The position numbers were made by a program, and so were the translations under genes. The notes below the pieces were generated by a model that saw nothing but the letters and a program-made list of their open reading frames with translations, had not been told where the DNA came from and did no database searches. Source: a virus. Taken from it: 64,000 bases of DNA. Positions within the stretch are counted from its first letter, which is position 1. The number at the start of each line of letters is the position of its first letter. Positions 1 through 64,000 of the stretch are shown in pieces. The stretch spans positions 55,737-119,736 of IMG/VR virus record IMGVR_UViG_3300009285_005282, one strand, 5' to 3'.

Positions 1-1
1 C

Positions 2-193
2 GAGACCGACAGCGTTGGTGGTACGCAGCCCGGCGGTGGCGTGACCTTTTCTGGTAACCGCCTAATAAATTTAGCGACGGGGCACCTCCCGGGGCCAGGA
101 CATCTCCCGAGCATTGTGTTTGGTGGTGCGGTGACCGGACCTGCCGGGTGGGACCCAGCGCTTGGTGACTACGCTCAAGCGTACTTTGTGTAG
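2..193 (+). CDS. 3' end of a gene running in from the left edge (possibly tail fibre-like)
   Basis: Open frame ETDSVGG...AYFV ends at TAG 191-193, just before the GGAGG RBS of the next gene. Confidence 0.5.
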   Translation, partial: ETDSVGGTQPGGGVTFSGNRLINLATGHLPGPGHLPSIVFGGAVTGPAGWDPALGDYAQAYFV

Positions 194-203
194 GAGGAGA
201 GCG

Positions 204-596
204 ATGAACGAACTTGGAGCGGTGTTTACAGCCTGGCCGATCATCCTGATTGGCGTAGCGGTCTACCTGTGCATGTACCTGTTCCTGTGGTGCGGCGCGT
301 GGCTGTGGGCGCGGGACAAGCTATGGCTCCGCAAGATGCTCAAGACGCTCAACGTCATCGCGCCGTGGCTGCCCTGGCTGTTTGGTGGTCTGTTGGGTGC
401 GCTACCGTTCTGGCCGCGGCCGGAGCTGGTAATGCTGCTGCCAACCCAGTACCAGGGTTGGGGCATGGTCCTGCTGGGAGTCTTCTCCGGTGCGCTGTAT
501 GAGCGCATCTGGAAGGGGTTTCGGCAGCATCTGGACGCGCAGGGCATTGACCTGGACATTGACCTGCCGCCGAGCCGCCAGGGTAGTCGAAGGTAG
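204..596 (+). CDS. Putative holin (3 TM helices)
   Basis: GGAGG RBS then ATG 204; three hydrophobic segments (IGVAVYLCMYLFLW, PWLPWLFGGLLGALPFW, WGMVLLGVFSGALY) and a charged C-tail. Confidence 0.55.
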   Translation: MNELGAVFTAWPIILIGVAVYLCMYLFLWCGAWLWARDKLWLRKMLKTLNVIAPWLPWLFGGLLGALPFWPRPELVMLLPTQYQGWGMVLLGVFSGALYERIWKGFRQHLDAQGIDLDIDLPPSRQGSRR

Positions 597-655
597 CCGC
601 CCGGTGGGGGAGTGAGCGCGGTGCGTGAGTAGCAGGCGCACCTAAGGAGGAAGTG

Positions 656-1219
656 ATGAGTGAACTGGCCGAGAAGGTGCTGCTCGCGCGGCGCAGTGGT
701 AACGGTGCTCCCGTGGAGCTTACACGGAGGCCGCCTTTCGACGACTATACCAACGACGATTGGGAGAGGCAGGAGTACGCGCGGCAGACCAGGGGTTTGG
801 AGGCTCCTGCTGGAATGCGTCTTGGTACCTACGACGAATGGGAGGGTCCTGAAGGAGTCGGAAGTCAGTATTGGACCCCCCGCGGGACCGCCGTCAGTGT
901 GCTACCGCTGGACCCGCACGAGCGGCGGGCGGAGTATCTGCGTGCCACACGCGGCCATCCGACGGCGCTTGGCGTCGCAATGGGTGTGGGTGGTGGGCTC
1001 GTGGGATCGGTCTTTGGCCCACGGGCGGCGGCGACTGGCGCGCTTATCGGGGCCGGAGTTGGGCTCGGCGGTGGCTACCTGGTGCGACATCGGGTAGGAC
1101 GGGGTATCCACCAATGTGCGCTAGAGGAGCAAGCGCAACGCGAATCCACGCCATCGGTGAAGACCGCGTGCTGGCGGGGGTTCACCACCGAGTTGCTACG
1201 GATGTCGAGGCCCGCGTGA
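656..1219 (+). CDS. Glycine-zipper protein with C-terminal KTA/FTTELLRMS motif (cargo family)
   Basis: GGAGG RBS; GVAMGVGGGLVG...GALIGAGVGLGGG hairpin; SVKTACWRGFTTELL. Confidence 0.65.
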   Translation: MSELAEKVLLARRSGNGAPVELTRRPPFDDYTNDDWERQEYARQTRGLEAPAGMRLGTYDEWEGPEGVGSQYWTPRGTAVSVLPLDPHERRAEYLRATRGHPTALGVAMGVGGGLVGSVFGPRAAATGALIGAGVGLGGGYLVRHRVGRGIHQCALEEQAQRESTPSVKTACWRGFTTELLRMSRPA

Positions 1220-1542
1220 CCTGGTGGGGGCGCTGGAAGTCGTGGTGGGCGGCCAACTGGAAGTGGGTGGTGTTCCCTGTCGGGGTAGCCTCAGCTATCA
1301 TAGGGGTCGTAGCGGCCGTACTCCGGCCGAGACCGGTGTCGAGACCACCTGAGCCGGAGAGGGTCCGGTCGGTGTTGGAGCAGCTCCGCACCGCCGACGC
1401 CGAACGGCGCAGCAAGGTTGAGGAGCTGGAACGGGAGCACGCTGAACAGTTGCGAACCATGTCTGAGGAACAGCTGGTGCAGTTGGAGCAGCTCCAGGAT
1501 AAGTCATTGGAAGAGGTTGTTGAGTGGTTCAACAACCTGTAG
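1216..1542 (+). CDS. Membrane-anchored coiled-coil protein, inner-spanin-like
   Basis: GTGA overlap with upstream stop; N-terminal TM (WVVFPVGVASAIIGVVAAVL) then E/R/Q coiled coil. Confidence 0.5.
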   Translation: MTWWGRWKSWWAANWKWVVFPVGVASAIIGVVAAVLRPRPVSRPPEPERVRSVLEQLRTADAERRSKVEELEREHAEQLRTMSEEQLVQLEQLQDKSLEEVVEWFNNL

Positions 1543-1592
1543 CCCGCCGCCCAGTACGGGTGCGCGCTGGATCGAGATGAGAGGAGAGAACC

Positions 1593-4205
1593 ATGGGCGA
1601 CACGTTTTTTGTCCCGTATGAGCGAGCGAAGATCGCTCACCTGATTCAGGGCGGCGGCAAGGGCGGCGAGATCCGTGACTTGCGTGAGGACCTGGAGCGC
1701 GCTTTCGGCCGGGTGGGCTCGGCGTTCGACGCGCTCAACGAGAAGGCGCCGGTGCGCCTTTGCACAGCGGCGGCGCTCAACCTCTACACCGTGGCCGGGT
1801 CGGGTGACGGGAAAACCCTGACGCAGAGCGTCGCCGCGGTCGAGAACATCGACGGGGTGGCCCCGGTAGTTGGAAACCGTGTCCTTGTCAACAACGCCGG
1901 GACCGCGACCGCTGCCGACCGCGGCATCTACACTGTCACGACCGTAGGCACGGTGGCTGTCCGGCAGGTACTGACTCGGGCAACCGACGCCGACGATAAT
2001 GCGGACGTGACCTCGGGCATGGGTGTACGGGTGCTGGCGGGATCGACGCTGGCGGGTCACCACTTCTACCTCTCGACCGCCAACCCCATCGTGGTGGACA
2101 CCGACGGTCTCTCCTTCACCGAGGATGACCCGGGGTTTCACGCCTCGCGGCACATCTTCGGCGGCCTGGATGTGGTAGACGGCGACCGACTGGTCATCAC
2201 CTGGACCCCCACTACCTTCACCAGGACGCTGGACATTGGCGGGCTCGCTGGCGACCTGACCGCGCTAACCGCGCATCTCAACGGCATCGACCTCTACGCG
2301 GCCGGGTTGACCTCCAGCATCGCGCTGATCAACGCCACTTTGGCCGCACGGGATCGCAAGGAGAGCGCCCGGCTCTGCACCGCGGCAGCGCTCGGCCTCT
2401 ATACCGCCTCCGGTGGTCCGGGTCTCGGGCGTACGCTGACTCAGAACGGTGCGGGGGTGCAAGAGGACATCGACGGCACTGCGGTAGTGGTTGGGGATCG
2501 TATCCTCGTCAATGACACAGGTACCGCGACCGCTGCCGACCGCGGTATCTACACCGTGGACACGGTGGGCGCCCCCGGGGTGCCCCAGGTGCTGGTCAGG
2601 GCTACCGACGCCGACGACGATGTAGAGGTCACTTCGGGCATGTTCCTTCGGGTCACTGAAGGCGCGACCTTGGCGGATACGGTGTGGCACCTGACCACCA
2701 ACGATCCTATCGTGGTGGACACCGACGGTCTTTCCTTCTCCAGTCTGCCCAACGCGCACGCTGCCACCCACACGGTCGGAAGCACCGACGTCGTGGATGG
2801 TGACGAGGTGGACATCACCTGGACCCCCACTACCTTCACCCGTACCGTAGACGTCGGGGGGCTGGCCTCGGGGCTAACCTCGCTGACCGCACATCTCAAT
2901 GGCATCGACCTCTACGCCGGCAGTCTGGCCTCCAGCATTGCGCTGATCAACGCGACCCTGGCAGCGCGGGATCGTAAGGAGAGCGCGCGGCTTTGCACCG
3001 CGGCGGCGCTCAACGCCTACACCGCTTCTGGCGGCCCGGGGCTTGGGCACACCCTGACTCAGGACGGTGCTGGGGCGCAGGAGGACATCGACGGCACCGC
3101 GGTGGTCGCCGGTGACCGTATTCTGGTCAATGACACGGGCACCGTGACCGCCACCGACCGTGGTATCTACACCGTGACTGTAGCGGGCGCCTTCGGGATA
3201 CCCCAGGTGTTGGTCCGGGCTACCGACGCCGATGACGACGTAGAGGTTACCGCAGGCATGTTCCTCCGGGTCACCGAGGGAGCGACCTTGGCGGACACGG
3301 TGTGGTGCCTGACTACCGACGACCCTATCGTGGTGGACACCACCCCCCTCTCCTTCTCCAACCTGCCCAACGCGCACGCGGGTACCCACACGGTTGGGAG
3401 CACTGACGTCGTGGACGGCGACGAGGTGGAGATCACCTGGACTCCGGCCAACTCTACCCCCACGGTGGACCTTGGTGGGTTGGCCTCAGGGGTGACCTCA
3501 CTAACGGCGCACCTCAATGGAGTCGACCTGCAGCTCGGGTTGCAGGCAGCGGATATCCTGACCAACGCTGCGGGTATCGCCGCGCTCAACGCGCACTCCG
3601 CCTTCCCGGAGATTTGGGGTGTCCGGCCAGACGTGGCTCCCACCTTGGCGGTGGACGGCAGCGCGAACTTCAGGCTGATCGGCGCTGCGTTCCTGCAGGG
3701 GCAGAGCTTCTCCCATTTGGCTATCGGTGGCCTCGACATCATCGCCGAGGAACCGGGGGTAGGCGGGGACAGTATCTCGGTCGAGGTGGTGGACACCGGA
3801 ATAGGTGGTCTGGCGATCACCTACGTAGGCGGAACTTTGTCCATCGACCAGGGCGGCTCCGGTTCCAATGAGGACGCGGTTGCCGTCGCAATCAACGTCG
3901 GCGCAGCGCTGTGGACGGGGGTGTTGCGCGCCAACAGTCTCGGTGGCGGCGCAGTCCCGGTCACGGCGCTCACCCCCCTGGCTGGTGGTCTGGGTACGGG
4001 GCTGTCCGTTTACTGCGGTGGCGTGCTTGGGGCTCCGACCGGAGAGGCCGGCGGTCTGGCGCTCTCTACCGCCTCCTACACCGATACGCTGCTGCTGGTC
4101 AACCCAGCGAGCATGGCTGGAGACCTGGCTGCCAACGACACCGCAACGATCCGGGTGGTCAGCAACGACATGACCTCCCTTCCCGTCACCGTGCTGCTGG
4201 CGTAG
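1593..4205 (+). CDS. Virion structural protein (fibre/decoration) with three tandem ~206-aa repeats
   Basis: Three copies of K..[AV]RLCTAAAL...IDG....G[DN]R[IV]LVN....DRGIYTV...L.RATDADD, a domain common in phage fibre proteins; nucleotide period 618. Confidence 0.7.
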   Translation: MGDTFFVPYERAKIAHLIQGGGKGGEIRDLREDLERAFGRVGSAFDALNEKAPVRLCTAAALNLYTVAGSGDGKTLTQSVAAVENIDGVAPVVGNRVLVNNAGTATAADRGIYTVTTVGTVAVRQVLTRATDADDNADVTSGMGVRVLAGSTLAGHHFYLSTANPIVVDTDGLSFTEDDPGFHASRHIFGGLDVVDGDRLVITWTPTTFTRTLDIGGLAGDLTALTAHLNGIDLYAAGLTSSIALINATLAARDRKESARLCTAAALGLYTASGGPGLGRTLTQNGAGVQEDIDGTAVVVGDRILVNDTGTATAADRGIYTVDTVGAPGVPQVLVRATDADDDVEVTSGMFLRVTEGATLADTVWHLTTNDPIVVDTDGLSFSSLPNAHAATHTVGSTDVVDGDEVDITWTPTTFTRTVDVGGLASGLTSLTAHLNGIDLYAGSLASSIALINATLAARDRKESARLCTAAALNAYTASGGPGLGHTLTQDGAGAQEDIDGTAVVAGDRILVNDTGTVTATDRGIYTVTVAGAFGIPQVLVRATDADDDVEVTAGMFLRVTEGATLADTVWCLTTDDPIVVDTTPLSFSNLPNAHAGTHTVGSTDVVDGDEVEITWTPANSTPTVDLGGLASGVTSLTAHLNGVDLQLGLQAADILTNAAGIAALNAHSAFPEIWGVRPDVAPTLAVDGSANFRLIGAAFLQGQSFSHLAIGGLDIIAEEPGVGGDSISVEVVDTGIGGLAITYVGGTLSIDQGGSGSNEDAVAVAINVGAALWTGVLRANSLGGGAVPVTALTPLAGGLGTGLSVYCGGVLGAPTGEAGGLALSTASYTDTLLLVNPASMAGDLAANDTATIRVVSNDMTSLPVTVLLA

Positions 4206-4727
4206 ATGATGCGCGTCCTCCTTGCCGTACTGGCGCTGCTCTACCCCGGCCATGTTTGGGCGGAGTCCTGCACACCGCAGGACTACACCTCCACCACTGC
4301 ACCGAATTTCGAGTGCCCCAGCCCCGAGGAGGAGGCGCTCACCCCTAACCTCTCCCCACCTCCAGCCATCCCTGTTCACACCGGTGAATGCTCCCCTGCT
4401 CCGTGGGACGGGGCGCTGGTCCACCGGGACCGTTTGGTGCTGTTGGGGCTGAAGCTCCAAGCTGTGCGTCGACTACGCTGGTCGGATACTCTGCGGTTCC
4501 GTGCGTTGTACACGGTCGAGCTCAACCACGCTCGCAGGGAGGAGGAGCTGGTCACCCGAGCGCTGGAGGAACAGGTGGTGACGTACCGTGAGCGCGCCTT
4601 GCAGGCGGAACAGCGTACAGGGAACGCGACGGCGTGGTACCGCTCCTGGTGGTTTGGCTTTGTGCTGGGTGTGGTCTCCGCTGGTGGGTTGGTGGCACTC
4701 GCCGCCTACGTCGTCACTGCGCTCTGA
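4206..4727 (+). CDS. Signal-peptide and C-terminal-TM protein, possible spanin/lysis accessory
   Basis: MMRVLLAVLALLYPGHVWA signal, PAPWDGALV, coiled coil, C-terminal TM. Confidence 0.5.
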   Translation: MMRVLLAVLALLYPGHVWAESCTPQDYTSTTAPNFECPSPEEEALTPNLSPPPAIPVHTGECSPAPWDGALVHRDRLVLLGLKLQAVRRLRWSDTLRFRALYTVELNHARREEELVTRALEEQVVTYRERALQAEQRTGNATAWYRSWWFGFVLGVVSAGGLVALAAYVVTAL

Positions 4728-4769
4728 CTAAGCGCCCCAACCGGCGCTCAACGTCGGGCTCATCCTCAA

Positions 4770-4809
4770 CTAAAAAGGTGCTGCCAGGGGGATTACCCCC
4801 GGCAGCACC
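4770..4809 (-). terminator. Intrinsic terminator of the leftward replication block
   Basis: ggtgctgcc(a)ggggg-atta-cccccggcagcacc hairpin; minus strand continues TTTTTAG. Confidence 0.75.
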
Positions 4810-4921
4810 GTAGCACGTCCGGCAAAGCTCTACCACCCGGCAGGGGAGTTCCAGGCACCGCCGCGGCAGGAGCGGCGGGGGCATTAGTCCCCCGCAAGCT
4901 GCTGGACACGCTCTGTCCTCC

Positions 4922-5110
4922 TTATACCAATTCCGGGGTCTCCCACGTCCCCATTTCGCTGTCCTCGACGTCGTCCCAGTTGCTGTCGTCGTTGGACTCC
5001 ACCGTGTCTAGGAACTGAAGAAATGCTTCGGAGCACTCCTCCGCGGTCTCGCCAGAGAGGCGCTTGTACCGATGCACGCTCCGGCTCTGAACGAACATCA
5101 CGGACACCAT
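4922..5110 (-). CDS. Small acidic hypothetical protein
   Basis: GAGGA RBS before ATG 5110 (MVSVMF...). Confidence 0.45.
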   Translation of the reverse strand: MVSVMFVQSRSVHRYKRLSGETAEECSEAFLQFLDTVESNDDSNWDDVEDSEMGTWETPELV

Positions 5111-5288
5111 GTTGTCCTCAGAAGCGCGCAACCTCTTTACTGCTGAGTTGCAGCACGTACAGGTTGTGCTCAGGGTTGACGCTTACCGGAAGTCCAGCTG
5201 ACCGGCAGTGCTGAACGAGCTCCGCGTTCGTAGCGGGAAGCTCGATGGTGAGGTACTGCCCGCTGTCCCGCAACGGAGCCGGTGTTGC

Positions 5289-5984
5289 TCACTTTGGGCT
5301 ATCGGCAAGCCCGACCTTCCGCAGGATGGCGGCGAACCCCGCCAGTGGCTTGTCGAGCCCGCGTGCAAACGCCAACGCCCCCGCGTTGACCGCCAGGTCG
5401 ACCAGCGACTGGAGTTGGTCGTTTACGGTGAGCAGCACGTTACCCTGGGCGACCTGCGTTTGTTCTAGGCGGTCCAGCCGCTGGTTGATGTCCTCCAGCA
5501 ATTTGGTCACAAGGACCAATCCGCCGGGGTCGGGGGTTGGGTCCGGGGTGAGCGGCGTGTGCCGGGGTTCATCGGCGGGTAGAATATGGTCGAGCCCCAA
5601 CCTCCGAAGCGCCTCCTCTGGGTCCTCTTCTGCGCTCTCCTCTAGGTCCTCTTCTGGGTCCACGGTCCCGGGAAGTTCCTTCTGCACGGGGGTCTGCGTC
5701 TGCGTCTTACGAGCAGCGCGTTTCTTGGCAGGCGCAGGGGTTGTCGCTGCGGGAGCCGGCGTTGGCGGTGCGTCCGGGGGGTTCTGTACGGGGGTAGTAG
5801 CCGGTGCTGACGCGTGGTCTTCGTCCCACTTCGACAGCAGTAGGGCGATGAGCTGGTCCTTGCCCCCGTCACGCAGGGCCTGTTGCCACACCTCCGTGGG
5901 TAGCTGCGCCTTGGCGGCGCGCCATCGTAGAGCGCGCTCGCTGGTCTCCACGAGCTCCTCTCTGTACGCTGTTCTCTCATCCAT
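5289..5984 (-). CDS. Hypothetical protein with Pro/Ala/acidic linker
   Basis: 231-aa ORF overlapping the upstream gene in operon fashion. Confidence 0.65.
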   Translation of the reverse strand: MDERTAYREELVETSERALRWRAAKAQLPTEVWQQALRDGGKDQLIALLLSKWDEDHASAPATTPVQNPPDAPPTPAPAATTPAPAKKRAARKTQTQTPVQKELPGTVDPEEDLEESAEEDPEEALRRLGLDHILPADEPRHTPLTPDPTPDPGGLVLVTKLLEDINQRLDRLEQTQVAQGNVLLTVNDQLQSLVDLAVNAGALAFARGLDKPLAGFAAILRKVGLADSPK

Positions 5985-6378
5985 GCTCTCTCTCCTGTTC
6001 TATACGGCGTCGATTCAGCTCATAAATTATGAGCACCTCGACGTCGTGTTTTGCGAAATACTGCGGGTTACCCGCGTCGATCATCTGGTCACGTAGCTTC
6101 TTTTGGAACTTTGTCACGAAGTCGTACAGGCGGTTGCGTAACTCGTCGATAGGGTTATGGACCTGAACAGACTCCCCCTGTAACCGGCGCAGCAGTAGCT
6201 CCTGTAGGGTAGCGGTGTCCTGGCCTCTCCAAGCGCGAACGTCCAGCAGGCGCAATAGCTCTACCAATTCGGAGTCGTTTAGCCACGGGATAGCCTCAAT
6301 GTCAAAACGCACTCTTCCTCGCCGGATGAGCCGTTCGTGGTTTAGCTTTGGCCAGGCCCATTTAGTGTGCCGTCCCAT
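5977..6378 (-). CDS. Hypothetical protein
   Basis: Tightly packed ORF (MGRHTKW...). Confidence 0.6.
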   Translation of the reverse strand: MGRHTKWAWPKLNHERLIRRGRVRFDIEAIPWLNDSELVELLRLLDVRAWRGQDTATLQELLLRRLQGESVQVHNPIDELRNRLYDFVTKFQKKLRDQMIDAGNPQYFAKHDVEVLIIYELNRRRIEQEREHG

Positions 6379-6380
6379 CG

Positions 6381-6788
6381 TCAGCACCACTGGGGCAGGG
6401 GTTCGATGTCGAACTCTACCCGGGGGTGCGCGGCGTCCATGTACTTCAAGAGCTGAAGGTTCATGATGCAGCTGTCGTCGATCCCCAACGCGTCCATGAC
6501 CGCGTCTATGAGTAGCTTTTGGCGGTTTGCCACGTCTAGCTTGAGAAAACGGCGGCCCGCCCCGCTCCGTTTCCAGTTCAGCTGTTCCATACGGTCAAAG
6601 TAGATCATGATGATGACCCGATACGGAACATCCTGACAAAACGGGATTGAAGAACGTATGGCCTGTTCCGCGACCGCCGCACGGACAAGGTTGACGTACC
6701 GTTCCGCCTCACTGGTTTTGACCCGGCGGCGCTTCACGGTGAAGTAGACGTGGTTGTCCGACGGGGGTAGAGGCAGAGTGACTCGCAT
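6381..6788 (-). CDS. rusA: RusA-family Holliday junction resolvase
   Basis: LPLPPSDN N-terminus; LDVANRQKLLIDA...GIDDSCI catalytic pattern. Confidence 0.8.
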   Translation of the reverse strand: MRVTLPLPPSDNHVYFTVKRRRVKTSEAERYVNLVRAAVAEQAIRSSIPFCQDVPYRVIIMIYFDRMEQLNWKRSGAGRRFLKLDVANRQKLLIDAVMDALGIDDSCIMNLQLLKYMDAAHPRVEFDIEPLPQWC

Positions 6789-6789
6789 G

Positions 6790-7344
6790 CTATATCCTCA
6801 CTGGACGTCGGCGGTTGCCAACGTTGTGCTCACGTAGGGAATCAGTGAGCTCTGCCTCCCGCAGCCCAACATAGCGCGAAGCTGGTTTTCTGAGTGCCTC
6901 AAGCCCGTCCCAGTGCGCCTGGAGCTTCGTAACCACGAGTTCGCACTCCAGGAGCTGCGCGGATAGCTCTATAACCCGCGGGTCAATGTTTACCTTGTCC
7001 TCCTTTTGGTTAGCGGCGCAAGTAAGCCGCTCCTTGATGCTCGACCGTAGTACCTTCATCCGGTACATCAGTCCGGACTGTTGCATTTTAGCGTCGGCCA
7101 GCACGCCACCAACGTAGGCCATCCACGCTCCAGCAGCCCCCTGTACGTCCATCAGCGCGTCGTTGGGCATACTGCTCAGACTCTGGGTGAGTATCGGGCT
7201 GGCGAGTGTTGGGGCGGTCATGTCTGGGATTCCTAACCGTCTAAGCGCTGTCTGCGCCGCCACTTCGGCCTGGGTGAACCGGTCGTCCACGTCGTCCCAT
7301 TCGGTGAGCAACAGGTTGAAGTTGGGCACTGTTGCACGGGTCAC
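6790..7344 (-). CDS. Helical protein, possibly UvsY-like recombination mediator
   Basis: GTG 7344 overlaps upstream stop; coiled coil KEDKVNIDPRVIELSAQLLE...; sits in recombination cluster. Confidence 0.4.
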   Translation of the reverse strand: MTRATVPNFNLLLTEWDDVDDRFTQAEVAAQTALRRLGIPDMTAPTLASPILTQSLSSMPNDALMDVQGAAGAWMAYVGGVLADAKMQQSGLMYRMKVLRSSIKERLTCAANQKEDKVNIDPRVIELSAQLLECELVVTKLQAHWDGLEALRKPASRYVGLREAELTDSLREHNVGNRRRPVRI

Positions 7345-8135
7345 GAGTCCTCCTTTCCGGCGAGTTTGCGGGGCTGGCATACGGCGTTGTAGCGACACCA
7401 GTGGCAGCTTCTCCCGATCCGGCGGGGGGGAATCTGGTACTGGTCCATCTGCGCTTGTATCCGCTCCAGCCGTTGTTGGATTGGCGTCCACACCCCGTAG
7501 TCGAACGGGACGTAGAGCGCCCGCATGTTGCTGTTGTCCTTGTTGAAGTACAGGATGCACCCCATCGGCACATCCAGTGCCTTTAGGTACCCGTGGAGCT
7601 GTTTTACGTAGCTGCTTCCAGGGGTATTCCCCAGCTTGTTGAAGGTGGTGGAGTTGCAGCTTTTGTAATCCAGCACCATCCGAAACCGCAGTTGTTGCCC
7701 ACCAATAGCGACAACAGCTGCGAGAAGACCGTCAGCGTGCCCGGTCATTTCCAACGCGTCGTGCCGTACGCGCACCTCCGCGTGGTAGTCGTGCCCCTCC
7801 AGGCGCGCCCAGGTTCCCATGTAGTATTGCAGCAGTTCGTGTATTACGGTGCCAGTGTCGAAAATACGGCGCTGCTCTACACGCTCCTTCCGTTCTTCCT
7901 TCTCCCCTACCAGTTGAAACGCCAGAAAGGCGTCGCAGGGGTTGCTGTACTCCGACGGGTGGAACGCCCCCTTTTGGCGGTGTGCCCCCCACTGGAACGT
8001 AGACGTCCACGGCTCGGGCTGCCGAATCAGCCGTGCAACGTGATCCTCCAGCACCTGAACCAGAGGCCAGGACGTGAGCAGCTTGGCCGCAGTTGGACTT
8101 CGTTCCAGGTCCTCGATGTGCTCCAGCGTCAACAT
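7341..8135 (-). CDS. Cas4-like PD-(D/E)XK exonuclease with Fe-S cysteines
   Basis: HPSE..PC, GTVIHE, GHADG, LDYKS, QLHGY, CHWCRYNAVC. Confidence 0.8.
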   Translation of the reverse strand: MLTLEHIEDLERSPTAAKLLTSWPLVQVLEDHVARLIRQPEPWTSTFQWGAHRQKGAFHPSEYSNPCDAFLAFQLVGEKEERKERVEQRRIFDTGTVIHELLQYYMGTWARLEGHDYHAEVRVRHDALEMTGHADGLLAAVVAIGGQQLRFRMVLDYKSCNSTTFNKLGNTPGSSYVKQLHGYLKALDVPMGCILYFNKDNSNMRALYVPFDYGVWTPIQQRLERIQAQMDQYQIPPRRIGRSCHWCRYNAVCQPRKLAGKEDS

Positions 8136-8668
8136 TGCTCCTCCGGTTGGAGATGCTCCAAAGCAGTGTTCCAAGCCAACACCGCGACCTTGGTGCCGTC
8201 CCCAAGGGTAATCCGTAGTACCGCTTCCCGGCCCGTCGCCGCCGCCTGGTGTAGGGCCTTTCTGAACGTCGTGGCCGTGAGTCGGTAACTCTGGTGTACG
8301 GTAAACTTATCCTCGATCATCCACTGGTGGTTGCGCGCATCCCCCTTGACGACCCCGCCGCCTGACCGTGGAGTTGTGGTGCCCGCAATCTGTTCGGCGG
8401 CTTTGCGTTCGCTACGCTGTGACCGCTTGACGGAAGCACGACGTGCGGAACGACCATCCCCAAGTACGTCCCGCGGGCGTAACGCCTCCTTCACCTTTGG
8501 CGTCAGCCCTACCAGAGCGCACGTGGGGCAGACAGTCGCCTGGTTGTGACGGCAGGTGCCATCTACCGTTTCGACGGTTAGGAGCAGGACCAGTAGGTCA
8601 CCGACGTAGCCGCAGGAGGGACACTGCCCAAAACTGCGTGCCGTCTCTACACGAGCCTGTGCAGGCAT
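8129..8668 (-). CDS. Hjc-like PD-(D/E)XK endonuclease with N-terminal Zn finger
   Basis: CPSC...CPTC; SERKAA...PRSGGG..KGD...IEDK. Confidence 0.65.
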   Translation of the reverse strand: MPAQARVETARSFGQCPSCGYVGDLLVLLLTVETVDGTCRHNQATVCPTCALVGLTPKVKEALRPRDVLGDGRSARRASVKRSQRSERKAAEQIAGTTTPRSGGGVVKGDARNHQWMIEDKFTVHQSYRLTATTFRKALHQAAATGREAVLRITLGDGTKVAVLAWNTALEHLQPEEQC

Positions 8669-9927
8669 GACACCTCCGCCTTCTGCAGGCAGGCGTAGTA
8701 GAGTGACCAGTACAACGTGCTGTCCTGGCGTAGCAACATTTTGAGCTCCGACCCGCGGTCACCCCAAGGCGCGTCTGCAAGCAGCACTTCCTCCTGGGCG
8801 TCGAGGATCATCGCATGTGGCGTTTTCGGTTGGTGTAGGATCAGCCCCGAAGCGCTCGCCGTGGTGAACAGGTCCTGCACGGGGTCGAACCCCGAATCAA
8901 ACAAGTACCGCAGCTCCCCGCTTCCTCCTTCGTGACACCCCGCCTTTCCTTTGACAACCTGCCAGTTGATGGTCTTGCCCACACGGGCGCCTCCCTCCTC
9001 GATGCGTTCCCCACGGGTGAGCAGTAGGTCGAGTAGCTTCCCGTGTCGAATTGCGTAGGGACCGGTCACCTCAAACTCCCGTGCTCGGGGGTTTTTGTGA
9101 CTCTTACGGTTGGCACGCGCCTGGTTGGTAGCAACCACGGTAGTCAGGTTTACCCGACCCCGTTCCGGTGCGGAGAAGAACGGCCAGAGCTTACGCATGA
9201 ACTCTGACAGCAGGTAGGCAGAGGCTGATTGACGGGGGTCGTCGTCGAGGGAGGTATCCGTGCGGTACTTGGTGGATACGGCTGCGAGGCTGTCCACCAC
9301 CACCATCTGGCAGTAGTTTTGCCGGACCAGCTCGGCCACTCCCTCCAGGCGTTGCTCGTGGCTCCCTACGTCGAAGATGAGGAACTCGCCAACGCCGGTT
9401 TGATGATAGGCCCGCTCCTCCTCAGTTAGGGCTGGGCGCCCTTCTCTAGCGCGGCGTTCGTCGAGAAACTGCAGATCCAGTTCGGACGACGGGACTGCGC
9501 ACCCTTGAACGCGTAGGAACTCCTTGTCCAGTGTGTGCTCTAGGCAGCACCATGCTATTCGTGCGCCCGCGCCGTAAATGTACTGACACATTGCTCCGGC
9601 GCGGGCGGTCAGGGCGTCCTTGCCCACCCCGTCCGGCCCACCGATTTGCGTTACACCCCCGGCTGCCATGCCACCACCGCAGGCGCAGTCGAGCGATGCC
9701 AGCCCAAAAGGCCGCCGCAGCTGGAAGGGGTTGGCGCTCTCGTCCGCACGCCGCAGCGCAGTGGTTCGCGCCTCCCCCTTCTTCCTCCCCTCGTTGACCC
9801 TGGCGTTGACGAAGTTTACCACCTCGTCAGCTGTCAACGCGGGCACCTCCTTGTCGAAGAAGGACAGGTCACCCTGTTCGTACTGGTCAGGGTCGCGGGG
9901 CGCAGCCGTGTTCTTTTTTCTTGGCAT
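8647..9927 (-). CDS. recA: RecA/UvsX-like recombinase
   Basis: GLASLD..GGG...GGVTQIGGPDGVGKD, EHTLD, VVVDSLAA, NQAR, VVKGK. Confidence 0.8.
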   Translation of the reverse strand: MPRKKNTAAPRDPDQYEQGDLSFFDKEVPALTADEVVNFVNARVNEGRKKGEARTTALRRADESANPFQLRRPFGLASLDCACGGGMAAGGVTQIGGPDGVGKDALTARAGAMCQYIYGAGARIAWCCLEHTLDKEFLRVQGCAVPSSELDLQFLDERRAREGRPALTEEERAYHQTGVGEFLIFDVGSHEQRLEGVAELVRQNYCQMVVVDSLAAVSTKYRTDTSLDDDPRQSASAYLLSEFMRKLWPFFSAPERGRVNLTTVVATNQARANRKSHKNPRAREFEVTGPYAIRHGKLLDLLLTRGERIEEGGARVGKTINWQVVKGKAGCHEGGSGELRYLFDSGFDPVQDLFTTASASGLILHQPKTPHAMILDAQEEVLLADAPWGDRGSELKMLLRQDSTLYWSLYYACLQKAEVSCLHRLV

Positions 9928-10088
9928 CACTGTTTCTCCTTGTGCGGCTCAAACGGGAGGGAACCGCATCGGGGACAGACTGGCGGCTGGCCCACCAGCT
10001 GACGACCGCACACGGGGCACTTTTCCCGCTCGACAGCCGTCTTGACCGATGGCTGGTCAGGCTCTGGTTCATAACCGTACTTGTCCAT
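9927..10088 (-). CDS. 53-aa zinc-ribbon protein (not in ORF track)
   Basis: AAGGAG RBS; MDKYGYEPEPDQPSVKTAVEREKCPVCGRQLVGQPPVCPRCGSLPFEPHKEKQ; TGATG overlap with recA. Confidence 0.7.
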   Translation of the reverse strand: MDKYGYEPEPDQPSVKTAVEREKCPVCGRQLVGQPPVCPRCGSLPFEPHKEKQ

Positions 10089-10111
10089 GTTTTCTCCTTG
10101 CCGTGGGTCGG

Positions 10112-12154
10112 CTACTTGGTCTCCGCCCAGCTGTGCCCCACCTTAGGGGTGGCGCGCAGGGGCACTCTTAGCGTGATACCGGGGTGCTCCATGTGCCCCT
10201 GAATGATCGGGCACGCCTCCGCCGCGGACTCCTCAGGAGCCTCGAACACCAGTTCGTCATGTACCTGCAGTAGCATGCGCACCCCGAGTGTGCGAAGTCT
10301 GGAGTCACGACGGCATCGGTTCATTGCCAGCCGGACAATATCCGCTGCCGTGCCTTGAATCCAGAGGTTTGTCGCTGCCCGCTGGGCGTCCCTGGTGAGC
10401 TTGCAGGCGTTACACCAACAGATCTTGGACCGGCGGCCCTGTTGGGCGACAGCCGCTTGATGGGATTGGTAGACGGGCCAGTCCATCGCCTCCAAGAACC
10501 ACCGGCGGTTTCCGAGGTAGGAGGAGGCGTACTTGTGGTCGCTGAGGAACTCGTGTGTCCACTGGATGAAATCTCGTGCTTCCGGAATGGCGGCGAAGAA
10601 CTCCTCGGTCTTCTCCTGTGCCATCCTGGTGGCCTCATCCTGCACGGCCTGGTCTGACCAGTTTGGATACTCTGCACGTACCGCGGCGGGGTAGCCGAGA
10701 TCAATCCCGAGTGTCCGCGCCGCTTTGCCATAAATGAGCCCAAACCCGATTGCCTTCACCGGGTTGCGTAACCCCTTGAGCATTTTCTGGTGATCAGTTG
10801 GGTTCTTGGCGTTTTTGGCCTCGATGAGCTCTTCGTAGGAGTAGCCGTAGACCTTCGCTGCGTTAGCGGTGTGTAAGTCCTTTCCCGCAATGGCGGCCTC
10901 GACCAGGCTCTTGGCGTTGGAAAAGTGCGCCAAGATGTACAGCTCCAACTGGTCGTAGTCAGCTCCTATGAGCACCGTTCCCGGTGGAGCAACGAAAGCC
11001 CGTCGAATGTCCAGCAGCGCGGCGGTGCCACTCCTCAGCTGATTTTGTAAATTGGGCTCGGATGACGACAATCTTCCAGTGTCGGCTACGTGCTGGTTGA
11101 ACGTAGTATGCACCCGCCCGTGGTCGTCCACCCAGGACAGGATACCGTCGATGTAGGTGCCCACCAGCTTGGTGAGCGACCGGTACTCCTTGATGAGCCT
11201 GGGTACCTCGTTTCCCTCCTCGGCCAGGACGTCCAGGACATCTGCATCGGTAGAGGGCCGCGGCGCGCTCGTGGTGCCACCGGGGGTGTTCTTGACAACT
11301 GGCAGCCCCAGGTCCTCGAACAGCAGCTTGGCCAGCTGCGGGCCGCTGTTCAGGTTCACGAAGTAGCCGGCCGTCTGGTTGATCGAACGTTCGATTTCGG
11401 TCTGTCGTTGCTGAATTCGGGGCTTAGCTTGCTGCAGGTAGTTGACATCTAGTTGGATACCCGCCCGTTCCATCTCGAACAGGGTCCTGGTTGTGGGCAC
11501 CTCGTAGAGCATGAACAGATCAAACAATGTACCGTTGCCCGTTCGGTCAGGAATTTGTTGTAGTTTCTCAGCCAGCCTGTGGAACAGCCGCAGGACCCCG
11601 TAGGCGTCAAAGCTGGCGTAGTCCACCACGCGGTCGTACTCGCGCTCAAACGCCTCCAACTCGATCTCGTACAAGGTCTTCTTCGGCGGGCGCTTCCGGT
11701 GCCCTTTGGCGTTGGCGGGGTAGAACGTATCACCAAAGGGCATCATGATCTCCCCGAACTCACGGTAGTAGGCGTCCTTGAGACCGTGTGGCTGCGCCGG
11801 GTTCAGCAGACGGTCCATGGTCAGCGTGCAGTACATGTCCCCCTGGAGGTGCACGCCACTGTTGGCCAACATGTTAGCATCATACTTGATCTGGCTCCCC
11901 ACCCATGTCTTGGTGGGGTCCTCCAACACGTTCTTGAATCTGTGGAGCCGGTCCCGCTCCAGAAAGAACCGGTTGTCCCCGGTGGACACCGACCAGAACA
12001 CCACGAAGTCCCGTTGGATGTTCAGGCCGGTGGTCTCCGTGTCGACGGCGATCAAGTCCGTGTCGTAGAGCAGCTCTTCGAGCTGTTGTTCCTGCTCGGC
12101 CGTCCGCACGTGGACTGCCACCGGCCGGTCGATGGACCATTCTACAAGTTTCAT
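10112..12154 (-). CDS. polA: Family A DNA polymerase with 3'-5' exonuclease
   Basis: DTETTGL, TGRLSSSEPNLQN, motif A ADYDQLEL, motif B KAIGFGLIYG, motif C QVHDEL. Confidence 0.95.
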   Translation of the reverse strand: MKLVEWSIDRPVAVHVRTAEQEQQLEELLYDTDLIAVDTETTGLNIQRDFVVFWSVSTGDNRFFLERDRLHRFKNVLEDPTKTWVGSQIKYDANMLANSGVHLQGDMYCTLTMDRLLNPAQPHGLKDAYYREFGEIMMPFGDTFYPANAKGHRKRPPKKTLYEIELEAFEREYDRVVDYASFDAYGVLRLFHRLAEKLQQIPDRTGNGTLFDLFMLYEVPTTRTLFEMERAGIQLDVNYLQQAKPRIQQRQTEIERSINQTAGYFVNLNSGPQLAKLLFEDLGLPVVKNTPGGTTSAPRPSTDADVLDVLAEEGNEVPRLIKEYRSLTKLVGTYIDGILSWVDDHGRVHTTFNQHVADTGRLSSSEPNLQNQLRSGTAALLDIRRAFVAPPGTVLIGADYDQLELYILAHFSNAKSLVEAAIAGKDLHTANAAKVYGYSYEELIEAKNAKNPTDHQKMLKGLRNPVKAIGFGLIYGKAARTLGIDLGYPAAVRAEYPNWSDQAVQDEATRMAQEKTEEFFAAIPEARDFIQWTHEFLSDHKYASSYLGNRRWFLEAMDWPVYQSHQAAVAQQGRRSKICWCNACKLTRDAQRAATNLWIQGTAADIVRLAMNRCRRDSRLRTLGVRMLLQVHDELVFEAPEESAAEACPIIQGHMEHPGITLRVPLRATPKVGHSWAETK

Positions 12155-12173
12155 TAGCCCTCCAACGGGGAGA

Positions 12174-12206
12174 ATGGGGGCGGGGACTCACGGTCCCCGC
12201 CCCCAT
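12174..12206. promoter_or_regulatory. Perfect 14-bp hairpin between SSB and polA (terminator/processing site)
   Basis: atgggggcggggac-tcacg-gtccccgcccccat. Confidence 0.6.
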
Positions 12207-12219
12207 CGCAGTGTAGCCG

Positions 12220-13326
12220 CTAGACTTTGCGCGTCCGCGGCCCCGAGTTCACGTCGTCATCGTCCCAGGTGGAGCTGCCCTCCGTACGACGAGCAGGGCG
12301 CCCTGTGCCCCCAAAGGGGTTGTCGACGCCCATGTCCTTGGCCTGGTCCTCCAAGGACTTCGGGGCGAATATCCGCTCCAGCTCCAGCGGAGTCATGTGC
12401 TCCTTGACCTTCGCCAGGTCCTCCGGGGTCGCCACCCGGTGCGCGATTTGGAGAGCGGAGTCCTTGTTCTCCCCAACGCGGTGCAGGTCTAGCACCACGT
12501 TCCAAAGGTCCAACGGCGTGGGGGTGCTGCACCGGTCGCATTCGTGGACCGGGGTGAAGAACCCCACGGTTCCGCAGGAGCTGCACTCCATCTCCTCCTC
12601 CTCCAACGAGGAGATCTGGTTGTCCGTGAGTTGTTGGACATCCAGGAAGTGGTCGCACTTGCTTGAGGAGCAGCCAAACCCTACCAGGTCCAACCCACCC
12701 CCGCAGGTGCAGAGTTTGCTCAGCACGGTGCGCTCAAACGCCTCCAGCTGCCCGATGTACCGGAACCCGAACCCGACGTGTACGGGCCGTCCGAAAGTTA
12801 CCGGCTGCTCCTGCCTGCAAAGTCCGCAGCGGCGTCCCGTGCAATCCTTGTACTCTACGATCTTCACCTTTTCCCCGGGGCGCTTCTTGGAGTCCACTTC
12901 CCGCTCGACGGGGTGGAAGTTCCCCATGAGCACTCCGTTGAAGACGATCTGCTTGGACGCTGCCCGCACGTTTCGCGCCCCTATGCTAGCGAAGTGACAA
13001 GGCACGCAGCTCCGGTCACCGATGTCCAGAACGTGAGAGCCGTCTGGCTCCTCGTACTCCGCCAGCCCGGCGCTGCAAGTGAGGCTCACCCCCTTGCCCT
13101 CTTTCCCCGCCCCCATAACGAAGTGGCTGAACGTGATGTAGTACGGGTTGGTGATCTTCTTGGTCTCCCCCTCGGCCAAGGAGATCTCCTGGACGTACTT
13201 ACCCGGAAACAGGAGTATTTGGCTGACACCGGGCTCCCCGACCTTGGGGATTTTCCACCACTGTCCACCGCCACCACCACGCTTGCGTCCTTTTTGGTCG
13301 CGACGCAGGTTCCTCGAAAGTGCCAT
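12220..13326 (-). CDS. Putative gp32-like ssDNA-binding protein with multiple Zn ribbons
   Basis: WWKIP...ILLFPG N-terminus, acidic tail WDDDD, position between primase and polA, about 18 Cys in CxxC-type clusters. Confidence 0.55.
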   Translation of the reverse strand: MALSRNLRRDQKGRKRGGGGGQWWKIPKVGEPGVSQILLFPGKYVQEISLAEGETKKITNPYYITFSHFVMGAGKEGKGVSLTCSAGLAEYEEPDGSHVLDIGDRSCVPCHFASIGARNVRAASKQIVFNGVLMGNFHPVEREVDSKKRPGEKVKIVEYKDCTGRRCGLCRQEQPVTFGRPVHVGFGFRYIGQLEAFERTVLSKLCTCGGGLDLVGFGCSSSKCDHFLDVQQLTDNQISSLEEEEMECSSCGTVGFFTPVHECDRCSTPTPLDLWNVVLDLHRVGENKDSALQIAHRVATPEDLAKVKEHMTPLELERIFAPKSLEDQAKDMGVDNPFGGTGRPARRTEGSSTWDDDDVNSGPRTRKV

Positions 13327-14312
13327 TACCGATACCTTTCTGCCTCAGCGAGGCTTTGCCGAATCTCTTCCGCGTTCAGATCGTCCGGCTGAACGCGCTC
13401 CTCATCAGGATACTGCACCACCCGGACAACTTTGGTCCGGGCGAGCCAGCCACCGATCTTTTCCGTTCCTAGACAGCCAGCTTGGTCACCGTCCAGCATC
13501 AGGTACAGCACGTCCGGCGCGAGGATGTGCAAGAGCTGGTGCTGCTCCCGACTCATGTACGAGCCGAGCAGCGCGACCGTCGCGGGCCACCCGTTCTGAA
13601 CTAGCCAGATGCACGCCTTGTACCCCTCCACGACGATGAAGGGGGTGCGTTCCTCCGGGGGCAGCGTCCTTATCCGGTGGCCATTCCACAGGTGGCTGTG
13701 AGGCTCCGGTTGATACTTGGGGAAGAGTTTATCGAACTCCTCCCCGTAGTCTCCCGGAGACCCGTCCGTACCGCCGCGGTACACCCGGTACTTGGGGTGC
13801 TCCCCGGGGATGGTAGCCTTCCCGGCGTAACCGATCAGGTTCCCCATCGCATCACGCAACGGAAACATGATGCGATCGGTGCGCAGGTCGTACCCCACAC
13901 CGAGCTCCCGGAGCAGGTAGGGGTCGAACCCGGCGTTTACCAGGTCAATGGGCTTGCGGTAGTAGACGCCGGTCAGGCTTTCGGGAAGGATGTGCTGCCC
14001 TACAAGAGGGTTTCGTCGAGTGCGGCGCGCACGCAGTAGTTGTTCGTGCCGTTGCTGCCGCTCCTGCTGCTCTCGGACGAACGACTCTACGAACTGCCGT
14101 CTCTGCGGGGAGAGGCCCAACTTGTGAAGCAGCTGCCCCAACGTTCCGCCCTGGTGGCACCCGAAACAGTTCCACAACCCGGTTTCGACGTTGATCGAGA
14201 ACGACGGGGTGGAGTCGTCGTGGTCTGGTAAGGGGCAACAGGCCCACAACTCAGGACCTTTACGGTAGGAGCGCTCCAGGTAGGGGTCTAGCAGCTGCTC
14301 AAGTTGGTTCAT
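13326..14312 (-). CDS. dnaG: DnaG-type primase
   Basis: CPLPDHDDSTPSF...CFGC Zn finger; RIMFPL; VVEGYKA; LDGDQAG TOPRIM. Confidence 0.9.
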   Translation of the reverse strand: MNQLEQLLDPYLERSYRKGPELWACCPLPDHDDSTPSFSINVETGLWNCFGCHQGGTLGQLLHKLGLSPQRRQFVESFVREQQERQQRHEQLLRARRTRRNPLVGQHILPESLTGVYYRKPIDLVNAGFDPYLLRELGVGYDLRTDRIMFPLRDAMGNLIGYAGKATIPGEHPKYRVYRGGTDGSPGDYGEEFDKLFPKYQPEPHSHLWNGHRIRTLPPEERTPFIVVEGYKACIWLVQNGWPATVALLGSYMSREQHQLLHILAPDVLYLMLDGDQAGCLGTEKIGGWLARTKVVRVVQYPDEERVQPDDLNAEEIRQSLAEAERYR

Positions 14313-15804
14313 CCTCCGGCTCCTCTGGCACTAACGCACCGTAGTGCTGCTGAAGGTCCTCGTGGTCCGTTTTCTGTATCGGCTTCCTCCTTCCACCCCC
14401 ACGCGCTTTGCGCTCCTCAAGTACCTCCCGCCCCGTCCGAATAGGGTTCAGCTGGGGGTCCTCTGGTACCACCTGTCCTGACTCGTCCAGTAGCCGCCCC
14501 TCCTCGTCCGTCCAGCCTTTCCAGTGCCAATGTTGGCAGAGCCGCACGCTGAGCAAAAACCCGGCAACCTGCAGCTCCCGCGCCCCGGCGATGTTTACCC
14601 GTAGGCGTGTGGACACGCCGTCACTATCACGTCCCTCCTTTTTGACACGCCACACCATATCCGCTTCCTGTCCCAAAGCGTCGGCGAACGAGATGTCCTC
14701 CAGGTGTTCGTCACCCTCTGGACCACCCTTTTTGGTTCTGGATCGTTGGGTCACCCCAATGACCGGTACGTGCAACTGCTGTGTAGTACCCTTCAGGTCC
14801 TGGGCAATGTTTGCCTGCACCGTCCACTTCAGGTCGTGCTTGCCGGTCCGGTCGTCCAGCATTCGGTACAGAGCATCTACGATGATAAGGTCCGGCTCGA
14901 ACTCCTCGGCGACAGCCTGCAGGTGGGATACCCCACCCCCGCCCGGCACGTCGGCGCTCGAAACGAACTTTAGCGCCCTGGACCGCCCGGTTGACGTGAG
15001 GCGGTTCTCCAGTTGGGGGATCAGCCGCAAGATGGTCTGGAAGTCCTCCCATTCCTTGGGGGTACTGTGCCCTTCGCGGAAACGGGTGTAGTCGATGGTT
15101 GCTAGGGAGCACGCCACACGTTGCTCCAGCTGATTAGTGGGCATTTCACAGCTGTAGATCAGCACCCTTGCCTGAGAATCCATGTAGGCGGAGCACGCCA
15201 GCTCCATCGCGAGCCAGGTCTTCATGCTCTTTGGACGGGCGAAGATGACCAGGAAGTCCTCGGTCTGGAGGCCCTGGGTTTTCTGATTGAGCTGGCGCCA
15301 CGGGAACGGAAGGCCCTGTACCAGGTCGCGGTTGCGTCGCTGCTCCGCCTCGAAAATGATGTTCTCTACGTCGTCACTCAGTACTCGCACGCTTCCTTGG
15401 GGGGTGGCGTGCTGCCACTGTGCGACCCGTTGGCGCAGCAACTGAAACGCCCCGTCACCGTTGAACTGGTCTACGAGGTCACACACCTCTAGGACGGCAT
15501 CGTTGATCTGCCGGCAAAGTGCCCGCTCGCGTATGTCACGGCAGACCTCGGCCAAGGTGGCGTTCACCTGGATCGGTGGTAACGTTCCAGGATATCGCTC
15601 CTCCATCCACTCCAGGGAGGGGATGCACCCGTGGTGCTCCTGGTGCTTGTAGTAGCTCACGATCTCAATGAACTGCGCTCGGCGAATTGGTTGCACCAGG
15701 AGGTCCGGCGTTACCCCGTGTGTGAGCACGTGTCTCAGGTCTTTGGTTGTCAGAATGAGCCAAATCAGGGCGTGCTCTCGATCTATACCTCCGGCGCCCG
15801 ACAT
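14299..15804 (-). CDS. dnaB: DnaB-like replicative helicase
   Basis: ARPKSMKT Walker A, SCEM, IIVDALY, VTQRSR, DALGQEAD. Confidence 0.9.
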   Translation of the reverse strand: MSGAGGIDREHALIWLILTTKDLRHVLTHGVTPDLLVQPIRRAQFIEIVSYYKHQEHHGCIPSLEWMEERYPGTLPPIQVNATLAEVCRDIRERALCRQINDAVLEVCDLVDQFNGDGAFQLLRQRVAQWQHATPQGSVRVLSDDVENIIFEAEQRRNRDLVQGLPFPWRQLNQKTQGLQTEDFLVIFARPKSMKTWLAMELACSAYMDSQARVLIYSCEMPTNQLEQRVACSLATIDYTRFREGHSTPKEWEDFQTILRLIPQLENRLTSTGRSRALKFVSSADVPGGGGVSHLQAVAEEFEPDLIIVDALYRMLDDRTGKHDLKWTVQANIAQDLKGTTQQLHVPVIGVTQRSRTKKGGPEGDEHLEDISFADALGQEADMVWRVKKEGRDSDGVSTRLRVNIAGARELQVAGFLLSVRLCQHWHWKGWTDEEGRLLDESGQVVPEDPQLNPIRTGREVLEERKARGGGRRKPIQKTDHEDLQQHYGALVPEEPEDEPT

Positions 15805-15807
15805 CGG

Positions 15808-16065
15808 TTACTCCAGCGACATCGAGACGAGGTGCGCCTTGTTGATTACGGTATCCTCCCCGTTATGGGGGCGAAGCGTAATCGTGTACTTACTTACGCA
15901 CAGCAGATCCCCCGTGTACACGCCGTCTGTCAGCACCACCCGAACGTCCTGTCCGATCCAGCGCTGATAGGCGGACTCCTGCTCCGCGAGCTTCTTCAGC
16001 GTTTTGGCGTGTTTTTGGCTGCGCTGCTCCAGCAGCGCTACCCGTTTGATGATCTCCTCGCTCAC
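15808..16065 (-). CDS. Hfq/Sm-fold RNA-binding protein
   Basis: VRVVLTDGVYTGDLLCVSKYTITL...VINKAHLVSM matches the Sm1/Sm2 pattern of Hfq. Confidence 0.65.
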   Translation of the reverse strand: MSEEIIKRVALLEQRSQKHAKTLKKLAEQESAYQRWIGQDVRVVLTDGVYTGDLLCVSKYTITLRPHNGEDTVINKAHLVSMSLE

Positions 16066-16349
16066 GGTTTGTTCCTTTCTTGGTTTGGGCAGTCCGCTGT
16101 TGGTCGCTCATGACACATGCAGTGCGGTTCCCCGGTTTCTGCCTGTAATCGGAGTGTTCGTGCACAACAGCGGTAAGTTTCCGCCTTTCGGTCTCCTACG
16201 GACTGTCCCGGTGTGCTCAGGTCGATTCCGTGATCTCGATCCCAGGCGGCCATTTCCTCCGCCTCGTTCGCAAGGCGCTCCCAGTGTTCCGCGCCTTCGA
16301 TCCAGTATTTCCTTTCCTCCATGGCACTTCCGCTCGTGTCGTTGCTCAT
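16062..16349 (-). CDS. Small Cys/His protein, paralog of 18087-18317
   Basis: AEHWE...RLQAETGEPHCMCH. Confidence 0.6.
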   Translation of the reverse strand: MSNDTSGSAMEERKYWIEGAEHWERLANEAEEMAAWDRDHGIDLSTPGQSVGDRKAETYRCCARTLRLQAETGEPHCMCHERPTADCPNQERNKP

Positions 16350-16651
16350 ACCTGCTCCGTTTCCAGCACCAGCCCGTCAAGCTCTACCTGCGTCTCTAGT
16401 GGCACGTCCTGGAAGTAGAGGGGGCGTACCTCCGCGGTCAGCGCGGTCAGCAGCTGCTGCACGGCGTCTCGCACAGCTTGGCCCATGCGCAGAGAGTTCT
16501 CCGACGCTGTCGTTTGCGCCAACGTCACCTGACCATGACGCAGGTCCACCCACACTTTTATCGTGGGGGATAACGGTGGCGTAACGTCCCAGTACGCACT
16601 CGACACCTCCACTCGAACCAGCCGGAGGTTGTCAATCTTGCTAACCGTCAT
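16346..16651 (-). CDS. Hypothetical protein
   Basis: Overlapping start/stop packing. Confidence 0.6.
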   Translation of the reverse strand: MTVSKIDNLRLVRVEVSSAYWDVTPPLSPTIKVWVDLRHGQVTLAQTTASENSLRMGQAVRDAVQQLLTALTAEVRPLYFQDVPLETQVELDGLVLETEQV

Positions 16652-16982
16652 TGTGCAACTCCTCCGCCATTTTGTTGACGAGGACGCGCATACGCTGGTC
16701 GTCAGCCTGCATGACTTGCTCCGCGAGACGGATGCACGCCGCGGAGGCGGCCAAGATGGTCTCCTCGTCCTGGTTGCAGCGGACGCTCACCGAGCAAAGC
16801 CCGTCCACCGCGAACTCGGAGTAGGGAAGGGCGTGGCGTACCCCCCGCGAACGGGTGACGTTAGCGTTGCCGTCCCCCAGGAGCACGTCGACCGTCACAA
16901 CGGCTGTGCTCTGGGCAGCCGTAGGATTCTTTTCTCGTTGCTTTTGTGTTCGTTGGTGGGTCACCGTGGCTTCGTTCTTCAT
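16641..16982 (-). CDS. Hypothetical protein
   Basis: GAGG RBS, operon packing. Confidence 0.6.
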   Translation of the reverse strand: MKNEATVTHQRTQKQREKNPTAAQSTAVVTVDVLLGDGNANVTRSRGVRHALPYSEFAVDGLCSVSVRCNQDEETILAASAACIRLAEQVMQADDQRMRVLVNKMAEELHNDG

Positions 16983-16985
16983 GCC

Positions 16986-17408
16986 TCACCCCAGTTGGAT
17001 AGCCGCGGGCTTGTTGAGCACGCGGGTCTGCTGCTTTACTTTTTCGACGACCGCCTTGGCCACCTCCTGCTCCAGCCGGCCGGTGTGCACTGCCTGGTCG
17101 AACTCGGCGGTCCTTACCTTGTACACGACCTCCACTAGCTCTTCCCGCATCGGGTCATCGAAGAGCAGGTCGTACAACCGCCTCCCGTTGAACTCCCGCA
17201 CCTGGGCGGTCGTTACCTTCATGCCAGCTGCTGCAATGCCGGTTTCGGCCACCAGGCCGACCAGCCGTTCACGGGAGGCTTCACGTGCGGCTACCAGGTC
17301 GCGGTAGCTGCTCATCACATCCGCGTGCTCCTCCTCGAATTCACGCAGCGCCGTATGCCGCTCTTGATACTCTCGGGCGGCTACCTGTACTCGTTCGGTG
17401 GTGTTCAC
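16986..17408 (-). CDS. Hypothetical coiled-coil protein
   Basis: GAGGAGG RBS; 140-aa ORF. Confidence 0.65.
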   Translation of the reverse strand: MNTTERVQVAAREYQERHTALREFEEEHADVMSSYRDLVAAREASRERLVGLVAETGIAAAGMKVTTAQVREFNGRRLYDLLFDDPMREELVEVVYKVRTAEFDQAVHTGRLEQEVAKAVVEKVKQQTRVLNKPAAIQLG

Positions 17409-17418
17409 TCAAACCTCC

Positions 17419-18090
17419 TCAGCTACCATACAGAGTCTTCAGGATCCGCAGGTACTTGTCTGCGGCAACCAGGTCCTGCTTGAACAAGGTCCTGGCGTGC
17501 CGGTCCTCGAACAGGTGCTGCTTACGTACCTCCTCCGGCGGGTAGGAGAACCCTGACCGAAGCAGGAAGGCAGGGTGATAGGTCGGTAGAACGGGGTACG
17601 AGACGTACTTGTACCAGCCCTCGACCTTGGCGAAGTACAGGCCACCCCGAGCCTCCCCAATGGGCTCGTCCACACCGGTCAGCCCGCGTAGAGCGGAGCG
17701 TCCCAGGGCGAGGATGAGGTAGGGGTCGACCGCGTAGATGGTACTGGCCAGCCTGGGCCAGCAGGTGCGCATCTCCGCTATCGAGGGTTTGCGCGTCCCG
17801 AGCTTGGTGTCCTCGACAACTACCGGCCAGCAGGCGACTACGTTGTCGATAAAGACCTCGTCGCGGGACCACCCCAGCTGCTTCAGGTAGTTGGTGAGCT
17901 CCCCGCCGCTCGCACCCTGCTCGTCGAAAGGGTTGCCCGTTGCGTCCTCAGTAGGACCTGGGCCTTCGCCGACGATCATGACGCGGGCGCACGGGGCACC
18001 CTTCCCCAGCACGACCGAGCTGCGGGTTTGGTGGAGCCCACAGCGGGTGCACCCCTCCCATTCTTTTCGGATGTCGTCAAGGGTGTTCAC
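17419..18090 (-). CDS. udg: Family 4 uracil-DNA glycosylase
   Basis: CTRCGL..TR..VVLGKG...VMIVGEGPG..ED..G.PF, NVVACWP, TYHPAFLLR; GTG 18090. Confidence 0.9.
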   Translation of the reverse strand: MNTLDDIRKEWEGCTRCGLHQTRSSVVLGKGAPCARVMIVGEGPGPTEDATGNPFDEQGASGGELTNYLKQLGWSRDEVFIDNVVACWPVVVEDTKLGTRKPSIAEMRTCWPRLASTIYAVDPYLILALGRSALRGLTGVDEPIGEARGGLYFAKVEGWYKYVSYPVLPTYHPAFLLRSGFSYPPEEVRKQHLFEDRHARTLFKQDLVAADKYLRILKTLYGS

Positions 18091-18317
18091 GCCCACTCCC
18101 AGTACGGACAATGGTGGCGTACTTGGGCGTGGCACTTACAGTGAGGCTCCCCCGTTGTGGCCTCCAGCCGGTACGCTCGCGCACGGGTCAGCATGGACTG
18201 TACGGTGAGCTGACCCTTCGGTTGTTCGTGGGCGGCTCCCCCGGCGCTCGCTTCGCGCGCGCGCTGCTCCCAGTATTCCGCCAACTCAAGACACTGTTCC
18301 GGGGGCTTCACGGTCAC
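18087..18317 (-). CDS. Small Cys/His protein, paralog of 16062-16349
   Basis: AEYWE...RLEATTGEPHCKCH. Confidence 0.6.
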   Translation of the reverse strand: MTVKPPEQCLELAEYWEQRAREASAGGAAHEQPKGQLTVQSMLTRARAYRLEATTGEPHCKCHAQVRHHCPYWEWA

Positions 18318-18715
18318 CCCCGAGGCGTTGGGCGGACGTGCAGCCCCAACTCCTGGAGTGTGCTAACCCCGCCGCTGTGCACGGGTTGCACCAGTTGCTC
18401 ACCGGATTGGACCTTGAGCGCCTCGATGGTCTTGTCGTACACCTCCTGGAACAGCCGTGCCGTTTCTTTCCCCTGGTCGTCGACGCTGTAGAAGTACTCG
18501 GGTGCCACCAACAGTCGACGGATGGGCTCTGCTACACACCAGTGCGTGGTGCCCAGCACTGGGACACTCATCGGCTGTCCGGTGTTCGGATTTGGCAGAT
18601 TTACCTGCGTGATCGGTAACGCGTTATACAGGCACAGGATGCCCTGGTCGTCTGTCTCACCATACTCCCCCAGAAACGTGGTGCTGCCAGCTCGGACCAC
18701 TGCCAACTTCGTCAT
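18314..18715 (-). CDS. Hypothetical protein
   Basis: Four-base overlaps with both neighbours. Confidence 0.65.
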   Translation of the reverse strand: MTKLAVVRAGSTTFLGEYGETDDQGILCLYNALPITQVNLPNPNTGQPMSVPVLGTTHWCVAEPIRRLLVAPEYFYSVDDQGKETARLFQEVYDKTIEALKVQSGEQLVQPVHSGGVSTLQELGLHVRPTPRG

Positions 18716-20085
18716 GCTGTCATCCCTCTCTTTCTCAAATGTCTTCTAAGTTTCTCCCCCATAGCGCGCAGCGGGGGAATCCTATCGTGCAGAACGAGCA
18801 CCACCTCTGGAGTTCTTTTCCCCTCGCAGAGGCGCTGCACCCGTCCCACAGCCTGTTGCAGGTTGTTATCGGAGCTGAACTCCGTAAGGATCATCAGACA
18901 ATCCAGCTTCCGTTTGTTCAATGCCTCCTTGGCCATATCGACCGTTGCGAACACCAACCGATGCTGGTGTAGCTGCGCCAGGCGGTCGGTGTCCACCACC
19001 TGGGCGTCGAGCACGCCAGACCCAGGAAAGCGTTCGTGTAGCAGCCGTGCGTGTGGCTTGGAGACGGTGATGGCCAACACTTCCCTGCCAGCCTGCACGC
19101 GCTGTTGGACAAGATCGGTCACGAAGTCGAGCTCCTCCGGCCGGGTGCCCACGTAGGCACAAAGTTTTCGGTGGTGCAACTCCGCCGAGATTGTTTCAAT
19201 CTCGGCACGGACCGTTGGACTGTTCAAGTCGATGTAGGTGGGCGAGCGCACAACGGTTACGGTGGGCACCAGGTCCTGGGTGAGGTTGCAATGGAACACC
19301 GGACCGATGTGCCAGAGGTACACCAGCTCCAGTCCGTCCGGGCGGTTGAGCGTTGCGGTAGCACCTAGCCGATCCCCCAGAAAGATATTGGCGGTTGCGG
19401 CGTAGCTCGGCGCCCCGAGGTGATGTAGCTCATCCCATACTACTATTCCGAAGTGGGCGGCCATCTCCGGGGTAATACTGTCGACGTACATGCTCAGAGT
19501 GCGCAGCGAGGCAAAGGTGATGGGGCACTCGCGCCACCGCCAGGTGTCGGGCTTACCCTGTATCCACCCCAACGGTCCTCCGAGTTCCAGCTTAGGGGGT
19601 GCTTCGTCGTCGCCGGTGATCTCTCCCGCCCACTGAAGTAGAATGTTGGTCTTGTCGTTGATGACCAACGCGGGAGCTCCCCGTTCGGCAATGGCGTGGA
19701 GGAGGATACAGGTCTTTCCCTTTCCGCAGCTCAGGTTCAGCACCCCCTGTTTGGCCTCACGTAGGTCGTCATAGGCGTCCCGTTGCTCGGTGCTGGTCGG
19801 GTCGAGCGCATCCAGTTCGATGAGGCTGTGCATGGGTGCCGCCTGATAACATTTGGGACGTAAGTCTACAACCTCGTAGGGTAGCTGGTCCAGCTTCAGG
19901 TGTCCACGAGGCACCGCAAAATGGTGTTCGGACTCCCGCCATAGAACGATTGACCGCTCCTCCGCGGCGGGGAACGTTAGGCTGTACCTGAGCACGTTGG
20001 GGTTCACCACGCTCTTTGGTAGCCACAACCAGCCGTCCAGGTAAGCACGATCAGGAAGGCGAACGGGGATAGTGTACCGGGCCAT
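18712..20085 (-). CDS. SF2 helicase (UvsW/XPB-like)
   Basis: LSCGKGKT, DELHH, ATAT, QAVGRVQR; TAATG overlap at 20085. Confidence 0.85.
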   Translation of the reverse strand: MARYTIPVRLPDRAYLDGWLWLPKSVVNPNVLRYSLTFPAAEERSIVLWRESEHHFAVPRGHLKLDQLPYEVVDLRPKCYQAAPMHSLIELDALDPTSTEQRDAYDDLREAKQGVLNLSCGKGKTCILLHAIAERGAPALVINDKTNILLQWAGEITGDDEAPPKLELGGPLGWIQGKPDTWRWRECPITFASLRTLSMYVDSITPEMAAHFGIVVWDELHHLGAPSYAATANIFLGDRLGATATLNRPDGLELVYLWHIGPVFHCNLTQDLVPTVTVVRSPTYIDLNSPTVRAEIETISAELHHRKLCAYVGTRPEELDFVTDLVQQRVQAGREVLAITVSKPHARLLHERFPGSGVLDAQVVDTDRLAQLHQHRLVFATVDMAKEALNKRKLDCLMILTEFSSDNNLQQAVGRVQRLCEGKRTPEVVLVLHDRIPPLRAMGEKLRRHLRKRGMTA

Positions 20086-20555
20086 TATCGTGCAAGCTCC
20101 TGTTCGAGGTCTGCAACTCGGCGCCGCCACTGGTGTACTCCGTCCTCCCAGAACTGCACCGCCTCTGTCGAAATTAGCCCGGTGGCGCGCAGATCCAGCA
20201 CGGCGTAAGCCGCGTGGAGAGCACGCTGCATCAGGTTGTACTCCTCCTCTGACTTCTTACGGCGTTCGCGTGCCTGATCCGCAGCTTCAGCGGCCGTGCG
20301 CTCTGGGCAGTCCACAGTGTGTAGCTCTGCTTTAGCGCGTCGTATGGTGTAGCCGGTCCACGCGGTGCGTTTTCCACAACGTGTGCACACCAGGGTAACG
20401 CGTGGGGGTCTCGTCTTGTACACTTGGCGGCTGACCCAAAAGGCATCCTCACGTTGCCACCGGCTACCGCCCGGTGGTCGTGCGCCGTATGGCTCATTCT
20501 CCTTCGTCCTCTCCGTCTCTGTCCTCGTCTTCGTCTTCGTCTTCTCGTTTGACAT
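20085..20555 (-). CDS. Hypothetical Zn-finger protein
   Basis: AGGAG RBS before MSNEKTK; CTRC...HTVDC. Confidence 0.5.
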   Translation of the reverse strand: MSNEKTKTKTRTETERTKENEPYGARPPGGSRWQREDAFWVSRQVYKTRPPRVTLVCTRCGKRTAWTGYTIRRAKAELHTVDCPERTAAEAADQARERRKKSEEEYNLMQRALHAAYAVLDLRATGLISTEAVQFWEDGVHQWRRRVADLEQELAR

Positions 20556-20958
20556 GCTGCTCCTTCTCCGGGGTGGGCATAATGTCGTGGTACGTCCAAA
20601 ATTCTCCGAATTCATGCCCGCCTGCGGCCATCATGGACGCCGCCATGTTTCGCAGGATTCTCACCACGGTACCCTCACCCTTTTGTGGGCTTGGTCGGCG
20701 CACGGGTGGTTGGACCCCTGGTTGTACCGTCGTACGGGGAGCCACTGCTGGTCCCTGGGCGACGGCATGCCCAGCGGTGGTTGCTAGGTTTCGCAGCTGG
20801 CGCAGCCGCATGGCACGCTGCTCTCGTCGCTCGTTCTCTACCACCTCCTCCTCGCAGACGCGGTTGTTAGGGCAGACCAGACACGCTCGGTCGGCAGGGT
20901 CGTAGTTACCCAACCCCCCGAGGTCACAGATGACGTCATATCGTCGAAAGTCGTTCAC
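20494..20958 (-). CDS. First gene of the leftward block; Cys-containing hypothetical protein
   Basis: AAGGAG RBS then GTG 20958, just downstream of the TATAAG element; C...CLVCPNNRVC. Confidence 0.55.
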   Translation of the reverse strand: MNDFRRYDVICDLGGLGNYDPADRACLVCPNNRVCEEEVVENERREQRAMRLRQLRNLATTAGHAVAQGPAVAPRTTVQPGVQPPVRRPSPQKGEGTVVRILRNMAASMMAAGGHEFGEFWTYHDIMPTPEKEQHVKREDEDEDEDRDGEDEGE

Positions 20959-21007
20959 TGTACCGCTCCTTCGGTGTACCACGCGGAATGTGTTCACGCG
21001 GGGAAAC

Positions 21008-21034
21008 CTTATACCGTGCTCCTGGGGCTCTTTG
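21008..21034 (-). promoter_or_regulatory. Leftward promoter CAAA-N17-TATAAG
   Basis: Minus strand GGCAAAGAGCCCCAGGAGCACGGTATAAG at head of replication block; motif recurs at other block heads. Confidence 0.6.
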
Positions 21035-21078
21035 CCCGGCGCTGAGTCGATGGTAAACTGACCGCAGGAGGCTTCTGC

Positions 21079-22245
21079 ATGACGTTGCCAGCCGGTCTGG
21101 TGCTCGACCCCTACGATGACAGGTTCGCGTCTCTTCGGCGTTTCTTCCACACGGTTCCCGCGCCGGACTTTATCAAGCGCGCTACGGTGCTCACCACGCA
21201 GCAGCTGTCTCAGCTGCCAGATCACGCCTTTGCCGGCGTGTTGATAGATGGGGAGCGCAGGTTGCGCAAGTACGCCAGTGTCGACCCAGCACACGCGGCG
21301 GTCAACGTACTTTACTTTATCGACGCGTCGCCACAGCTCCCGCCACCGGCACGGGTCAAGATTGCTGCCAATCTGATCCGGGTTTGCAGCCATTACGGTC
21401 TGCGCCCACCGCAGCAGCTCGGCAAGGTCGCCGAGTTGGCGCGTCGGCGGCTGGTAAAGACCGACGGCAACCCCGTTCTCATGCCGGCGCGCGACCCTCG
21501 GAAGGCGTTGAACGAGCCACTGAGCAAGACCGCGGGTTCCCATGTCATCGAGGACCCCTACATCCGGTTGGACGAGCCTTTCCGTGCGGAGCACCGGATG
21601 GAGAAGATTGCTGCGGTGTTTGACGACGGGCGGTGGCCCCTTCGGGGGCACACCGAGGTTCTGCAGGCTGCGGAACGTTATCACGCTGAGCACTCGGGTA
21701 TGCACCCCCGGGTACGCCACCAGATGTGCGTCAAGATCGCCGGTGCTGCCGACCAGCTCGGGGTAACCGTACCCCCATCGCTGCGTGAGTACCAGAGTGA
21801 CTCCTATTCGGAGCCTATGTTGAAGCTGGGCGCGGAGATCCGACAGCAGGTGTGGGCACAAGCTGACGCGTCGGGACGCGGTCCTGACCTGCTGAAGTTG
21901 CTCATGCAGAAGCGCGCCAACGGTCTCTCACCGCACCGCTTCGCCGAGGACCTGGCGTTGATCGACACCGCAACGGGTGTTGACCATCTGTGGGGGCGGG
22001 CCATCACGGACCCCTGGCTCACCACGTTCGGCGGGCAGGTCAAGCACGCCGAGTGGCAATGGGCCGAGAACGGGTCAACCCTGACCGAGACGGAGCTGCG
22101 GCAGCTTCTGGAGCAAGGTCAGGAGCGCCTGCGTGCAGTGTTTGGTGCAGAGCTGGCCAACGGGCTGCAGGAGAACCCCACGGTGGTCTTCGACTCCCTG
22201 CCCACGGACACCAAGCTCGCGCTGGCGCGGTTGGCCCATGCCTGA
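21079..22245 (+). CDS. Putative internal head protein, KxA-rich
   Basis: GGAGG RBS; 10 of 14 lysines in K-x-A. Confidence 0.7.
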   Translation: MTLPAGLVLDPYDDRFASLRRFFHTVPAPDFIKRATVLTTQQLSQLPDHAFAGVLIDGERRLRKYASVDPAHAAVNVLYFIDASPQLPPPARVKIAANLIRVCSHYGLRPPQQLGKVAELARRRLVKTDGNPVLMPARDPRKALNEPLSKTAGSHVIEDPYIRLDEPFRAEHRMEKIAAVFDDGRWPLRGHTEVLQAAERYHAEHSGMHPRVRHQMCVKIAGAADQLGVTVPPSLREYQSDSYSEPMLKLGAEIRQQVWAQADASGRGPDLLKLLMQKRANGLSPHRFAEDLALIDTATGVDHLWGRAITDPWLTTFGGQVKHAEWQWAENGSTLTETELRQLLEQGQERLRAVFGAELANGLQENPTVVFDSLPTDTKLALARLAHA

Positions 22246-23170
22246 CACCTCGGCGGAACAGCGCTTTTTCAGACAGCTCGGGGGTACCGCGGAGCCCCAG
22301 CTCTCCGACAGTGCCTTGCAGGAGCTGGCTGAGGCAGAGGCCGAGAACGACGACGTTCAGCCTGTGGTGGAGTCCCGAGTGGACCCGGAGCCGAAGCCGG
22401 ACAGCGCCCCGGAGGACACCACGCCCTTCGTCCCCCAACGGATGCTGTCAAGCCATGACACCCACCCCCTCGTTCTGGACGCCTTGTTACTACGAGTTTT
22501 CGGACCGGATTGGCTAGGCTGGGAGCCCGAGGCGTTGGCGCAAGAGCTTCGGAGGGTTACCCGGCAGGAGCTCAGCGGAATCAACTGGCAGCAGATCCAG
22601 GCGGTCAAGACTTGCCACCTGGTGGACTCCCCCTGGCGTACTTGGGAGGTGTTCGCGGTGGTGTGTCAGGCGCTGAACAACTGCATCCCCAACTTTCGTA
22701 CGTTACAGGTCCCGACGGTGGCCCAGGTGTTGTGCGCGCTGGACATCATGGGGAGGATTGACAACCATCTGCTGTCCGACGAGGTGGAGCAGTTCATCGC
22801 CGCTACGTTTGTGGAGGAGGGAGTCCACTACCTTCCACCCCCCGCTGACGTCGCGCAGGAGTGGCTCTCCAGGCCGGTGTACCGGTGCACGGTTTGCGGT
22901 CGGGTGGACCGCGACGACTCCAACGACATGTGCGACAGCTGCGGCGCCCCGCAGGACAAGTTGCAACGGGAGCTCACCCGAGACCCGGAGCCGATCCGAA
23001 TTCGTTATGAGGAGTGCTTACAAGACCGGGCGGGGCACTCCGAGCTGCAAGAGACCCCCGTGGATATCCAGGCGGCGCGGCTCCTGGTAGCGCACGACTA
23101 CGTGGTGTTCCGGCGAGCGCAGCTGCAACAGCAAGTAAAGGAGCTGAACCGTGTCCAACTATTCGATTGA
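22238..23170 (+). CDS. Hypothetical virion-cluster protein with Zn ribbon
   Basis: Start MPDTS at 22238; CTVC...CDSC. Confidence 0.65.
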   Translation: MPDTSAEQRFFRQLGGTAEPQLSDSALQELAEAEAENDDVQPVVESRVDPEPKPDSAPEDTTPFVPQRMLSSHDTHPLVLDALLLRVFGPDWLGWEPEALAQELRRVTRQELSGINWQQIQAVKTCHLVDSPWRTWEVFAVVCQALNNCIPNFRTLQVPTVAQVLCALDIMGRIDNHLLSDEVEQFIAATFVEEGVHYLPPPADVAQEWLSRPVYRCTVCGRVDRDDSNDMCDSCGAPQDKLQRELTRDPEPIRIRYEECLQDRAGHSELQETPVDIQAARLLVAHDYVVFRRAQLQQQVKELNRVQLFD

Positions 23171-24017
23171 AATTGCTCGGGTGGAAGCACAGCTGCGCGA
23201 GATGGAGAAACACGCCGTTGACCCCGGATTGATGGCGCGGGCCGGGCAACGGTTTTGGGGTGCTAACCCGTGGTTGGGTCGCGGGCTAGGAATGGCAGGC
23301 GGCGCCGCTACGGGTGGGGGTGTGGGCTACGTTACCGCCAAGGATGAAGCGTCACGTCCCGCAAGTGTCATCCAAGGAGCGATGATCGGTGCTGGGGTAG
23401 GCGCGCTGGGCGGGCAGTTCGCTACCGCCCGGGGGGTAACCCAGGCGAAACACTTCGGGCAGCGCCAGCTCCACGGCGCGACAGGCTATCTCCCCGAGCA
23501 CGGACTGTTCGGGACCAAGAACATGCCCGCCAACGCCGTTGCGGCGCGAGCAACGCGCACCTCCGCGCTCAAGGACATGGGGTTTCACGTGCCCGAGGTA
23601 AAGTCAGTGGAGGAGTACCGCAAGAACCTGACGGCGCCGTGGCTGTTTGGGGGCGCGCGGGCCAAGCTGTACCGGGCGCGGGATCAGGCGCAGCGCACGC
23701 TGGTTGAGGAGAACATGACCAACCTGCCCGGGGTGGCTCGGGGCTACGTGGCACCACGCGAAGGTCTTCGGCGGCGCGATGTGCTTAAGGCCAATCTGCT
23801 GGCGCAGGGCGGTCTGGGGCTAGGGGCGGGTGCGTTGTTCGCCGCCCCTAGCGTGGTGAGTGCGGTACAGCAGCGCGACCCGAAAGAGGGTGTGCGCGCG
23901 CTTGTGGAGAACGCACCGTACATGCTGGCCTCTGCCATTCCGGTTGCGCCGATGATGGCCGCGGGCAGTCTTCTCTCCGCCGGGGTCGGTAGAGTGCTTC
24001 CTCGAAAGGAGCCGTAA
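23151..24017 (+). CDS. Glycine-zipper protein with leader ending EKHA (cargo family)
   Basis: LREMEKHA then GLGMAGGAATGGGVG...GAMIGAGVGALGG. Confidence 0.65.
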   Translation: MSNYSIEIARVEAQLREMEKHAVDPGLMARAGQRFWGANPWLGRGLGMAGGAATGGGVGYVTAKDEASRPASVIQGAMIGAGVGALGGQFATARGVTQAKHFGQRQLHGATGYLPEHGLFGTKNMPANAVAARATRTSALKDMGFHVPEVKSVEEYRKNLTAPWLFGGARAKLYRARDQAQRTLVEENMTNLPGVARGYVAPREGLRRRDVLKANLLAQGGLGLGAGALFAAPSVVSAVQQRDPKEGVRALVENAPYMLASAIPVAPMMAAGSLLSAGVGRVLPRKEP

Positions 24018-24018
24018 C

Positions 24019-25878
24019 GTGTTCGGGTCAACCCCAGCGCCAACGCCGACAACGACGAGTGCCCGTCTCGAAGGGCGTATCCGCGGTTCCCTCACGGGTG
24101 TGCGGTACCCCGACCCGTTCTTCGACCTGGCGCACACCTACCTGCCAACCTCGATCCTGGCGTTGTTTCGTTGGTGCAGGTACTACTACCTCACCTCCCC
24201 GCTCATCGCCGCGGCGGTGGACAAGCTCGCTGAGTACCCCATTACCGCGTTGGAGTTCACCGGTAGCAGCACGGAGGTGCACCGGCTGTGGGAGGCGTAC
24301 TTCGAGGACGACCTGCACCTTCGGGAGACGTTGGTCGATATCGGCGTGTTCTACAACTGCTATGGCAACACCATCGGCTCCTTGCACTTTCCAGCCACTA
24401 AGTGGTTGGTGTGTGAGAACTGCCACCACGAGGAACCAGCAACCGCAGCCAAGTACGACTACCGGGGCTGCAAGTTCCATCTGAAGTGCGCGCAGTGCGG
24501 GCACAACGGTCCCGCCGAGGTGCGTGAACGCGCGGTCAAGACCACCAAGGGAGCGCGACTGCTGCTGTGGAACCCGGAGGACATGGAGGTCCGCTACAAC
24601 GAGTTCACGGGTCACTCCACCTACTACTACCGTATCCCGGCCTACCTGCGCACCGCTGTGCGGCTCGGACGGCGGGACATCGTGGACCACTCCCCCCAGG
24701 TGTTCCTGGATGCAGTGCGGGAGGAGAAGGCGGTGGTGCTCAACCCGGAGAACGTGGTGCATCTCCGTCGTCCCTCGATCATGACCGGGCAGTTGAACCG
24801 CGGGTTGGGCATTCCGCTGGTGCTCCCGGTGCTCAAGAATAACTTCTACCTCCAGATTATGCGCAAGGCGCAGGAAGCTGTGCTTGCCGAGCGGTTGGTG
24901 CCCCTCAACATCCTGTTTCCAACCCAGTCCGCGCCGGGCGTGAACCCCTACGAGCTCATGGACCTGAGCCGTTGGCGGGACCAGGTCAACGAGGAAGTCA
25001 ACCACTGGCGCCGTGATCCTAATTACATACCAGTATTACCACTACCAGTTGGCCACCAAATGATCGGCGGGGATGGCCGGGCGCTACTGCTCTACAACGA
25101 GATGCGCTCCGAAGCGGAGACCATCTTGGTGGGAATGGGCATCCCGCCAGAGCTCGTTTTTGGGGGGTTGTCCTGGAGTGCTTCGAACGTCAGCCTGCGG
25201 ATGCTGGAGAACCGATTTCTGCGGTACATCGCCGGGCTGGAGCAGCTACTCAACAGTTTCGTCATCCCCCGTACCGCCGCCCACATGGGCTGGCCCGCGG
25301 TACGGGCGCGGTTCCGACCGTTCAAGATGGCTGACGATCTGCAGCGGTCGGCGTTCCTGTTCCAGCTCAACCAAGCCAAGCTGGTGAGTGACACCACCAT
25401 GCGGCGGGAGACCAACCTCGATCCGGACACCGAGGACGAGCGGCTCAAGAAGGAGGTCAAGTCCAGACTGCACGGGGTGGAAGAACAGCAGATGGCCGAG
25501 GCGCGTATCTCTGGGCAAGTTGGGGTGCTCACCGCCAAGTACCAGGCAAAGGCCCAACAGGTCATGGCGGAGGAGCAACGTCAGATGCAGTCGGGCACCT
25601 ACGGCGCTGCTCCAGGAGAGGAGGGGGCTGGGATGGGACAGGAGGCGGTGGCCCCCGTCGCTGCTCCGGCGGGCCCAGTGCCGCAGATCCTACAGCGGCT
25701 ACAGGGGCTGTCCCCGGAAGCGCAGCAGCAGGTGTTGCAACGGATAGGTCAACAAAACCCCGAGCTGGCCAGCAGCCTGGCGCAGCAGCTTCAACCGGCC
25801 TCCACACCTGCCAGTGACAGCGCGGGCGCTCCACTTCCGGAGCAGCTCCCGCCGAGACGGCAAGCGCAGCTCATCTGA
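24019..25878 (+). CDS. Portal protein
   Basis: RYYY.TSPLIAAAVDKLAEYPI, YGN, VVHLRR, GIPLVLPVLK, ILVGMGIPPELVFG; Q/P-rich tail. Confidence 0.7.
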   Translation: MFGSTPAPTPTTTSARLEGRIRGSLTGVRYPDPFFDLAHTYLPTSILALFRWCRYYYLTSPLIAAAVDKLAEYPITALEFTGSSTEVHRLWEAYFEDDLHLRETLVDIGVFYNCYGNTIGSLHFPATKWLVCENCHHEEPATAAKYDYRGCKFHLKCAQCGHNGPAEVRERAVKTTKGARLLLWNPEDMEVRYNEFTGHSTYYYRIPAYLRTAVRLGRRDIVDHSPQVFLDAVREEKAVVLNPENVVHLRRPSIMTGQLNRGLGIPLVLPVLKNNFYLQIMRKAQEAVLAERLVPLNILFPTQSAPGVNPYELMDLSRWRDQVNEEVNHWRRDPNYIPVLPLPVGHQMIGGDGRALLLYNEMRSEAETILVGMGIPPELVFGGLSWSASNVSLRMLENRFLRYIAGLEQLLNSFVIPRTAAHMGWPAVRARFRPFKMADDLQRSAFLFQLNQAKLVSDTTMRRETNLDPDTEDERLKKEVKSRLHGVEEQQMAEARISGQVGVLTAKYQAKAQQVMAEEQRQMQSGTYGAAPGEEGAGMGQEAVAPVAAPAGPVPQILQRLQGLSPEAQQQVLQRIGQQNPELASSLAQQLQPASTPASDSAGAPLPEQLPPRRQAQLI

Positions 25879-25884
25879 TACCTG

Positions 25885-25924
25885 GCTAAAGAAGCGGGCG
25901 GGGAGGCCAAAGCGCTCCCCGCCC
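25885..25924 (-). terminator. Hairpin terminator between portal and micro-ORF unit
   Basis: gggcggggag...ctccccgccc; minus strand continues GCTTCTTTAGC. Confidence 0.6.
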
Positions 25925-25937
25925 CAGTCGGTCTGCA

Positions 25938-26015
25938 CTAGCGCAGCCATTCTCCGGCGAGCTCAGCGATCCCCAACAGTAGGGTCGCGCCGAGCGCCAG
26001 GAGAAACAGCTCCAC
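25938..26015 (-). CDS. 25-aa hydrophobic peptide
   Basis: GTG overlaps previous TAG; (M)ELFLLALGATLLLGIAELAGEWLR. Confidence 0.35.
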   Translation of the reverse strand: MELFLLALGATLLLGIAELAGEWLR

Positions 26016-26101
26016 TAGCAGCAGGCCAACTGTTCATCCACATCCCCCTCGATGTCTTCGAGGGGGTCGTCCCCGTAGGGACGGCCGCAGCAACTCAACA
26101 T
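26015..26101 (-). CDS. 28-aa acidic CC...CC peptide
   Basis: GGAGGT RBS; MLSCCGRPYGDDPLEDIEGDVDEQLACC. Confidence 0.4.
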   Translation of the reverse strand: MLSCCGRPYGDDPLEDIEGDVDEQLACC

Positions 26102-26143
26102 GGGACCTCCATACCGGCAGTGGTTGTTTCCGCCAGTTATGTC

Positions 26144-26170
26144 CTTATAGCAACCCCGGGTGCCAGTTTG
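26144..26170 (-). promoter_or_regulatory. Leftward promoter CAAA-N17-TATAAG
   Basis: Minus strand CAAACTGGCACCCGGGGTTGCTATAAG, same spacing as the 21008 copy. Confidence 0.6.
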
Positions 26171-26287
26171 TTCCGGTAGCGAGATGCTGTTATAGTGGCC
26201 AAGCAGGCTCCGGAGACGGGCACTACGGTCCCCGTTCAGAGATGGAGACGGTCATGAGCTACGGAATCCACGATCACGAGGTGTGCA

Positions 26288-29200
26288 ATGGCGCGGCTTG
26301 ACCCTAAGGAGAGCTACGAGGCGCTCAAGGATGGGGTGAAGGAGGCTATCTCCAAGACGTTCCCGCACGTGGGGAAGGTCAACACGTTGGAGTTGGAGGG
26401 CATCGACATCCCCGACGAGCTTTCCAGCAGCGACTACGCGGCGCAGAAGCAGGCCAAGCTCAACGAGCGCACCTTCGGTATCCCGGTTCAGGCCACGATG
26501 GTGCTCCGGGAGAACGCTACCGGCAAAGTGCTCGACCGGTCCGTGGTCAAGATCGCCACGTTGCCGAAGATCACCGACCGCTACTCGTACATCACCGCGG
26601 GTACGGAGTACCAGGTGGACAACCAGTGGCGGTTGCGCCCCGGGGTGTACACCAAGGTCAAGCAGAACGGTGACCTGGACTCCTTCTTCAACATCAAGGG
26701 GCGCCCGCTGCACGTCGGGTTCGACCCCAAGACCAGAAAGTTCGATTTTCAGATCGGCGGTGCCGCTCCGCCGCTGTACCCGCTCATGAAAGCGCTTGGT
26801 GTGAGCGACGACACTTTGGAGCGGCAGTGGGGCACGGACATCCTGGCCGCCAACCGAGTGGACACGCGGGGCAAGCCCCACAACCTGCAACGAACGGTTA
26901 TCGACATCGCGCAACGGCTCGATCCTCGGGCGGAGGTTGGGTCCTACGAGCAGGCGGCCTCGGTCATTCGAGCCAACCTAGAAAGCTCGGCGCTGCACCC
27001 GGAGGTCACCCAGCGGACGTTGGGGAAGTCCATCGACCGTATCACCCCCGAGGCGATGCTGCTCTCCACCGGACGGCTGTTGGGGATCGCGAAGGGGAAG
27101 GAGCGGGAGGACGTCCGTGACTCTCAGTTGTTCAAGGACCTGCACAGCACGGAGGACTTCGTCAAAGAGCGCATCACGGGACACGCCAGTGTTATCGCAC
27201 GGCGGGTGGGGAATAACCTGGACCGTAAGGGAAAGATCCGGGAGATCGTCGTCCCGGACGTCTATGACCGCCCCATCCGCGAGTTCTTCGGCAAGGTGTC
27301 GCTGGCCAACTCGGCCGCGCAAACCAACCCGTTACGAATGATCGGCGGGCAGATGCGCACCACCATCGCTGGCGAGGGTGGGGTGGCCGACGCCAACCGC
27401 ATCACCGAAGACGCCAAGTTGGTGGACCCTAGCCACTTCGGAGTGCTGGACCCGCTGCACACGCCGGAAAGTTCAGCCACTGGTGTGTCCTTACAGCTCG
27501 CGCTTGGCGCCCGCAAGCAGGGTAACCGCGTGGTCGTCCCTCTGATCGACGTCAAGGATGGAAAAACCAAGCTGGTGGACACCTCCGTGATGTACGACTC
27601 GACCGTCGCGTTACCGGACTCGGTCAAGAAGCAGGGCGACAAGTTCGTCCCCGTATCCGGGTCCAAGGTCGTGGCGAGTGTGCCCGGCAACGCCATGCTC
27701 CCGGTAGCGATGAAGGACGTGGACTACATCGTTCCGCGCAGCGGGCAGATGTTCTCGATGGCAACCAACCTGGTGCCCTTCATCAACAGCGACTCCCCGA
27801 ACCGGGCGACGATGGCTGGACGCCACATGGAGCAGGCCATCCCGGTGGTGAACAGTGAGCCCCCGCTGGTGCAAAGTATGTTGGGTTCGGTCTCCATGGA
27901 CACGGTCATCGGCCGCTTTGCCTCCACACGGGCGCCATTGGACGGGAAGGTCACGAAGATCACTGCGGATCACATCACCGTGGCCGACGCGGACGGAGTG
28001 GAGAAGCATATCCCCGTCTACAGTCACTTCCCGCTCAACGACAAGAAGGGCTATATCCACAGCACCCCGGTGGTCAAGGTCGGGGACACCGTGAAAAGCG
28101 GTCAGCTCCTGGCGGACAGCAACTTCACGAAGGGCGGCGTGTACGCACCAGGTACGAATCTTAGAACCGCGTATATGACGTGGGCCGGAAGGAATTTTGA
28201 GGATGGAGTAGTTCTTAGCGAAACAGCCGCCCAGAAGCTCGCCAGCGCGCACATGTACAAGAAGGGGCTGGCGACGCGAGACCTGGAGCTCCCTGGCAAG
28301 AAGAAGTATCACGCCTACTACCCGTTGCAGAAGGAGCAGCTGGAAAAGTTGGATGACACCGGCGTGGTCCGGGTCGGGCAGCGGGTCAAGCCCGGCGACA
28401 CCCTGGTGGCTGCGCTCGCAGAGCGAACGCTTACCACGGAGGAGCAGCGGCTCAAGCTGCTGCACAACAGCCTGGTCAAGCCCAAGAAGGATAAAGCAGT
28501 CACTTGGGACGAGGACTACGAGGGGGAAGTCGTCGAGGTGCATCGCACCCCCAAGCGTGTGCAAGTCCACGTAAAGACTGTGGAACCGATGGAGATAGGG
28601 GACAAGCTCTGCTACGACGAACAGACAGATGTCCTGACCCTAACTGGGTGGAAACCCGTGTCCGAGGTGACATGTGAGGACCTTGTGTGCTGCCTGGTTG
28701 GGGAGGAGGTTGTCTACCAGCACCCCATAGCGGTCTTCTCCTATCCCACCGGCGGCCGAATGTACGTGATCCGTTCCCAGCAGGTAGACCTGTTCGTTAC
28801 CGCGGCGCATCAGATGTACGTGCGCTTACGCGGGGCACAGCAGTATCAGTTACTGCCCGCAGAGTCTCTTTTCGGCAAGAGGGTGCGTTACCGCAAGGAC
28901 GGTGTGTGGCGGGGGGAACACCGGCAGAGCATCACGCTTCCAGCGGTGACGGTTCCGGATAGACGTTACAAACTCGGTCAGCGGGACACCGCGCCTCTAA
29001 CGCTGGACATGAGCACGTACCTGCTATTGCTTGGTGCGTTCTTGGCTGACGGAAACTGCGTGTGCATTCCAAACAGCGGAACCTACGGCATCGAGTTCAG
29101 CAAGGTACGGGAACCTAACCGAGCCGAGCTGCGTGCGGCGTTGACCACGGCGGGGATCTCGTGGACGCCAGCTAGCAACAACACGAAAACGCGGCTTCAT

Positions 29201-32200
29201 TCGGTTACGTTGCTTCACCATTTCCAGCAGTTTGGGCATGCTGCGGATAAGTTCATACCGGACGCCATGTTCGGTCTTCCCCCGGAGCAACTCGCGGTGC
29301 TGTTCCATTGGCTGTTCACGTGGGGGGATGGGCACACCAAAAACGGTAAACCTGTTTCTCAAAGTACGGTATCCCCTCGTTTAGCGGACGGTCTGCAGCG
29401 TTTGGCGCTGCACTTGGGAATGGCCGCGAACGTTACCGTGCTTCACGACGCGGGGTTGACGACCATCAAGGGGCAAGAGTGCCATGTTCAAAAAACCTAC
29501 GATGTGCGCATGGTCACAACGAAGCTGCACCCGCAGGTCAACCACGGGCACGTACATCAACAGCGTGCGCAAACTGAGGAGATCGTTGAGGACTACGACA
29601 AGCCAGTTTACTGCGTTATGGTACCAGAGCACGTCATCTACGTCCGTCGTAACGGCAAGCCGGTGTGGAGCGGGAACAGTGGTCGCCACGGCAACAAGGG
29701 AATCACGACCCAGATTCTCCCAGATGCGGAAATGCCCCATGATAGGGAGGGACGCCCAATGGAGATCCTGCTCAACCCCATCGGGTTGGCCGGCAGGATG
29801 AACGTGGGGCAGATTCTGGAGACCGCGGCGGGAAAGCTCGCCGAGAAGACGGGGCAGACCTACCAGGTCTCCAACTTCACCAGCACGGACAACCTGACCG
29901 ACGTGCAGAACGCGCTCAAGAAGGCCGGCATCTCGGACAAGGAGGACCTGATCGACCCCAATACCGGCAAGGTCATTCCTCAGATCCTGGTGGGGAAGCA
30001 GCAGATCATCAAGCTGGAGCACCAGGTAGACAAGAAGATGCTCTCCCGAAGTCGAGACGCCTACGACCACAACCTCGTACCCCGAGGTGGTGGAAAGCAC
30101 GGCGCGCAGTCCTATGGAGCATTGGGGCTGTACGCGCTGTTGGCGCACGGCTCCCGCGCCAACATCCGAGAAGCGCAGACGTGGCGGTCGGACCGGGCGC
30201 AGGGCGGCGACACCGACGAGCTCTGGGGAGCGCTGCAATCTGGCGAGCTCCTCCCACCCCCGCGAAAGACCTTCGCGTACCGGAAGTTCAACGCTTACCT
30301 GAACACCTTGGGGGTGAACACCGAGAAGGACGGAAACTCGCTGACCCTGGTGCCGATGACCGACAAGCAGGTTCTGGAGATGTCCAACGGCGAGCTCACC
30401 GACGCGGGGAGGGTGCTGCGGATGAAGAGCCTAACGCCGGAGCCAGGGGGGCTGTTCGACGAAAAGATCACCGGTGGCTTGTCTGGTCAGAAGTGGGCGC
30501 ACCTCACCCTTACCCACCCAGTCCCCAACCCGTTGTTCGAGAAGGCGGTCATGAGCCTGGCTGGAATCCGCGGTCCGCAGTTCGATTCGCTGATCCAAGG
30601 GCAGAACGGAGTGACCGAGCAGGGAGCGATCGTCGGTCCGGGGGTGCAGGGTGCGCTCTACGGCCCCCAGTCGATCGAACGTTTGCTGTCCAAGGTGAAC
30701 GTGGGCACGGAGTTGGAGCGGGAGACCGCACGACTGCCTCGGCTCAAGGGGCAGCTGCTCAATGAAACGGCGCGCAAGGTAAAGTACCTACGGGCGCTGC
30801 AGAAGGCCAACCTGACTCCGGTCGACGCCTATATGACGAAGCACGTTCCAGTGCTGCCCCCCGCCATGCGCCCGGTGTCGGTGATGGATGACGGGTCGTT
30901 GCAGACGGACGACCTCAACCAGATCTACAAGTCGCTGGCGTTGGTGAACCAGCAAGCTGGCGCCTTTCCCGAGGGGACGCCGTGGTCGCTCAAGGCGCCA
31001 GTCGCGGCGAGCGTGTACGACCACGTGAAGTCCCTAGCCGGTCTCGGGGGCTCGCTCAACCGCAAGCACCCGGGCATCCTGGACATCATCGCTGGGCGTA
31101 ACAGCCCGAAGGAGGGCTACGCGCAAGCGGTGCTCATCAAGCGCAAGCAGGACCTTACCGCACGCAGCACCATCGTTCCCGACCCGGGGCTGGCGTTGGA
31201 TGAGGCGGCGCTGCCCCGCAAGCTCGCCAAGGAGATGTACAAGCCCTTCATCGTGGCGGAGCTGCGGCGGGCGACCGGGCGCAGCCCCTTGGAGGCCAAG
31301 GAGCTGATTGACAAGGATGACCCGCTTGCAGTGAGCGCACTGGACCGGGTGGTACAGCAGCGGCCTGTCCTACTGAAGCGGGACCCCGTGCTGCACAAGT
31401 ACGGTGTGCAGGCGTTCAAGCCGCGACTCACCGACGGGCGAGCAATCCAGATACACCCGCTGGTGTGCAGCTCGTACAACGCTGATTTCGACGGGGACGC
31501 CCAGGTAGGAGCGGTGTTTGCTTTCCTCCCAAATGCGTTATATGATGCAGAATGTGGCTTCTGGTCACAGCGGGAGGTAGGGATGACGGCGCGATTTCAA
31601 GAGACAGTGAGCTATGACACCGAGGGTGGTCATATGGTCATATGTGACCTGAAAGACTTCCCCCACCTGGAAGCGAAGACCACTCGGGGGCATATCGACT
31701 ACCACCCGGTGCCCGTGGGGGTCAAGGTGGTAGCCCTCGACGAACGGGACGGGCCGGTGTTGGCGGAGGTGACCGGCTGGTCACTCCATCGGAAGCGGCG
31801 GGTAGAGATTGTAACATTGGGTAGCGGGCGGCAAATCGTCACCGACGACGACGAGCGTGCCGTGTACGGGGTTGACGCGTCCTCACTGGAATGGTGTCGC
31901 CGTCGCCCTCGGGAAGCGCGGGACCAGTTTGTCCCGGTCGTGGATCAGACACCCGTGTCAGACGTGGTCCAGTGGAAGACCTGGCCAGTAAGATCCAGTA
32001 GTCCTCGGCTGCACGCTCAAGTGCCGGGAAACTTCGACTTTGGCTATTTTCTCGGCGCCATCGTGGGCGACGGGTGGGCAGCCCGCGTAGACGGGGACCC
32101 ACATGACGTGTGCCTGGGTTCCTCGATTGCGGAAGTCAGCAAGCGCTGGACTGACGCGGCGCAGGTGCTGTTTCAAGAGCCAGTGGCCTCGTGCTGGATA

Positions 32201-35026
32201 TGGAGAGCACACGGGAAGCTAGGGGCCTCGGAGGGTAGCGGGTCGGTGACAATTTCGTGTCGGGACCTCGCACGCTTTGTGGATGACGTGGTCGGACACG
32301 GCGCGGAGAACAAGCACCTGCCCCCGTTCTTTCGTACTGCACCTCGGGAGTTTGTGGTTGGCCTGCTGAGCGGCTTGTGGGATACGGACGGGTCAGTGTC
32401 GTTCTCCGAAGCTAAGAACAAGCCGCAGTTCATGTGCAGCTACTCTTCCAACAGCCTACAGCTTGTTCAGGAGATTCAGAGTCTTCTACGGACGTGGGAG
32501 ATTAGCTCGACGGTCACCCCCACGAAAACTCCTAAGGGTACACCCGCGTGGGTGCTCGGCGTGTCCACCGTCGACCTTTTCAAGTCTGATTTGGAGCTAA
32601 GGCTAGCCCACCCCGACAAGGCGACGGTGCTCCGACGGTTCTTTGACGGACCTCTTCCGGACGACCGCATGGCCTACAGCCGCAACCGTTTGGTGCCGCT
32701 CCCCGCCGCCTTAGCCCGAGAGCTGCGAGTGCTGGTGGGGTGCCACGAGCGTACGAGCATGTACAGCACGCTGAGCAAGGCCGTACAACGACAGTACATA
32801 TCCAAAGTCATGGCCGAAGACGTGCTACGGGTGGTGCACAAGTGCTCCCATCCGTTGTTCGAGCGATGGCGACAGGTAGTGCAGTTGAAGGGTGTGCACT
32901 TTGAGAGAGTGGAAAGTGTCGTAACCACAACTGTCGAAGAAGACGGGTACGACCTTACTGTTCCCGGCTACGAGACGTTCATGAACGTCGACGGGGTTGT
33001 ACTGTCCAATACCATGTCCGCCTTCGTCCCTATATCGGCAGAGGCAGTCTCCGAAGCGCGCAACATGTTTCCCTCCTCCAGCCTTCTCAGCCCCTCTACC
33101 GGCAAGCTCGCCTTCGCTCCTTCCCATGAACAGCAGGTGGGGCTGTTCATGGCCAGTCAGGTAAACGCGGGGTCGGTGAAGCACTTCACGGACCGTGCAG
33201 CGCTGGACGTAGCGTTCAATGCGGGGAAGGCCAAGTTGAACGACGTCGTGACCGTCGGGTCCGTGAGAACGACCCTCGGACGGCTACGCATCAACGACCA
33301 CCTCCCAACCTCAATGCAGGGAGGGCGCATCCTGACCGATCTCGGGTATCACCTTACCAACAAGGAACAGTCAGGGCTGTTCGCCGAGCTGGTCAAGACG
33401 GACCCGAAAGGGTACGCCGTGGCGGTCAACAAGCTCAAGGATCTCGGCAACCACGTGGCCTCCACCGAAGGGTTCACTTTTGGGCTGGAGGACATCAAGG
33501 TCCACCGGGGTATTCGAGATCCCATCCTGCACGCCGCAGAACGGCAGACAGCGGGGCTGGACCTGACCAAGCCGAAGGACCTGCAGAAATACGTCGACGT
33601 CTACGGCAAGGCTATGACCCAGCTCGACACCGCATTGTTAGAACAGGCGCGGAGGGGCTCGGGGCAGCTCGACCGGTTGGAGGTCTCAGCGGGTATCAAG
33701 GGCAAGGCGTACCGACAGCTCACTGGAGCGCCAGTGCTGTTCGTGGACGGCAAGGGAGACGTGGTGCCCAACCCAGTCCGCCGTTCCTACTCCGAGGGGC
33801 TGACGACCACCGACTACTGGGCGGCCACCAGCGGCGGGCGGAAGGGCATCATCCAGAAGGTGCAGTCGGTAAGCGAGCCGGGGTACATGACCAAGATGAT
33901 GACCAACTCCACCATCGACCAGATCGTGGACACTGACGACTGCGGGACCGAACGGGGCATTGCCCTTTCGGTGACCGAGCCGGACATCATTGGGCGGTAC
34001 ACCACCGCTCCCATCAACATGGCGCCGGGTAAGTCGCTACCTGCGGGAACGCTGCTCACCCCCGATCTGGTCACGCGCATCCGCAACAACCGGGGCAACG
34101 CCAAGGTCGTCGTGCGCTCTCCGCTACGGTGTAACCACGCCACCGGACTCTGCGCTCGGTGTGCGGGGCTGAACGAACACGGTCAGCCGCACGATCTTGG
34201 CACCAACGTGGGGGTGCTCGCCTCTCAGGCCATAGGTGAGCGCGGCACGCAGCTCGCAATGCGGGCCTTTCACGCAGGTGGAGTCTTCGAGCCCGGCGGT
34301 GCTTCCTCCCTCACCGCGGGGGGTATGGACCGCGCACTTGACCTATTGTACCTCCCGCAGAAGGTCAAGGGCTCAGCCGTACTGGCACCTCTTTCAGGCA
34401 CGGTAACTCAGGTACGCAAGGACCCTGCTGGAGGGGTACGGGTTGCGGTCCGTTCCGGCGCGGCGGCAACCGAGGTGTACATCCCGCAAGACCGCGCCCC
34501 CTTGTCGACGCTGCGCGCTGGCGCCACGGTAAAGCGCGGCGACTTGCTCTCCTCCGGACCGGTCAACCCGCACGAGCTTTTACCACTAGCAGGGGTGAAC
34601 CGTACGCAGGGACACTTGGCAGAGGAGCTGCATGACCTGTATGGCAACTACGGCATCCGTCGGAGGCACTCCGAGCTCCTAGTGCGGGCGGTCACAGGGG
34701 TGACCAAGATCGAAGACCCGGGGGACCATCCGGGATTCCTGCGTGGTGACTACGCCAACGTGGCCGCGGTGCAGCAGTGGAACAAGCAGAACAAGACCGG
34801 ACGACCTGTCCAGCACGCGCCGGTGCTGCGTGGCGTCAAGCAGATTCCCTTGGACGTGCAGGAGGACTGGCTTGCACGGTTGAACCACAACCGTCTCCAG
34901 AGTACGCTGGTGGAAGCGGCGCAGCAGGGATGGTCGTCCGATCTGCACGGGACGCACCCCATCCCGGGGATTATTTACGGTGAGGAGTTCGGGAAAGGAA
35001 CTCCGGACAAACCATGGAGGTACTAG
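26288..35026 (+). CDS. rpoBC: Fused beta/beta-prime RNA polymerase with two inteins (about 2052 aa after splicing)
   Basis: Beta: HTPES, NFEDG, GDKL|SGRHGNKG, LNPIGLAGRMNVGQ, KLEHQVDKK. Beta-prime: PVLPPAMRP, RDPVLH, NADFDGD, GRKG, GERGTQLAMRAFHAGG. Confidence 0.95.
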   Translation: MARLDPKESYEALKDGVKEAISKTFPHVGKVNTLELEGIDIPDELSSSDYAAQKQAKLNERTFGIPVQATMVLRENATGKVLDRSVVKIATLPKITDRYSYITAGTEYQVDNQWRLRPGVYTKVKQNGDLDSFFNIKGRPLHVGFDPKTRKFDFQIGGAAPPLYPLMKALGVSDDTLERQWGTDILAANRVDTRGKPHNLQRTVIDIAQRLDPRAEVGSYEQAASVIRANLESSALHPEVTQRTLGKSIDRITPEAMLLSTGRLLGIAKGKEREDVRDSQLFKDLHSTEDFVKERITGHASVIARRVGNNLDRKGKIREIVVPDVYDRPIREFFGKVSLANSAAQTNPLRMIGGQMRTTIAGEGGVADANRITEDAKLVDPSHFGVLDPLHTPESSATGVSLQLALGARKQGNRVVVPLIDVKDGKTKLVDTSVMYDSTVALPDSVKKQGDKFVPVSGSKVVASVPGNAMLPVAMKDVDYIVPRSGQMFSMATNLVPFINSDSPNRATMAGRHMEQAIPVVNSEPPLVQSMLGSVSMDTVIGRFASTRAPLDGKVTKITADHITVADADGVEKHIPVYSHFPLNDKKGYIHSTPVVKVGDTVKSGQLLADSNFTKGGVYAPGTNLRTAYMTWAGRNFEDGVVLSETAAQKLASAHMYKKGLATRDLELPGKKKYHAYYPLQKEQLEKLDDTGVVRVGQRVKPGDTLVAALAERTLTTEEQRLKLLHNSLVKPKKDKAVTWDEDYEGEVVEVHRTPKRVQVHVKTVEPMEIGDKLCYDEQTDVLTLTGWKPVSEVTCEDLVCCLVGEEVVYQHPIAVFSYPTGGRMYVIRSQQVDLFVTAAHQMYVRLRGAQQYQLLPAESLFGKRVRYRKDGVWRGEHRQSITLPAVTVPDRRYKLGQRDTAPLTLDMSTYLLLLGAFLADGNCVCIPNSGTYGIEFSKVREPNRAELRAALTTAGISWTPASNNTKTRLHSVTLLHHFQQFGHAADKFIPDAMFGLPPEQLAVLFHWLFTWGDGHTKNGKPVSQSTVSPRLADGLQRLALHLGMAANVTVLHDAGLTTIKGQECHVQKTYDVRMVTTKLHPQVNHGHVHQQRAQTEEIVEDYDKPVYCVMVPEHVIYVRRNGKPVWSGNSGRHGNKGITTQILPDAEMPHDREGRPMEILLNPIGLAGRMNVGQILETAAGKLAEKTGQTYQVSNFTSTDNLTDVQNALKKAGISDKEDLIDPNTGKVIPQILVGKQQIIKLEHQVDKKMLSRSRDAYDHNLVPRGGGKHGAQSYGALGLYALLAHGSRANIREAQTWRSDRAQGGDTDELWGALQSGELLPPPRKTFAYRKFNAYLNTLGVNTEKDGNSLTLVPMTDKQVLEMSNGELTDAGRVLRMKSLTPEPGGLFDEKITGGLSGQKWAHLTLTHPVPNPLFEKAVMSLAGIRGPQFDSLIQGQNGVTEQGAIVGPGVQGALYGPQSIERLLSKVNVGTELERETARLPRLKGQLLNETARKVKYLRALQKANLTPVDAYMTKHVPVLPPAMRPVSVMDDGSLQTDDLNQIYKSLALVNQQAGAFPEGTPWSLKAPVAASVYDHVKSLAGLGGSLNRKHPGILDIIAGRNSPKEGYAQAVLIKRKQDLTARSTIVPDPGLALDEAALPRKLAKEMYKPFIVAELRRATGRSPLEAKELIDKDDPLAVSALDRVVQQRPVLLKRDPVLHKYGVQAFKPRLTDGRAIQIHPLVCSSYNADFDGDAQVGAVFAFLPNALYDAECGFWSQREVGMTARFQETVSYDTEGGHMVICDLKDFPHLEAKTTRGHIDYHPVPVGVKVVALDERDGPVLAEVTGWSLHRKRRVEIVTLGSGRQIVTDDDERAVYGVDASSLEWCRRRPREARDQFVPVVDQTPVSDVVQWKTWPVRSSSPRLHAQVPGNFDFGYFLGAIVGDGWAARVDGDPHDVCLGSSIAEVSKRWTDAAQVLFQEPVASCWIWRAHGKLGASEGSGSVTISCRDLARFVDDVVGHGAENKHLPPFFRTAPREFVVGLLSGLWDTDGSVSFSEAKNKPQFMCSYSSNSLQLVQEIQSLLRTWEISSTVTPTKTPKGTPAWVLGVSTVDLFKSDLELRLAHPDKATVLRRFFDGPLPDDRMAYSRNRLVPLPAALARELRVLVGCHERTSMYSTLSKAVQRQYISKVMAEDVLRVVHKCSHPLFERWRQVVQLKGVHFERVESVVTTTVEEDGYDLTVPGYETFMNVDGVVLSNTMSAFVPISAEAVSEARNMFPSSSLLSPSTGKLAFAPSHEQQVGLFMASQVNAGSVKHFTDRAALDVAFNAGKAKLNDVVTVGSVRTTLGRLRINDHLPTSMQGGRILTDLGYHLTNKEQSGLFAELVKTDPKGYAVAVNKLKDLGNHVASTEGFTFGLEDIKVHRGIRDPILHAAERQTAGLDLTKPKDLQKYVDVYGKAMTQLDTALLEQARRGSGQLDRLEVSAGIKGKAYRQLTGAPVLFVDGKGDVVPNPVRRSYSEGLTTTDYWAATSGGRKGIIQKVQSVSEPGYMTKMMTNSTIDQIVDTDDCGTERGIALSVTEPDIIGRYTTAPINMAPGKSLPAGTLLTPDLVTRIRNNRGNAKVVVRSPLRCNHATGLCARCAGLNEHGQPHDLGTNVGVLASQAIGERGTQLAMRAFHAGGVFEPGGASSLTAGGMDRALDLLYLPQKVKGSAVLAPLSGTVTQVRKDPAGGVRVAVRSGAAATEVYIPQDRAPLSTLRAGATVKRGDLLSSGPVNPHELLPLAGVNRTQGHLAEELHDLYGNYGIRRRHSELLVRAVTGVTKIEDPGDHPGFLRGDYANVAAVQQWNKQNKTGRPVQHAPVLRGVKQIPLDVQEDWLARLNHNRLQSTLVEAAQQGWSSDLHGTHPIPGIIYGEEFGKGTPDKPWRY
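28610..29677 (+). mobile_element. Intein 1 (356 aa) with LAGLIDADG endonuclease in beta GDKL|SGRHGNKG
   Basis: Begins CYDEQTDVLT, TAAH block B, LGAFLADG, ends VWSGN with +1 Ser. Confidence 0.92.
31499..33010 (+). mobile_element. Intein 2 (504 aa, Ala1) with LAGLIDADG endonuclease right after NADFDGD
   Basis: Removing AQVG...VLSN restores NADFDGD-TMSAFVP; FLGAIVGDG, LSGLWDTDG; YDLTVPGYETF block F. Confidence 0.88.
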
Positions 35027-35028
35027 CA

Positions 35029-35430
35029 ATGGATCGCGCTTCGGAGATCATGTACCGAGCGTTCTTCGACGAGTTGGGGCACATCGAACGACACCGGCTG
35101 TCCAAACTGGCGGTAGATGCAGCAGCGGCTGCACAGCTCCCCGGTTTCATGAGCCGTGTCGGGCAAGGGTTGGTCAACCTGGGACAGCACGGGGCCGGTG
35201 CGGCAGGTAAGGCGATTCGTGCTGGGTACACCAACGCCGCCCAAGGCTTTGCAAAAGCCAACCCCGACGTGGGCTGGGTAGGACGGAACTGGCAGGGCGT
35301 GAAGGGCGCGCTACGAACGCCCGAAGGGGCAGCTGCCGCTCTCGGCGCCGGTGTGCTCGGCACGACCGCAGTCGGTGCTGGTGGGCTGGGCTACTTGCAC
35401 GGACGCAGCACAGCGGCCCCGCGGTACTGA
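35029..35430 (+). CDS. Glycine-rich protein with AFFDEL...SKLA leader (cargo family)
   Basis: GGAGG RBS; C-terminal ALGAGVLGTTAVGAGGLGY. Confidence 0.7.
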   Translation: MDRASEIMYRAFFDELGHIERHRLSKLAVDAAAAAQLPGFMSRVGQGLVNLGQHGAGAAGKAIRAGYTNAAQGFAKANPDVGWVGRNWQGVKGALRTPEGAAAALGAGVLGTTAVGAGGLGYLHGRSTAAPRY

Positions 35431-36557
35431 TGCCCCGCTCCCGCGCCATGTCCCCCACGCAGCGGGGGACCCAGACCGTTGCCATCGAGCAAGGTCAGGT
35501 CATCAATGTCGATGTAGCGCGCTTCACCGTGGACGTGCGGACGAGCCGTACCCATCGGCTATTGCTCGACTTGAAGGTCGGAGCACCCTATCTGCACTAC
35601 AACGCCGGTGAGGGGTTCTCGGTCATGCCCGAAGTAGGAGCGCTGGTGCAGGTCTGCCTGCCGAGTGACGACGTCCCCTTCATTCTCTGCTTCGTGACCG
35701 CGTTCGAGCGTGCGGACACGGACACCTCCAGCGAGCAGTCCCAGGCGACTTTTCGTGCTGGCCGCCCCGACATGGAACAGGGGGACATGCTGCTCCGTAC
35801 CAGGGATGGCAACCAACTCTGGCTGCACCGGGGCGGGGTCGTGGAGATCGGGGCCACTCGGTTGGCGCAGCGAGTGTACGTCCCACTTACGAACCTTATC
35901 CGGGACGTGTTCGAGAACTACGAAGCCCTCTCTACCGCCGGGGAGATGTACTGGACCACCACCAGGTCCGACAGCGACCCGGATGATACGGCACGGGCGG
36001 TGTTCACGGTTGGGGTGCGGGACGCCGCGCAGGACTCCGCGAGCTCGGTGATGGTCAAGCTCGGCCACGTCGACGACACCATACGTGTTCGCTGCGTGGT
36101 AGCTCCCAACAGTATCGACAGCCGAACCGGCGAGGTGGACGGTGACGCCGTGTACGAGCTGACCATCAACGAGGACGGCGACGTTGCGGTCACTACGGCC
36201 GGCGACGTCACCGCCGACGTGGACGGCGAGTTGGAGCTCACTGTCTCCGGTGAGGCCAACGTCACCACCGGGAACCGCACCGACACCGTCAACGGTAACC
36301 TCAGTGTGCAGGTGAGCGGCGAACACGAGCTGCGCGCTGCTACGAGTCGAGAGACGGTGAGCGGGTCAAAGGTGCTGGACAGCCCGTTGGTTTTGCTTGG
36401 CGGTCCCGGCGCCCATGATGCGATGATGCTGGTGACAAGCTCGGTCATTGCCTTCATGGCGGCCCACACGCACGACGTGCTGGGCTCGGCCACTGGCCCC
36501 CCGAGCCCTTCGGTCACCCCGGCGCAGATGTCCGCACGTCGTGTAAAGGGGGTGTGA
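35430..36557 (+). CDS. Baseplate central spike (gpV/gp5-like)
   Basis: OB-fold (MPEVGALVQV), V/T/G/D beta-helix repeats, C-terminal AHTH metal-binding tip. Confidence 0.75.
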   Translation: MPRSRAMSPTQRGTQTVAIEQGQVINVDVARFTVDVRTSRTHRLLLDLKVGAPYLHYNAGEGFSVMPEVGALVQVCLPSDDVPFILCFVTAFERADTDTSSEQSQATFRAGRPDMEQGDMLLRTRDGNQLWLHRGGVVEIGATRLAQRVYVPLTNLIRDVFENYEALSTAGEMYWTTTRSDSDPDDTARAVFTVGVRDAAQDSASSVMVKLGHVDDTIRVRCVVAPNSIDSRTGEVDGDAVYELTINEDGDVAVTTAGDVTADVDGELELTVSGEANVTTGNRTDTVNGNLSVQVSGEHELRAATSRETVSGSKVLDSPLVLLGGPGAHDAMMLVTSSVIAFMAAHTHDVLGSATGPPSPSVTPAQMSARRVKGV

Positions 36558-36841
36558 CCATGCTGAACGCTACCGCACTGGAGACGCAGATTTTGGAGCT
36601 CTATGCTCAGGAGCTGGCGGGGGCCTTTCCTGACGTGCTCAAAGGTGTTGAAATAGAGCGAGTGTCTCGTGAGGACGGCACCGAGCAGATAACCGTTGTG
36701 GAACGTCGTGGGCCGATCGAGGTAGACGCAAACAAACTGCGACCGTTGGCAAGAGCCATCGCGCAGGCGGTCGTGCAACACCTGGTCACGCACGGGGAAG
36801 CGGTAGACCCTGCGGGCGTGGCAAACTGGAGGTTGAGATGA
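36554..36841 (+). CDS. Small baseplate-associated hypothetical protein
   Basis: Follows spike; LARAIAQAVVQHL. Confidence 0.55.
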   Translation: MTMLNATALETQILELYAQELAGAFPDVLKGVEIERVSREDGTEQITVVERRGPIEVDANKLRPLARAIAQAVVQHLVTHGEAVDPAGVANWRLR

Positions 36842-38808
36842 ACTTATACGTGGAACCTGCACCGTTGCAGAAGGTTGCGGGTGAGACCCCACTGGACTCC
36901 TCCTCCGACGTTTGGCCGGAGCAGGTGCACCAGGAGCTGATCAGACAACACCCGTACCTGGGGACGTACACCGTCACCCCGGTGATGACCCGCACCGACG
37001 GCGAGCAAGGCTACGGGTTGGGGTTCTTGCGCGTCAGCAACAGGTCCCAGATGCAGGACACCGGTCCCGCGGCTGAGTCGCTTATGGCAGCTCGCGGAGT
37101 GCGCGCGGTGCGCGTACCAATCGTCATCCGGCACAGCAAGCTCCAACCGCTGGATATTTTCATAGACGATAAGGGAAAGACGTGGCCCCTGACCGACTTG
37201 CGGGTGCGCGCTGCGCTCTTTCGCCCAGAGCTTTTCGACAGCACTGGCACCGCCCCGGCCAGTGCGGGGCTGGCTGAGCAGCTGTACCCACCCGGCGCCC
37301 GGATGGAGCACAGCGGGCTCATCGGCAAATACAGCTCCGAGCAGGCTATGCTGGCCCGGGTTGCGCCAACGATAAGCGCCGCCTCGTTGCACAAGCTGGC
37401 GACCGAGCTGCGGCAGGAAACGGTGTACCAGGCGGTCGCAGGACGTCCCGTTGCCGGGCTGATCGACGTGTTGGCCAACGTGCAGCCTGTCACCAGGGAG
37501 GACATTGCCAAGGTAGCCGGGATGACCCCCCGGGCACCAGACGTGGTACAGGTAGAGCGGATGGGGGAGACCTACCTGATCAAAACCGCCAACAGCGAGG
37601 ACTTCGCCCCCGAGGTGGTCGAAGCGGACCGGTTCACCGCTCAAGAGGTTGCCGGGAACGACCTGGTCACCGAAGCCGACGCCTCCGGGGTAGCGACGGT
37701 ATCCGCCAACCCGACAGTCCGCCAGGGCAGCATGGAGGATGAGAAGATCTCCCCCATCTCCGACTTCGGAGAGTACCGCGTGAAGACCACCGAGGGCCAC
37801 GAGCTGCTGGGGTGGGTCTTTCCTCACGTCATCGACTTCAATGGAGTCGAGCTCCCCATGACGCTCTTCACCAATGGCTCGGTGTCGGCGGTGCAGTCCA
37901 CCATCGTAGGCTCGTTGGTGGGGCGTAGCACCAACGTCATTCGTGGCCGACCAGAGGGCTACGGGTTCTTCTACCGGGTCACCTCCACTGGCGGCGCCGT
38001 GGCTGTCCAACCGGTGGAGCTGCGCGAACGGTTCGAGGATGAACGGGGCGTTGTCCTTCGGGGCACGACGCTGTTAGGGGAGCCGTTGGAGCTGCGCTTC
38101 AGCCCCGACGTGCAACTCCCGACTGCTATCGACGAGGGCGTGTACTTGCTGCCGGCGGACGTACGTTGGGCACCGCTTGGCAAGCGGGTGGAGACCGGGT
38201 TACTGGACAACCCTGAAGCCTTCGCCAAGCTCGCTTCGCTGCAACGCGCCCCGGCGCATCTTCGGGTAACCTCCGACGGGCGGGCCTGGTCGCTGTCCGG
38301 CCCCGCAGTTGAAAAGGTTGCCCACCGTTGGCGGGAAGCTCTGGGACCCGGTGACGCGCTGTTCATGACCGGGGTGGTCGGCATGACGCCCAGCCACGGC
38401 GCGAGGATGCTGGTCAAGGCGGCCCGAGAAGGGCGGGTGGACGTCTACGGTTGTCGAGCGCCGACCCCGGCGGGGAGTCGTCTGGCTGCAGCTCGGGGGG
38501 ACATGGAGAAATGGGCCGCGCAGGTCCCCCCCGCTCCGTGGTTGCTCAAGGAGGCCGCAGCGCTGGAGGACGTCGAGGTCGCCGACAAGGTACTCTCCTT
38601 GGGGTTCCTGAACCCCTCGAACGTGCATCTTTTTGTTAGCTGGTTACCAGAACTAGAGGAGGCGCTCAGTAAGCTGGCGGGGCTGCTGTTAGCAGTGCGG
38701 CTTGGCCTGGACGACGTCTCCGAGCACGCGGTCAAGACGGCGATGACCAGTGTAGACGAGACCCTGGTCGGGCTGAAGAAGCTGGTGTTCCACCAACCGG
38801 CGGCGTGA
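36838..38808 (+). CDS. Putative internal virion protein, KxA-rich
   Basis: 11 of 21 lysines in K-x-A. Confidence 0.7.
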   Translation: MNLYVEPAPLQKVAGETPLDSSSDVWPEQVHQELIRQHPYLGTYTVTPVMTRTDGEQGYGLGFLRVSNRSQMQDTGPAAESLMAARGVRAVRVPIVIRHSKLQPLDIFIDDKGKTWPLTDLRVRAALFRPELFDSTGTAPASAGLAEQLYPPGARMEHSGLIGKYSSEQAMLARVAPTISAASLHKLATELRQETVYQAVAGRPVAGLIDVLANVQPVTREDIAKVAGMTPRAPDVVQVERMGETYLIKTANSEDFAPEVVEADRFTAQEVAGNDLVTEADASGVATVSANPTVRQGSMEDEKISPISDFGEYRVKTTEGHELLGWVFPHVIDFNGVELPMTLFTNGSVSAVQSTIVGSLVGRSTNVIRGRPEGYGFFYRVTSTGGAVAVQPVELRERFEDERGVVLRGTTLLGEPLELRFSPDVQLPTAIDEGVYLLPADVRWAPLGKRVETGLLDNPEAFAKLASLQRAPAHLRVTSDGRAWSLSGPAVEKVAHRWREALGPGDALFMTGVVGMTPSHGARMLVKAAREGRVDVYGCRAPTPAGSRLAAARGDMEKWAAQVPPAPWLLKEAAALEDVEVADKVLSLGFLNPSNVHLFVSWLPELEEALSKLAGLLLAVRLGLDDVSEHAVKTAMTSVDETLVGLKKLVFHQPAA

Positions 38809-38812
38809 CCCC

Positions 38813-39688
38813 GTGATACGTCACCCCGCTAAGTTCTGGGTCAAGTACCTGCTCGCACTGCGAGCCTACTCCGCCGACCAGATCAAGGCCATGCTGCTGT
38901 TTCGCGATCTGCCCGGTCTGGAGGTGGAGGACATCCAAGCGATCCAGGAGGAGATGGCGTTCCCGGTGTTGCTCCAGGTACGGAACAAGCAGCACGCCGC
39001 CAGCGTCAACTTCGTGCGAAGAGAGCAGATCGTCGCCGCCTGTCACGATACGCAAGAGTGGCGGCTGGCTCTGACGGTCTTGGAGGACGGTCGTCTGCGG
39101 CAAAACGTCGAGACGCTCATCCTCTCCCCCATCCGCGCCGAGTTCGTCGTTCGCAAGTTGCAGCAGAAGTTGGGGTGTCACCAGCTCACCGCCGAGGCGT
39201 TCGAGTGCTACCAACACTACTTCTGGAACCGGTCGAGCCTGACCGGCCCTGAGTGGGGCGCGTTGGCGTTGCGACGTAAGGAGCTCAATGCGGAGTGGGC
39301 ACGGCTGGCGCTCGACGTGCGTGGTCCGTCAGGCGTCGAGCTGTTGCTCTGGCACATGGGCCTGGCGGACCTGCAACGGCAAAACGCGTCGGCGCGGTTC
39401 AACCGGTCGAGGGATGCTGCCTTCATGTTCCTGGGGCGGATCGAGCACGACTTGCCCTCTCGTGACCATTCCCAGATGTTCCTCAACTACGCCAAGGCTG
39501 CGGCACTGATGCAGCGTGCCGCAGACGAGGTGGAGCAAGAGGATACCGACATGGTCAGCGCCTACCGTGCCTTCCACTTGAAGGTCGAGCAAATCGACAA
39601 CCCGTCGATCCTGGAGCTCACCGAGGGCAATTTCTCACCGGCTGAAGGACTGTCCGCCGGTGGGGGGTCTGAGGAGATGGACTATTGA
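38813..39688 (+). CDS. Hypothetical protein
   Basis: 291-aa ORF in operon. Confidence 0.65.
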   Translation: MIRHPAKFWVKYLLALRAYSADQIKAMLLFRDLPGLEVEDIQAIQEEMAFPVLLQVRNKQHAASVNFVRREQIVAACHDTQEWRLALTVLEDGRLRQNVETLILSPIRAEFVVRKLQQKLGCHQLTAEAFECYQHYFWNRSSLTGPEWGALALRRKELNAEWARLALDVRGPSGVELLLWHMGLADLQRQNASARFNRSRDAAFMFLGRIEHDLPSRDHSQMFLNYAKAAALMQRAADEVEQEDTDMVSAYRAFHLKVEQIDNPSILELTEGNFSPAEGLSAGGGSEEMDY

Positions 39689-40068
39689 GCATCCTAGTTC
39701 GATCGGAGCTTCCTGCGCCTGGAGTGGTAAGCGCCGGGGAACCTCCGACGCCCCTACCCATGGGGACCTTCGACGCAGAGTACGTCATCCGCGATGGTGA
39801 CCTGATCGTCCACCTGTACCGGCGGGACGGAGATGAGAAGTTCTTCTGGTTCAAGGACGACCCGGTGACCCTGCGGCAGGCGTTCCTGATGATTTTCCGG
39901 CTGGACGGACGGGAGGAGCAGTTGCAGGTGGAGCTCGTGCCCGAGCTCTACAGCTGGTGCGTTATCGTTCGACAGGTGGCTGGTCTGCACCTACCGAGTC
40001 GAGATACAATTTGGCGTACGCTCGACCTGTTTGAGCGAGCGCGCACGTCGCGTGGAGGACCAGAATGA
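39685..40068 (+). CDS. Hypothetical protein
   Basis: GAGGAG RBS, overlapping start. Confidence 0.6.
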   Translation: MSILVRSELPAPGVVSAGEPPTPLPMGTFDAEYVIRDGDLIVHLYRRDGDEKFFWFKDDPVTLRQAFLMIFRLDGREEQLQVELVPELYSWCVIVRQVAGLHLPSRDTIWRTLDLFERARTSRGGPE

Positions 40069-40796
40069 ACTTCCAGGGGTTTGCTGACGAGTTGTTCAAA
40101 ATTGCAGCGAGGTCTCTCGCCAAGGACTTTGCGGCTGGGATAGACCCAACAGGAGCAGTTACGTACGACTAGGGTGGCGGACGCCGATTCCCCAGGAGGG
40201 CGCGCCCGTCACGCGGTCGCTACCGCAGGCGGATTGGTGGGGGTGCCGCCGCACTTCCCTCTGTGATCTCCGGGATCGTGGGTGCAGGGCAGGCTGCGGC
40301 CAAAGCTCCTGGTGGGGTGCGCTCGCGGTTGGCGGCAATACCGGGAGGACTTCTTTACGGGGCCAAGCGCCCATTTACACAGCTTTACCACGGTGGACGC
40401 GCAGCCGCTGTTTTGAGTAAAGCTCAACGGGTAGGCGCACAGGGGCTATCCGACGCGGATGTGGGTGCCCTTCGTAAGTTTTGGCATGTTGCTGTGCCTG
40501 ACGACCTTGAACGTACCGTAGCCCCCCACCTAACCCCCGGGATGCGCGCTATGGCCGCAGACCCCGCGACAGCCCGTAGCATACTTGGGTCGCTTCCTCC
40601 CGAACAGATGAAAGCGCTTCACTCGTCTGTCCGAGGGGAGGTTGGTGCAGCAGCTACCGGGCTTGGACTGTCCGGGGCTATTGGGGGCGGCAGCTCTTGG
40701 CTCCAGTACAGACGGGGTCGAGAGGCGGGTGCCCAGCAGCAAGAAGAGCTCCGACGGGCGCGGCTGTCCCCATCCACCGTCACCAATGGAAGTTAG
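40065..40796 (+). pseudogene. Disrupted glycine-zipper cargo gene (or sequencing indels)
   Basis: GGAGG + MNFQGFADELFKIAA leader; TAG at 40170-40172; same frame resumes as ORF 40263-40796. Confidence 0.6.
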
Positions 40797-40870
40797 CCCT
40801 ATCGAGCTGGCTGGGTTGTACGAATGGTGCTGACGCCCCCCCACGCAAGTCTGTCTACGCGGTTATTCCT

Positions 40871-40916
40871 AGCTAAATGGATGCGTGGGGTGACCAGCCG
40901 TCCTCCCGCGCGTCCA
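40871..40916. terminator. Hairpin at convergence of + and - blocks
   Basis: agctaaa then tggatgcgtgggg...cccgcgcgtcca (pairs better on + strand via G-U). Confidence 0.5.
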
Positions 40917-40927
40917 CCTTCTACCAG

Positions 40928-41278
40928 CTAGGTCCCCCTGCAGAACGACGCCAGGTGCCGCGTTACACGCTGTCGCGTCTCCGGCGTCATCGCCGCCAAC
41001 TCCTTGTCAGGGACGTGGCGGACGCGTTCCTCCCACGTCTGCTGGTACACTGACCAGTAGGTCACCGTACCATCCTGGTGACACGTCGCGTGTAACTTCT
41101 CTTCTTCCGTTTTCATTTCCTCCTCCTTCAGCTGACGCGGTGCAAACACCACGTCCCACTTCGGCTCCCGCAGGCAGTGACAAAAGTCGTACCCGCCTCG
41201 CTCCTCTGGTCGGTCGGTCGGCTCTTGTACGAGTCGGTCAGTAAACATCCGATTGAAGGTATCCTGTGTGGACGACAT
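40928..41278 (-). CDS. Hypothetical protein
   Basis: GGAGAGG RBS. Confidence 0.55.
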   Translation of the reverse strand: MSSTQDTFNRMFTDRLVQEPTDRPEERGGYDFCHCLREPKWDVVFAPRQLKEEEMKTEEEKLHATCHQDGTVTYWSVYQQTWEERVRHVPDKELAAMTPETRQRVTRHLASFCRGT

Positions 41279-41308
41279 GCCTCTCCCTTTCGAACAAGGC
41301 GACGGACA

Positions 41309-41662
41309 TCACGGTTGCAGAAAGACCTCGATCAGCGCCTCCCGCTCACCAACGAACCTCCAGTCCGCAAAGTCGCGTTTCCCTTTGGTACGGGTCCGCA
41401 CTACCCGCTCCCCGTTTCGTTCGACCTCGTCACGGATGAGCTGCATGAGCTCGACCCCCTGCTGGTAGGGCAGTTGCACGAACCGGTCGGGGACGTGCCG
41501 GTGAAACCTTACGGGGTAGGTGCACCGCACGCAGAGTCCGTGTTTGGGGTGCTCGGCCTCGAGTACCTTCTCCCCAACTTCAACCGCGAACAGGTCGCCG
41601 TACGCTCCCGCTACTCGCTGCATGAGGGCGTCGAGCCACCCGATTCGGATATCATCAGCCAC
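41309..41662 (-). CDS. Hypothetical protein
   Basis: GGAGG RBS before GTG 41662. Confidence 0.5.
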   Translation of the reverse strand: MADDIRIGWLDALMQRVAGAYGDLFAVEVGEKVLEAEHPKHGLCVRCTYPVRFHRHVPDRFVQLPYQQGVELMQLIRDEVERNGERVVRTRTKGKRDFADWRFVGEREALIEVFLQP

Positions 41663-41940
41663 TTCTTTACCTCCGTGTCCAAAGTCTCCAAGGGGTTGAG
41701 CCCCACACCGCTGATAACCTGGTACAACCGTCGACGAACGTCGTCGGCCAGTTGCTCCCGAGCTGTCGCCGGACAAACGAACCGTCCCTCCTGGTCAACG
41801 CCGCAGGTCAGCACCACACCTTCTGCTCCTACTACCTGACCAACGTTGTTTGAGCCGTCCCAAACGAGCACGTAGTGGTGCACGGGGCACCACCCCTTCA
41901 CGTCACGAAGTCTCCGGCAGAGACACGATCCCAACCTCAT
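41611..41940 (-). CDS. Hypothetical Cys-containing protein
   Basis: AGGAGG RBS directly downstream of TATAAG at 41961. Confidence 0.55.
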   Translation of the reverse strand: MRLGSCLCRRLRDVKGWCPVHHYVLVWDGSNNVGQVVGAEGVVLTCGVDQEGRFVCPATAREQLADDVRRRLYQVISGVGLNPLETLDTEVKKWLMISESGGSTPSCSE

Positions 41941-41960
41941 CTTACCTCCTTGGGGAGGTA

Positions 41961-41984
41961 CTTATACCGGAATAGAGTATACTG
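41961..41984. promoter_or_regulatory. Back-to-back promoters (leftward GGTATAAG; rightward -10-like TATACT)
   Basis: cttataccggaatagagtatactg between divergent genes. Confidence 0.55.
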
Positions 41985-41990
41985 CGACCA

Positions 41991-44900
41991 ATGTCCACGC
42001 AGGACCTAGAACAGTACCAACGCGCCATCAGCGCCCTTCACTCCCAGGAGCTCGACCAGACGCTGGAAGACCAGATCGACGCCGAGATGGCTCGGTTGAA
42101 CGAAGAGGACTTCAGCGACGCCGCGATGGAGGAGGCGGTCTTTCCGCAGCTTGTCTCAGCTCGTGCAGAGGCGGAACAGGTTCACGTGCTCCCCTCGGAG
42201 TTTACAGAGTTCGCTCAGCGCATCCCGGTTGGCGGAGAGATCACCAGGTTCAGCTTCGAGGGGAGGCGTTACCTCAAGCAGCCGTACGATACCAGCGCGA
42301 ATCGTATCCTACTAAAATTTTCTCGTCAAAGTGAGAAAAGTCTAGTAGAGCACTCCATGGTCCTTCTTGCTGACGGCAGCGAGACGCCAATCTCGGAGGT
42401 GCGGGTTGGCGACTGGGTGGTGACCATGCTCCCCGACGGAGCACACACCAGCGTCAGCCGAGTGACGTGGAAGTCCGAACGTTACCGGAAACCCTGTGTG
42501 CGTATCCGTACCCAGCGATGCCTGTCCGCCGACGCGGCGGTGACGCACCCCTTTCGCCGATGGGGGCGCTGGACACCCGCGGGGGAGCTCAAGATTGGGG
42601 ATCGTGTTGCCACGGTGCGCCGTGCTGGTCTTTTCACGTCCGAAGCACCAGCACTAGCTGACAACCACATCAAGTTCGTTGCGTACATGATCGGGGATGG
42701 TTGCTGCGGCTGCTCGAACAATTTTTCCTTTACCCAGCAACCTGGTTTGGTGCTGGACGACTTCCTCACCATTGCGCACCAAGAGCAGTGGCCAGTCCGA
42801 ATAGCCGATAAGAGCGGGACACGCGCCAAGCAGGTACACGTTGGCAAGATTACAACCGCACGCACATGGCTGAAGGAGGGGGGCTTGTGGTTGTGCCGGT
42901 CTGCCGATAAGGCTCTTCCGGCGTGGGTGTGGGACCTGCCCCGAACGCAGGCCGCGCTCTTTCTGAATCGGCTATGGTCCACAGACGGGAGCGTTCTTCT
43001 GCACGGTCACCAGTATGAAATTGTCTACTCCTCCATTTCTCGCACGTTGGTCAGGGGGGTGCAGCGTCTGCTGTGGAAGTTTGGCATCCCGTCACGGATA
43101 CGCGAGCTACACCCACAAGTGTACCGAGGGTCGAATAAATGTGCGTACATTCTTGCAGTACAAACACAACCGGGGATAGTGCAGTTTCTCACCGAGGTGG
43201 GGGCACTTGGTAAGTCGGAAGATATTCCACTTCCCTCGATGGCACCAAACAACAACCAAGACACGTTCCCGGTGGAGATCACACAGGACCTACACGCTGT
43301 CAACGCCAGTGGTGGCAGCGGGGGCCGCGGACGCAACGCCACGTACTCGTTGAGCTCGGCGGGTTTGACCGCGACACCAAGTTACCCACCGTCACGTAGG
43401 CGGTTGCAGGAGTATGTTGATTTCTTTCGTGGTCACCCGCGTTACGACCAGAACCTGGTGGACCAGCTTGCCGCGCATCTTGACACGGACCTGTACTGGG
43501 ATCGGGTTATTGGCGTGGAGGACATTGGGGAGCAGTGGTGTTACGACATCGCGATTGAAGAGGATGAGAGCTTTGTCACGGACGGGCTGGTAACACACAA
43601 TTCAACCCTACTAGGTAACAAATTACTGGCTTACGCGGCGATCATCCCCGCGTTCGCCGGGCTGTACGTTTCCTCCTCGGCCACCCAAGCGCAGGTGTTC
43701 TCGGTTGACCGGTTGAAGGACCCCATCGAGCTGTCGCCCGAGCTTGGGCGGTTGGTCCACAACAACCTGTCGCAGAACGTTCTGTTCAAGCAGTTCCGCA
43801 ACCGTTCCCAGATCCGTATCCGGTACGCTTTCCTACATGCCGACCGCACCCGCGGTATCCGGGCGGACGCGGTGACGGTTGACGAGATCCAGGACATCCT
43901 TTTCCACAACATCCCCGTTATCGAGCAGTGCGCCAGCCACTCCGAACTGAAACTGTTTTGCTACAGCGGCACCCCTAAGAGCCTGGACAACACCATCGAA
44001 GTGTACTGGGCCAACCACTCCACTCAGAACGAGTGGGCAGTGCCCTGTGAACGTCACGGCGTCCCTGGGAGACCGAGCTCATGGCACTGGAACATCCTGG
44101 GCAGGGCTAACGTTGGCAGGACCGGACCTATCTGCGCCAAGTGCGGTGCGCCGATTGACCCCATGCACCCCCGGGCACAGTGGGTCAGCCTGCAACCACG
44201 GACGGACGTCAATCAGGACCGGGTGACATTCGAGGGCTACCACGTCAGTCAGCTCATGGTGCCGTGGGTGGTTGCCAACGCCGCGACCTGGCATGAGTCG
44301 ATCATCTTTCCGTTGGAGACCTATGAAGTTGCTCGGGTCAACAACGAGGTGTTCGGGCTGTCCTACGACTCAGGCACACGCCCCGTCACCCGTAAGCACT
44401 TGGAAGCGTGCTGCCGCGACGAGATCAGCATGGACCGCGTGCGGGAGCTCGCGCAGGAGGCGCAGCAGTACGGTGGGGTCGCGGCGGGTATCGACTGGGG
44501 TGGGGGCGGTGACCAGGGGGCTTCGTACACCGTGCTCTCGCTGGGCGGGTACTTGGGGCATGAGTTTCAGATCTTCTTTCTACATCGGTTTATCGGTGAG
44601 GACCTGGACCCCCATCGGCAGCTGCTCAAGATCGCCCAGCTGCTCAACGATGTGCAGTTCCGTATCTGCGGCTGCGACTACGGCGGGGGCTTTCACCCCA
44701 ACGCGTGGCTAGAACGTAACTTTCCCCGCAAGGTGCTGCGGTACCAGTACGCGGGCAACCCCAAGGCGAAGGTCAAGTGGGAACCCGCGCTGGGTAGGTT
44801 CATCCTGCACCGCACCGAGGTGATGAGCGATGTGTTCAACGCGCTGCGCAGCCGCCGGATCTGGTTGCCCCGAGTTGCGGAGTGCCGCTCCCCGTACTTG

Positions 44901-45089
44901 GAGGACGTCCTCAACATCTTCTCCGAGTACTCCCGGCTTACTAACATGACCCAGTACAAAATCAGCCCCGGCAAGTCCGACGACACATTGCACTCCATCC
45001 TGTACTGCCTTCTTGCCTCATTCGTCATCCGACGTCGGCTCGACCTGATCGTCCCGCTCAGCCCGTTGGATGTGCAGCTGCCTCAGTAA
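41991..45089 (+). CDS. terL: Terminase large subunit (gpA-like) with intein
   Basis: SRQSEK|ST Walker A, RTRGI, VDEIQD Walker B, SGTPK, GIDWGGG and DD..HS nuclease motifs. Confidence 0.85.
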   Translation: MSTQDLEQYQRAISALHSQELDQTLEDQIDAEMARLNEEDFSDAAMEEAVFPQLVSARAEAEQVHVLPSEFTEFAQRIPVGGEITRFSFEGRRYLKQPYDTSANRILLKFSRQSEKSLVEHSMVLLADGSETPISEVRVGDWVVTMLPDGAHTSVSRVTWKSERYRKPCVRIRTQRCLSADAAVTHPFRRWGRWTPAGELKIGDRVATVRRAGLFTSEAPALADNHIKFVAYMIGDGCCGCSNNFSFTQQPGLVLDDFLTIAHQEQWPVRIADKSGTRAKQVHVGKITTARTWLKEGGLWLCRSADKALPAWVWDLPRTQAALFLNRLWSTDGSVLLHGHQYEIVYSSISRTLVRGVQRLLWKFGIPSRIRELHPQVYRGSNKCAYILAVQTQPGIVQFLTEVGALGKSEDIPLPSMAPNNNQDTFPVEITQDLHAVNASGGSGGRGRNATYSLSSAGLTATPSYPPSRRRLQEYVDFFRGHPRYDQNLVDQLAAHLDTDLYWDRVIGVEDIGEQWCYDIAIEEDESFVTDGLVTHNSTLLGNKLLAYAAIIPAFAGLYVSSSATQAQVFSVDRLKDPIELSPELGRLVHNNLSQNVLFKQFRNRSQIRIRYAFLHADRTRGIRADAVTVDEIQDILFHNIPVIEQCASHSELKLFCYSGTPKSLDNTIEVYWANHSTQNEWAVPCERHGVPGRPSSWHWNILGRANVGRTGPICAKCGAPIDPMHPRAQWVSLQPRTDVNQDRVTFEGYHVSQLMVPWVVANAATWHESIIFPLETYEVARVNNEVFGLSYDSGTRPVTRKHLEACCRDEISMDRVRELAQEAQQYGGVAAGIDWGGGGDQGASYTVLSLGGYLGHEFQIFFLHRFIGEDLDPHRQLLKIAQLLNDVQFRICGCDYGGGFHPNAWLERNFPRKVLRYQYAGNPKAKVKWEPALGRFILHRTEVMSDVFNALRSRRIWLPRVAECRSPYLEDVLNIFSEYSRLTNMTQYKISPGKSDDTLHSILYCLLASFVIRRRLDLIVPLSPLDVQLPQ
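42339..43601 (+). mobile_element. Intein 3 (421 aa, Ser1) with LAGLIDADG endonuclease in terminase Walker A
   Basis: SLVEHSMVLLADG..., VTHPF, YMIGDG, LWSTDG, ends VTHN with +1 Ser. Confidence 0.9.
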
Positions 45090-45094
45090 TACCC

Positions 45095-45150
45095 AGCTAA
45101 AAACGTGGGGCACCGCGTCCAGCAGCCGGAGCTGTTAGACGCGGTGCCCC
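45095..45150 (-). terminator. Long hairpin terminator at convergence
   Basis: ggggcaccgcgtc...gacgcggtgcccc; minus strand continues ACGTTTTTAGCT. Confidence 0.7.
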
Positions 45151-45158
45151 CCGGCGGG

Positions 45159-45386
45159 CTAGGGGACGGGGAGAGCGTCGACGTTGATTTCCACCGACGA
45201 GGGCTCGGTGGCGATGATCGCCACCTCCACCCCCCCTCCCGCCAGGGTCCCACCACCAACAAACCACCAGGGGTTGACCCCCGGCGCTATGAGCTCACCG
45301 GCGAGTTTGCCGATGAGTGCCCCAAAAGCACTCGAACGCGCCACCCTCAGAATTTTGTATCCGATGTGTTCCACGGTAACCTCCAC
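45159..45386 (-). CDS. Small hypothetical protein
   Basis: ORF between pentapeptide gene and terminator. Confidence 0.45.
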   Translation of the reverse strand: MEVTVEHIGYKILRVARSSAFGALIGKLAGELIAPGVNPWWFVGGGTLAGGGVEVAIIATEPSSVEINVDALPVP

Positions 45387-45391
45387 AATTC

Positions 45392-46357
45392 TTATCCCGT
45401 TTCCCCCTTCGGTTTTTCACGCCACCCCGGACATTTTTCGTCCAGGACCATCTCAGCCAGGCGAAGTGCGGATTTTGCCGGACCGGGAGACCACAATGCG
45501 GTCCGCTGCTGAAAGTTGGCCGAGCGCGTCCAACAGACCGCGGAGTACGGGCAGGGACCATCCTTAGCCCACGTGCTGAACGCCCTTCCACCTTTGGGGT
45601 GCGAGGCGGCGTCGTACCGCATCAGTTCCACGCAGAGATCGTCCGACACTACCTCCCAATCGGCCATCAACACCATCTGAGGTGAGGGCAGCGCCGTAGC
45701 ACCTAACTTTGCGTAGTTGAGGTCCGCCTCAAGCAGGTTAGTCTCCTGCAGGTCAGCCTCGCGCAAGTCGGCTCTGGTCAAGCGCGCGAGTCGCAGGTCG
45801 GCCCCGCGCAGGTTGGCCCCCCGCAGGTCTGCCCTACGTAGGTCTGCTCGCTGTAGGTTCGCGCCACACAGTAGGGCTTTCACCAAGCGCGCTTCGGTCA
45901 AGTCGGCCCTGCGTAGGTCAGCCTCACGTAGATCGGCCCCATGTAGGTCAGCCCCATATAGGTTGGCCTCGCGAAGACTGGCCCCGCTGAGGCGAACCCA
46001 GTGTAGATCGGCTTCGTATAGGTTGGCCCCGCGTAGATTGGCCGCGTATAGATCGGCCTCGCGTAGATTGGCCCCGCGTAGACCGGCCCGGTGTAGGCTA
46101 GCCTCGCGAAGGTCGGCCCCGTGTAGGTCAGCCCCGCATAGGTCAGCCCAACGTAGGTTGGCCCCAAGTAGGTTTGCCCCGCTCAGGTCAGCCCCGCGTA
46201 AGTTGGCCTTGTAGAGGACAGCCTCGCACAAGCCGGCCCCGTGTAGGTTGGCTTCTTGGAGGTTTCGCGTCGCCCAGTTTGGAATTCCCTGATCGAGCTC
46301 CTCACGTTCCAGCCCTGTGAGCTCTCTCAATCCTTGCCCTGTCTGCTGTTCTGGCAT
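45392..46357 (-). CDS. Pentapeptide-repeat protein, copy A
   Basis: About 35-40 A[DN]Lxx repeats plus a unique ~95-aa C-terminal domain. Confidence 0.9.
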   Translation of the reverse strand: MPEQQTGQGLRELTGLEREELDQGIPNWATRNLQEANLHGAGLCEAVLYKANLRGADLSGANLLGANLRWADLCGADLHGADLREASLHRAGLRGANLREADLYAANLRGANLYEADLHWVRLSGASLREANLYGADLHGADLREADLRRADLTEARLVKALLCGANLQRADLRRADLRGANLRGADLRLARLTRADLREADLQETNLLEADLNYAKLGATALPSPQMVLMADWEVVSDDLCVELMRYDAASHPKGGRAFSTWAKDGPCPYSAVCWTRSANFQQRTALWSPGPAKSALRLAEMVLDEKCPGWREKPKGETG

Positions 46358-46374
46358 CTCGACCTTCCTCCTCC

Positions 46375-46408
46375 CGGTCTAACAACGGCCGGCTGGATCT
46401 TACAACCA
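46375..46408 (-). repeat. Duplicated leader upstream of both pentapeptide genes (other copy 47411-47442)
   Basis: Minus strand GGTT[GA]TAAG[AG]TCCAGCCGGCCGTTGTTAGACC. Confidence 0.8.
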
Positions 46409-46421
46409 ACATTGGCAATTC

Positions 46422-47387
46422 CTACTCCGTTTCCTTCTCTGCTTTTTCACGCCACCCCGGACACTTCTCGTCCAGGACCATCTCAGCCAGGCGAAGTGCG
46501 GATTTTGCTGGCCCTGGAGACCACAGCTCTGCCCGTTGCTCGAAGTTGGCCGCCCGTTCCCATCGAGTGTCGCTGTACGGGCACCAACCACCAGCGACCC
46601 ATACGTTGAACGCCGTCGCACCTTCCGGATGTGAGGCGGCGTCGTAGCGCATCAACTCCGTGCAGAGGTCGTCCGACACCTGATACCAGCCTGCTAGCAG
46701 CACCATCGGCGGGGAGGGCAGCCTCGCGAGGCGCAGGTTCGCACCGTGGAGGTGCGCCCGATACAGGTTTGCCCCACACAGATCAGCGCTCTGGAGGTTT
46801 GCCCCGTTCAGGTCTGCCCCGTTCAGGTTTGCCCCACACAGATCAGCGCTCTGGAGGTCTGCCCCGTTCAGGTCTGCCCCGCTCAGGTCAGCTTCGTGCA
46901 GGTCTGCCCTACACAGCTTGGTGTTCAGGAATTCCGCTCGGTGTAGGTTCGCCATACGCAGCGTGGTTTCCACCAAGCGGGCCCTGTTCAGATGTGCCCA
47001 GCATAAGGCAGCACCGTATAGACTCGCTTCGCGTAGGTCGGTTCTGGCTAGGTGGGACCACCGTAGATCGGCGTGGTCTAAGTTGGCTTTTCGCAGGTTA
47101 GCCCCGTACAGGTCAACCTCGCGCAGGTTTGCTCTCTGCAGGTCTGCCCACCGCAAGTTGGCGTTGCGTAGGTTGGCACGGTGCAGGTTTGCCTCGCTCA
47201 GGAGGGCCCCACGCAAGTCAGCCTCACGCAGGTTAGCCCCACGCAGGTCAGCCCCGCACAGGTTTGCCTCGTGCAAATCCGCTCGGGTCAAGCATCGTCC
47301 CTGCCACCTCGGAGCGCCCCTGGTACGCTCTTCAAGCTCCTGCGCTGTCAGCTCTCTCGACCTCTTCAACTTCTTTAGCGTTCTCAT
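46422..47387 (-). CDS. Pentapeptide-repeat protein, copy B
   Basis: Same architecture and length (321 aa); shared ELMRYDAASHP...WSPGPAKSALRLAEMVLDEKCPGWREK. Confidence 0.9.
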   Translation of the reverse strand: MRTLKKLKRSRELTAQELEERTRGAPRWQGRCLTRADLHEANLCGADLRGANLREADLRGALLSEANLHRANLRNANLRWADLQRANLREVDLYGANLRKANLDHADLRWSHLARTDLREASLYGAALCWAHLNRARLVETTLRMANLHRAEFLNTKLCRADLHEADLSGADLNGADLQSADLCGANLNGADLNGANLQSADLCGANLYRAHLHGANLRLARLPSPPMVLLAGWYQVSDDLCTELMRYDAASHPEGATAFNVWVAGGWCPYSDTRWERAANFEQRAELWSPGPAKSALRLAEMVLDEKCPGWREKAEKETE

Positions 47388-47475
47388 TCGTCACTTCTCC
47401 TTTCGACCTTGGTCTAACAACGGCCGGCTGGACCTTATAACCAATTAGGATGAGCTAGCAGCAGAACGGTCCGCG

Positions 47476-48219
47476 CTAACCAAGAAGAGGGAGGTGGCCG
47501 CGTCGAGGGCCACAAAGTTGCTTGGCAAGCTCGTCGAACGCATCAACGTCTTGCGCCGCCATTACGGCGAGGAGCTCACGGCTCGGCCCGAGCAGAGCCT
47601 TTTGCTCTATAAACATTATAGCGATTGTTTGCAGGTTCTTGCGCGCCATCCAGAGCAGGTCGTGCAGTTGCTGCACCCTCAGCTCGGTTTTCAACGTTTC
47701 CTGCCGTCCTACGAAGCGGGTCAGCTTCAGGCAGAGCTGGTAGAAGGGCAGCCAGCCGTTGGTCAGCCCCAACAGGTCGTTGAGTCGGTCGACGTCGATC
47801 TCGCTGAGGCGAATGAACACCTCGGCCAGGCTGAGCATTCGTTCCATGGTCCACGTTGTGTTGCCGCACTCCTGCACGACGTTGCGGTAGATCTGCGCCA
47901 GCTCGATGTCGCTGAGCCCGACAAAGCGGGAGGCACTGAGACCGTTCACTTCGTAGAGCAGCTCCAGGGAGCTCTTGAGCCGACTCACCTCCCGCTCCAG
48001 CAGCAGTACCTTACGCACCAGCGCGCCTGGGCGCATCATTCCGGCGAGGTTCAGCTGATGTATCTCGACCAGGTCCTCTTGCTGTACCTCCCATCCGCCG
48101 GTGTCGGTAGAGCGTCGGCGAAGGAGACCCTCGTCACAAAGTTGCTCCACGCGCTCCGTGGTCACGCCGAGCAGCTCCGAAGCGTGCTCTGGAGATACGA
48201 ATTTGGGTTGACTTTCCAT
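47476..48219 (-). CDS. MerR/excisionase-like HTH protein
   Basis: VSPEHASELLGVTTERVEQLCDEGLL then coiled coil; own TATAAG at 48245. Confidence 0.7.
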   Translation of the reverse strand: MESQPKFVSPEHASELLGVTTERVEQLCDEGLLRRRSTDTGGWEVQQEDLVEIHQLNLAGMMRPGALVRKVLLLEREVSRLKSSLELLYEVNGLSASRFVGLSDIELAQIYRNVVQECGNTTWTMERMLSLAEVFIRLSEIDVDRLNDLLGLTNGWLPFYQLCLKLTRFVGRQETLKTELRVQQLHDLLWMARKNLQTIAIMFIEQKALLGPSRELLAVMAAQDVDAFDELAKQLCGPRRGHLPLLG

Positions 48220-48244
48220 AATGCTCCTTCATGTGTTAGGTTAG

Positions 48245-48272
48245 CTTATAGCAGCTGCTTGGTATAGTATAC
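48245..48272. promoter_or_regulatory. Back-to-back promoters (leftward GCTATAAG; rightward GGTATAGT)
   Basis: cttatagcagctgcttggtatagtatac between divergent genes. Confidence 0.55.
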
Positions 48273-48308
48273 GGGCAGCAAAGGGGCCGGACAGTGGTAA
48301 CTGCAACC

Positions 48309-49133
48309 ATGAACGGACACGGTGTCGACCCCGATTACCTGCGCCTGTTGGGTAAGCGGGCCAGCGCCGAGCACGTACAACACGGTACGGGTCTTACCGA
48401 CGCCGTGACGTCCGTGCTACGCACCGAACCGGGGCTGACTCCGGAGCATGTCGCACGGGTAACGGAGTTTGCCAACCACGCGACCTTTGACACGCTGTTT
48501 GACAAGAGCGCCGGGCACAAGGTCGTCGACTTCACGGGCGGACCAGCCGATCGTGAACAGGTGCTGCGCGCCCTACGTGGTAGTCTCACGCCAGACGTCG
48601 AGAAGGCGGCGAGCTACACGCTGTTGCCGGAAGAGCAGTTTCTCCCGGGTGCGGAAGCACTGCGGTGGACTTCACCCCAACGGGTCAAGGTCGCACACGA
48701 GGACGTACGAACGGACACCCGTGGTGAACACCCCTTGCGGGTGATGTTCCAGCTCAAGGAAGCACGAGATGTGCTGTACGACCGCCTGCGGAAGCAGCAG
48801 CACCTCTATGAGAAGACCTCGGACGTGCTGCGCAAGGAGGCGCGGGCAGCGATCATGTCGGGCCACTCCCCGACAGAGATCTACCGCGTCTTCGACCTGC
48901 GGTCGCCACACCCTGTTCTGACCAAGCTCGCGCTGCAGGTTGCCGCATCGGGTGTGGAGGACCTGCCGGCAGTCCTGGAGAAGCGAGCGGAGCAGCGAAC
49001 GCCAAACGACGAGCATCCGCTCTGTGTGTCCTTCGACGACTTTGTGAAGATTGCCGCTGCGCAGTTCCAACTGATCGCCGCGGTGGACAGTGTAGACACG
49101 CAGATTCAGCACTGTAGGAGGAGCGCATGTTGA
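48309..49133 (+). CDS. Putative internal head protein, KxA-rich
   Basis: 9 of 12 lysines in K-x-A. Confidence 0.7.
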   Translation: MNGHGVDPDYLRLLGKRASAEHVQHGTGLTDAVTSVLRTEPGLTPEHVARVTEFANHATFDTLFDKSAGHKVVDFTGGPADREQVLRALRGSLTPDVEKAASYTLLPEEQFLPGAEALRWTSPQRVKVAHEDVRTDTRGEHPLRVMFQLKEARDVLYDRLRKQQHLYEKTSDVLRKEARAAIMSGHSPTEIYRVFDLRSPHPVLTKLALQVAASGVEDLPAVLEKRAEQRTPNDEHPLCVSFDDFVKIAAAQFQLIAAVDSVDTQIQHCRRSAC

Positions 49134-49525
49134 CCTCACACGGTTTGCTGCAAGCAGCAGAGATGGTTCGCCGTACGCTGGAGAAGCAAGCGGCCCTGGC
49201 GGATGCTACGGTCAACGCCGGCCGCGCCACTGGTGGTGCGATGGGGGCGTTGTACAACCTCGCCGGCACGGCAACGAAGGAAATCGGCGGGGGTACGCAG
49301 CACGTGCTCCGCCACATTCCCTACGTCGGTCCGGCTATTGGGTGGGGTGCGAACGCCGCTATCCGTGCGGTACCCTGGGCAGCCGGTGCTTACGGCGCGG
49401 TCAAGGCGGATGACGCCGCGGGACAGCCTGTCCGCGGAGCAGCGCGTCAGCTGTGGTTGGCGCATAAACTTCGACAGGCGCAGCGGGGGGCGACGTTCGA
49501 CCCGAACATGGGGGTGATGTACTGA
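49127..49525 (+). CDS. Gly/Ala-rich protein with leader ending EKQA (cargo family)
   Basis: AGGAGGAG RBS; RRTLEKQAA. Confidence 0.65.
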   Translation: MLTSHGLLQAAEMVRRTLEKQAALADATVNAGRATGGAMGALYNLAGTATKEIGGGTQHVLRHIPYVGPAIGWGANAAIRAVPWAAGAYGAVKADDAAGQPVRGAARQLWLAHKLRQAQRGATFDPNMGVMY

Positions 49526-50322
49526 TGAACCCCATCGACCGCTTCCTCAGTAACGAACCGGAAGAGCAAGTCAAGACGGCGGGCTTCTGGGGCTCCTTGG
49601 GAAAGTTCGTCGAGAAGAACCAGGGCGTTACCGCTGCGGCGCTCACTGTCGCCGCCCCGGCCGTTGTCCTGGGTGTCCAACACGGTCTTGGGCAGCTCAA
49701 ACAGGTGGTGGACCGCAGCCGTGGCTTCAAGGCCATGATGGCTTCGGGCGGGCAGGAACTTCAGGACATGCCTGCTGCACGGGCGAAGTCGTTGTACAAC
49801 ACGTTGCACGTGGTAGCACCCACCCTGGCGCAGGACCCCAACATCGCCAAGTCATGGGTCAAACGTATGGCGTACCAAGAGGAGTACGTCGACCCAAAAA
49901 CCCTCAGCGACTTGGCAACCGCTGAGAGCCGCCTTGCCAAGGGGCTTGAGTATCCTGGTGCCCAGGTGGGACTGGCGCTTGGACAGCAGGTGGGTGCCTA
50001 CGACTTCACGCGTGCCCCCCGTGAGCAACGGGCAGCTCAGGAGCACGGGTGGAAGGGTCAGCAGGAGGTTCGGCAAGCAACTGAGCATGGGTGGAAGGGT
50101 AATCTAGAAGCTCGACAAGCGACTGAGCACGGGTGGAAGGGTCAGCAGGAAAGTCGGCAAGCAACTGAGCATGGGTGGAAAAACACGATAGTGGACCACG
50201 AGCACGCGCTGACCCGTATGCAGTACGACCAGATGCTGGACAAGCTGCGGTATGGTGCGCCCACCGAGCAAAATCCGAAGCCCGGGTACTTTCCAGACCC
50301 TGGCTACAACCGCACTCCATGA
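49525..50322 (+). CDS. Virion protein with leader ending VKTA and a 14-aa tandem repeat
   Basis: MNPIDRFLSNEPEEQVKTAG; hydrophobic segment; 4x EHGWK. Confidence 0.65.
   Translation: MNPIDRFLSNEPEEQVKTAGFWGSLGKFVEKNQGVTAAALTVAAPAVVLGVQHGLGQLKQVVDRSRGFKAMMASGGQELQDMPAARAKSLYNTLHVVAPTLAQDPNIAKSWVKRMAYQEEYVDPKTLSDLATAESRLAKGLEYPGAQVGLALGQQVGAYDFTRAPREQRAAQEHGWKGQQEVRQATEHGWKGNLEARQATEHGWKGQQESRQATEHGWKNTIVDHEHALTRMQYDQMLDKLRYGAPTEQNPKPGYFPDPGYNRTP
50032..50184 (+). repeat. In-frame 42-nt tandem repeat (x4)
   Basis: gagca[ct]gggtggaa at 50041, 50083, 50125, 50167. Confidence 0.9.
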
Positions 50323-53300
50323 TCGTCAAGCAATGCCAGTTCGCGGGGCGGGATGACACTGGGGAGCATATCCACCTTCTTCACCCCGGGTATGACAATT
50401 TCGAGCTCATGAAAACTGCCTCCGAGGAGGTCTCCCCACCGCAGCTCGAACGGGTGCGGGCGTTGATGCGCGATCTACCTCGGGAGACTGGGCGACTGTA
50501 CGCGCTGATCAGCGCCTTGGGAGCTTCCGAGTACTGGGGCTCGAATTCAAACGCTGATGACTTCGACACGGAGGCATTGGTGCGTGTACCGCCCGGTTGG
50601 TGGGAGCTACCCTACGAACAGCAGGTGCAGCTTGGAAAGAGGTGGGAGTGGGGATTCCCGACCTTTTACAACGCACATCTTTTCGCACACCACTGCTTTG
50701 TTGGGGGCACGCCAATCGTTATGGGGGACCGCACGCGCATCCCTATTGACCGGGTTCGTGCCGGTGACCTTGTGGCTACGCGAACAGGTCCCAAGAAGGT
50801 CACCCGCACTACTTCAAGAAAGTACGTCGGTGTTGGCACAGCGCTGACATTACAAGGGGTAGACACCCCGTTAGTTGGGACGCCGGACCACCCTGTTCTG
50901 GTACTGCGCCGTAAACAGGTTCATTGTCGCCACAAGTACAATAAGCTCGCGGCGTCAGAGCACCTAGCGCAGTGTGTGCAGGCACGAGAACCGATAGGTG
51001 CCCCTCAATGGGTGCCATTGGGAGAGGTACAGTTGGGAGATTACCTCCTAACGCCCGGTCCTATAACCGGAATCGAGACGCTTGAGCCTGAGTTTGCAGA
51101 GCTAGTAGGCTGGGTGGCCGCGGACGGGTATCTCGGCAAGAGGGGAACTATTCAATTTTCGTTTTCTTCAACGGGGGAAAAGCTAACATTGGTTGAACAG
51201 TGCCTTCGACGGAACAAATTACACGTAGGTGTGACCCCCCGTCTGCAGTACGGCGTGACGATGCTCAGCGCGTGCAGCGCAGCGCTCTCAAAACGCGTGC
51301 GTTGCTACGTAGTTGGGACAACTTCCGAGAAGCGACTAACCGCTGAAGTTCTCAAGTGGGACGTCGAAGCAAGACTGCAGTTGATTGGCGCCTATAGTGA
51401 CGGAGACGGATGTGTAACACCGGCAGAACTGCCTAACCGGGGGCAACTTCGGATTCGTAGCGCGTCCTCTCAAATGCTCTTTCTTCTTGCGGACTTAGCC
51501 CGTTCTCTGGGGGTGGCCGGAAGTATAAATTGGGATAGTCCCAGCGGTCCGATGATTTCTCCAACAAACGGGAAACAGTATTGGGGCGGTCCTTCCGGCT
51601 GTCTGGCGGTTGGGGCTAGCGGCGCAGCGGACCTGCTCAAGACCTGTCAGCGACTCAAGCCCGTAGCTCCGTATAGAAATTGCAGAGTTTACCCGTTTGA
51701 AGGCAGCATGTTCCTGGTGAAGGTGGTAGACAGCGATCCGGTTGAATTGAACGAGAACGTGTTCAACCTGGAGGTTGAAGATGAGCATGAGTATATCGCC
51801 AACGAAGTAGTCGTTCATAACTGTAACAAAGATCCCAATCGAGCGTTCGGGGACATTATCCATTCCGATTGGGACTCCCGAATGCACCGGGTGCTGCTCG
51901 TTGGCGCGTTTGACCACGATCGCGCACGTCGGTTTGGCGGACAGTCCGCGGTCGAACGTCTGGAGAACGGGGAATACCTTTCGGTCTCGATGGGTACAAA
52001 AGTTCCTTTCGATCTTTGCAGCTACTGTGTGGACTACGCTCGGGTGCTTCCACTACGCCCCCACCCCCAGCAAATTTTAGCTGAGCATCGCCAGAACCCA
52101 ATACGCGGTCTGAACGTCACCATCCGTGACTACTGCGAACACCTACGTCGGGAGAAGAACCACATTTACCCCAACGGGGTACGGGTCAGTATGCTGAACT
52201 GGCATCCACGTTTCTTCGACCTGTCCTGCGTGTTTGTGGGTGCCGACAAAACCTCGTTCGTCCTGGCCAAACTTGCGCACGAGTGCCCAATCCGTCCGGG
52301 GGTCAAAGAGTGTGGTAACTGCCCCCACGAAGAGTGTGTTCCATCGGCCCACGTACACGAGGTCTGGAGCAGGGACATGCAGAAAACAGCGAGCCCCACT
52401 GTGGACCTGCTAGCGCAGCGCCTTCAAGAGGCACGGGCCAAAACCGCTACCGCCAACAAGTCGGCGTTCGACAAGCAGTCGGAGATCTACAAGGACGTTC
52501 CTCCCAACGTGGGTCAGGTGCTGGCGCCGGTCACGGACGCCGAGCCCGACCTTCCAGAGGAGGTTGTGCGGGAGATGGCCCAGGACCCGGAGAACACACT
52601 GGCCTCCGGGCTGTCGATGGGGGTCATCGCCAAACCTCACGAGTTCCAACGGGTGATGCTCCACTCTACCAGGCGCGGTGACCTGGCTGAGGACTTGGAG
52701 CAACGCGGGTTGACGTTCCGTACCGGCGCACCTCCAGAGGGGTTCTGCCTGGGACGGGAGCTCCTCCCGCGCATCCTGGAGCTGCTTCTACCGTTGGTGG
52801 CGGCGCGCAGTATGCTGTCGCGTCCGCTGGCCAAACGAATCATCGCCACCGGCGGGCGAACGGGGGACATGATCCACCTCCACCTACGCGCCGACGCTGA
52901 CACACCGGACGCGGCGTTGGAGATGGCCTTTCAGAAGTGGTTGGGCGCTCGTCGTGAAGCCAACCGTACCCGCACGGCGTTGGAGGACCCGCTCATGGAC
53001 AAGCTGAGCGCAGCGTACTCCGCCTACCGGCGCGACGCGGTTTACGCAGCACCGGAGCTGCTGCGTCGAGGACTGTTGGAGCACACCAAGCTAGCGGAAG
53101 CGCTGTGTGATAGCGACCTTTACACCCCCGGGCTTGCCAAGACGGCGGGGGACGTGCTTGAATTAGTTGGAATGGCGTCCGTCGCGTACCTCAACGGAGC
53201 ATATTTGAAGGAACCTGCTTCGCAGTATGTGGCGACGCACTGTAACCTGTCCGGCCTGGAAAAGGCAGCCGGACTAGCACGGCTGAGTGGGGTCGCGTAG
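50319..53300 (+). CDS. Prohead maturation protease (HK97/assemblin-like) with intein and KxA-rich C-terminal extension
   Basis: ATGA overlap at 50319; spliced FAHH|CNKD...VSMGTKVPFDLCSYC...FFDLSCVFVGAD; upstream of capsid. Confidence 0.75.
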   Translation: MIVKQCQFAGRDDTGEHIHLLHPGYDNFELMKTASEEVSPPQLERVRALMRDLPRETGRLYALISALGASEYWGSNSNADDFDTEALVRVPPGWWELPYEQQVQLGKRWEWGFPTFYNAHLFAHHCFVGGTPIVMGDRTRIPIDRVRAGDLVATRTGPKKVTRTTSRKYVGVGTALTLQGVDTPLVGTPDHPVLVLRRKQVHCRHKYNKLAASEHLAQCVQAREPIGAPQWVPLGEVQLGDYLLTPGPITGIETLEPEFAELVGWVAADGYLGKRGTIQFSFSSTGEKLTLVEQCLRRNKLHVGVTPRLQYGVTMLSACSAALSKRVRCYVVGTTSEKRLTAEVLKWDVEARLQLIGAYSDGDGCVTPAELPNRGQLRIRSASSQMLFLLADLARSLGVAGSINWDSPSGPMISPTNGKQYWGGPSGCLAVGASGAADLLKTCQRLKPVAPYRNCRVYPFEGSMFLVKVVDSDPVELNENVFNLEVEDEHEYIANEVVVHNCNKDPNRAFGDIIHSDWDSRMHRVLLVGAFDHDRARRFGGQSAVERLENGEYLSVSMGTKVPFDLCSYCVDYARVLPLRPHPQQILAEHRQNPIRGLNVTIRDYCEHLRREKNHIYPNGVRVSMLNWHPRFFDLSCVFVGADKTSFVLAKLAHECPIRPGVKECGNCPHEECVPSAHVHEVWSRDMQKTASPTVDLLAQRLQEARAKTATANKSAFDKQSEIYKDVPPNVGQVLAPVTDAEPDLPEEVVREMAQDPENTLASGLSMGVIAKPHEFQRVMLHSTRRGDLAEDLEQRGLTFRTGAPPEGFCLGRELLPRILELLLPLVAARSMLSRPLAKRIIATGGRTGDMIHLHLRADADTPDAALEMAFQKWLGARREANRTRTALEDPLMDKLSAAYSAYRRDAVYAAPELLRRGLLEHTKLAEALCDSDLYTPGLAKTAGDVLELVGMASVAYLNGAYLKEPASQYVATHCNLSGLEKAAGLARLSGVA
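50694..51821 (+). mobile_element. Intein 4 (376 aa) with LAGLIDADG endonuclease in protease
   Basis: CFVGGTPI..., TPDHP, VGWVAADG, GAYSDGDG, ends VVHN with +1 Cys. Confidence 0.92.
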
Positions 53301-53351
53301 GATCGGACGATCCAGAGACCGCCAACCTGCTGGCCGGTAGGAGAGGATGAG

Positions 53352-54188
53352 ATGAACGAGTTTTTGGCGAATTACTACGGTACCGTAGCCCAAACGCAGG
53401 CCCCTTCCGCCAACGACGAGTTGGAGAAGATGGCCGAACTGACCCTGCTCGCGCAGGAGGCCCAAGCTCAGGGCCTGTCCCTGGAAGGCGTTCCCGAGGA
53501 CGAGCTGCTCAAGATCGCCCACGACCTGTACGGCGGCCCGGACGCCCAGATGGAGAAGGACGCCGAGGCCATGTTGAGGGAGTTCGAGCTCGGCGGGCAG
53601 ATCATGGCCCACGCCTTCACTCGGGAAATGCAAGAAATCGAGAAGGCCGCCGGGATCGGAGAGTGGGCAGGTCGAGCGGGGACTGCGATCAAGAACGCTC
53701 CCGGAACGGTCGCGGAGCATCTCGGTGCGCCTCTCATGGACAAGAGGACGGTAGCGCAGGCTATCGCAGAGTCGCGAGAGGCGGCACGTCAGACCGCCGG
53801 TGCCGCTTACGGCAGCTTGTCCCCCACGGCACAGCGGGAGTTCGATCAGCACGCGCACACGCTAGCCAGTCAGCGGCTGAGCGCGGCGGCACGCAAACGC
53901 GGGTACGCTGCGGCCGGAACCGCGACCGGAGTGGCGGGGCTGGGCGGTGGGGCGATTGCCCTACGCAACCGCGGCAACTCCGAAGAGATGCCCAAGGAGG
54001 GAGCGGCCTTCGATCAACTGGTCGCGCAGCGCGCCTACGAGCACCTGAAGACCGCCGGCTACGACGCCGACGCCTTCTTCGGTGTCGACCAGACGAAGAC
54101 CGCTGCGGATGAGCTGAACATGGCAGTCGACACCGCCGCCCTCCAGTTCTTGGAGGCTCACGGCGTGCCGGTGCAGTGGAATCGCTGA
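53352..54188 (+). CDS. KxA-rich head protein with internal Gly-rich cassette
   Basis: 7 of 10 lysines in K-x-A. Confidence 0.7.
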   Translation: MNEFLANYYGTVAQTQAPSANDELEKMAELTLLAQEAQAQGLSLEGVPEDELLKIAHDLYGGPDAQMEKDAEAMLREFELGGQIMAHAFTREMQEIEKAAGIGEWAGRAGTAIKNAPGTVAEHLGAPLMDKRTVAQAIAESREAARQTAGAAYGSLSPTAQREFDQHAHTLASQRLSAAARKRGYAAAGTATGVAGLGGGAIALRNRGNSEEMPKEGAAFDQLVAQRAYEHLKTAGYDADAFFGVDQTKTAADELNMAVDTAALQFLEAHGVPVQWNR

Positions 54189-54195
54189 GCAGGAC

Positions 54196-54468
54196 ATGCT
54201 TCGGGTGGAGTATCTGGCAGCAATGATGCGTGAGTTGCTCAAGATGGCAGCTAGCCCCATCGGTGCGGTCAGAGCCCCAACGGTGCCTGGTGTACCGTTG
54301 GGGCGACTCACCCCGAAAGCTCCTGTACCGGTGACTCCGAACTTGGCGAAGGGCGCACCTGGAATGGTGCAACGGACAAATTACACCGCGGTCGCCGCTC
54401 GACCAGCGGCAGTGAATCACGAGCTCACCGCCGGGCAGAAGGCCATGCCGCTCCCAGTGGTGCAGTGA
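54196..54468 (+). CDS. Small Pro-rich protein with RELLKMA leader
   Basis: YLAAMMRELLKMAA. Confidence 0.6.
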   Translation: MLRVEYLAAMMRELLKMAASPIGAVRAPTVPGVPLGRLTPKAPVPVTPNLAKGAPGMVQRTNYTAVAARPAAVNHELTAGQKAMPLPVVQ

Positions 54469-54479
54469 GGAGGCAGGGA

Positions 54480-55907
54480 ATGTTGTCCCTCAACGATCTA
54501 ATCCAGCAAGCGCTGCTGGATGGCCGTCACGGGGCGCTCTCCAAGATCGCTGAGGAGACGTCCGGTGAGGCAAGCAGCGAGTCCTGTGTCGATTGTGGCC
54601 GACCCGCCATTCCGGGCCAACAGCTCTGTCAGGACTGTGCCCAGCGGCGACTCGGCTCGGAGCAGGCAGCCGCGGCCACCAGCGAAGTCGAGAAGACCTC
54701 TTCGGCGCGAGTGGAGCGGCTGGCGAGCGCGGTCGACTTTGCGCTGCGTAACCCGTCCTGGGTAAGCAGCTACGTGAAGCTGGCCGAGGGTGATGGCCCC
54801 GGTGAGGGCGCGGGGGCGCTCGACATGGACCTGACAGCGCCCACGGTCGGCCTTGGTCCGGCCTCTTACCAAGGGTCGAAGGTCAACGCTATCCCGCTGA
54901 CCCCCCCGATGGAGTCCGGCGTGGCTGGCGGGCCGGCCACGGCGATGGGCACGGATATGGACGATACCCCCGGCGGGACCGAGTCTGGTGTGACCAACAA
55001 CATGGGGTCTGCCAAGGTGGCAACGTCGGCTCTCGGTGGCGCTATAGCCGGTGGTCTGCTGGGTACGGGTGTAGGAGCCGGTGTTGGGGCGCTGAGCGCT
55101 CCGAAAGGGCAGCGAGCGGAGGGGGCACGTCGCGGGGCGTTGATCGGGAGCGCCACGGGACTCGTAGGTGGGGGTCTTACGGGGGCAGCTGCCGCGAGCC
55201 GTCTAGCACGTACGCCTGAGGAGGCGCGTACGCTGCAGGGGATGCGCGAGCTGGGGTTCAGAGCGGGCCGCGGCGACCAGGTAGCGCAGCAAACGCTGCA
55301 AGAAGCGCAAAAAATTCTCCGAACGCCGGCCCCGAGGGAACGCGGTGCGAGCATTGCGGGCGCCATCATCGGCGCGGGGGGTGCTATCGGCGGGGGTATC
55401 GCTGCTGGACGTACCGTTCGCAGGCCCGATGCGGAGCAGGTGTCCCCCAAGGTGGCAGCGATACATCGTGTGATGCTCAAACGGGCTCAGCCCGAGGCAG
55501 AAAGTGCTCTACCGGAGAACCGGCCAGATCCGATGGTGCGCCCGGCGGAGGCAACCAGCCAGATGAAGCTGCTCGCGACCAACGAGGCAGCGATCAACTT
55601 CACTCCTCGTGATGCGGCTGTGGTGCCGAAGAAGCAAATGGGCGAGATGCTCGACGAACCCATGCAGAGCGCCTTGGGGGATTCAGCCCTCAAGGATCAG
55701 CTCGGCGCGGCGCTCGTCAACGAAGCTGGGGCCAAGGTCGCCAGCGCGCGACAGACCGTAGCTTCGCTGCTGAAGGTTGCGGGTGAGGGTTGCTCTTGTG
55801 GCTCCCACGGAACCTGCACCTTCTGCAAGGTTGCTTCATTGGCCGAACGGAAGCGGGCTCGACAGGCCGGTGTCGGGAACGCAGTCGTTCCAACGCGGGG
55901 TCGGTAG
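54480..55907 (+). CDS. KxA-rich head/scaffold-like protein with glycine-zipper cassette and Zn motifs
   Basis: 9 of 17 lysines in K-x-A; CVDC..CQDC; CSC...CTFC. Confidence 0.7.
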   Translation: MLSLNDLIQQALLDGRHGALSKIAEETSGEASSESCVDCGRPAIPGQQLCQDCAQRRLGSEQAAAATSEVEKTSSARVERLASAVDFALRNPSWVSSYVKLAEGDGPGEGAGALDMDLTAPTVGLGPASYQGSKVNAIPLTPPMESGVAGGPATAMGTDMDDTPGGTESGVTNNMGSAKVATSALGGAIAGGLLGTGVGAGVGALSAPKGQRAEGARRGALIGSATGLVGGGLTGAAAASRLARTPEEARTLQGMRELGFRAGRGDQVAQQTLQEAQKILRTPAPRERGASIAGAIIGAGGAIGGGIAAGRTVRRPDAEQVSPKVAAIHRVMLKRAQPEAESALPENRPDPMVRPAEATSQMKLLATNEAAINFTPRDAAVVPKKQMGEMLDEPMQSALGDSALKDQLGAALVNEAGAKVASARQTVASLLKVAGEGCSCGSHGTCTFCKVASLAERKRARQAGVGNAVVPTRGR

Positions 55908-55916
55908 GAGAACGAC

Positions 55917-56276
55917 ATGGAAAAGGTTTCAGCACAACAAGTCCTACGCGTGCTCCGAGAGGTGCCCCCTACCCTTCGTAAGCTCGCTGCCGAGCGTGAC
56001 CAGCTCGCCCAGGAGAACCATCAGCTCCGAACGAAGCTGAACCAAACTCTCCTGAACGACCGGGTCGAGAAGCTGGCGCACGAGCTGCACGCCAAACACC
56101 TGCATCAGGGACGCTCCATGGCTCAGACCAGGGAGATCCTGTTGCAGAAGGCGGCGAGTGGCGATCTGCGGGTGGTCGAGGAGGCGATGAAGATCGCTGC
56201 CTCCCCGTCCGTACTGGGATCGGTGGGTGAGGTGCCCTCCGGAGGGAACCGACTGGAGGAGTTCGTTCTCAGCTGA
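55917..56276 (+). CDS. Putative scaffolding protein
   Basis: Coiled coil, KLA/KAA/KIA sites, two genes before capsid. Confidence 0.55.
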   Translation: MEKVSAQQVLRVLREVPPTLRKLAAERDQLAQENHQLRTKLNQTLLNDRVEKLAHELHAKHLHQGRSMAQTREILLQKAASGDLRVVEEAMKIAASPSVLGSVGEVPSGGNRLEEFVLS

Positions 56277-56314
56277 CCCCTGGGTAACGACAGGATCACA
56301 AGGAGTGAGGTAAA

Positions 56315-56782
56315 ATGGCAGTCACGTTTCGTTTGGTGGGACCGTACACCCACCTGAGCCTCCCGGTGATGAATTTCGCCCCGGAGGACCCGACTCTGCT
56401 CAACTACAACAACGCGAACCCGTTGGAGCAGGGGGAGTTTCTGACCATCAACGCCAACTATCGTGTCGCGCGCGCTGCCAATCCTGGTGCGCGTCCCGGT
56501 CCCTACCCGCTCTTCACTGAGAAGGGAAGGTCGGATACCCAGGGTATTGCTGGCGGCAAGGTCGCCGTCATCGTGGGTGGCGGTTACATCGCCGAGTCGA
56601 AGATCATCAACGTGGCCGCAGCCCCCGCGCTGGGCGCCGCGTTGGAGGTCGCCAACATCACGTGGAGTGCGCTCACCAAGAGCGGGCTCCAAACTTTCGC
56701 CACCGGTGTCATCGTTGGCTATGTACTACGCCCCGCCGCCTCCAACGACGGCTGGCTGCAGTACATCTCGATGACGGTGTGA
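56315..56782 (+). CDS. Putative capsid decoration/cement protein
   Basis: 155-aa beta-rich protein immediately before MCP; EKGRSDTQG..GKVAVI. Confidence 0.55.
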   Translation: MAVTFRLVGPYTHLSLPVMNFAPEDPTLLNYNNANPLEQGEFLTINANYRVARAANPGARPGPYPLFTEKGRSDTQGIAGGKVAVIVGGGYIAESKIINVAAAPALGAALEVANITWSALTKSGLQTFATGVIVGYVLRPAASNDGWLQYISMTV

Positions 56783-56793
56783 GGAGAGATACC

Positions 56794-57927
56794 ATGAGCG
56801 CAATACCGAATGATGTGTTCAACCGTCTCTTCATGGACAAGCTCAGCACCACCGAGGGTCAAGAGAAGATCGCGGAGTACGGTGGCGAGTACATCCGTGA
56901 CCACCTGCGTGAGGCGCAGTTCTCCCGAGGGATCATCCCGCCGGAGAACATTTCCGCGAACGACCCGCGGGTTCAGATCTCCATGAATCACGACACCCTG
57001 GTCGTCTTGGAGATGCTGGAGCCGCAAAGTCGAGCCATGGCGCTCAACTTCCGTGGTGTCGCGGACGTGCAGCTCATCCGGGCGTCCCGCATGGAGATCC
57101 CGTTCTTCATGATCAGCAGCCTCCGGTTTGAGGCTTACGAGGAGGAGTTGCTGGTGTACCGCAACTTCAAACTCACCAAGATCCTGGAGGACAACCTCGG
57201 CAAGGACATCGGAGACGTCGAGGACCGTGAGTTCACGATCCACGTCGACGCCGCCGTCCAGGCCCTGCAACAGGAGGCGAATGGCGGGGTGGTGACGTCG
57301 CTGCACCAAACCACCATTGCGGCCGGCACCGTCGTGGAGACGGGGGTGCGCAAGGGTGAGCTCGCCCGAGTAGACGCCAACAACAACGCCGTGGTGTGGC
57401 CAATGCAACGGCCCGACGTCGTCAGCGGCCACAAGCTGCTCGACGGTACTCGGCGGCGGTGCGAGAAGGTCCTGCTCAGCGAATCGGACTTCGACGACAT
57501 CAACTCCTGGACCATCGACGACATGGGCTCGCCCAAAGAGTCGGAGTCTCTGATCGACGGGTTCAAGGGTCCGACCCTCATTGGACGCGGCTACGTGCGG
57601 ACCATCAAGACCGAGATCCTCAAGCCCGGCAACCTCTACTTCTTCACCGGGCCGGAGTGGCTGGGGCGGTTCTACATCCTGAACAACGTGAAGTTCTACA
57701 TCGACAAGGTGGGGAACAAACTCACGTTCTTCGCGTGGGAGGACATCGCCCTGTCACTGGTCAACATCGCCAGCGTGCGCAAGGTCGAGACCTACTCGGG
57801 TGACGCTACCGCGAACGACGCCAACGGCATTCGGGCAACGGTAAGCCCGGTCGCCGAGACGGCGCTTGGGGCGCAGTTCAACCGAGTGGACGACGGGGTG
57901 TTCTTCCCGCAGGTCAACTTCTTCTAG
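56794..57927 (+). CDS. Major capsid protein (probable HK97 fold)
   Basis: GAGGAG RBS; 377 aa; follows protease/scaffold; strongly biased codons; followed by strong terminator. Confidence 0.75.
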   Translation: MSAIPNDVFNRLFMDKLSTTEGQEKIAEYGGEYIRDHLREAQFSRGIIPPENISANDPRVQISMNHDTLVVLEMLEPQSRAMALNFRGVADVQLIRASRMEIPFFMISSLRFEAYEEELLVYRNFKLTKILEDNLGKDIGDVEDREFTIHVDAAVQALQQEANGGVVTSLHQTTIAAGTVVETGVRKGELARVDANNNAVVWPMQRPDVVSGHKLLDGTRRRCEKVLLSESDFDDINSWTIDDMGSPKESESLIDGFKGPTLIGRGYVRTIKTEILKPGNLYFFTGPEWLGRFYILNNVKFYIDKVGNKLTFFAWEDIALSLVNIASVRKVETYSGDATANDANGIRATVSPVAETALGAQFNRVDDGVFFPQVNFF

Positions 57928-57957
57928 GCCGTCCTGGGAGGAGAACGCGCTTTTACC

Positions 57958-57994
57958 GAGGCGCGGTGTCGTAACGGCGCCGCGCCTCTTTTTT
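57958..57994 (+). terminator. Intrinsic terminator after MCP
   Basis: gaggcgcggtgtcg-taa-cggcgccgcgcctc-tttttt. Confidence 0.85.
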
Positions 57995-58005
57995 CGGAGG
58001 TAACT

Positions 58006-58542
58006 GTGTCAATCCAGCCTGATTACTTTCTGGTAAGCACCGTTCGTGGTCCCCGTACGCGCACTCAACGGGCAGGAGCCCCTGCTCGTGTGCGTAGAGT
58101 GCAGACTGTCTGTGGCGGTCGTTACCTGCGGTATCAACGCCCGCTGTGCATCACGGAGGCAGAACTACACCAATACGAAATTGAGCTGCACGACCTGTAC
58201 CGCCGTGGGGTACTTCAGGTGCGTCATGGCTCGCCCGTGGGAAAGCTGTACAGCTTCGCACCAGCAGCTCCTTCCTACACGGAGTCCGTCGCCGTGCAGA
58301 CCGAGACACCTCCCGAGCACGCCGAGGTTACACCGTCGGCAGAAGAGGCGACCCCCCCTAGCGGCACCGCGGTGTCCGCGCCGGAGAAGGACGTGCCGGA
58401 GGGGGAGCGCCCGCGTTTCACGGCCATGACCAAGCCCCAGCTGATCGAGTACCTGGGGGCGCTGGGACAACTGGAAGACGGGCTCCAGGACCTGAAACGG
58501 TCCGAGCTCGTCAAGATGGCCAGCAATGCTACAGCTGCATAA
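58006..58542 (+). CDS. Protein with C-terminal HeH/Rho-N-like domain
   Basis: FTAMTKPQLIEYL...LKRSELVKM. Confidence 0.55.
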   Translation: MSIQPDYFLVSTVRGPRTRTQRAGAPARVRRVQTVCGGRYLRYQRPLCITEAELHQYEIELHDLYRRGVLQVRHGSPVGKLYSFAPAAPSYTESVAVQTETPPEHAEVTPSAEEATPPSGTAVSAPEKDVPEGERPRFTAMTKPQLIEYLGALGQLEDGLQDLKRSELVKMASNATAA

Positions 58543-58762
58543 TCTGACCCATCGCACTGGCCGTCCGCGGACACTCGTGCTCTACGGGCGGGAGGTACCA
58601 GCCGGGGGGATGGTGATGATCGAGGACACGGTGGAGCTCCGACATATCTCCGGGCTGCTTCGACGTGGCGAGGTCTGGCTGGGGGAGCTGCCCGAGTGCT
58701 ATACTGCGCAGGAGACGCCTGAGCCGCCAAAACGACGCGGGCGTAAGCCCAGGAGATCCTGA
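58526..58762 (+). CDS. Small hypothetical protein
   Basis: Packed ORF with basic tail KRRGRKPRR. Confidence 0.55.
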   Translation: MLQLHNLTHRTGRPRTLVLYGREVPAGGMVMIEDTVELRHISGLLRRGEVWLGELPECYTAQETPEPPKRRGRKPRRS

Positions 58763-59289
58763 TGACGGCTCTACAAGGTCTTGACCGCCCTGGACTTCCT
58801 GGAGCTTCAGCACAGTTCAACCACTTCATAGCGCAGGTGCGCCTATTCATCCGTGACTTCCCTGAGCTCAACCGGTTGGTGGCTGGTACCGAGAGTCACG
58901 ATCGGATGATCGCCTTTGCGGTGTGTGACGCGCTCAGCGACTTCAACGCCACTCCTCCGCTTATCGGCGCCTACGGCTTCGACTACTTTGCGGAGCAGGG
59001 GTGGTTACACCCGCTCAAGCTCAAGACGGTCGCGGTACTGCTGGAGTCGGTCGGCATCTTGCAGACCCGTAACCACCTTCCCTTCTCGGATGGTGGGCTC
59101 AACGTCTCCACCAGCGACAAGACCCCGTTGCTCCAGTCCTGGATTCAGCTCTTCGACGGGCGGTGGGAGAACTGGAAGCGCCAGGTCAAGATGTCGCTCA
59201 ACATCGGGCAGTTGCTGGGGCAGGCTTCGGGCATCCCTAGTGAGATGTCCTACATCAACGGCTTCTGGGACCTGACCTCCGAGGTGTAA
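58762..59289 (+). CDS. Putative head-tail adaptor/neck protein
   Basis: VRLFIRD.PELN, ALSDFNATPP, FSDGGLNVS; position after MCP. Confidence 0.55.
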   Translation: MTALQGLDRPGLPGASAQFNHFIAQVRLFIRDFPELNRLVAGTESHDRMIAFAVCDALSDFNATPPLIGAYGFDYFAEQGWLHPLKLKTVAVLLESVGILQTRNHLPFSDGGLNVSTSDKTPLLQSWIQLFDGRWENWKRQVKMSLNIGQLLGQASGIPSEMSYINGFWDLTSEV

Positions 59290-59292
59290 GCA

Positions 59293-59772
59293 ATGGCTCA
59301 TTGGACGGTACATAGCTTCATTGGAACCGCTGCGATGGCGGATTGGCTGAACGGCTCCCTCATTGGGACGGTGGACCTGGCACCGACCGGGGCGGACGTG
59401 GACACCAAGACGCTGGTCATCGACGACGGCGGTGGTGACCAGACCGTGACTTTCGCACCGGCTCTCGGGCGCAACTGGACCGTGGATGAGATCGCCGCAG
59501 CGATCAACGCCGTCCCAGCGCTGGCTGGGGTGGCCACGGTCTTGATTCGTCGAGGTCTCTACGCTGGTGCCCCGGTCCAGAAGTTCCTGCGTATCATGGG
59601 CGACCCAGCGCACACGATCCGCGCTGATGGTACCGCCAACTCTGACCTCGGGTACGTCGCTGGCGTCTCCCCGGCGGACGATACGGTGCAGGTAATTATC
59701 AACATCACTGAGTGTCACTTTCAGGACTGGCTCCAGCCCAACGAGCAATGGACCGTCCTACGGTACGCGTGA
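59293..59772 (+). CDS. Virion structural protein
   Basis: KTLVIDDGGGDQTVTF...TVDEIAAAINA domain typical of tail/neck proteins. Confidence 0.5.
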   Translation: MAHWTVHSFIGTAAMADWLNGSLIGTVDLAPTGADVDTKTLVIDDGGGDQTVTFAPALGRNWTVDEIAAAINAVPALAGVATVLIRRGLYAGAPVQKFLRIMGDPAHTIRADGTANSDLGYVAGVSPADDTVQVIINITECHFQDWLQPNEQWTVLRYA

Positions 59773-59781
59773 GGTGAGCCG

Positions 59782-61476
59782 ATGTTAGACGACTACGTGA
59801 CCGGTACGCACGGAGAAATCCCTTGGGTGGCCGCTGCGGAGTTTTACGCACGGGTTACCCGTCCGGCGGTGCCTGAGGCGAGGATGACCAAACAAGCCAC
59901 GCTCGGCCTGCTCAAACTCGCAGCGCTGAACAAGAAGTGCGAGGACGCTTTACCGCCGCAGGTTGCCGCACTTCAGGCGCAGGCCATGACCGATCCTGAC
60001 GTCGTAGCAGCGTTGGACTGGCAAGAGGCGCAGGCGGAACGACAGGCGCTGCAGGGTACGGTGCAGACGTTAGAGTACCAAGTCTCCGACCTGCAGCAGC
60101 AACAGCAGCAGGTAGTGCAGCAAGCGCAACAGCAAGCTGCCGTCAACCAGCAGCTGCAGGCACAGGTGCAGCAGGCAGTTACCGACCGGCAGGCTGCTAC
60201 TGAGCAAGCTCTGGCAGCGCGGGACAGTGCGCTGCAGGAGCAGGTCGTTGCGCAGCAGAACCGGCAGCAGCTCATGGCAGCAGCGGACCAGCTCGCGCTC
60301 CAACTCAAGCAAGTTGCGGCTCAACCGACCGCCGCGGAGCAAACCGCCATGGCAGGAGCTCAGCCTTCACCTGACGCAGTGGCACCACCCGAAGCGCAAG
60401 GAGTGCCCCTTTCGGCACGCGCTGCACAGGAGACACAGCAAGCGCAAAAAGCGCAGGAGCAGGCGCAGATTCAGGCACAGCAGGCAGCCCAGGCGCAGGC
60501 CGAGGACCAGGCCAAGATGGGCAGCGACCGTGTGGCTGAGCTACGTCGCAGGTTGGCGTTAGCTAAGACCGCCGGAGTCGCGTCCTGGGCCGTGCCGCTT
60601 GTGGCTGGTACGGGTGCGGGTGCCGCGCTCGGTGCCGGCGGAGCGGCCATGGCGGCGCCAGAGGGACGTCGAGCTGCAGCGGCTAAAAGGGGTGCGCTAG
60701 TGGGTGCAGGATTGGGTCTAGCCAGCGGCGGGCTGCACGGGGCAGCTAAGCACACACAACGCGCGGCGGACCTACAGGTGGCCCGCATGCTCGACGAGGA
60801 AAAACAACTCAAAAATTTCATCGAGTTTGCCCCCCGTGGGCTCTCCTTGCACAAGTTAGACATACACGAGTTGCACCCCCATAGGCTCTCCTTCCTCGAT
60901 GAGGAAACGGTGTCGGGGATGAGGAACCGCATCGCGGTTCGAGATGCCGCGGCACGCCGGGTGGTGGGGTTGGGTCTAGCCTCCACGGCTGTCGGTTTGA
61001 CGGCGCTTCCGGCCGGGGTGGGAGTTGGCTTGCACGATCGGTACCGCGCTGCACAGGAGAAGACCGCTGGGGGCAAGTTGACGGCGGGGATGGCGCTTGG
61101 GGGAGCGGCTTTGGGCGCTGGATATGGGGGCGTGTCCGCCATCCGACAGGGACGGCAGGGGCGGGACAAGCCCAACGACCGCGAGCTCGACCTGGCGAAC
61201 CGGATTCAGGTCGCCAAAGCTAAGGCCGAGCGTAGCCCTTCCTACCGGGCCGATGTGCGCATCGCACGGATGCAGTTCCTCAAGGACGTTGCTGAGTCAG
61301 ACCGTAAACATCCTGGAGGGGAAGTGCTCCACAATGCAGTCTCGGGTGCCCTGGCAGGGGCTCTAACCGCGGTCGTAGCTGGGGCAGCGCGGAACAAGTG
61401 GCGAGAGATGGCCAACTTCAACTCCAAGGCGGTAATCGACCGAGCCTTGCAGCAGGTCAGAAAGGCACAGCCATGA
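59782..61476 (+). CDS. Gln-rich coiled-coil protein with two KTA-delimited glycine-zipper cassettes
   Basis: KQA, KLA, KMG, KTA, KTA sites; poly-Q coiled coil. Confidence 0.7.
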   Translation: MLDDYVTGTHGEIPWVAAAEFYARVTRPAVPEARMTKQATLGLLKLAALNKKCEDALPPQVAALQAQAMTDPDVVAALDWQEAQAERQALQGTVQTLEYQVSDLQQQQQQVVQQAQQQAAVNQQLQAQVQQAVTDRQAATEQALAARDSALQEQVVAQQNRQQLMAAADQLALQLKQVAAQPTAAEQTAMAGAQPSPDAVAPPEAQGVPLSARAAQETQQAQKAQEQAQIQAQQAAQAQAEDQAKMGSDRVAELRRRLALAKTAGVASWAVPLVAGTGAGAALGAGGAAMAAPEGRRAAAAKRGALVGAGLGLASGGLHGAAKHTQRAADLQVARMLDEEKQLKNFIEFAPRGLSLHKLDIHELHPHRLSFLDEETVSGMRNRIAVRDAAARRVVGLGLASTAVGLTALPAGVGVGLHDRYRAAQEKTAGGKLTAGMALGGAALGAGYGGVSAIRQGRQGRDKPNDRELDLANRIQVAKAKAERSPSYRADVRIARMQFLKDVAESDRKHPGGEVLHNAVSGALAGALTAVVAGAARNKWREMANFNSKAVIDRALQQVRKAQP

Positions 61477-61790
61477 GCTCGGACGTTTTCGAGAAAGCCT
61501 TTGCTTCTGAAGTACCCATCGGCAGCGCCGCCACTCAGCTGCGCAAGCTGGCAGAGAGCATCGAGGTGCATGGGCGTCGAAGTGAGGAGAGCACGGATCT
61601 TGCCAAAGCGCTGGAGCGGGTCACGGCGAAGAAGAGCGGCTCGGTCACTCGGTTGACCAGCGGCGACGACCGCGAAACCCGTCAGCCCGAGAGGCACCCG
61701 TTGGAGGCGCTTATGATCACCCCCTGCGATGGGCGAACGCGGGTGTGGCCCACATCGCCGCTGGAGCGGCCTCCAACGCGTTCTATGTGA
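61473..61790 (+). CDS. Hypothetical protein (KLA site)
   Basis: ATGA overlap at 61473. Confidence 0.55.
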   Translation: MSSDVFEKAFASEVPIGSAATQLRKLAESIEVHGRRSEESTDLAKALERVTAKKSGSVTRLTSGDDRETRQPERHPLEALMITPCDGRTRVWPTSPLERPPTRSM

Positions 61791-61799
61791 GCTGTTTGA

Positions 61800-62681
61800 A
61801 TGCTGCGTGTCACCAACCTAGCGGTCCGGTCTTTGGACGTTGACTACCTGGACCTGTTCTGGGAGGTAGAGAACACGTTCGAGGACCCGCTGGACTTCAC
61901 CTTCGTTGTGGAGCGCAGCGAGTCCCCGTTGGGTCCGTGGGACCCGGTGTCCGAGCCCTTCTCCGACCGCTACTTCTTTCGTGACGTCGTCATTCCGTCC
62001 TTCAACCGTTACCGAAAACTGTGGTACCGCATCCGGGTCACCCGCATTCTGGATGACAAGGTAGCCTACTCCGAGATTGACACGCGTGGCCCGGAGCCGG
62101 ATCTCATTGCCTTGGAGGTACGCAGGCAGGAGTTACTGCTCTTTCAGGAGCACATTGGGCGACAGGTGTGGATCTTTCCGATCCGCACGTTTGGCCAGCG
62201 TTGCCCGGCCTGCTACGACCGGGTCCAGCGCGTACGGCTCAAGTCGGCGTGCCTCACCTGCTACAACACGGGGTTCACTCGCGGGTTCATGGACCCTATC
62301 GTGTCCTGGGTGCAGATCGACCCTGCGGTAGAGGTCACTCAGCCCGGACCGTTGATGCAGGACCAGACCCAGAACGCCACTGCTAGATTGCCCTGGTTCC
62401 CGCCGCTCAAGACCGGTGACGTAATCGTGGAGGCGGAGAACGTTCGCTGGGCGGTCAACCCCGTGACCACCACCCAACGGCTGCGAGCGCCACTGCACCA
62501 AGAGGTCACCATACACCACATCCCGGAGTCCGATATTGAATACCGGCTCCCGATCAACATCGACAGCTTGCGGGAACTGCAGCCCAACCCCAAACGGGTC
62601 TTCACCAACCCTCACCATCTGCGTTCGGGGACCTACGTGGACCTGCGAACCGACGAACTCAAAGGATACGACTATGAATAA
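61800..62681 (+). CDS. Putative neck/head-closure protein with FN3-like N-terminus and Zn motif
   Basis: VTNLAVRS...LFW...FVVERSES; RCPAC...CLTCYNTGF. Confidence 0.55.
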   Translation: MLRVTNLAVRSLDVDYLDLFWEVENTFEDPLDFTFVVERSESPLGPWDPVSEPFSDRYFFRDVVIPSFNRYRKLWYRIRVTRILDDKVAYSEIDTRGPEPDLIALEVRRQELLLFQEHIGRQVWIFPIRTFGQRCPACYDRVQRVRLKSACLTCYNTGFTRGFMDPIVSWVQIDPAVEVTQPGPLMQDQTQNATARLPWFPPLKTGDVIVEAENVRWAVNPVTTTQRLRAPLHQEVTIHHIPESDIEYRLPINIDSLRELQPNPKRVFTNPHHLRSGTYVDLRTDELKGYDYE

Positions 62682-63390
62682 CCTACAAGCCCGCGCTTTC
62701 GTTATTGAGCTAGCAGAGCTGGAAAAGTTGGGGCGGACAGGCTCGATCCGACGTGTCTGGGCAAGGCACGCTCCTGCTATCGTAGCCGGGACTGGTGCCG
62801 TACTGGGAGGAGTAAGCGGGGCGCTACACACCGACAACGAAACCCCAAATCCGACAGTGGCGCAGCGAGTACGCAACGCCGCGCTATCGGGTGTGGTGGT
62901 TGGGTCATTGGCAGGGCTAAGTGTGCACGGCATCCGTAGGTTGAAGCGAGCTATGGCGTACGCCCCCAATGCTCAGCTTCGTGCGGCACGGGCTGTTCGG
63001 GAGAACAAGCTGTCGCCGTCGCTCGAGCGCATGATTGACGATTTTGACTTGGCGCAGGCCAAGAAACGCGCCCTGGCGAAGACCGCTACAGAGCAAGTGC
63101 AGCCGCAGCGGCGGGGGACGAACAGCGAAGAGTTCAAGCAGTTTCTCAAGAACACTGGCTACATAGCTCTCGGAACGGGAGTTGGTGTTGGAGGGATGAC
63201 GCTGCTTCGCCCAGTTGCCGAGAAGTACCTGCCCCGAGTCCCCAAGAATATACTGACCCCGGCGGTGGCGCTCACTACTACGGCTGCTGGGGTTGGCGCC
63301 GCCGAGCTCCTACGGCGGTTGGCAGAGCGTAAACGGCAAACGCTCGACGAGGCGTACGAGCGCGGCGAAAGGATGCGGCGTGGCGAGTAA
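62674..63390 (+). CDS. Glycine-zipper protein with AFVIELAELEKLG leader (cargo family)
   Basis: Two hydrophobic Gly hairpins separated by AKTA. Confidence 0.65.
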   Translation: MNNLQARAFVIELAELEKLGRTGSIRRVWARHAPAIVAGTGAVLGGVSGALHTDNETPNPTVAQRVRNAALSGVVVGSLAGLSVHGIRRLKRAMAYAPNAQLRAARAVRENKLSPSLERMIDDFDLAQAKKRALAKTATEQVQPQRRGTNSEEFKQFLKNTGYIALGTGVGVGGMTLLRPVAEKYLPRVPKNILTPAVALTTTAAGVGAAELLRRLAERKRQTLDEAYERGERMRRGE

Positions 63391-63643
63391 GGTCAAGGTC
63401 TCGACGCCTATCCGGCATCCGATCAGCAGCTGGTCGGAGAGCCCGTTGCGCCACTTGATGCGCATCACCATCCTCTTCTTGCAACAGCTCTTCCACGCCG
63501 CCCCCACCGGGTGCTTCCACTGGGAGGAGGACGACGAGCAGACCGAGGTAATCATCACCCGCGAGGTCCCGGTAGCGATGGAGGTGCTGCACAAGCGTCC
63601 GTGCATCGTGCTGGTCCGCTCCCCCACCGGCTGGTCCGGGTTG
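63380..63643 (+). CDS. Tail-completion-like gene, truncated by a sequence junction
   Basis: ILFLQQLF...HW...TEVIIT...KRPCIVLVR; the frame loses protein-like character after ~63640. Confidence 0.4.
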
Positions 63644-64000
63644 CTCTTGTTGACCAGAGAGACCGCCAGGGTGAGCTGGTCGCCCTTGACCTCGGCGCCC
63701 AAGGAGTCCACCTCCAGGGCCATCCCCTCTTGCAGTTCCTCGATGCTCAGGCCGCTTTTGGCCTCTTCCCAGAGGTTGTCGGTGGTCAGTTCCTTTTGCA
63801 CCAGCAGTTGGTCCTTGTACACCACCATCAGGTGAACCCAGGTTCCGCGCACGACCGCCGCGTCCTCCAGCCGCGCCCAGGCCGTTCCCCCGGATTTGGC
63901 CTGGAACACGGGGACGTTCCCCTCGAAACCCAAACTGAAGGCCGGGTCCTCGCCCTTGGACAGGATGAGCTCCTCGCCCTCGGCGGGCGGCTCGCCCATC
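63640..64000 (-). other. Foreign coding fragment(s), probable assembly chimera
   Basis: Minus frame reads LamG-like ...GTWVHLMVVY then an unrelated KDQLLVQKELT... and runs head-on into the phage gene without a stop. Confidence 0.5.

Follow-up and report, generated by a model that had tools for sequence, protein, structure and literature searches.

Herpesvirus proteases (assemblin, MEROPS S21) cut (V/L/I)-x-Ala from a following Ser, with Ala at P1 and a small residue at P1', and the cleavage motif of T4 gp21 has the form L/I-x-E. According to the accessible sections of PMC5694885, gp21 (PDB 5JBL) cuts after Glu, T4 core proteins are cut to short fragments, and the MCP (major capsid protein) and internal proteins bear N-terminal propeptides. 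phiKZ (gp175), 201phi2-1 and SPN3US (gp245; MEROPS S80), too, are large phages, and among their many packaged proteins is a multisubunit virion RNA polymerase (RNAP); in the accessible parts of PMC5694885 and PMC10052503, their set of head proteins is processed at a short motif, as we propose here, propeptides are multi-site, the protease cuts itself at its C-terminus, and the motifs named for gp21-fold phage proteases (T4, phiKZ, 201phi2-1, SPN3US) are all cut after glutamate, A-x-E in SPN3US and S-x-E in the phiKZ example. With tblastn E-values of 5e-9 to 1e-20 and a BFVD E of 2e-10, proteins of other phages are true homologues of the protease: Bacillus phage G gp19, named head maturation protease in the available part of PMC12484599, Salmonella phage Arash gp222 and Vibrio phage D181 protein 277. 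The head modules of these phages are syntenic with that of the phage studied here, and K.A is the top gapped pair in each; these phages are cultured, differ in host and GC content, and have proteases without an intein. The available parts of PMC10585845 and PMC12484599 hold no description of the cleavage specificity of the G, Arash and D181 proteases. In the phage described below, the putative site is not a glutamate motif but K-x-A.

Lys-x-Ala in proteins of the head module

Six ORFs of the window (the whole stretch of 64,000 nucleotides that was analysed) carry four to 11 K-x-A each, a many-site core or scaffold pattern as in the T4-type processed core:

21079..22245, + strand: K-x-A-saturated protein of 388 aa, no Pfam or PHROG match
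36838..38808, + strand: K-x-A-saturated protein of 656 aa, no Pfam or PHROG match; K-x-A found N-terminally and over the last third of the chain, sparse in the beta-rich middle
48309..49133, + strand: K-x-A-saturated head-module protein, ORF opening with GTG at 48294; counterpart of Salmonella phage Arash gp220 (blastp E 1e-4)
53352..54188, + strand: Ala-rich, K-x-A-rich protein encoded directly behind the protease; its position makes it a candidate for scaffold or core
54480..55907, + strand: K-x-A-rich protein with Gly-rich hydrophobic stretches, ORF opening with GTG at 54465
55917..56276, + strand: small K-x-A-rich protein, helical, encoded upstream of the MCP

The original prediction had counted K-x-A per lysine by hand, and a recount from the translations gave the same figures in all six: 10/14 in 21079 (1.7 expected; binomial P 3.5e-7), 11/21 in 36838 (P 4.5e-6), 9/12 in 48294/48309 (P 3.1e-7), 7/10 in 53352 (P 9e-4), 9/17 in 54465/54480 (P 6.6e-4) and 4/7 in 55917 (P 2.8e-3); the protease ORF 50319 has 9/38 (P 7e-3). 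After Bonferroni correction for about 103 ORFs, 21079, 36838 and 48294 alone are individually significant, the other four resting on their homologues. The enrichment persists after correction for composition, against expected counts as well as local shuffling: none of 10,000 shuffles, global or within 20-aa blocks, reaches the observed count in these three. Pooled, the seven ORFs (the six saturated ones and the protease, picked post hoc) hold 59 K.A where 14.4 are expected (P 1e-18), and K.A ranks first among 1600 residue pairs at gaps 0-3, followed by L.K and M.K. The remaining 96 ORFs of the 119.7-kb record have 85 against 91.6 expected, hence no excess. Nor is there an excess at K+1, K+3 or K-2, or of R-x-A. 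At the nucleotide level, AAR-NNN-GCN occurs 59 times in frame in the seven ORFs, compared with once and twice when the remaining phases are read. This speaks against a DNA motif; the signal is a property of the protein, specific in position and specific to lysine. As had been judged by eye, replication proteins, the spike and the MCP body (1/16) show no excess; the RNAP (9/165) shows none either, and the portal is marginal (4/17, P 0.07).

Two other codes fared less well. The suggestion that K-x-S and K-x-G also serve as sites finds no backing in the counts, since Ser at K+2 occurs 8 times against 6.4 expected and Gly 4 times against 9.7 in the seven ORFs, and neither is enriched in 155 representatives of the 48309 family (0.90x and 0.85x); Ser does replace Ala at conserved sites of the protease family in 3-15 of 51 sequences. 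A T4- or phiKZ-type Glu code in the head-interior proteins was not borne out, as (L/I or S/A/G)-x-Glu sites are not enriched: in the seven ORFs [LI]-x-E stands at 38 against 28.8 (P 0.06), [SAG]-x-E at 49 against 57.3 and A-x-E at 28 against 27.3.

Beyond the saturated proteins, K-x-A lies within the first 40 aa of 15/29 virion-module ORFs and of 8/74 others (Fisher P 2.4e-5). Among the carriers of such a site are the MCP and six further ORFs:

56794..57927, + strand: major capsid protein (weak PHROG major head protein match, E 4.5e-4)
23151..24017, + strand: Gly-rich protein, leader ending K20-H-A
35014..35430, + strand: small Gly/Ala-rich protein, leader ending K31-L-A
49127..49525, + strand: small Gly/Ala-rich protein, leader ending K20-Q-A
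49525..50322, + strand: protein whose leader ends in K17-T-A-G; it corresponds to Arash gp221
54196..54468, + strand: small protein, leader ending K16-M-A
59782..61476, + strand: Ala/Gln-rich protein with sites K37, K45, K262 and K427 (4/23 Lys, not enriched overall)

Counting saturation or an N-terminal site, about 14-15 ORFs of the window are carriers, in line with the 15 or so that had been anticipated. The only K-x-A of the MCP, K25-I-A27 (nt 56866-56874), precedes its conserved N-arm. MCP relatives were found in 16 loci (49-64% identity), and K-[IVL]-A occupies the same spot in 13/13 homologues; the equivalents are VKEA in Arash gp226 and TKEA in D181. Judged from sequence, the MCP and internal proteins, with N-terminal leaders that the motif closes, match the T4-type processed core. 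The RNAP, which here is a single fused beta-beta' chain whereas that of the phiKZ group is multisubunit, is not a conserved carrier: its K18-E-A is missing from 4/4 homologue N-termini examined.

The putative protease and its intein

The candidate enzyme lies in the head module, separated from the MCP gene at 56794 by small Ala-rich ORFs, and 11 related loci, as well as Arash, share this order from protease to MCP:

50319..53300, + strand: putative prohead serine protease with a gp21/assemblin fold and a helical C-terminal domain; candidate catalytic residues His125 and Ser557
50694..51821, + strand: intein, aa 126-501, with Cys1, a His-Asn end, Cys+1 and a LAGLIDADG-like core
50412..50420, + strand: K32-T-A34, a site bordering the protease domain on its N-terminal side, with a counterpart in the family

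Fold searches give the catalytic domain the gp21/assemblin fold that marks the prohead proteases of MEROPS clan SH (S21, S77, S78, S80), herpesvirus proteases making up most of the rows after gp21. At the sequence level 50319 has no similarity to T4 gp21, and it differs by an additional Cys-rich insert, a C-terminal domain of about 300 aa that is helical, and the intein. Pfam gave no match for the window protease and three relatives even at E 10; PF03420 and PF04586 were not found in the record, and searches for S78, S77, ClpP and S49 proteases found none in it. The record is 68% complete (CheckV), so the missing part could hold another protease. The family has 590 members. Its tie to a curated prohead-protease family is indirect, by way of relatives: the 'head maturation protease' profile phrog_18299 is matched by Arash gp222 (E 2e-6), G gp19 (E 2.6e-19) and Pleione gp100, the range being E 2e-6 to 1.5e-19, and the protease domain of one related locus, L010, matches phrog_2774 alone (E 1e-3). 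H127, S184, D192, D199 and H226 are invariant in 51 family sequences, His125 and Ser557 being the window counterparts, and the order and spacing of the candidate residues are like those of H77/S153/D178 of SPN3US gp245 as given in the available part of PMC5694885. Fold and a chain of homologues together make ORF 50319 a predicted prohead protease, as originally proposed together with its intein.

The intein, matched by Pfam Intein_splicing (E 4e-7) and Vint (E 2e-4), is framed by C126 and H500-N501, with C502 following, and is inserted right after the invariant His-His. This 376-aa block is missing from 8/8 aligned relatives; Pfam columns place inteins at the same position in many other family members. 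With a Hint domain, Cys1, His-Asn and a +1 nucleophile all found, it is by its sequence a class 1 intein with a homing endonuclease.

The sites that had been pointed out in the protease are all present: K32 (MKTA), K651 (AKLA), K689 (QKTA), K708 (AKTA) and K714 (NKSA). Across the family, K4-x-A occurs in 45/51 sequences and K26-x-A28, the counterpart of K32, in 43/51. In a modelled relative, residues 1-26 are disordered, helix begins only from residue 32, and further K-x-A fall in the low-confidence linker after the catalytic domain; K-x-A in the protease thus appears, from model and sequence, to be placed where autoprocessing is expected. In the same model 5/12 sites lie within confidently folded helices, implying that not every K-x-A is an accessible cut site.

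Conservation of the sites among relatives

Both the enrichment and the sites themselves are kept in homologues, as a cleavage code had been expected to require; homologues are non-independent samples, and the figures that follow should be read as such. Relatives sharing 23-49% identity carry K-x-A in matching alignment columns. In the analysis of 21079 homologues, Lys is conserved at 0.47 within K-x-A against 0.27 for other Lys (P 0.014) and Ala at 0.59 against 0.28 (P 3e-5), while for the residue between them conservation is only 0.22, the value over all residues being 0.32, a pattern from which K-x-A can be read as under selection. Five of five homologues of 21079 have 11-13 sites (P 7e-4 to 1.3e-5, many columns aligned) and five of five of 36838 have 11-14 (P 5e-4 to 1e-7, aligned). 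The 48309 family numbers 1423 cluster representatives; in the 155 examined, 1406 K-x-A were counted where 388 are expected, 144 are enriched at P<0.01. Fourteen family sequences of 23-46% identity all keep K16/A18 and K225/A227. Homologues of 53352 in loci L001 and L003 are enriched too, those of 54480 have K-x-A at 11/24 Lys (L001) and 14/38 (L013), and ORFs positioned like 55917 reach 6/8 (L013), 7/8 (L014) and 7/8 (L015). Copies also turn over within variable linkers.

Upstream of the MCP, K.A is the rank-1 gapped pair in 9/12 related loci and rank 2 in one; downstream of it the same 12 loci show no K.A excess. Motif and protease family occur together across GC contents of 31-68%. Among gapped pairs, K.A comes first in the head modules of Arash (44 vs 19.7, L.K being second), D181 (59 vs 32.7) and, weakly, phage G (33 vs 18.9); Cluster C mycobacteriophages, distant relatives, give a weak signal (17 vs 8).

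Proposed cleavage by the head protease, and alternatives

From the enrichment and conservation of K-x-A, the fold of the protease and the positions of the sites, we infer cutting at K-x-A, the enzyme responsible and the bond cut: K-x-A is probably what the phage's own protease for head maturation, ORF 50319, recognises and cleaves. Our best reading of the putative site is [L/F/M]-x-K-[T/L/V/Q]-A-[S/A/G]. The cut probably falls after Ala (P3 Lys, P1 Ala), because known enzymes use a P3-x-P1 register and small residues follow the Ala; K-x-A followed by S/A/G is likely the same register as the P1 Ala and small P1' of assemblin. The protease would first splice out the intein beside its catalytic His and, inside the prohead, trim itself on both sides of the catalytic domain, at K32-T-A ahead of it and at the K651-K714 cluster behind it. 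The capsid protein would then lose a leader of about 27 aa and some seven other virion-module proteins leaders of 12-37 aa, while 21079, 36838, 48309, 53352, 54480 and 55917 would be cut into short pieces, as gp21 does with the T4 core proteins.

Could K-x-A instead be an uncleaved docking tag, binding scaffold, inner capsid wall or the C-terminal domain of the protease for packaging? We think this unlikely: 9-14 copies per protein along the chain, turning over in variable linkers, suit cutting better, and K-x-A brackets the protease's own catalytic domain. A tag would nonetheless agree with the frequency of N-terminal sites in virion-module ORFs and with the capsid-targeting sequences that T4 has (PMC5694885, in its accessible part); and since the T4 targeting sequence coincides with the cut site, docking may complement cleavage. 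It would also agree with Arash, whose K-x-A-rich gp220, gp223 and gp225 are listed in virions in the available part of PMC10585845, so that such proteins are not simply cleared. The virion coverage figures there are not decisive either way, and that part of the paper holds neither 'protease' nor 'cleav'.

Quite unlikely, in our view, is cutting by another enzyme, either a host protease or a phage one whose gene lies in the third of the genome that the record lacks, with 50319 having a different specificity. The incompleteness of the record leaves room for it and the activity of 50319 is a prediction from sequence and fold; yet the termini of this very protease family bear conserved K-x-A sites, no S78, S77, ClpP or S49 protease is matched in the record, and motif and family occur together in Salmonella, Vibrio and Bacillus-like hosts, so different that a host enzyme is argued against. 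Very unlikely, too, is that K-x-A marks a lysine for modification or cross-linking of head-interior proteins (acylation, methylation, ADP-ribosylation, an isopeptide bond): Lys is strictly required and Arg unaccepted, as expected if the epsilon-amino group matters, but family searches found no modifying enzyme in the head module, sites at N-terminal leaders and protease domain edges are typical of processing, and a strict small residue at +2, then S/A/G, is a protease-like subsite pattern. Least likely of all is a structural habit of Ala-rich helical proteins (helix start or packing) with no recognition role, for although the carriers are Ala-rich (Ala fraction 0.10-0.20) and several sites of the modelled relative are at helix starts or inside helices, the enrichment withstands shuffling in 20-aa blocks, the excess is at +2 only, of Ala only and after Lys only, the middle residue is freer than average, and the motif is common to unrelated families and missing from the 96 other ORFs, Ala-rich ones included.

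Returning to cleavage by 50319, we raise a wider scenario tentatively, as somewhat less than an even bet: in a very large, almost wholly uncultured clade of 120-200-kb phages, a gp21-fold protease may have exchanged P1 Glu for P1 Ala, the P1 of assemblin too, together with P3 Lys, and use one code in three ways, (i), to shred at least six head-interior proteins to peptides of about 20-60 residues, (ii), to release the leaders of a glycine-zipper cargo family, and (iii), to process its own chain; here the intein next to the catalytic His would gate the whole maturation programme. We found no published description of a K-x-A cut-site code in the literature, so the putative specificity, put forward as new, has no earlier printed account that we could find. 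A Lys-x-Ala code, if true, would mean that the specificity of the ancient gp21-fold family is plastic and would bring a phage enzyme near the Ala-specific herpesvirus proteases. As a simple sequence rule, K-x-A could flag head-interior, scaffold and probably ejected proteins and predict mature ends in genomes with about 80% of genes unannotated. The predicted cleavage is quickly checkable, since Arash, the Vibrio phages and phage G have been cultured and, for Arash and G, mass-spectrometry data on virions are already available. Arash and Vibrio phage D181, and perhaps phage G, are the cultured outliers of the clade.

The K-x-A excess in the virion gene block

The record (G000) is a single viral contig of 119,736 bp with a GC of 0.63, and the window is its final 64 kb. 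CheckV sets its completeness at 68% and the contigs of close relatives reach 168-196 kb vs 119.7 kb for the record; about one third of the phage genome is probably absent from it. In the window, the replication genes form a minus-strand block at ~5-20.6 kb and the virion genes lie on the plus strand from 21 kb onward. Apart from the following features, most window ORFs had no Pfam or PHROG match.

Annotated features of the virion gene block (window coordinates)
24019, plus strand: portal, weak match (phrog_16240, E 1.6e-7)
26288-35026, plus strand: fused, bacterial-type beta-beta' RNA polymerase (RNAP) of 2912 aa in a single ORF, with Rpb2 domains (beta), Rpb1 domains (beta') and LAGLIDADG, intein and homing-endonuclease signals
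35430, plus strand: baseplate-hub-like spike (PHROG/Pfam search)
41991-45089, plus strand: large terminase with an intein and a LAGLIDADG endonuclease (phrog_675, E 2e-36)
56794, plus strand: major capsid protein, MCP (phrog_2522, E 4.5e-4)

The fused RNAP ORF sits within the virion gene block; its relatives have open frames of ~1900-2080 aa, and in Salmonella phage Arash the two subunits have a gene each, with products that are abundant in virions. Given the inteins in the terminase, the RNAP and the putative protease (ORF 50319), three or more key genes of this phage bear an intein. Between terminase and head module, the opposite strand encodes a pair of 321-aa pentapeptide-repeat paralogues (A-D-L-x-x type) with a C-terminal domain in common (45392-46357 and 46422-47387, both minus). 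A repeat-rich tail-fibre-like protein of 870 aa (1593-4205, plus; phrog_11518, E 5.5e-55) has only 6 Lys, with Y-E-R-A-K-I-A inside its first 15 residues.

The original prediction, drawn from hand counts, was that the head proteins are saturated with K-x-A (Lys, any residue, Ala). We translated 58 window ORFs and counted the Lys with Ala two residues on, taking the expectation from each protein's own Ala content. All six counts proved exact: 10/14 in ORF 21079, 11/21 in 36838, 9/12 in 48309 (which opens at GTG 48294), 7/10 in 53352, 9/17 in 54480 and 4/7 in 55917; in the protease ORF 50319, 9/38 Lys are in K-x-A. The excess also withstands correction for composition, with binomial P of 3e-7 to 7e-3 across these seven ORFs; after Bonferroni correction (~103 ORFs), 21079, 36838 and 48294 remain significant, and the other four are not so individually. 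Pooled, the seven ORFs hold 59 K.A vs 14.4 expected (P 1e-18, descriptive since the ORFs were picked post hoc), rank 1 of 1600 pairs at gaps 0-3, followed by L.K (34 vs 12.6) and M.K (11 vs 2.6). A logo of the 59 sites displays L/M/F at -2 (34/59), L/V/T/I at +1 and G/A/S/E at +3.

The excess is specific in several respects. K+1, K+3, K-2 and Arg-x-Ala show none, and the proposed extension to K-x-S/G was not supported: at K+2 only Ala is enriched (Ser, 8 vs 6.4 expected; Gly, 4 vs 9.7 expected). The remaining 96 genome ORFs have 85 K.A vs 91.6 expected, and enrichment is absent from every ORF of the first 55.7 kb of the record; a 1461-aa ORF outside the window (4/68 Lys, P 0.93) shows no overall enrichment, nor does the fused RNAP (9/165). 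Local composition is ruled out as the cause by shuffling: in 10,000 shuffles, global or inside 20-aa blocks, the observed count was never reached for 21079, 36838 or 48294. A DNA-level motif is ruled out too, the codon pattern occurring 59 times in frame vs 1 and 2 in the other phases.

Conservation of the motif in uncultured and cultured relatives

A search with the MCP retrieved 16 related IMG/VR loci (49-64% identity, contigs up to 196 kb), and ORFs at equivalent positions in these loci are likewise K-x-A-enriched. Upstream of the MCP, K.A is the rank-1 gapped pair in nine of 12 non-redundant loci and rank 2 in one; from the MCP onward, none of the 12 has enriched ORFs. Gene calls were the longest ORFs, a crude approach that gave 1-2 ORFs each for two loci (L008 and L011), so that ORF counts per locus are lower bounds.

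For eight members of the 48309 family (28-44% identity by blastp), the sites share alignment columns and differ in their middle residue; 14 aligned sequences of that family have an invariant K16/A18 and K225/A227 and a nearly invariant K247/A249. Direct locus searches of viral contigs with 36838 and 21079 gave no matches; their homologues were obtained via the records behind the MCP loci (five relatives, 168-196 kb) and have 11-14 sites each, many of them aligned. Across the three families, conservation is 0.47 for K-x-A Lys vs 0.27 for other Lys (P 0.014), 0.59 vs 0.28 for the Ala (P 3e-5), and 0.22 for the middle residue, under the average of 0.32. A profile search extended the 48309 family to 1423 cluster representatives, vs 9 proteins by a word-indexed search. 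The 155 examined hold 1406 sites vs 388 expected, and 144/155 are enriched at P<0.01, although these sequences are homologues and their counts are not independent events. Here too +2 favours Ala (3.6x) over Ser (0.90x) and Gly (0.85x), with L/F/M over-represented at -2, as are S (3.7x), A and G at +3. An Atlas search with 36838 gave no usable lead.

Among cultured relatives, the head module of Arash (GC 0.53) is syntenic, gp220, gp221, gp222 and gp226 being the counterparts of 48309, 49525, the protease and the MCP. There K.A ranks first among gapped pairs (44 vs 19.7, P 1.6e-6) and L.K comes next; counts are 59 vs 32.7 in Vibrio phage D181 (GC 0.44) and 33 vs 18.9 in Bacillus phage G (GC 0.31), where K.A is the top pair though weak. 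The motif thus accompanies this protease family in genomes of widely differing base composition. Arash virions contain RNAP beta, beta', sigma and gp218-gp226 (PMC10585845); the available part of that paper's text contains neither 'protease' nor 'cleav'.

The putative protease, ORF 50319

ORF 50319 matches only intein and Hint families in Pfam. That it bears an intein was borne out by alignment with eight relatives: a 376-aa insert follows an invariant His-His, starting at Cys126 and ending in His-Asn before Cys502. The family numbers 590 members, none annotated, many with an intein at the equivalent place. An AF2 model of a full-length relative (9 sequences) had a poor catalytic domain (pLDDT 60); one of the N-domain alone (51 sequences; pLDDT 79) was usable, and residues 1-26 are disordered in it. 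Foldseek against the PDB placed herpesvirus proteases and T4 gp21 at the top, at E 0.2-1.5, and sequence-profile searches of the PDB matched no protease. Against predicted viral structures there were 16 matches at E<=1e-3, including phage G gp19 (2e-10), named a head maturation protease in PMC12484599; proteins named prohead protease came next (E 1e-3 to 1e-2). Based on these models, we assign the family to the prohead-protease fold with moderate confidence. By tblastn, the domain matched Vibrio phages D181, D148 and D69, as well as gp222 of Arash and gp19 of phage G. PHROG 18299 ('head maturation protease') was matched by gp19, gp222 and the N-terminus of gp100 of Mycobacterium phage Pleione (locus L034). 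His127, Ser184, Asp192, Asp199 and His226 are invariant in 51 family sequences, and no S77, S78, ClpP or S49 protease was found in the 68%-complete record.

A distant homologue of the domain occurs in Cluster C (Bxz1-like) mycobacteriophages (209/230 records of one search): it forms the N-terminal part of a 1369-aa protein (gp100 in Pleione) encoded immediately before the MCP and labelled hypothetical in most records. K.A is again the top gapped pair, at 17 vs 8 (P 3.5e-3), which fails to reach significance when 400 pairs are compared; we therefore do not claim the code for Cluster C, and this weak signal counts against a cleavage reading of K-x-A.

A putative processing code and the position of its sites

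In T4, core proteins are cut to fragments and N-terminal propeptides are removed, and T4, phiKZ, 201phi2-1 and SPN3US all cleave after Glu (PMC5694885, PMC10052503). In contrast, these Glu-type motifs are not enriched in the seven ORFs. The simplest account would be T4-like head processing with a different, putative code, [L/F/M]-x-K-x-A, of which a full-text literature search found no description. The cut would fall after the Ala, in P3-x-P1 register; this position is favoured because known enzymes read P3-x-P1 and a small residue follows the Ala. Herpesvirus protease sites likewise have a small residue after the scissile bond. Cleavage may instead occur after the Lys, with a hydrophobic P3 and Lys at P1. 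RNAP as a marked cargo was rejected, its K18-E-A being missing from 4/4 readable homologue N-termini (all loci but the fifth, L038), an absence that counts against the processing reading.

The protease itself would be among the processed proteins: K4-x-A (45/51 sequences) and K26-x-A (43/51) both precede the folded domain, their Lys kept in 51/51 and 48/51 and their Ala replaced mainly by Ser, and additional conserved sites lie in a low-confidence linker after the domain and in a helical C-terminal domain. In one model, 7/12 sites fall in disordered segments making up 35% of it, suggestive only of a preference for disorder; 5/12 lie within ordered helices of that model, which would count against cutting. 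The single MCP site, K25-I-A27, is conserved in 13/13 homologues directly before the conserved N-arm and present also in Arash and D181.

K-x-A occurs in the first 40 residues of 15/29 plus-strand virion-module ORFs vs 8/74 others (Fisher P 2.4e-5), several carriers being small Gly-rich proteins. Dispersed small Gly/Ala-rich, glycine-zipper-like proteins are encoded at 23151-24017, 35014-35430, 40263-40796, 49127-49525, 54196-54468 and 62674-63390 (all plus), and in most of them a short leader at the N-terminus ends with K-x-A; in 62674 its place is taken by E-K-L-G, and 40263 is without any K-x-A. Before the window, the leader of the ORF at genome positions 33372-34130 ends E-L-E-K-L-A, and the next ORF (34333-34746) begins M-L-K-L-A.

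Follow-up and report, generated by a model that had tools for sequence, protein, structure and literature searches.

A conserved N-terminal leader ending in L-x-K-x-A as a candidate propeptide cut by the head protease in a group of uncultured phages

In bacteriophage T4, genes for small core proteins, the protease, the scaffold and the capsid protein follow one another, an order also found at the locus described here, and the protease cuts at the motif (L/I)-x-E. T4 capsid-targeting sequences of 10-20 residues are carried by IPI-III, Alt and gp24 and removed by gp21. In encapsulins, by comparison, a short terminal cargo-loading peptide brings diverse cargo into an HK97-fold shell; it is uncleaved, has a different motif and involves no protease, unlike the leader proposed below. 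According to passages of two papers, short N-terminal propeptides of 10-24 aa are cut off by the head proteases of T4 and of SPN3US/phiKZ at a motif specific to each phage, and the T4 propeptides act as capsid-targeting sequences (PMC5694885, PMC10052503). Passages of the second paper give the SPN3US motif as A-X-E and describe two substrates with propeptides of 20-24 aa, most SPN3US propeptides being long, 111-254 aa (PMC10052503).

We analysed a window of 64,000 nucleotides from an IMG/VR virus record, in which a preliminary description had proposed a leader, F-x-x-E-L-x-K-x-A, shared by a dispersed family of glycine-zipper proteins. All nine peptides that it cited were recovered at their coordinates in plus-strand open reading frames. 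Seven are true N-terminal leaders, with ends 14-28 residues into the protein; the other two are an internal copy in 53352 and an unsupported C-terminal copy in 656. Six of the seven (23151, 35029, 40065, 49127, 49525 and 54196) end in K-x-A, and the seventh, 62674, ends in K-L-G. What the leaders share beyond chance is the core L-x-K-x-A; within the window, only 40065 matches the exact string. The homologous family did not hold up: when 18 window and genome proteins were compared all against all by BLASTP, one low-complexity match was returned. Searches of the literature found no description of an L-x-K-x-A leader.

All features given here lie on the plus strand. The leader at 23151-23216 (aa 1-22, ending E-M-E-K-H-A) opens a basic Gly-zipper protein of 288 aa and pI 10.4 (23151..24017), encoded directly upstream of a portal-like gene. 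Its orthologue in G001, a 95% complete related genome, begins ...QLDEMEKIA (37% identity), and a protein atlas look-up of 23151 was uninformative, with best scores of 0.79-0.85. Directly 3' of the RNA polymerase gene, a basic Gly/Ala-rich protein of 133 aa (35029..35430) carries the leader ...AFFDELGHIERHRLSKLA (aa 1-28, 35029-35112), and its G001 orthologue begins ...YSAFFDELGEIEKRRILTKVA. The best match to the long leader of relatives, MNFQGFADELFKIA (aa 1-14, 40065-40106), stands at the head of a gene (40065..40796) interrupted by an in-frame TAG at 40170-40172, whose cargo part is very basic (pI 11.8). Read through with X at the stop, residues 6-233 align with an intact 224-aa ORF in the relative L073 (E 1e-23). 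Recoding of this stop codon was rejected because no tRNA gene was found in the genome and TAG is the ordinary stop of 37 of the 117 called genes.

Further downstream, a basic Gly/Ala-rich protein of 132 aa (49127..49525) has a leader of aa 1-22 ending T-L-E-K-Q-A; the small proteins syntenic to it in six relatives retain L-x-K-x-A while the remainder diverges. The adjoining 265-aa protein (49525..50322; leader aa 1-19, ending E-Q-V-K-T-A) contains a single hydrophobic stretch and, at 50041-50180, a 14-aa tandem repeat, and a basic Pro-rich protein of 90 aa (54196..54468) has a leader of aa 1-18 ending E-L-L-K-M-A. The degenerate leader MNNLQARAFVIELAELEKLG, with its K-L-G end, belongs to a basic Gly-zipper protein of 238 aa and pI 11.0 (62674..63390), whose G001 orthologue (E 2e-8) has the canonical MIDFSAFSDELVKIA. 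The C-terminal copy proposed in a 187-aa Gly-zipper protein of the tail-fibre region (656..1219) is unsupported: its elements come in a different order, with K-T-A ahead of F-T-T-E-L-L-R-M-S, and no G001 orthologue of the protein was found. Two other C-terminal copies were set aside, one in 58090, not conserved in 2/2 orthologues, and an unsupported one in the genome ORF 52978-53700.

The first 45 residues of the 117 called proteins contain 20 copies of [LM]-x-K-x-A where 7.4 are expected (binomial p=1.2e-5); 31 further copies lie elsewhere. The leader genes cluster in the head module, [LMIFV]xKxA lying in the first 45 residues of 14 of the 30 plus-strand proteins at 21079-63000 but of 9/87 elsewhere (Fisher p=6e-5). 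The motif in the site logo is L-x-K-[LTVI]-A with a small residue after it: position -2 of K-x-A is L in 35/84 sites and M in 8/84, and position +3 is A, G, S or E in 51/84. Across orthologues K and A are fixed and the flanks drift, and K-x-A positions are conserved at 50-65% identity. K-x-A is also 3-8 times over-represented in seven head-region proteins relative to composition-preserving shuffles (observed/shuffled 10/1.5, 11/2.4, 9/1.2, 9/3.5, 7/2.0, 9/2.6 and 4/0.7), and lies near the shuffle expectation in most other proteins of the genome. The motif with its position, conservation and enrichment is a direct observation, as is the protease fold described below.

The preliminary description had named a lack of conservation of the leader as a result that would refute its idea; K and A are kept in orthologues, and a longer leader recurs in G001 and elsewhere in IMG/VR. 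Seven G001 genes, five of them in one array, begin with the 15-residue MID[FY]xAFxDE[LMF]xKIA and an eighth with a close variant. The cargos are unrelated to one another, and the similarity among the paralogous leaders stops exactly after the Ala. Serines in these leaders are encoded by both AGY and TCN codons under an unchanged peptide, which argues for selection on the peptide and not on the RNA. A scan of IMG/VR for F-x-D-E-L-x-K-I-A gave at least 121 distinct matches, mostly N-terminal. Of the matches listed, 115 have an upstream stop, and 61 of these place the motif no more than 15 codons from the farthest possible start. Among the same listed matches, the residue preceding F, unconstrained by the pattern, is A, S or G in 98/121, and the medians for the cargo are 112 aa in length and +6 in net charge.

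These observations bear on the explanation that the leaders have no function and resemble one another as Lys/Ala/Leu-rich helices, through gene duplication or by chance. The degeneracy of the window leaders, of which one fits the full pattern, and the non-conserved C-terminal copies speak for it, as does the more distant complete relative G004, whose leaders are short (MNPITLLKLA, MFDLDLIVKAA) and where 14 N-terminal occurrences across the genome, with 10.4 expected, make no significant excess (p=0.14). The shuffles, the K-x-A positions held in orthologues, the unrelated cargos, the synonymous variation and the biased flanking residue all stand against it, and this explanation, already disfavoured, is extremely unlikely.

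A protease with the gp21 fold and the capsid and scaffold-like proteins also have the L-x-K-[LTVI]-A core conserved at their N-termini. In the major capsid protein (56794..57927), K25-I-A27 lies just ahead of a conserved G-G-x-Y-I-R-D-x-L-R-E block, and K25 and A27 are invariant in 10/10 orthologues. This protein has 25% identity over 324 aa to gp226 of Salmonella phage Arash, annotated as major capsid protein, and a weak PHROG major-head match (E 6.7e-4). A structure model from a 10-row alignment was unusable (pLDDT 34.6), so the capsid assignment rests on synteny, the PHROG match and the identity to the Arash protein. Nucleotide and protein searches against cultured phages returned no match for the capsid protein or the 35000-41000 stretch. 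The acidic scaffold-like protein (53352..54188, pI 4.9) contains the internal leader copy AHAFTREMQEIEKAA and 7 K-x-A against 2.0 expected.

Other proteins of the region are similarly rich in K-x-A. The 274-aa protein at 48309..49133 has 9 against 1.2 expected, and its first site, L-L-G-K-R-A (aa 16-18), is conserved in eight relatives. A 475-aa protein with Zn-ribbon-like Cys pairs and Gly zippers (54480..55907; 9 against 2.6) has the N-terminal site A-L-S-K-I-A, and a helical protein of 119 aa (55917..56276; 4 against 0.7) has T-L-R-K-L-A (aa 22-24), conserved in 7/7 aligned sequences. The 656-aa protein at 36838..38808 (11 against 2.4) has its first site, P-L-Q-K-V-A, at aa 12-14; orthologues of it were present in 5/5 related records searched directly, whereas an earlier related-locus search had found none. 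A 388-aa protein (21079..22245) has 10 against 1.5. By contrast, the fused beta-beta' RNA polymerase of 2912 aa (26288..35026), which lies in the head module and contains intein and homing-endonuclease domains, has no conserved leader, residues 18-20 being K-E-A in the window and Q-E-S in G001; the tag is therefore not needed for every putative cargo.

The gene at 50319..53300 would supply the recognising enzyme. By sequence, comparison of its product with Pfam, PHROGs and PDB gave nothing relevant, no part of the genome matched Peptidase_S77 (PF03420, 27-bit cut-off) at E<=10, and Pfam found no protease family in two intein-free orthologues. An AlphaFold2 model (mean pLDDT 83) and fold searches instead point to a prohead protease of the herpesvirus/T4 gp21 (assemblin) type. 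VIA-align against 48,161 chains placed the model closest to the VZV protease (Z 9.6, 119 aligned) and T4 gp21 (5jbl; Z 9.6, 133/165 aligned, rmsd 3.0), with HCMV protease at Z 7.1 and the next, unrelated row at 5.3; the top Foldseek rows were the same families, weakly (E 0.027-0.1). H125, S181 and D189 are invariant in 55 sequences. An intein occupies aa 126-501 (nt 50694-51821), right after an invariant His-His and directly after H125, and intein-free orthologues exist. The predicted protease itself has an N-terminal K-T-A at aa 32-34, with K32 and A34 at least 90% conserved in those 55 sequences, and more K-x-A sites past the domain. Here, as in Arash and Bacillus phage G, its gene has portal-side genes on one side and the genes for scaffold and capsid on the other, and the family comprises 2,214 cluster representatives at E<=0.001.

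We therefore favour, at a probability of about 0.62, the explanation that the leader is a propeptide cut by the phage's own head protease and marks internal head proteins. The conserved end, L-x-K-[LTVI]-A plus a small residue, would be the recognition site of the 50319-53300 product. The same K-x-A site is present in the protease itself, in the capsid and scaffold-like proteins and in several head-region proteins with many internal copies. We infer cutting, the exact bond, loading, ejection and the role of the cargo as follows. Tagged proteins would enter the core of the assembling prohead, the protease would trim them at K-x-A, and the basic Gly/Ala-rich mature parts would remain inside with the DNA and exit with it at infection. 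The amphipathic helix A-F-x-D-E-L-x-K-I-A probably adds an address function, like the 10-residue T4 capsid-targeting sequence.

The leader system would thus be a new-motif variant of the T4/phiKZ scheme. As in T4, a short N-terminal peptide, here of 14-28 aa, sits on unrelated, often basic proteins and ends at a motif, presumably cut, shared with the capsid protein, scaffold and protease, and the modelled protease fold is the same. The differences are the motif, L-x-K-x-A instead of (L/I)-x-E, a much longer, intein-bearing protease undetectable as Peptidase_S77 by sequence, and a leader that forms a widely conserved 15-residue helix on mostly Gly-zipper cargo. With phiKZ, SPN3US and 201phi2-1 (protease gp175/gp245) the phage shares large size, many internal head proteins and multiple, here putative, cuts within propeptides. 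A polymerase lies among the head genes, as in SPN3US, where it is virion-packaged. Here it is, however, one fused beta-beta' chain versus five split subunits, the motif differs from A-X-E, and no shared portable leader is described for those phages.

The closest cultured carriers of the protease family are Arash, an orphan myovirus of 180.8 kb (36% identity), and Vibrio phages D69, D148 and D181 (34-36% with Arash included), where the protease is annotated only as a structural or hypothetical protein. K-x-A occurs at the N-termini of their capsid proteins and proteases, in Arash also at those of neighbouring proteins, and their neighbours are K-x-A-rich; they differ in having split beta and beta' subunits, and no long A-F-x-D-E-L leader was seen in the stretches of these genomes that were read. 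The 48309 and 49525 proteins are weakly similar to Arash gp220 and gp221 (the latter at E 7e-6), and these distant homologues are among the proteins that passages of the Arash paper report from a virion preparation, along with RNA polymerase subunits, a sigma factor, a helicase and the rest of gp220-225; the preparation yielded 116/272 proteins and is hence not specific (PMC10585845). The same passages report no cleavage sites (PMC10585845).

Alternatively, the leader could be an uncleaved docking peptide, its L-x-K-x-A helices binding the scaffold or the inner face of the capsid shell, with internal copies serving multivalent binding and not as cutting sites. Models for such docking are encapsulin cargo-loading peptides and the P22 scaffold C-terminus. 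The multiple copies in scaffold-like proteins and a conserved amphipathic helix longer than the minimal motif would fit, and the table among the Arash passages gives 100% 'coverage' for gp221, gp223 and gp224, some of them tagged, which, if literal, places their N-termini in the preparation (PMC10585845). The motif, however, also has a conserved position within the protease and at the N-terminus of the capsid protein, a T4/phiKZ-like substrate pattern, and the similarity of paralogous leaders ends sharply at the Ala, making uncleaved docking unlikely. A complex prediction paired the protease domain (alignment A1) with the first 40 residues of a leader protein encoded by the same relative; its score of 0.00 (mark 0.32) speaks neither for nor against an interaction.

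The nature of the cargo invites another explanation, in which the leader serves a different cellular step: it might direct small Gly-zipper proteins with a role in lysis or superinfection exclusion to the membrane or into secretion, or be recognised by a chaperone or import system. Several cargos do have marginally hydrophobic Gly-zipper stretches, with highest 19-residue Kyte-Doolittle means of 0.9-1.7, and the zipper pattern occurs in 48/115 cargos among the IMG/VR matches listed. Yet the leader is acidic and amphipathic, without a hydrophobic core (the 35-aa 40065 peptide peaks at a 19-residue hydropathy of 0.48), and so lacks the basic N-region and hydrophobic core of Sec/Tat-type signal peptides. 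Soluble enzymes carry it as well, namely a sigma factor of this genome and the SNF2 helicases of the IMG/VR matches L037 and L050. Together with the clustering in the head module and the motif on capsid protein, scaffold-like protein and protease, this makes such a step very unlikely.

The glycine-zipper cargo of the preliminary description needs a similar qualification: most cargos are basic and Gly/Ala-rich, but 54196 is Pro-rich and 53352 acidic and scaffold-like. Against the Pfam glycine-zipper families PF13441, PF13488 and PF05433, only 656-1219 among 10 window ORFs or ORF parts gave a match, below the cut-off (17.7 versus 28.9 bits), and a cassette in the L002 protease scored 22.6 against 28.9. 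A leader-only homology search, with residues 1-40 of an L002 protein, had a bacterial Gly-zipper lipoprotein as its sole match, through the zipper and not the leader. The stretches in the window are zipper-like in pattern only, and the high pI is no less compatible with internal proteins that bind DNA than with membrane peptides. What survives in silico of the proposed portable tag, as opposed to its putative loading function, its putative removal and the putative membrane insertion or entry-channel role of the cargo, is a short tag on otherwise unrelated, mostly basic Gly/Ala-rich proteins that ends at the motif also found on the gp21-fold protease and on the capsid and scaffold-like proteins. 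A bolder version is speculative and rather doubtful: the 15-residue A-F-x-D-E-L-x-K-I-A helix would be a self-sufficient address by which a very large uncultured phage group loads a fast-changing capsid arsenal (the sigma factor here; SNF2 helicases and basic Gly-zipper arrays in relatives), which, once trimmed and ejected, would establish transcription of the phage together with a conduit through the membrane or a protective compartment.

If the propeptide explanation is true, an N-terminal leader ending in L-x-K-x-A would predict which proteins ride inside the virion, a rule that would extend to a large group of phages, entirely uncultured and 120-200 kb in size, that encode their own RNA polymerase. 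The protease would represent a divergent branch of the gp21/herpesvirus-type capsid proteases with a new specificity, and the 15-residue tag would be a candidate handle for loading foreign proteins into the capsids of cultured relatives.

Many proteins of the head region carry a leader, a short N-terminal helix ending in L-x-K-x-A (the K-x-A site). All nine peptides cited in the preliminary description were recovered at their positions; seven are truly N-terminal, whereas the other two are not N-terminal leaders. In the seven leaders, the first K-x-A (K-L-G in the protein starting at 62674) ends 14 to 28 residues after the start. Among 117 proteins called with a codon-usage and RBS scorer blind to the motif, [LM]-x-K-x-A occurred 20 times within the first 45 residues, against 7.4 expected, and 31 times elsewhere (p = 1.2e-5). 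The more relaxed [LMIFV]-x-K-x-A was present within the first 45 residues of 14 of the 30 proteins encoded on the + strand between 21079 and 63000, the head module, compared with 9 of 87 in the remaining genome (Fisher p = 6e-5). Outside the window, leaders were also found in g32605 (...AFRSELGKIA) and at the N-terminus of a sigma-70-type factor recognized by Pfam (...AAELEKLA; G000:C1:33372-34130 of the same genome). The 1461-aa SNF2 helicase encoded upstream of this factor (g28223, G000:C1:28223-32608) starts with M-T-E-K-I-G, with no upstream room for a longer leader. G004, a complete relative at greater distance, has short K-x-A leaders clustered in its head module; over its genome as a whole, the N-terminal excess lacks significance (14 versus 10.4 expected, p = 0.14). 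A literature search, conducted mostly at the level of abstracts and passages, returned no description of this leader.

The leader behaves as a portable unit. The closest complete relative is G001 (167,832 bases, 95% complete), in which the 15-residue M-I-D-[FY]-x-A-F-x-D-E-[LMF]-x-K-I-A opens seven genes. Five of these lie in a single array, and the orthologue of 35029 bears a close variant. When the seven copies were aligned, similarity ended exactly after the alanine, and the cargos are unrelated. Synonymous codons differ under the fixed peptide (for serine, AGY or TCN depending on the copy), and therefore selection acts on the peptide. A scan of IMG/VR with F-x-D-E-L-x-K-I-A, the leucine codon being fixed as CTN, yielded at least 120 stretches, 120 of which were analysed, and at least 121 distinct matches. 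Among the 115 matches listed with an upstream in-frame stop in the locus, 61 lay within 15 codons, and 70 within 25 codons, of the farthest possible start. In 98 of the 121 matches listed, alanine, serine or glycine occupied the position before the phenylalanine, which the pattern left free. Among the matches listed, the part following the alanine measured 112 residues and carried a net charge of +6 (medians), and a G-x-x-x-G-type zipper pattern was present in 48 of 115. Two of the matches listed, in loci L037 and L050, are SNF2 helicases with a full leader.

The window makes up the final 64 kb of a virus record of 119,736 bases (CheckV completeness 68%, G+C about 62%). Its + strand carries the head and virion module between roughly 21 and 63 kb. 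This module comprises a putative portal with a weak match (24019-25878, +), a large terminase with an intein (41991-45089, +) and a putative capsid protein (56794-57927, +), whose assignment rests on a weak PHROG match, a 324-aa alignment at 25% identity with the protein annotated as capsid protein in the cultured Salmonella phage Arash, and synteny. Capsid proteins sharing 49-64% identity with it are encoded at sixteen IMG/VR loci, the longest contig reaching 196 kb; searches for cultured-phage matches returned none for the capsid protein and none at the DNA level for the 35000-41000 stretch. Inside the module, directly upstream of a leader gene, a single ORF (26288-35026, +) encodes a fused beta-beta' RNA polymerase of 2912 aa without a conserved K-x-A site. 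Two inteins are probable in this polymerase because it matches LAGLIDADG, intein-splicing and homing-endonuclease domains. On the stretch separating the terminase from the head genes, the minus strand encodes two 321-aa paralogues made of 15-base (pentapeptide) repeats (45392-46357 and 46422-47387). Elsewhere in the genome lie three paralogues starting with M-N-A-[FY]-E-W-G-L-A-H-x-S-C-P-x-A-L (G000:C1:705-1340, 10796-11395 and 24584-25276) and, also outside the window, two ORFs built of V-A-K-I-G/S-type repeats (1342-1653 and 18491-18814).

K-x-A is not confined to the leaders. A logo built from 84 sites in 23 proteins reads L(-2) x K [L/T/V/I] A [A/G/S/E]. Seven proteins hold far more K-x-A than composition-preserving shuffles, namely those starting at 21079 (10 observed, 1.5 expected), 36838 (11, 2.4), 48309 (9, 1.2), 50319 (9, 3.5), 53352 (7, 2.0), 54480 (9, 2.6) and 55917 (4, 0.7), whereas for most of the remaining proteins of the genome the count is close to the expected value. 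The capsid protein has the motif at residues 25-27, invariant in 10 of 10 orthologues, and a conserved block comes right after it. The position of the motif is likewise kept in the orthologues of 48309, 49127, 49525, 53352, 54196, 54480 and 55917, with variable flanking residues. In a 564-aa protein (59782-61476), with orthologues of 533-879 aa in relatives, K-x-A sites occur together with several Gly-zipper stretches and a Gln-rich coiled-coil stretch; one site is M-T-K-Q-A, with K-x-A at aa 37-39.

Fold and conservation identify the 993-aa product of 50319-53300 (+) as a putative prohead protease. Its sequence has no match in Pfam, PHROG or PDB. An AlphaFold2 model built from 55 sequences (mean pLDDT 83) was aligned structurally against 48,161 PDB chains: the top match was the varicella-zoster protease (Z 9.6, rmsd 3.3, 119 aligned), together with T4 gp21 (Z 9.6, rmsd 3.0, 133 of 165 aligned) and the HCMV protease (Z 7.1), followed by an unrelated chain at Z 5.3. 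Foldseek placed the same protease families on top, weakly (E 0.027 to 0.1). Across the 55 sequences, H125, S181 and D189 never vary, conservation of K32 and A34 is 90% or higher, and two more lysine columns downstream of the domain are nearly invariant; fold and conservation would point to catalysis, with H125 and S181 as candidate catalytic residues. A 376-residue intein (aa 126-501, nt 50694-51821) lies directly after H125, and intein-free versions occur in relatives such as L002; the large terminase bears an intein as well. The N-terminal 310 residues belong to a very large family, with 2,214 cluster representatives found at E<=0.001 among 1.84 billion library proteins; many of these relatives are matched in two or three stretches, an indication that inteins are common at this insertion site. 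In the protease of the related locus L002 (4445-6622), two K-x-A sites downstream of the catalytic domain flank a Gly-zipper cassette (22.6 bits against the Pfam Gly-zipper, below cut-off); the window protease has a different sequence at this position. Around the protease, the gene order is a K-x-A-rich protein, two small leader proteins, the protease, an acidic scaffold-like protein, small proteins and the capsid protein, parallel to the order of the T4 core genes. The protease homologues in Bacillus phage G and Arash are located between the portal and capsid genes. Examined by fold, conservation and enrichment, K-x-A would be the site at which the head protease cuts.

The T4 cleavage motif is (L/I)-x-E, as opposed to L-x-K-x-A here. 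In the passages of PMC5694885 and PMC10052503 that deal with them, the capsid-targeting sequence of T4 and the short propeptides of SPN3US match the leader scheme described here, but the SPN3US motif is given as A-x-E (PMC10052503). Further differences from both systems are a very divergent, long and intein-bearing protease, a leader that is a widely conserved 15-residue helix, and a cargo of mostly basic Gly/Ala-rich proteins.

The Arash protease is 36% identical across 80% of the domain and belongs to the same family, and K-x-A sites are present in the Arash capsid protein, protease, scaffold-like gp223, gp220 (10 sites) and Gly-zipper proteins gp221, gp224 and gp213; the cultured Vibrio phage D69 displays the same pattern. 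The Arash virion preparation, as listed in the relevant passages of PMC10585845, contains 116 proteins, including gp213, gp216-218 and gp220-226, as well as both polymerase subunits and a sigma factor, with no N-termini given there. This list is compatible with virion residence, but is not specific, because 116 of 272 annotated features were detected. Its "100% coverage" entries, if literal, count against complete leader removal.

The cargo differs from the dispersed glycine-zipper family initially proposed: the tagged proteins of the window are not paralogues, and two of them are Pro-rich (54196) and acidic (53352). A C-terminal leader copy in 58090 is missing from both orthologues examined. 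The 40065 leader gene is split by an in-frame TAG at 40170-40172; with an X bridging the stop, the read-through sequence aligns from end to end with an ORF that is intact in the related locus L073. Either a nonsense mutation, or a variant of the assembly, or a sequencing error accounts for the TAG, no sign of stop-codon recoding having been found. The leader protein at 49525-50322 contains a 42-base tandem repeat (3.3 copies, 50041-50180) encoding a 14-residue E-H-G-W-K-G-... repeat. The glycine zippers make membrane activity of the cargo possible, but its hydropathy is marginal. The high pI and abundance of the cargo proteins fit DNA-associated internal proteins that would be ejected with the genome.

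Follow-up and report, generated by a model that had tools for sequence, protein, structure and literature searches.

The long open frame that lies between portal and spike genes on this DNA raises the question of what kind of RNA polymerase (RNAP) a phage would encode as one chain, with which partners it would initiate, and at what point in infection it would act. In the window, by which we mean the whole 64,000-nucleotide stretch that was analyzed, positions 26288..35026 of the plus strand form a single open frame of 2912 amino acids counted from its ATG, with GAGGTG 5 nt 5′ of that ATG and the stop codon at 35024-35026. Pfam searches returned beta domains followed by beta′ domains (Rpb2_3 and Rpb2_6, then Rpb1_1, Rpb1_2, Rpb1_3, and Rpb1_5), with E values of 1.3e-52 for Rpb2_6 and 4.1e-21 for Rpb1_2, as well as LAGLIDADG_3 at residues 2021-2093. 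The parts of the frame and the genes that bear on it are as follows.

24019..25878, plus strand: portal homologue, 27% identical to gp204 of Salmonella phage Arash (E 2.5e-78)
26288..35026, plus strand: whole open frame, precursor of the fused beta-beta′ RNAP, 2912 aa
26288..28609, plus strand: extein 1, residues 1-774, beta-like N-terminal part ending in GDKL
28610..29677, plus strand: intein 1, residues 775-1130, 356 aa
29678..31498, plus strand: extein 2, residues 1131-1737, C-terminal part of beta, the joint, and the N-terminal part of beta′ up to NADFDGD
30299..30358, plus strand: fusion joint, residues 1338-1357, LNTLGVNTEKDGNSLTLVPM
31499..33010, plus strand: intein 2, residues 1738-2241, 504 aa, between NADFDGD and TMSAFVP
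33011..35023, plus strand: extein 3, residues 2242-2912, C-terminal part of beta′ including the trigger-loop motif GERGTQLAMRAFH
35430..36557, plus strand: gp5-like central spike, residues ~229-300 of which match the T4 gp5 beta-helix (E 6.5e-6)
G000:C1:33372-34130, in the coordinates of the record: sigma-70-family gene, 252 aa, ~48 kb upstream of the RNAP gene

We are nearly certain, as regards both identity and family membership, that the frame encodes a phage RNAP of the bacterial beta/beta′ type. With a family profile, Salmonella RpoB 1050-1338 aligned to residues 758-1346 of the precursor and RpoC 142-1347 to residues 1418-2889, and beta′ chains in the PDB matched the frame at E ~1e-92. 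The NCBIfam rpoB and rpoC models matched at E 1e-98 to 1e-128 yet scored under their cut-offs (428 bits against 963.5 for rpoC_TIGR and 346 against 896 for the rpoB model NF001616), which marks the protein as a homologue rather than an equivalog. The catalytic motifs GDK..GRHGNKG, NFEDG, NADFDGD (the Mg-binding motif of beta′, residues 1731-1737), and GERGTQLAMRAFH are whole once two inserts are removed; the first of these, uninterrupted in intein-free relatives, here reads GDKL, then intein 1, then SGRHGNKG. At the joint LNTLGVNTEKDGNSLTLVPM, the C-terminal helix of beta leads directly into the N-terminus of beta′. A reading made earlier from the letters alone (hereafter the sequence-only reading) had proposed a single-chain fusion of RpoB-like and then RpoC-like sequence near 30300-30350 and a length of about 2052 aa after splicing. 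Both proposals stand: the Pfam domains are ordered within one frame, and the insert lengths give 2912-356-504 = 2052 residues. Among intein-free relatives the closest is L008, with a length of 2053 aa and 63.2% identity across 2046 aligned positions.

Several elements of the bacterial enzymes are reduced or absent in the phage chain. RpoC 1-141 is represented by only ~70 aa in the family profile, and no CxC...CxxC was found in translated residues 1347-1417; extein 2 keeps the clamp helices and is missing the N-terminal zinc-binding element of beta′. The beta lobe is reduced to ~68 aa for beta 230-422 in E. coli numbering, and SI3 of the E. coli enzyme is absent from extein 3. In contrast to these losses, the flap-tip region of beta could be aligned with Salmonella RpoB 831-933 and the clamp helices of beta′ with RpoC 243-341. 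In bacteria, these are the elements that bind sigma. Megablast of the RNAP gene against the phage collection returned no match.

We found 71 related viral loci. A complete single frame covers the whole match in 61 of them, and of the other 10 loci, nine run off a contig end and one stops early. Among the complete frames, 51 are intein-free and span ~2060-2217 aa, whereas the remaining 10 are longer because of inteins. Long contigs of this family measure 170-195 kb, and GC content across the 71 loci ranges from 44 to 64%. The single-chain beta-beta′ layout is the normal one for a large and barely studied group of phages. The surroundings are conserved as well: a portal gene lies 5′ of the RNAP gene on the same strand at 61/63 loci (within 3 kb at 30 and at 4.5-7 kb at 31), and a spike gene lies 3′ in all 57 relatives having enough flank, which agrees with the earlier placement of the gene in a virion block between portal and spike.

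Among isolates, Salmonella phage Arash and Vibrio phages D69, D148, and D181 come closest. Their RNAPs are homologous to this one (30-32% identity, E ~1e-101 for Arash gp206 and ~1e-43 for gp216), join beta to the N-terminal part of beta′ at the same joint, have the portal gene just upstream, and are accompanied by an orthologous sigma factor, as here. In Arash, however, beta′ is cut ~84 residues past DYDGD and its remainder is a 606-aa gene ~5 kb downstream. The phage described here, like the 61 complete loci, does not have this two-gene layout; its chain runs on without a break and contains two inteins. In the tree, the split forms make up a clade of their own. The available text of the Arash genome paper labels the two genes beta and beta′ and does not discuss a fusion (PMC10585845).

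Which partners would such a chain need? As the sequence-only reading had noted, neither a sigma nor an alpha gene is found in the 64-kb window. Across the full 119.7-kb record there is a single sigma-like frame, which lies beyond the window, and no alpha gene was found; since the record is 68% complete, the missing part of this genome may include an alpha gene or a second polymerase. The 252-aa sigma-like protein scored 35.7 bits with Pfam Sigma70_r3 (cut-off 25.3), with regions 2 (E 0.026) and 4 (E 0.006-0.02) under their cut-offs, and it is orthologous to Arash gp10 (31.6% identity, E 1.6e-30). Its predicted structure has a pLDDT of 74.6, and all 50 Foldseek matches listed for the model were sigma factors, with ~230-300 aligned columns. 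Each of five near-complete relatives carries a sigma orthologue and one beta′ catalytic gene, and the alpha families PF01000 and PF01193 were absent from all five, with controls positive in 14 of 14 cases. A search of G000-G004 for the second Arash sigma, gp196, run without a positive control, gave no homologue. Of the earlier suggestion that the enzyme does without alpha and sigma, the alpha half is supported and the sigma half is not. An encoded sigma orthologue and the lack of a detectable alpha gene suggest an RNAP that is alpha-less and probably sigma-dependent. The covalent link between beta and beta′ would then replace alpha as the assembly scaffold, and transcription would probably start through the 252-aa phage factor, since its gene is conserved and the flap-tip and clamp-helix regions are retained.

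The gene lies in the portal-spike late block and, together with virion proteomics of Arash, this suggests that the enzyme is probably synthesized late, packed into the capsid, delivered with the DNA, and used to transcribe the early genes in the next host. In the available parts of the Arash paper, gp206 and gp216 are among the most abundant proteins of purified particles, with 3516 spectra for gp206 (the highest of all proteins), 1210 for gp216, and 467 for sigma gp10 (PMC10585845). These homologues make the virion packaging raised in the sequence-only reading plausible, and we lean toward it, on an argument that draws on one distant relative (~30% identity).

The strongest competing account accepts a real but unpackaged RNAP: host RNAP would read sigma-70-like early promoters, leaving middle and late transcription to the phage enzyme and its sigma. 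Many minus-strand genes have a TATAAG element, often TGgTATAAG, 15-35 nt 5′ of the ribosome-binding site and start codon; 18 of 19 such elements are on the minus strand, and no intergenic 7-mer is more enriched than CCTTATA/TATAAGG. If host RNAP can read early genes from these sigma-70-like elements, packaging becomes unnecessary. The Arash authors also allow, in the text available, that enzymes present in abundance may carry over into a virion preparation (PMC10585845). On the other hand, the window does not contain more TATAAG sites in total than chance would give (7 against 4.2 expected, with 13 of 100 shuffles reaching 7). The polymerase gene sits on the late strand within the structural block in nearly all relatives, a poor fit for an enzyme needed before late genes can be expressed, and the Arash polymerase proteins and sigma occur in purified particles at the high counts given above. 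We therefore regard the unpackaged alternative as rather unlikely. As for the elements themselves, TATAAG is notable for its strand and position only, and the TGnTATAAG-like sites resemble host sigma-70 promoters.

The single-chain enzyme also depends on two inteins, both of which, as we infer from the sequence, must leave the active-site motifs for the 2052-aa protein to form. Intein 1 has the residues of a class 1 intein, namely Cys1 (Cys775), T-A-A-H in Block B as translated, Asn1130, and Ser+1 (Ser1131), although its end, ...WSGN, has Gly rather than His in the penultimate position. It contains two LAGLIDADG-like motifs and a weak match to Pfam Hom_end. Relative to intein-free alleles it is an exact insertion that splits GDKL/SGRHGNKG, a site that is also occupied in the L039 group.

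Intein 2 is likewise an exact in-frame insertion, at a point where intein-free alleles read DFDGD-TMSA. A sequence search against the PDB gave a marginal match to PI-PkoII alone (E 0.81). The structure predicted from a 30-row alignment, in contrast, is a HINT plus LAGLIDADG fold (pLDDT 87.4), and a fold search with it returned the TliVMA intein at E 1.5e-21, followed by PI-PfuI, PI-PkoII, and PI-SceI. Its residues are unusual: it begins with Ala1, has T-D-D-D in Block B with Asp at the His10 position and Asp at Block F position 4, and ends in ...LSN, with Ser rather than His in the penultimate position, followed by Thr+1. At E <= 1e-5, intein-bearing proteins number 223. We aligned 119 copies, which come from very diverse polymerases and sit in long intact frames. 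H1834, D1855, R1857, D2222, S2240, and N2241 are each present in 119/119 copies, and T2242 in 118. Among these, Asp1855 occupies the Block B His10 position, where His is expected in all three intein classes, and Asp2222 occupies Block F position 4, the place of the Cys in the class 3 WCT set. Position 1 varies (Q in 52, E in 17, A in 10, C in 7, D in 6, and others), with Cys or Ser in just 8 of the 119. No column has Cys in at least half of the copies; the maximum is 48/119, at residue 1786. The catalytic Asp of the polymerase is always at position -1 of this intein family.

Intein 2 shares with class 2 (KlbA-type) and class 3 inteins the lack of a Cys or Ser first residue, and shares Thr+1 with some class 3 inteins, the class definitions being those in the accessible portion of Tori et al. 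(PMC2807308). It fits neither class: class 2 inteins have Cys+1 with Thr7 and His10 in Block B, whereas intein 2 has Thr+1 and Asp at B:10, and class 3 inteins need Cys at Block F position 4 along with His10, whereas intein 2 has Asp at F:4 and no conserved Cys. One could argue that the residues needed for splicing are gone from intein 2, in which case the precursor could not mature and this copy would be inactive or give cleavage products only. The Ala1, the Asp in place of His10, and the penultimate Ser all favor such a loss, and Tori et al. found Block B His10 to be essential in the inteins they tested, in the text available (PMC2807308). However, a pattern kept strictly in 119 aligned copies with long intact frames points to conservation and not to decay, the insert is confidently predicted to fold, and the presence of a single polymerase gene in each of the five near-complete relatives speaks against a dead precursor. 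Loss of splicing is accordingly quite improbable, and we expect with good confidence that intein 2 splices. This conserved element occupies an essential catalytic loop and is without the residues by which all three described intein classes open the N-terminal junction. A literature search that covered sources other than subscription journals found no paper on an intein at NADFDGD.

Put together, the frame would be the precursor of the phage's only RNAP, a bacterial-type two-barrel enzyme with beta and beta′ on one chain, from which two active-site inteins are excised. We consider this account as a whole, an intein-matured, alpha-less, sigma-using, and packaged single-chain RNAP, to be probably correct. 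A stricter version is more tentative, and we would rate it somewhat below even chances: that the 2052-aa chain and the small sigma form a minimal holoenzyme with neither alpha nor omega, delivered by the virion, whose active site needs an intein family acting by an undescribed route.

The sequence-only reading had further described the gene as a streamlined capture of a host-type RNAP. A recently captured and trimmed rpoB-rpoC operon would explain why the domain order is collinear with the bacterial genes and why the best NCBIfam rows are the models of cellular fused beta/beta′ proteins, PRK09603 and PRK14844. Those models share the beta-beta′ order and the joint, but the phage RNAP scored 477 bits against 5372 and 439 against 4632, respectively, and is not a member of either. 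Identity to cellular beta′ is ~25-29% and similar across the cellular matches listed. In a 50-row tree of the beta′ C-terminal part, 19 cellular rows, picked for the words they share with the query, lie to one side with a support of 100 and a branch length of 1.18, while the fused family forms a clade (97) and the split Arash-type forms another (99). The family is also spread over 71 viral loci of varied GC content. The gene sits in a deep phage clade, apart from all 19 cellular beta′ proteins sampled and not nested among them, which does not support recent host capture and leaves that origin very improbable. Lastly, an assembly chimera joining separate genes, for which we found nothing in favor, is hardly credible, since four groundwater runs (one study, which may include the source sample of the record) each bridge 25500-35600 in one contig free of differences and joints, four contigs on record encode the identical protein, and the single frame recurs at 61 other loci.

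The layout can be set against other multisubunit-type enzymes. Cellular fused beta/beta′ proteins are ~2840-2890 aa long by profile length and work with alpha2 and omega; we take PRK09603 and PRK14844 to represent the fused proteins of Helicobacter and Wolbachia. As far as the available reports go, crAss-like gp66, the Thermus phage P23-45 RNAP, and N4 vRNAP are single-chain, particle-carried enzymes that start infection, those of crAss and P23-45 being two-barrel proteins that have diverged strongly. N4 vRNAP is T7-like. None of the three is readily alignable with bacterial beta/beta′, whereas the RNAP described here is. The phiKZ-like and AR9-like jumbo phages also have beta/beta′-type RNAPs without alpha, one set of which is packaged in the virion, but according to the accessible part of PMC7824862 these consist of four or five chains in two paralogous sets without sigma, in contrast to one chain, one set, and an encoded sigma here. 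The mReC phages of Weinheimer and Aylward (2020) are uncultured, tailed, and carry deep-branching beta and beta′ genes, which are separate proteins in each of the 47 rows examined from supplementary file 2 (PMC7481178). The main text of that paper mentions fusion for crAss phages only.

In literature other than subscription journals we found no paper on a fully fused phage beta-beta′, and the Arash genome paper, in its available text, was the sole one touching the fused family (PMC10585845). If one chain and a sigma suffice, this would be the simplest known enzyme of its kind that can still be aligned with cellular RNAPs, one that would lend itself to studies of structure and mechanism and that bears on how beta, beta′, and alpha became separate. 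The family is large, with 71 viral loci and 223 intein-bearing proteins. The source is an uncultured groundwater phage; in its cultured relative Arash both RNAP chains were detected in purified particles, according to the accessible text (PMC10585845).

The polymerase (RNAP) gene is a single open frame, its ATG preceded by GAGGTG. The features that bear on its reading are listed below, in window coordinates except for the last, which refers to the record as searched (G000:C1).

24019-25878, homologue of the portal of Salmonella phage Arash, upstream of the RNAP ORF
26288..35026 (+), RNAP ORF, 2912 aa, ATG start
30299-30358, beta-beta' joint, residues 1338-1357 of the precursor
35430-36557, ORF with a T4 gp5-like spike helix, downstream of the RNAP ORF
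G000:C1:33372-34130, sigma gene, orthologue of Arash gp10, outside the window

Pfam domains along the frame follow the cellular order, with Rpb2_3 and Rpb2_6 of beta followed by Rpb1_1, _2, _3 and _5 of beta'; LAGLIDADG_3 was also found, and Hom_end and Intein_splicing gave weak signals. The NCBIfam rpoB and rpoC models matched the ORF strongly, yet well under their cut-offs, and the best rows were two cellular fused beta/beta' models (477 and 439 bits versus cut-offs of 5372 and 4632). A phage-family profile aligned Salmonella RpoB 1050-1338 with residues 758-1346 and RpoC 142-1347 with residues 1418-2889. The C-terminus of beta is therefore directly continuous with the N-terminus of beta', and the joint peptide named in the sequence-only reading corresponds to residues 1338-1357. 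Relative to the enterobacterial enzyme, beta 230-422 has shrunk to ~68 aa and beta' 1-141, including the zinc-binding element, to ~70 aa, and SI2 and SI3 are missing; the flap-tip region and clamp helices can still be aligned. In 61 of 63 relative loci the portal gene precedes the RNAP gene on the same strand, and the spike follows it in 57 of 57; beyond the spike ORF we found homologues of more Arash structural proteins.

Among named phages, the closest matches come from Vibrio phages D181, D148 and D69 and from Salmonella phage Arash (~30-32% identity). In these phages beta is joined only to the N part of beta' (1525-1527 aa) and the C part has its own gene (~606-609 aa) further downstream, whereas the chain is unbroken here. 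In a tree built from the C region of beta' (50 rows, 534 columns, quick IQ-TREE search), the fused family and the split Arash type each formed a clade (support 97 and 99, respectively). The 19 cellular sequences, which are few and biased to those with words in common with the query, were set apart together by a long branch (support 100). Since the cellular sequences among the matches listed are also uniformly ~25-29% identical to the phage RNAP, recent capture of a host polymerase, as proposed from the sequence alone, does not fit these data. The phage RNAP is a variant of the Arash-type phage polymerase in which the chain is fully fused and interrupted by two inteins, an assignment that we consider real and well supported. 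No description of a fully fused double-intein polymerase was found in the literature searched. The mReC phages differ, with beta and beta' as separate proteins in 47 of 47 rows examined from Weinheimer and Aylward, a paper that mentions fusion for crAss phages only. Two shorter proteins with beta' only, P0146 (1036 aa; its contig is 184,783 nt) and P0139 (1145 aa), fell inside the fused clade, and some members of that clade may have been re-split or frameshifted.

The single-chain gene is neither an artefact nor a one-off, and the fully fused polymerase is common in metagenomes. A scan of viral contigs yielded 71 related loci, 61 in which one complete frame spans the entire match (51 at ~2060-2217 aa and 10 longer through inteins), 9 truncated by contig ends and 1 that stops early; the family's long contigs reach 170-195 kb. 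Misassembly is countered by these single-frame loci and by four groundwater-metagenome runs, all from one study that may include the source sample, in each of which one contig crosses 25500-35600 with 0 differences and no joint. Some relatives are filed in bacterial or archaeal MAGs, including locus L079, whose 174-kb contig belongs to a 'Desulfatibacillum' bin, and proteins P0008 and P0143, labelled Eisenbacteria or Odinarchaeota. These resemble phage contigs that were binned together with cellular ones and are weak host clues at best.

Alignment with 45 relatives revealed two insertions, at residues 775-1130 (intein 1) and 1738-2241 (intein 2), that most relatives do not have. Removing both leaves 2052 aa, in agreement with the earlier estimate of the spliced length, and the intein-free relative nearest to it is 2053 aa long, with 63.2% identity. 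Intein 1, which separates GDKL from SGRHGNKG, looks canonical in its residues: Cys1, T-A-A-H, two LAGLIDADG-like motifs and an end in SGN followed by Ser. Intein 2 is inserted precisely at the NADFDGD/TMSAFVP boundary. The AlphaFold model of this insert (30-row alignment) was confident (pLDDT 87.4, pTM 0.87), and the best PDB matches were homing-endonuclease inteins, TliVMA (E 1.5e-21) and then PI-PfuI, PI-PkoII and PI-SceI. The catalytic residues of intein 2 are unusual, with Ala first, T-D-D-D in Block B (Asp at the place of His10), Asp at Block F position 4 and an end in LSN with Thr at +1. Searching a database with the intein 2 region returned 223 proteins (1601-5096 aa, E <= 1e-5), and nearly all of the best 120 have both RNA polymerase domains and LAGLIDADG_3 according to Pfam. 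Across 119 aligned copies, position 1 is Q in 52, E in 17, A in 10, C in 7 and D in 6, among others, with Cys or Ser in only 8. Asp1855, Arg1857, His1834, Asp2222, Ser2240 and Asn2241 (precursor numbering) are invariant in these copies, Thr2242 at +1 is kept in 118, and no column has Cys in at least half. According to the excerpt of Tori et al. (PMC2807308) used here, class 2 inteins rely on Cys+1 plus Thr7 and His10 of Block B, and Block F Cys and His10 are required in class 3; the intein 2 family matches neither residue set. The strength of its conservation argues for a functional rather than a decaying family. Six distinct active-site motifs are intein-occupied across the polymerase family: after TPE(S/G), before (F/Y)EDG, after GDK(L/M), after GRHGNKGIVT, after DFDGD and after the trigger-loop FH (survey loci L013, L016, L023 and L039). 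The 3371-aa frame of L013 holds three inteins. A second, more canonical allele type at the NADFDGD site (L015, L016 and L023) has Ser1, S-E-D-H in Block B and a Trp-Asp end followed by Cys or Thr.

Elsewhere in the window, the 1032-aa large terminase (41991-45089, +) is interrupted by an intein that matches LAGLIDADG_3 and Intein_splicing, and a 1041-aa homologue of Arash structural protein gp222 (50175-53300, +) also gives Hint/Intein_splicing signals, making at least four inteins within 64 kb. A tandem pair of 321-aa pentapeptide-repeat proteins (45392-46357 and 46422-47387, -) sits inside the structural region on the opposite strand.

The sigma protein matched Pfam Sigma70_r3 above cut-off and r2 and r4 weakly, and is 31.6% identical to Arash gp10; all 50 Foldseek matches listed for its model are sigma factors. 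All five near-complete relatives have the sigma gene and one beta' catalytic gene per genome, and an alpha-like gene was found in none of them (controls positive in 14 of 14 genomes). Of the alpha and sigma independence suggested earlier, the alpha part is consistent with these results and the sigma part is not supported. This pairing of a multisubunit-type polymerase with sigma differs from phiKZ-like phages, which the part of PMC7824862 consulted describes as having split polymerases and no sigma. In purified Arash particles, gp206 (beta plus the N part of beta') is the top protein with 3516 spectra, gp216 (the C part) has 1210 and sigma gp10 has 467; in the excerpted text, the authors propose that these proteins may act in early transcription and also allow for carry-over (PMC10585845). 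Taken together, the neighbourhood, the Arash particle data, the sigma orthologue, the absence of alpha and the single beta' gene suggest that the RNAP ORF would be the sole polymerase of the phage, maturing through two predicted splicing events, working without alpha as its chains are covalently joined, depending on sigma and probably packaged in the virion. The 119,736-base viral record, whose final 64 kb form the window, is an estimated 68% complete, which counts against the sole-polymerase and alpha-less parts of this reading. Alternatively, host RNAP could start infection from host-type promoters, and the TGnTATAAG-like elements that precede many minus-strand genes could be such promoters. 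TATAAG, often as TGgTATAAG, precedes the ribosome-binding site and start codon of genes on that strand by 15-35 nt, for example at 4921, 47434 and 48245 (-) and, outside the window, at 11-29 kb of G000:C1. The minus strand carries 18 of the 19 TATAAG elements of the record, which are candidate promoters.
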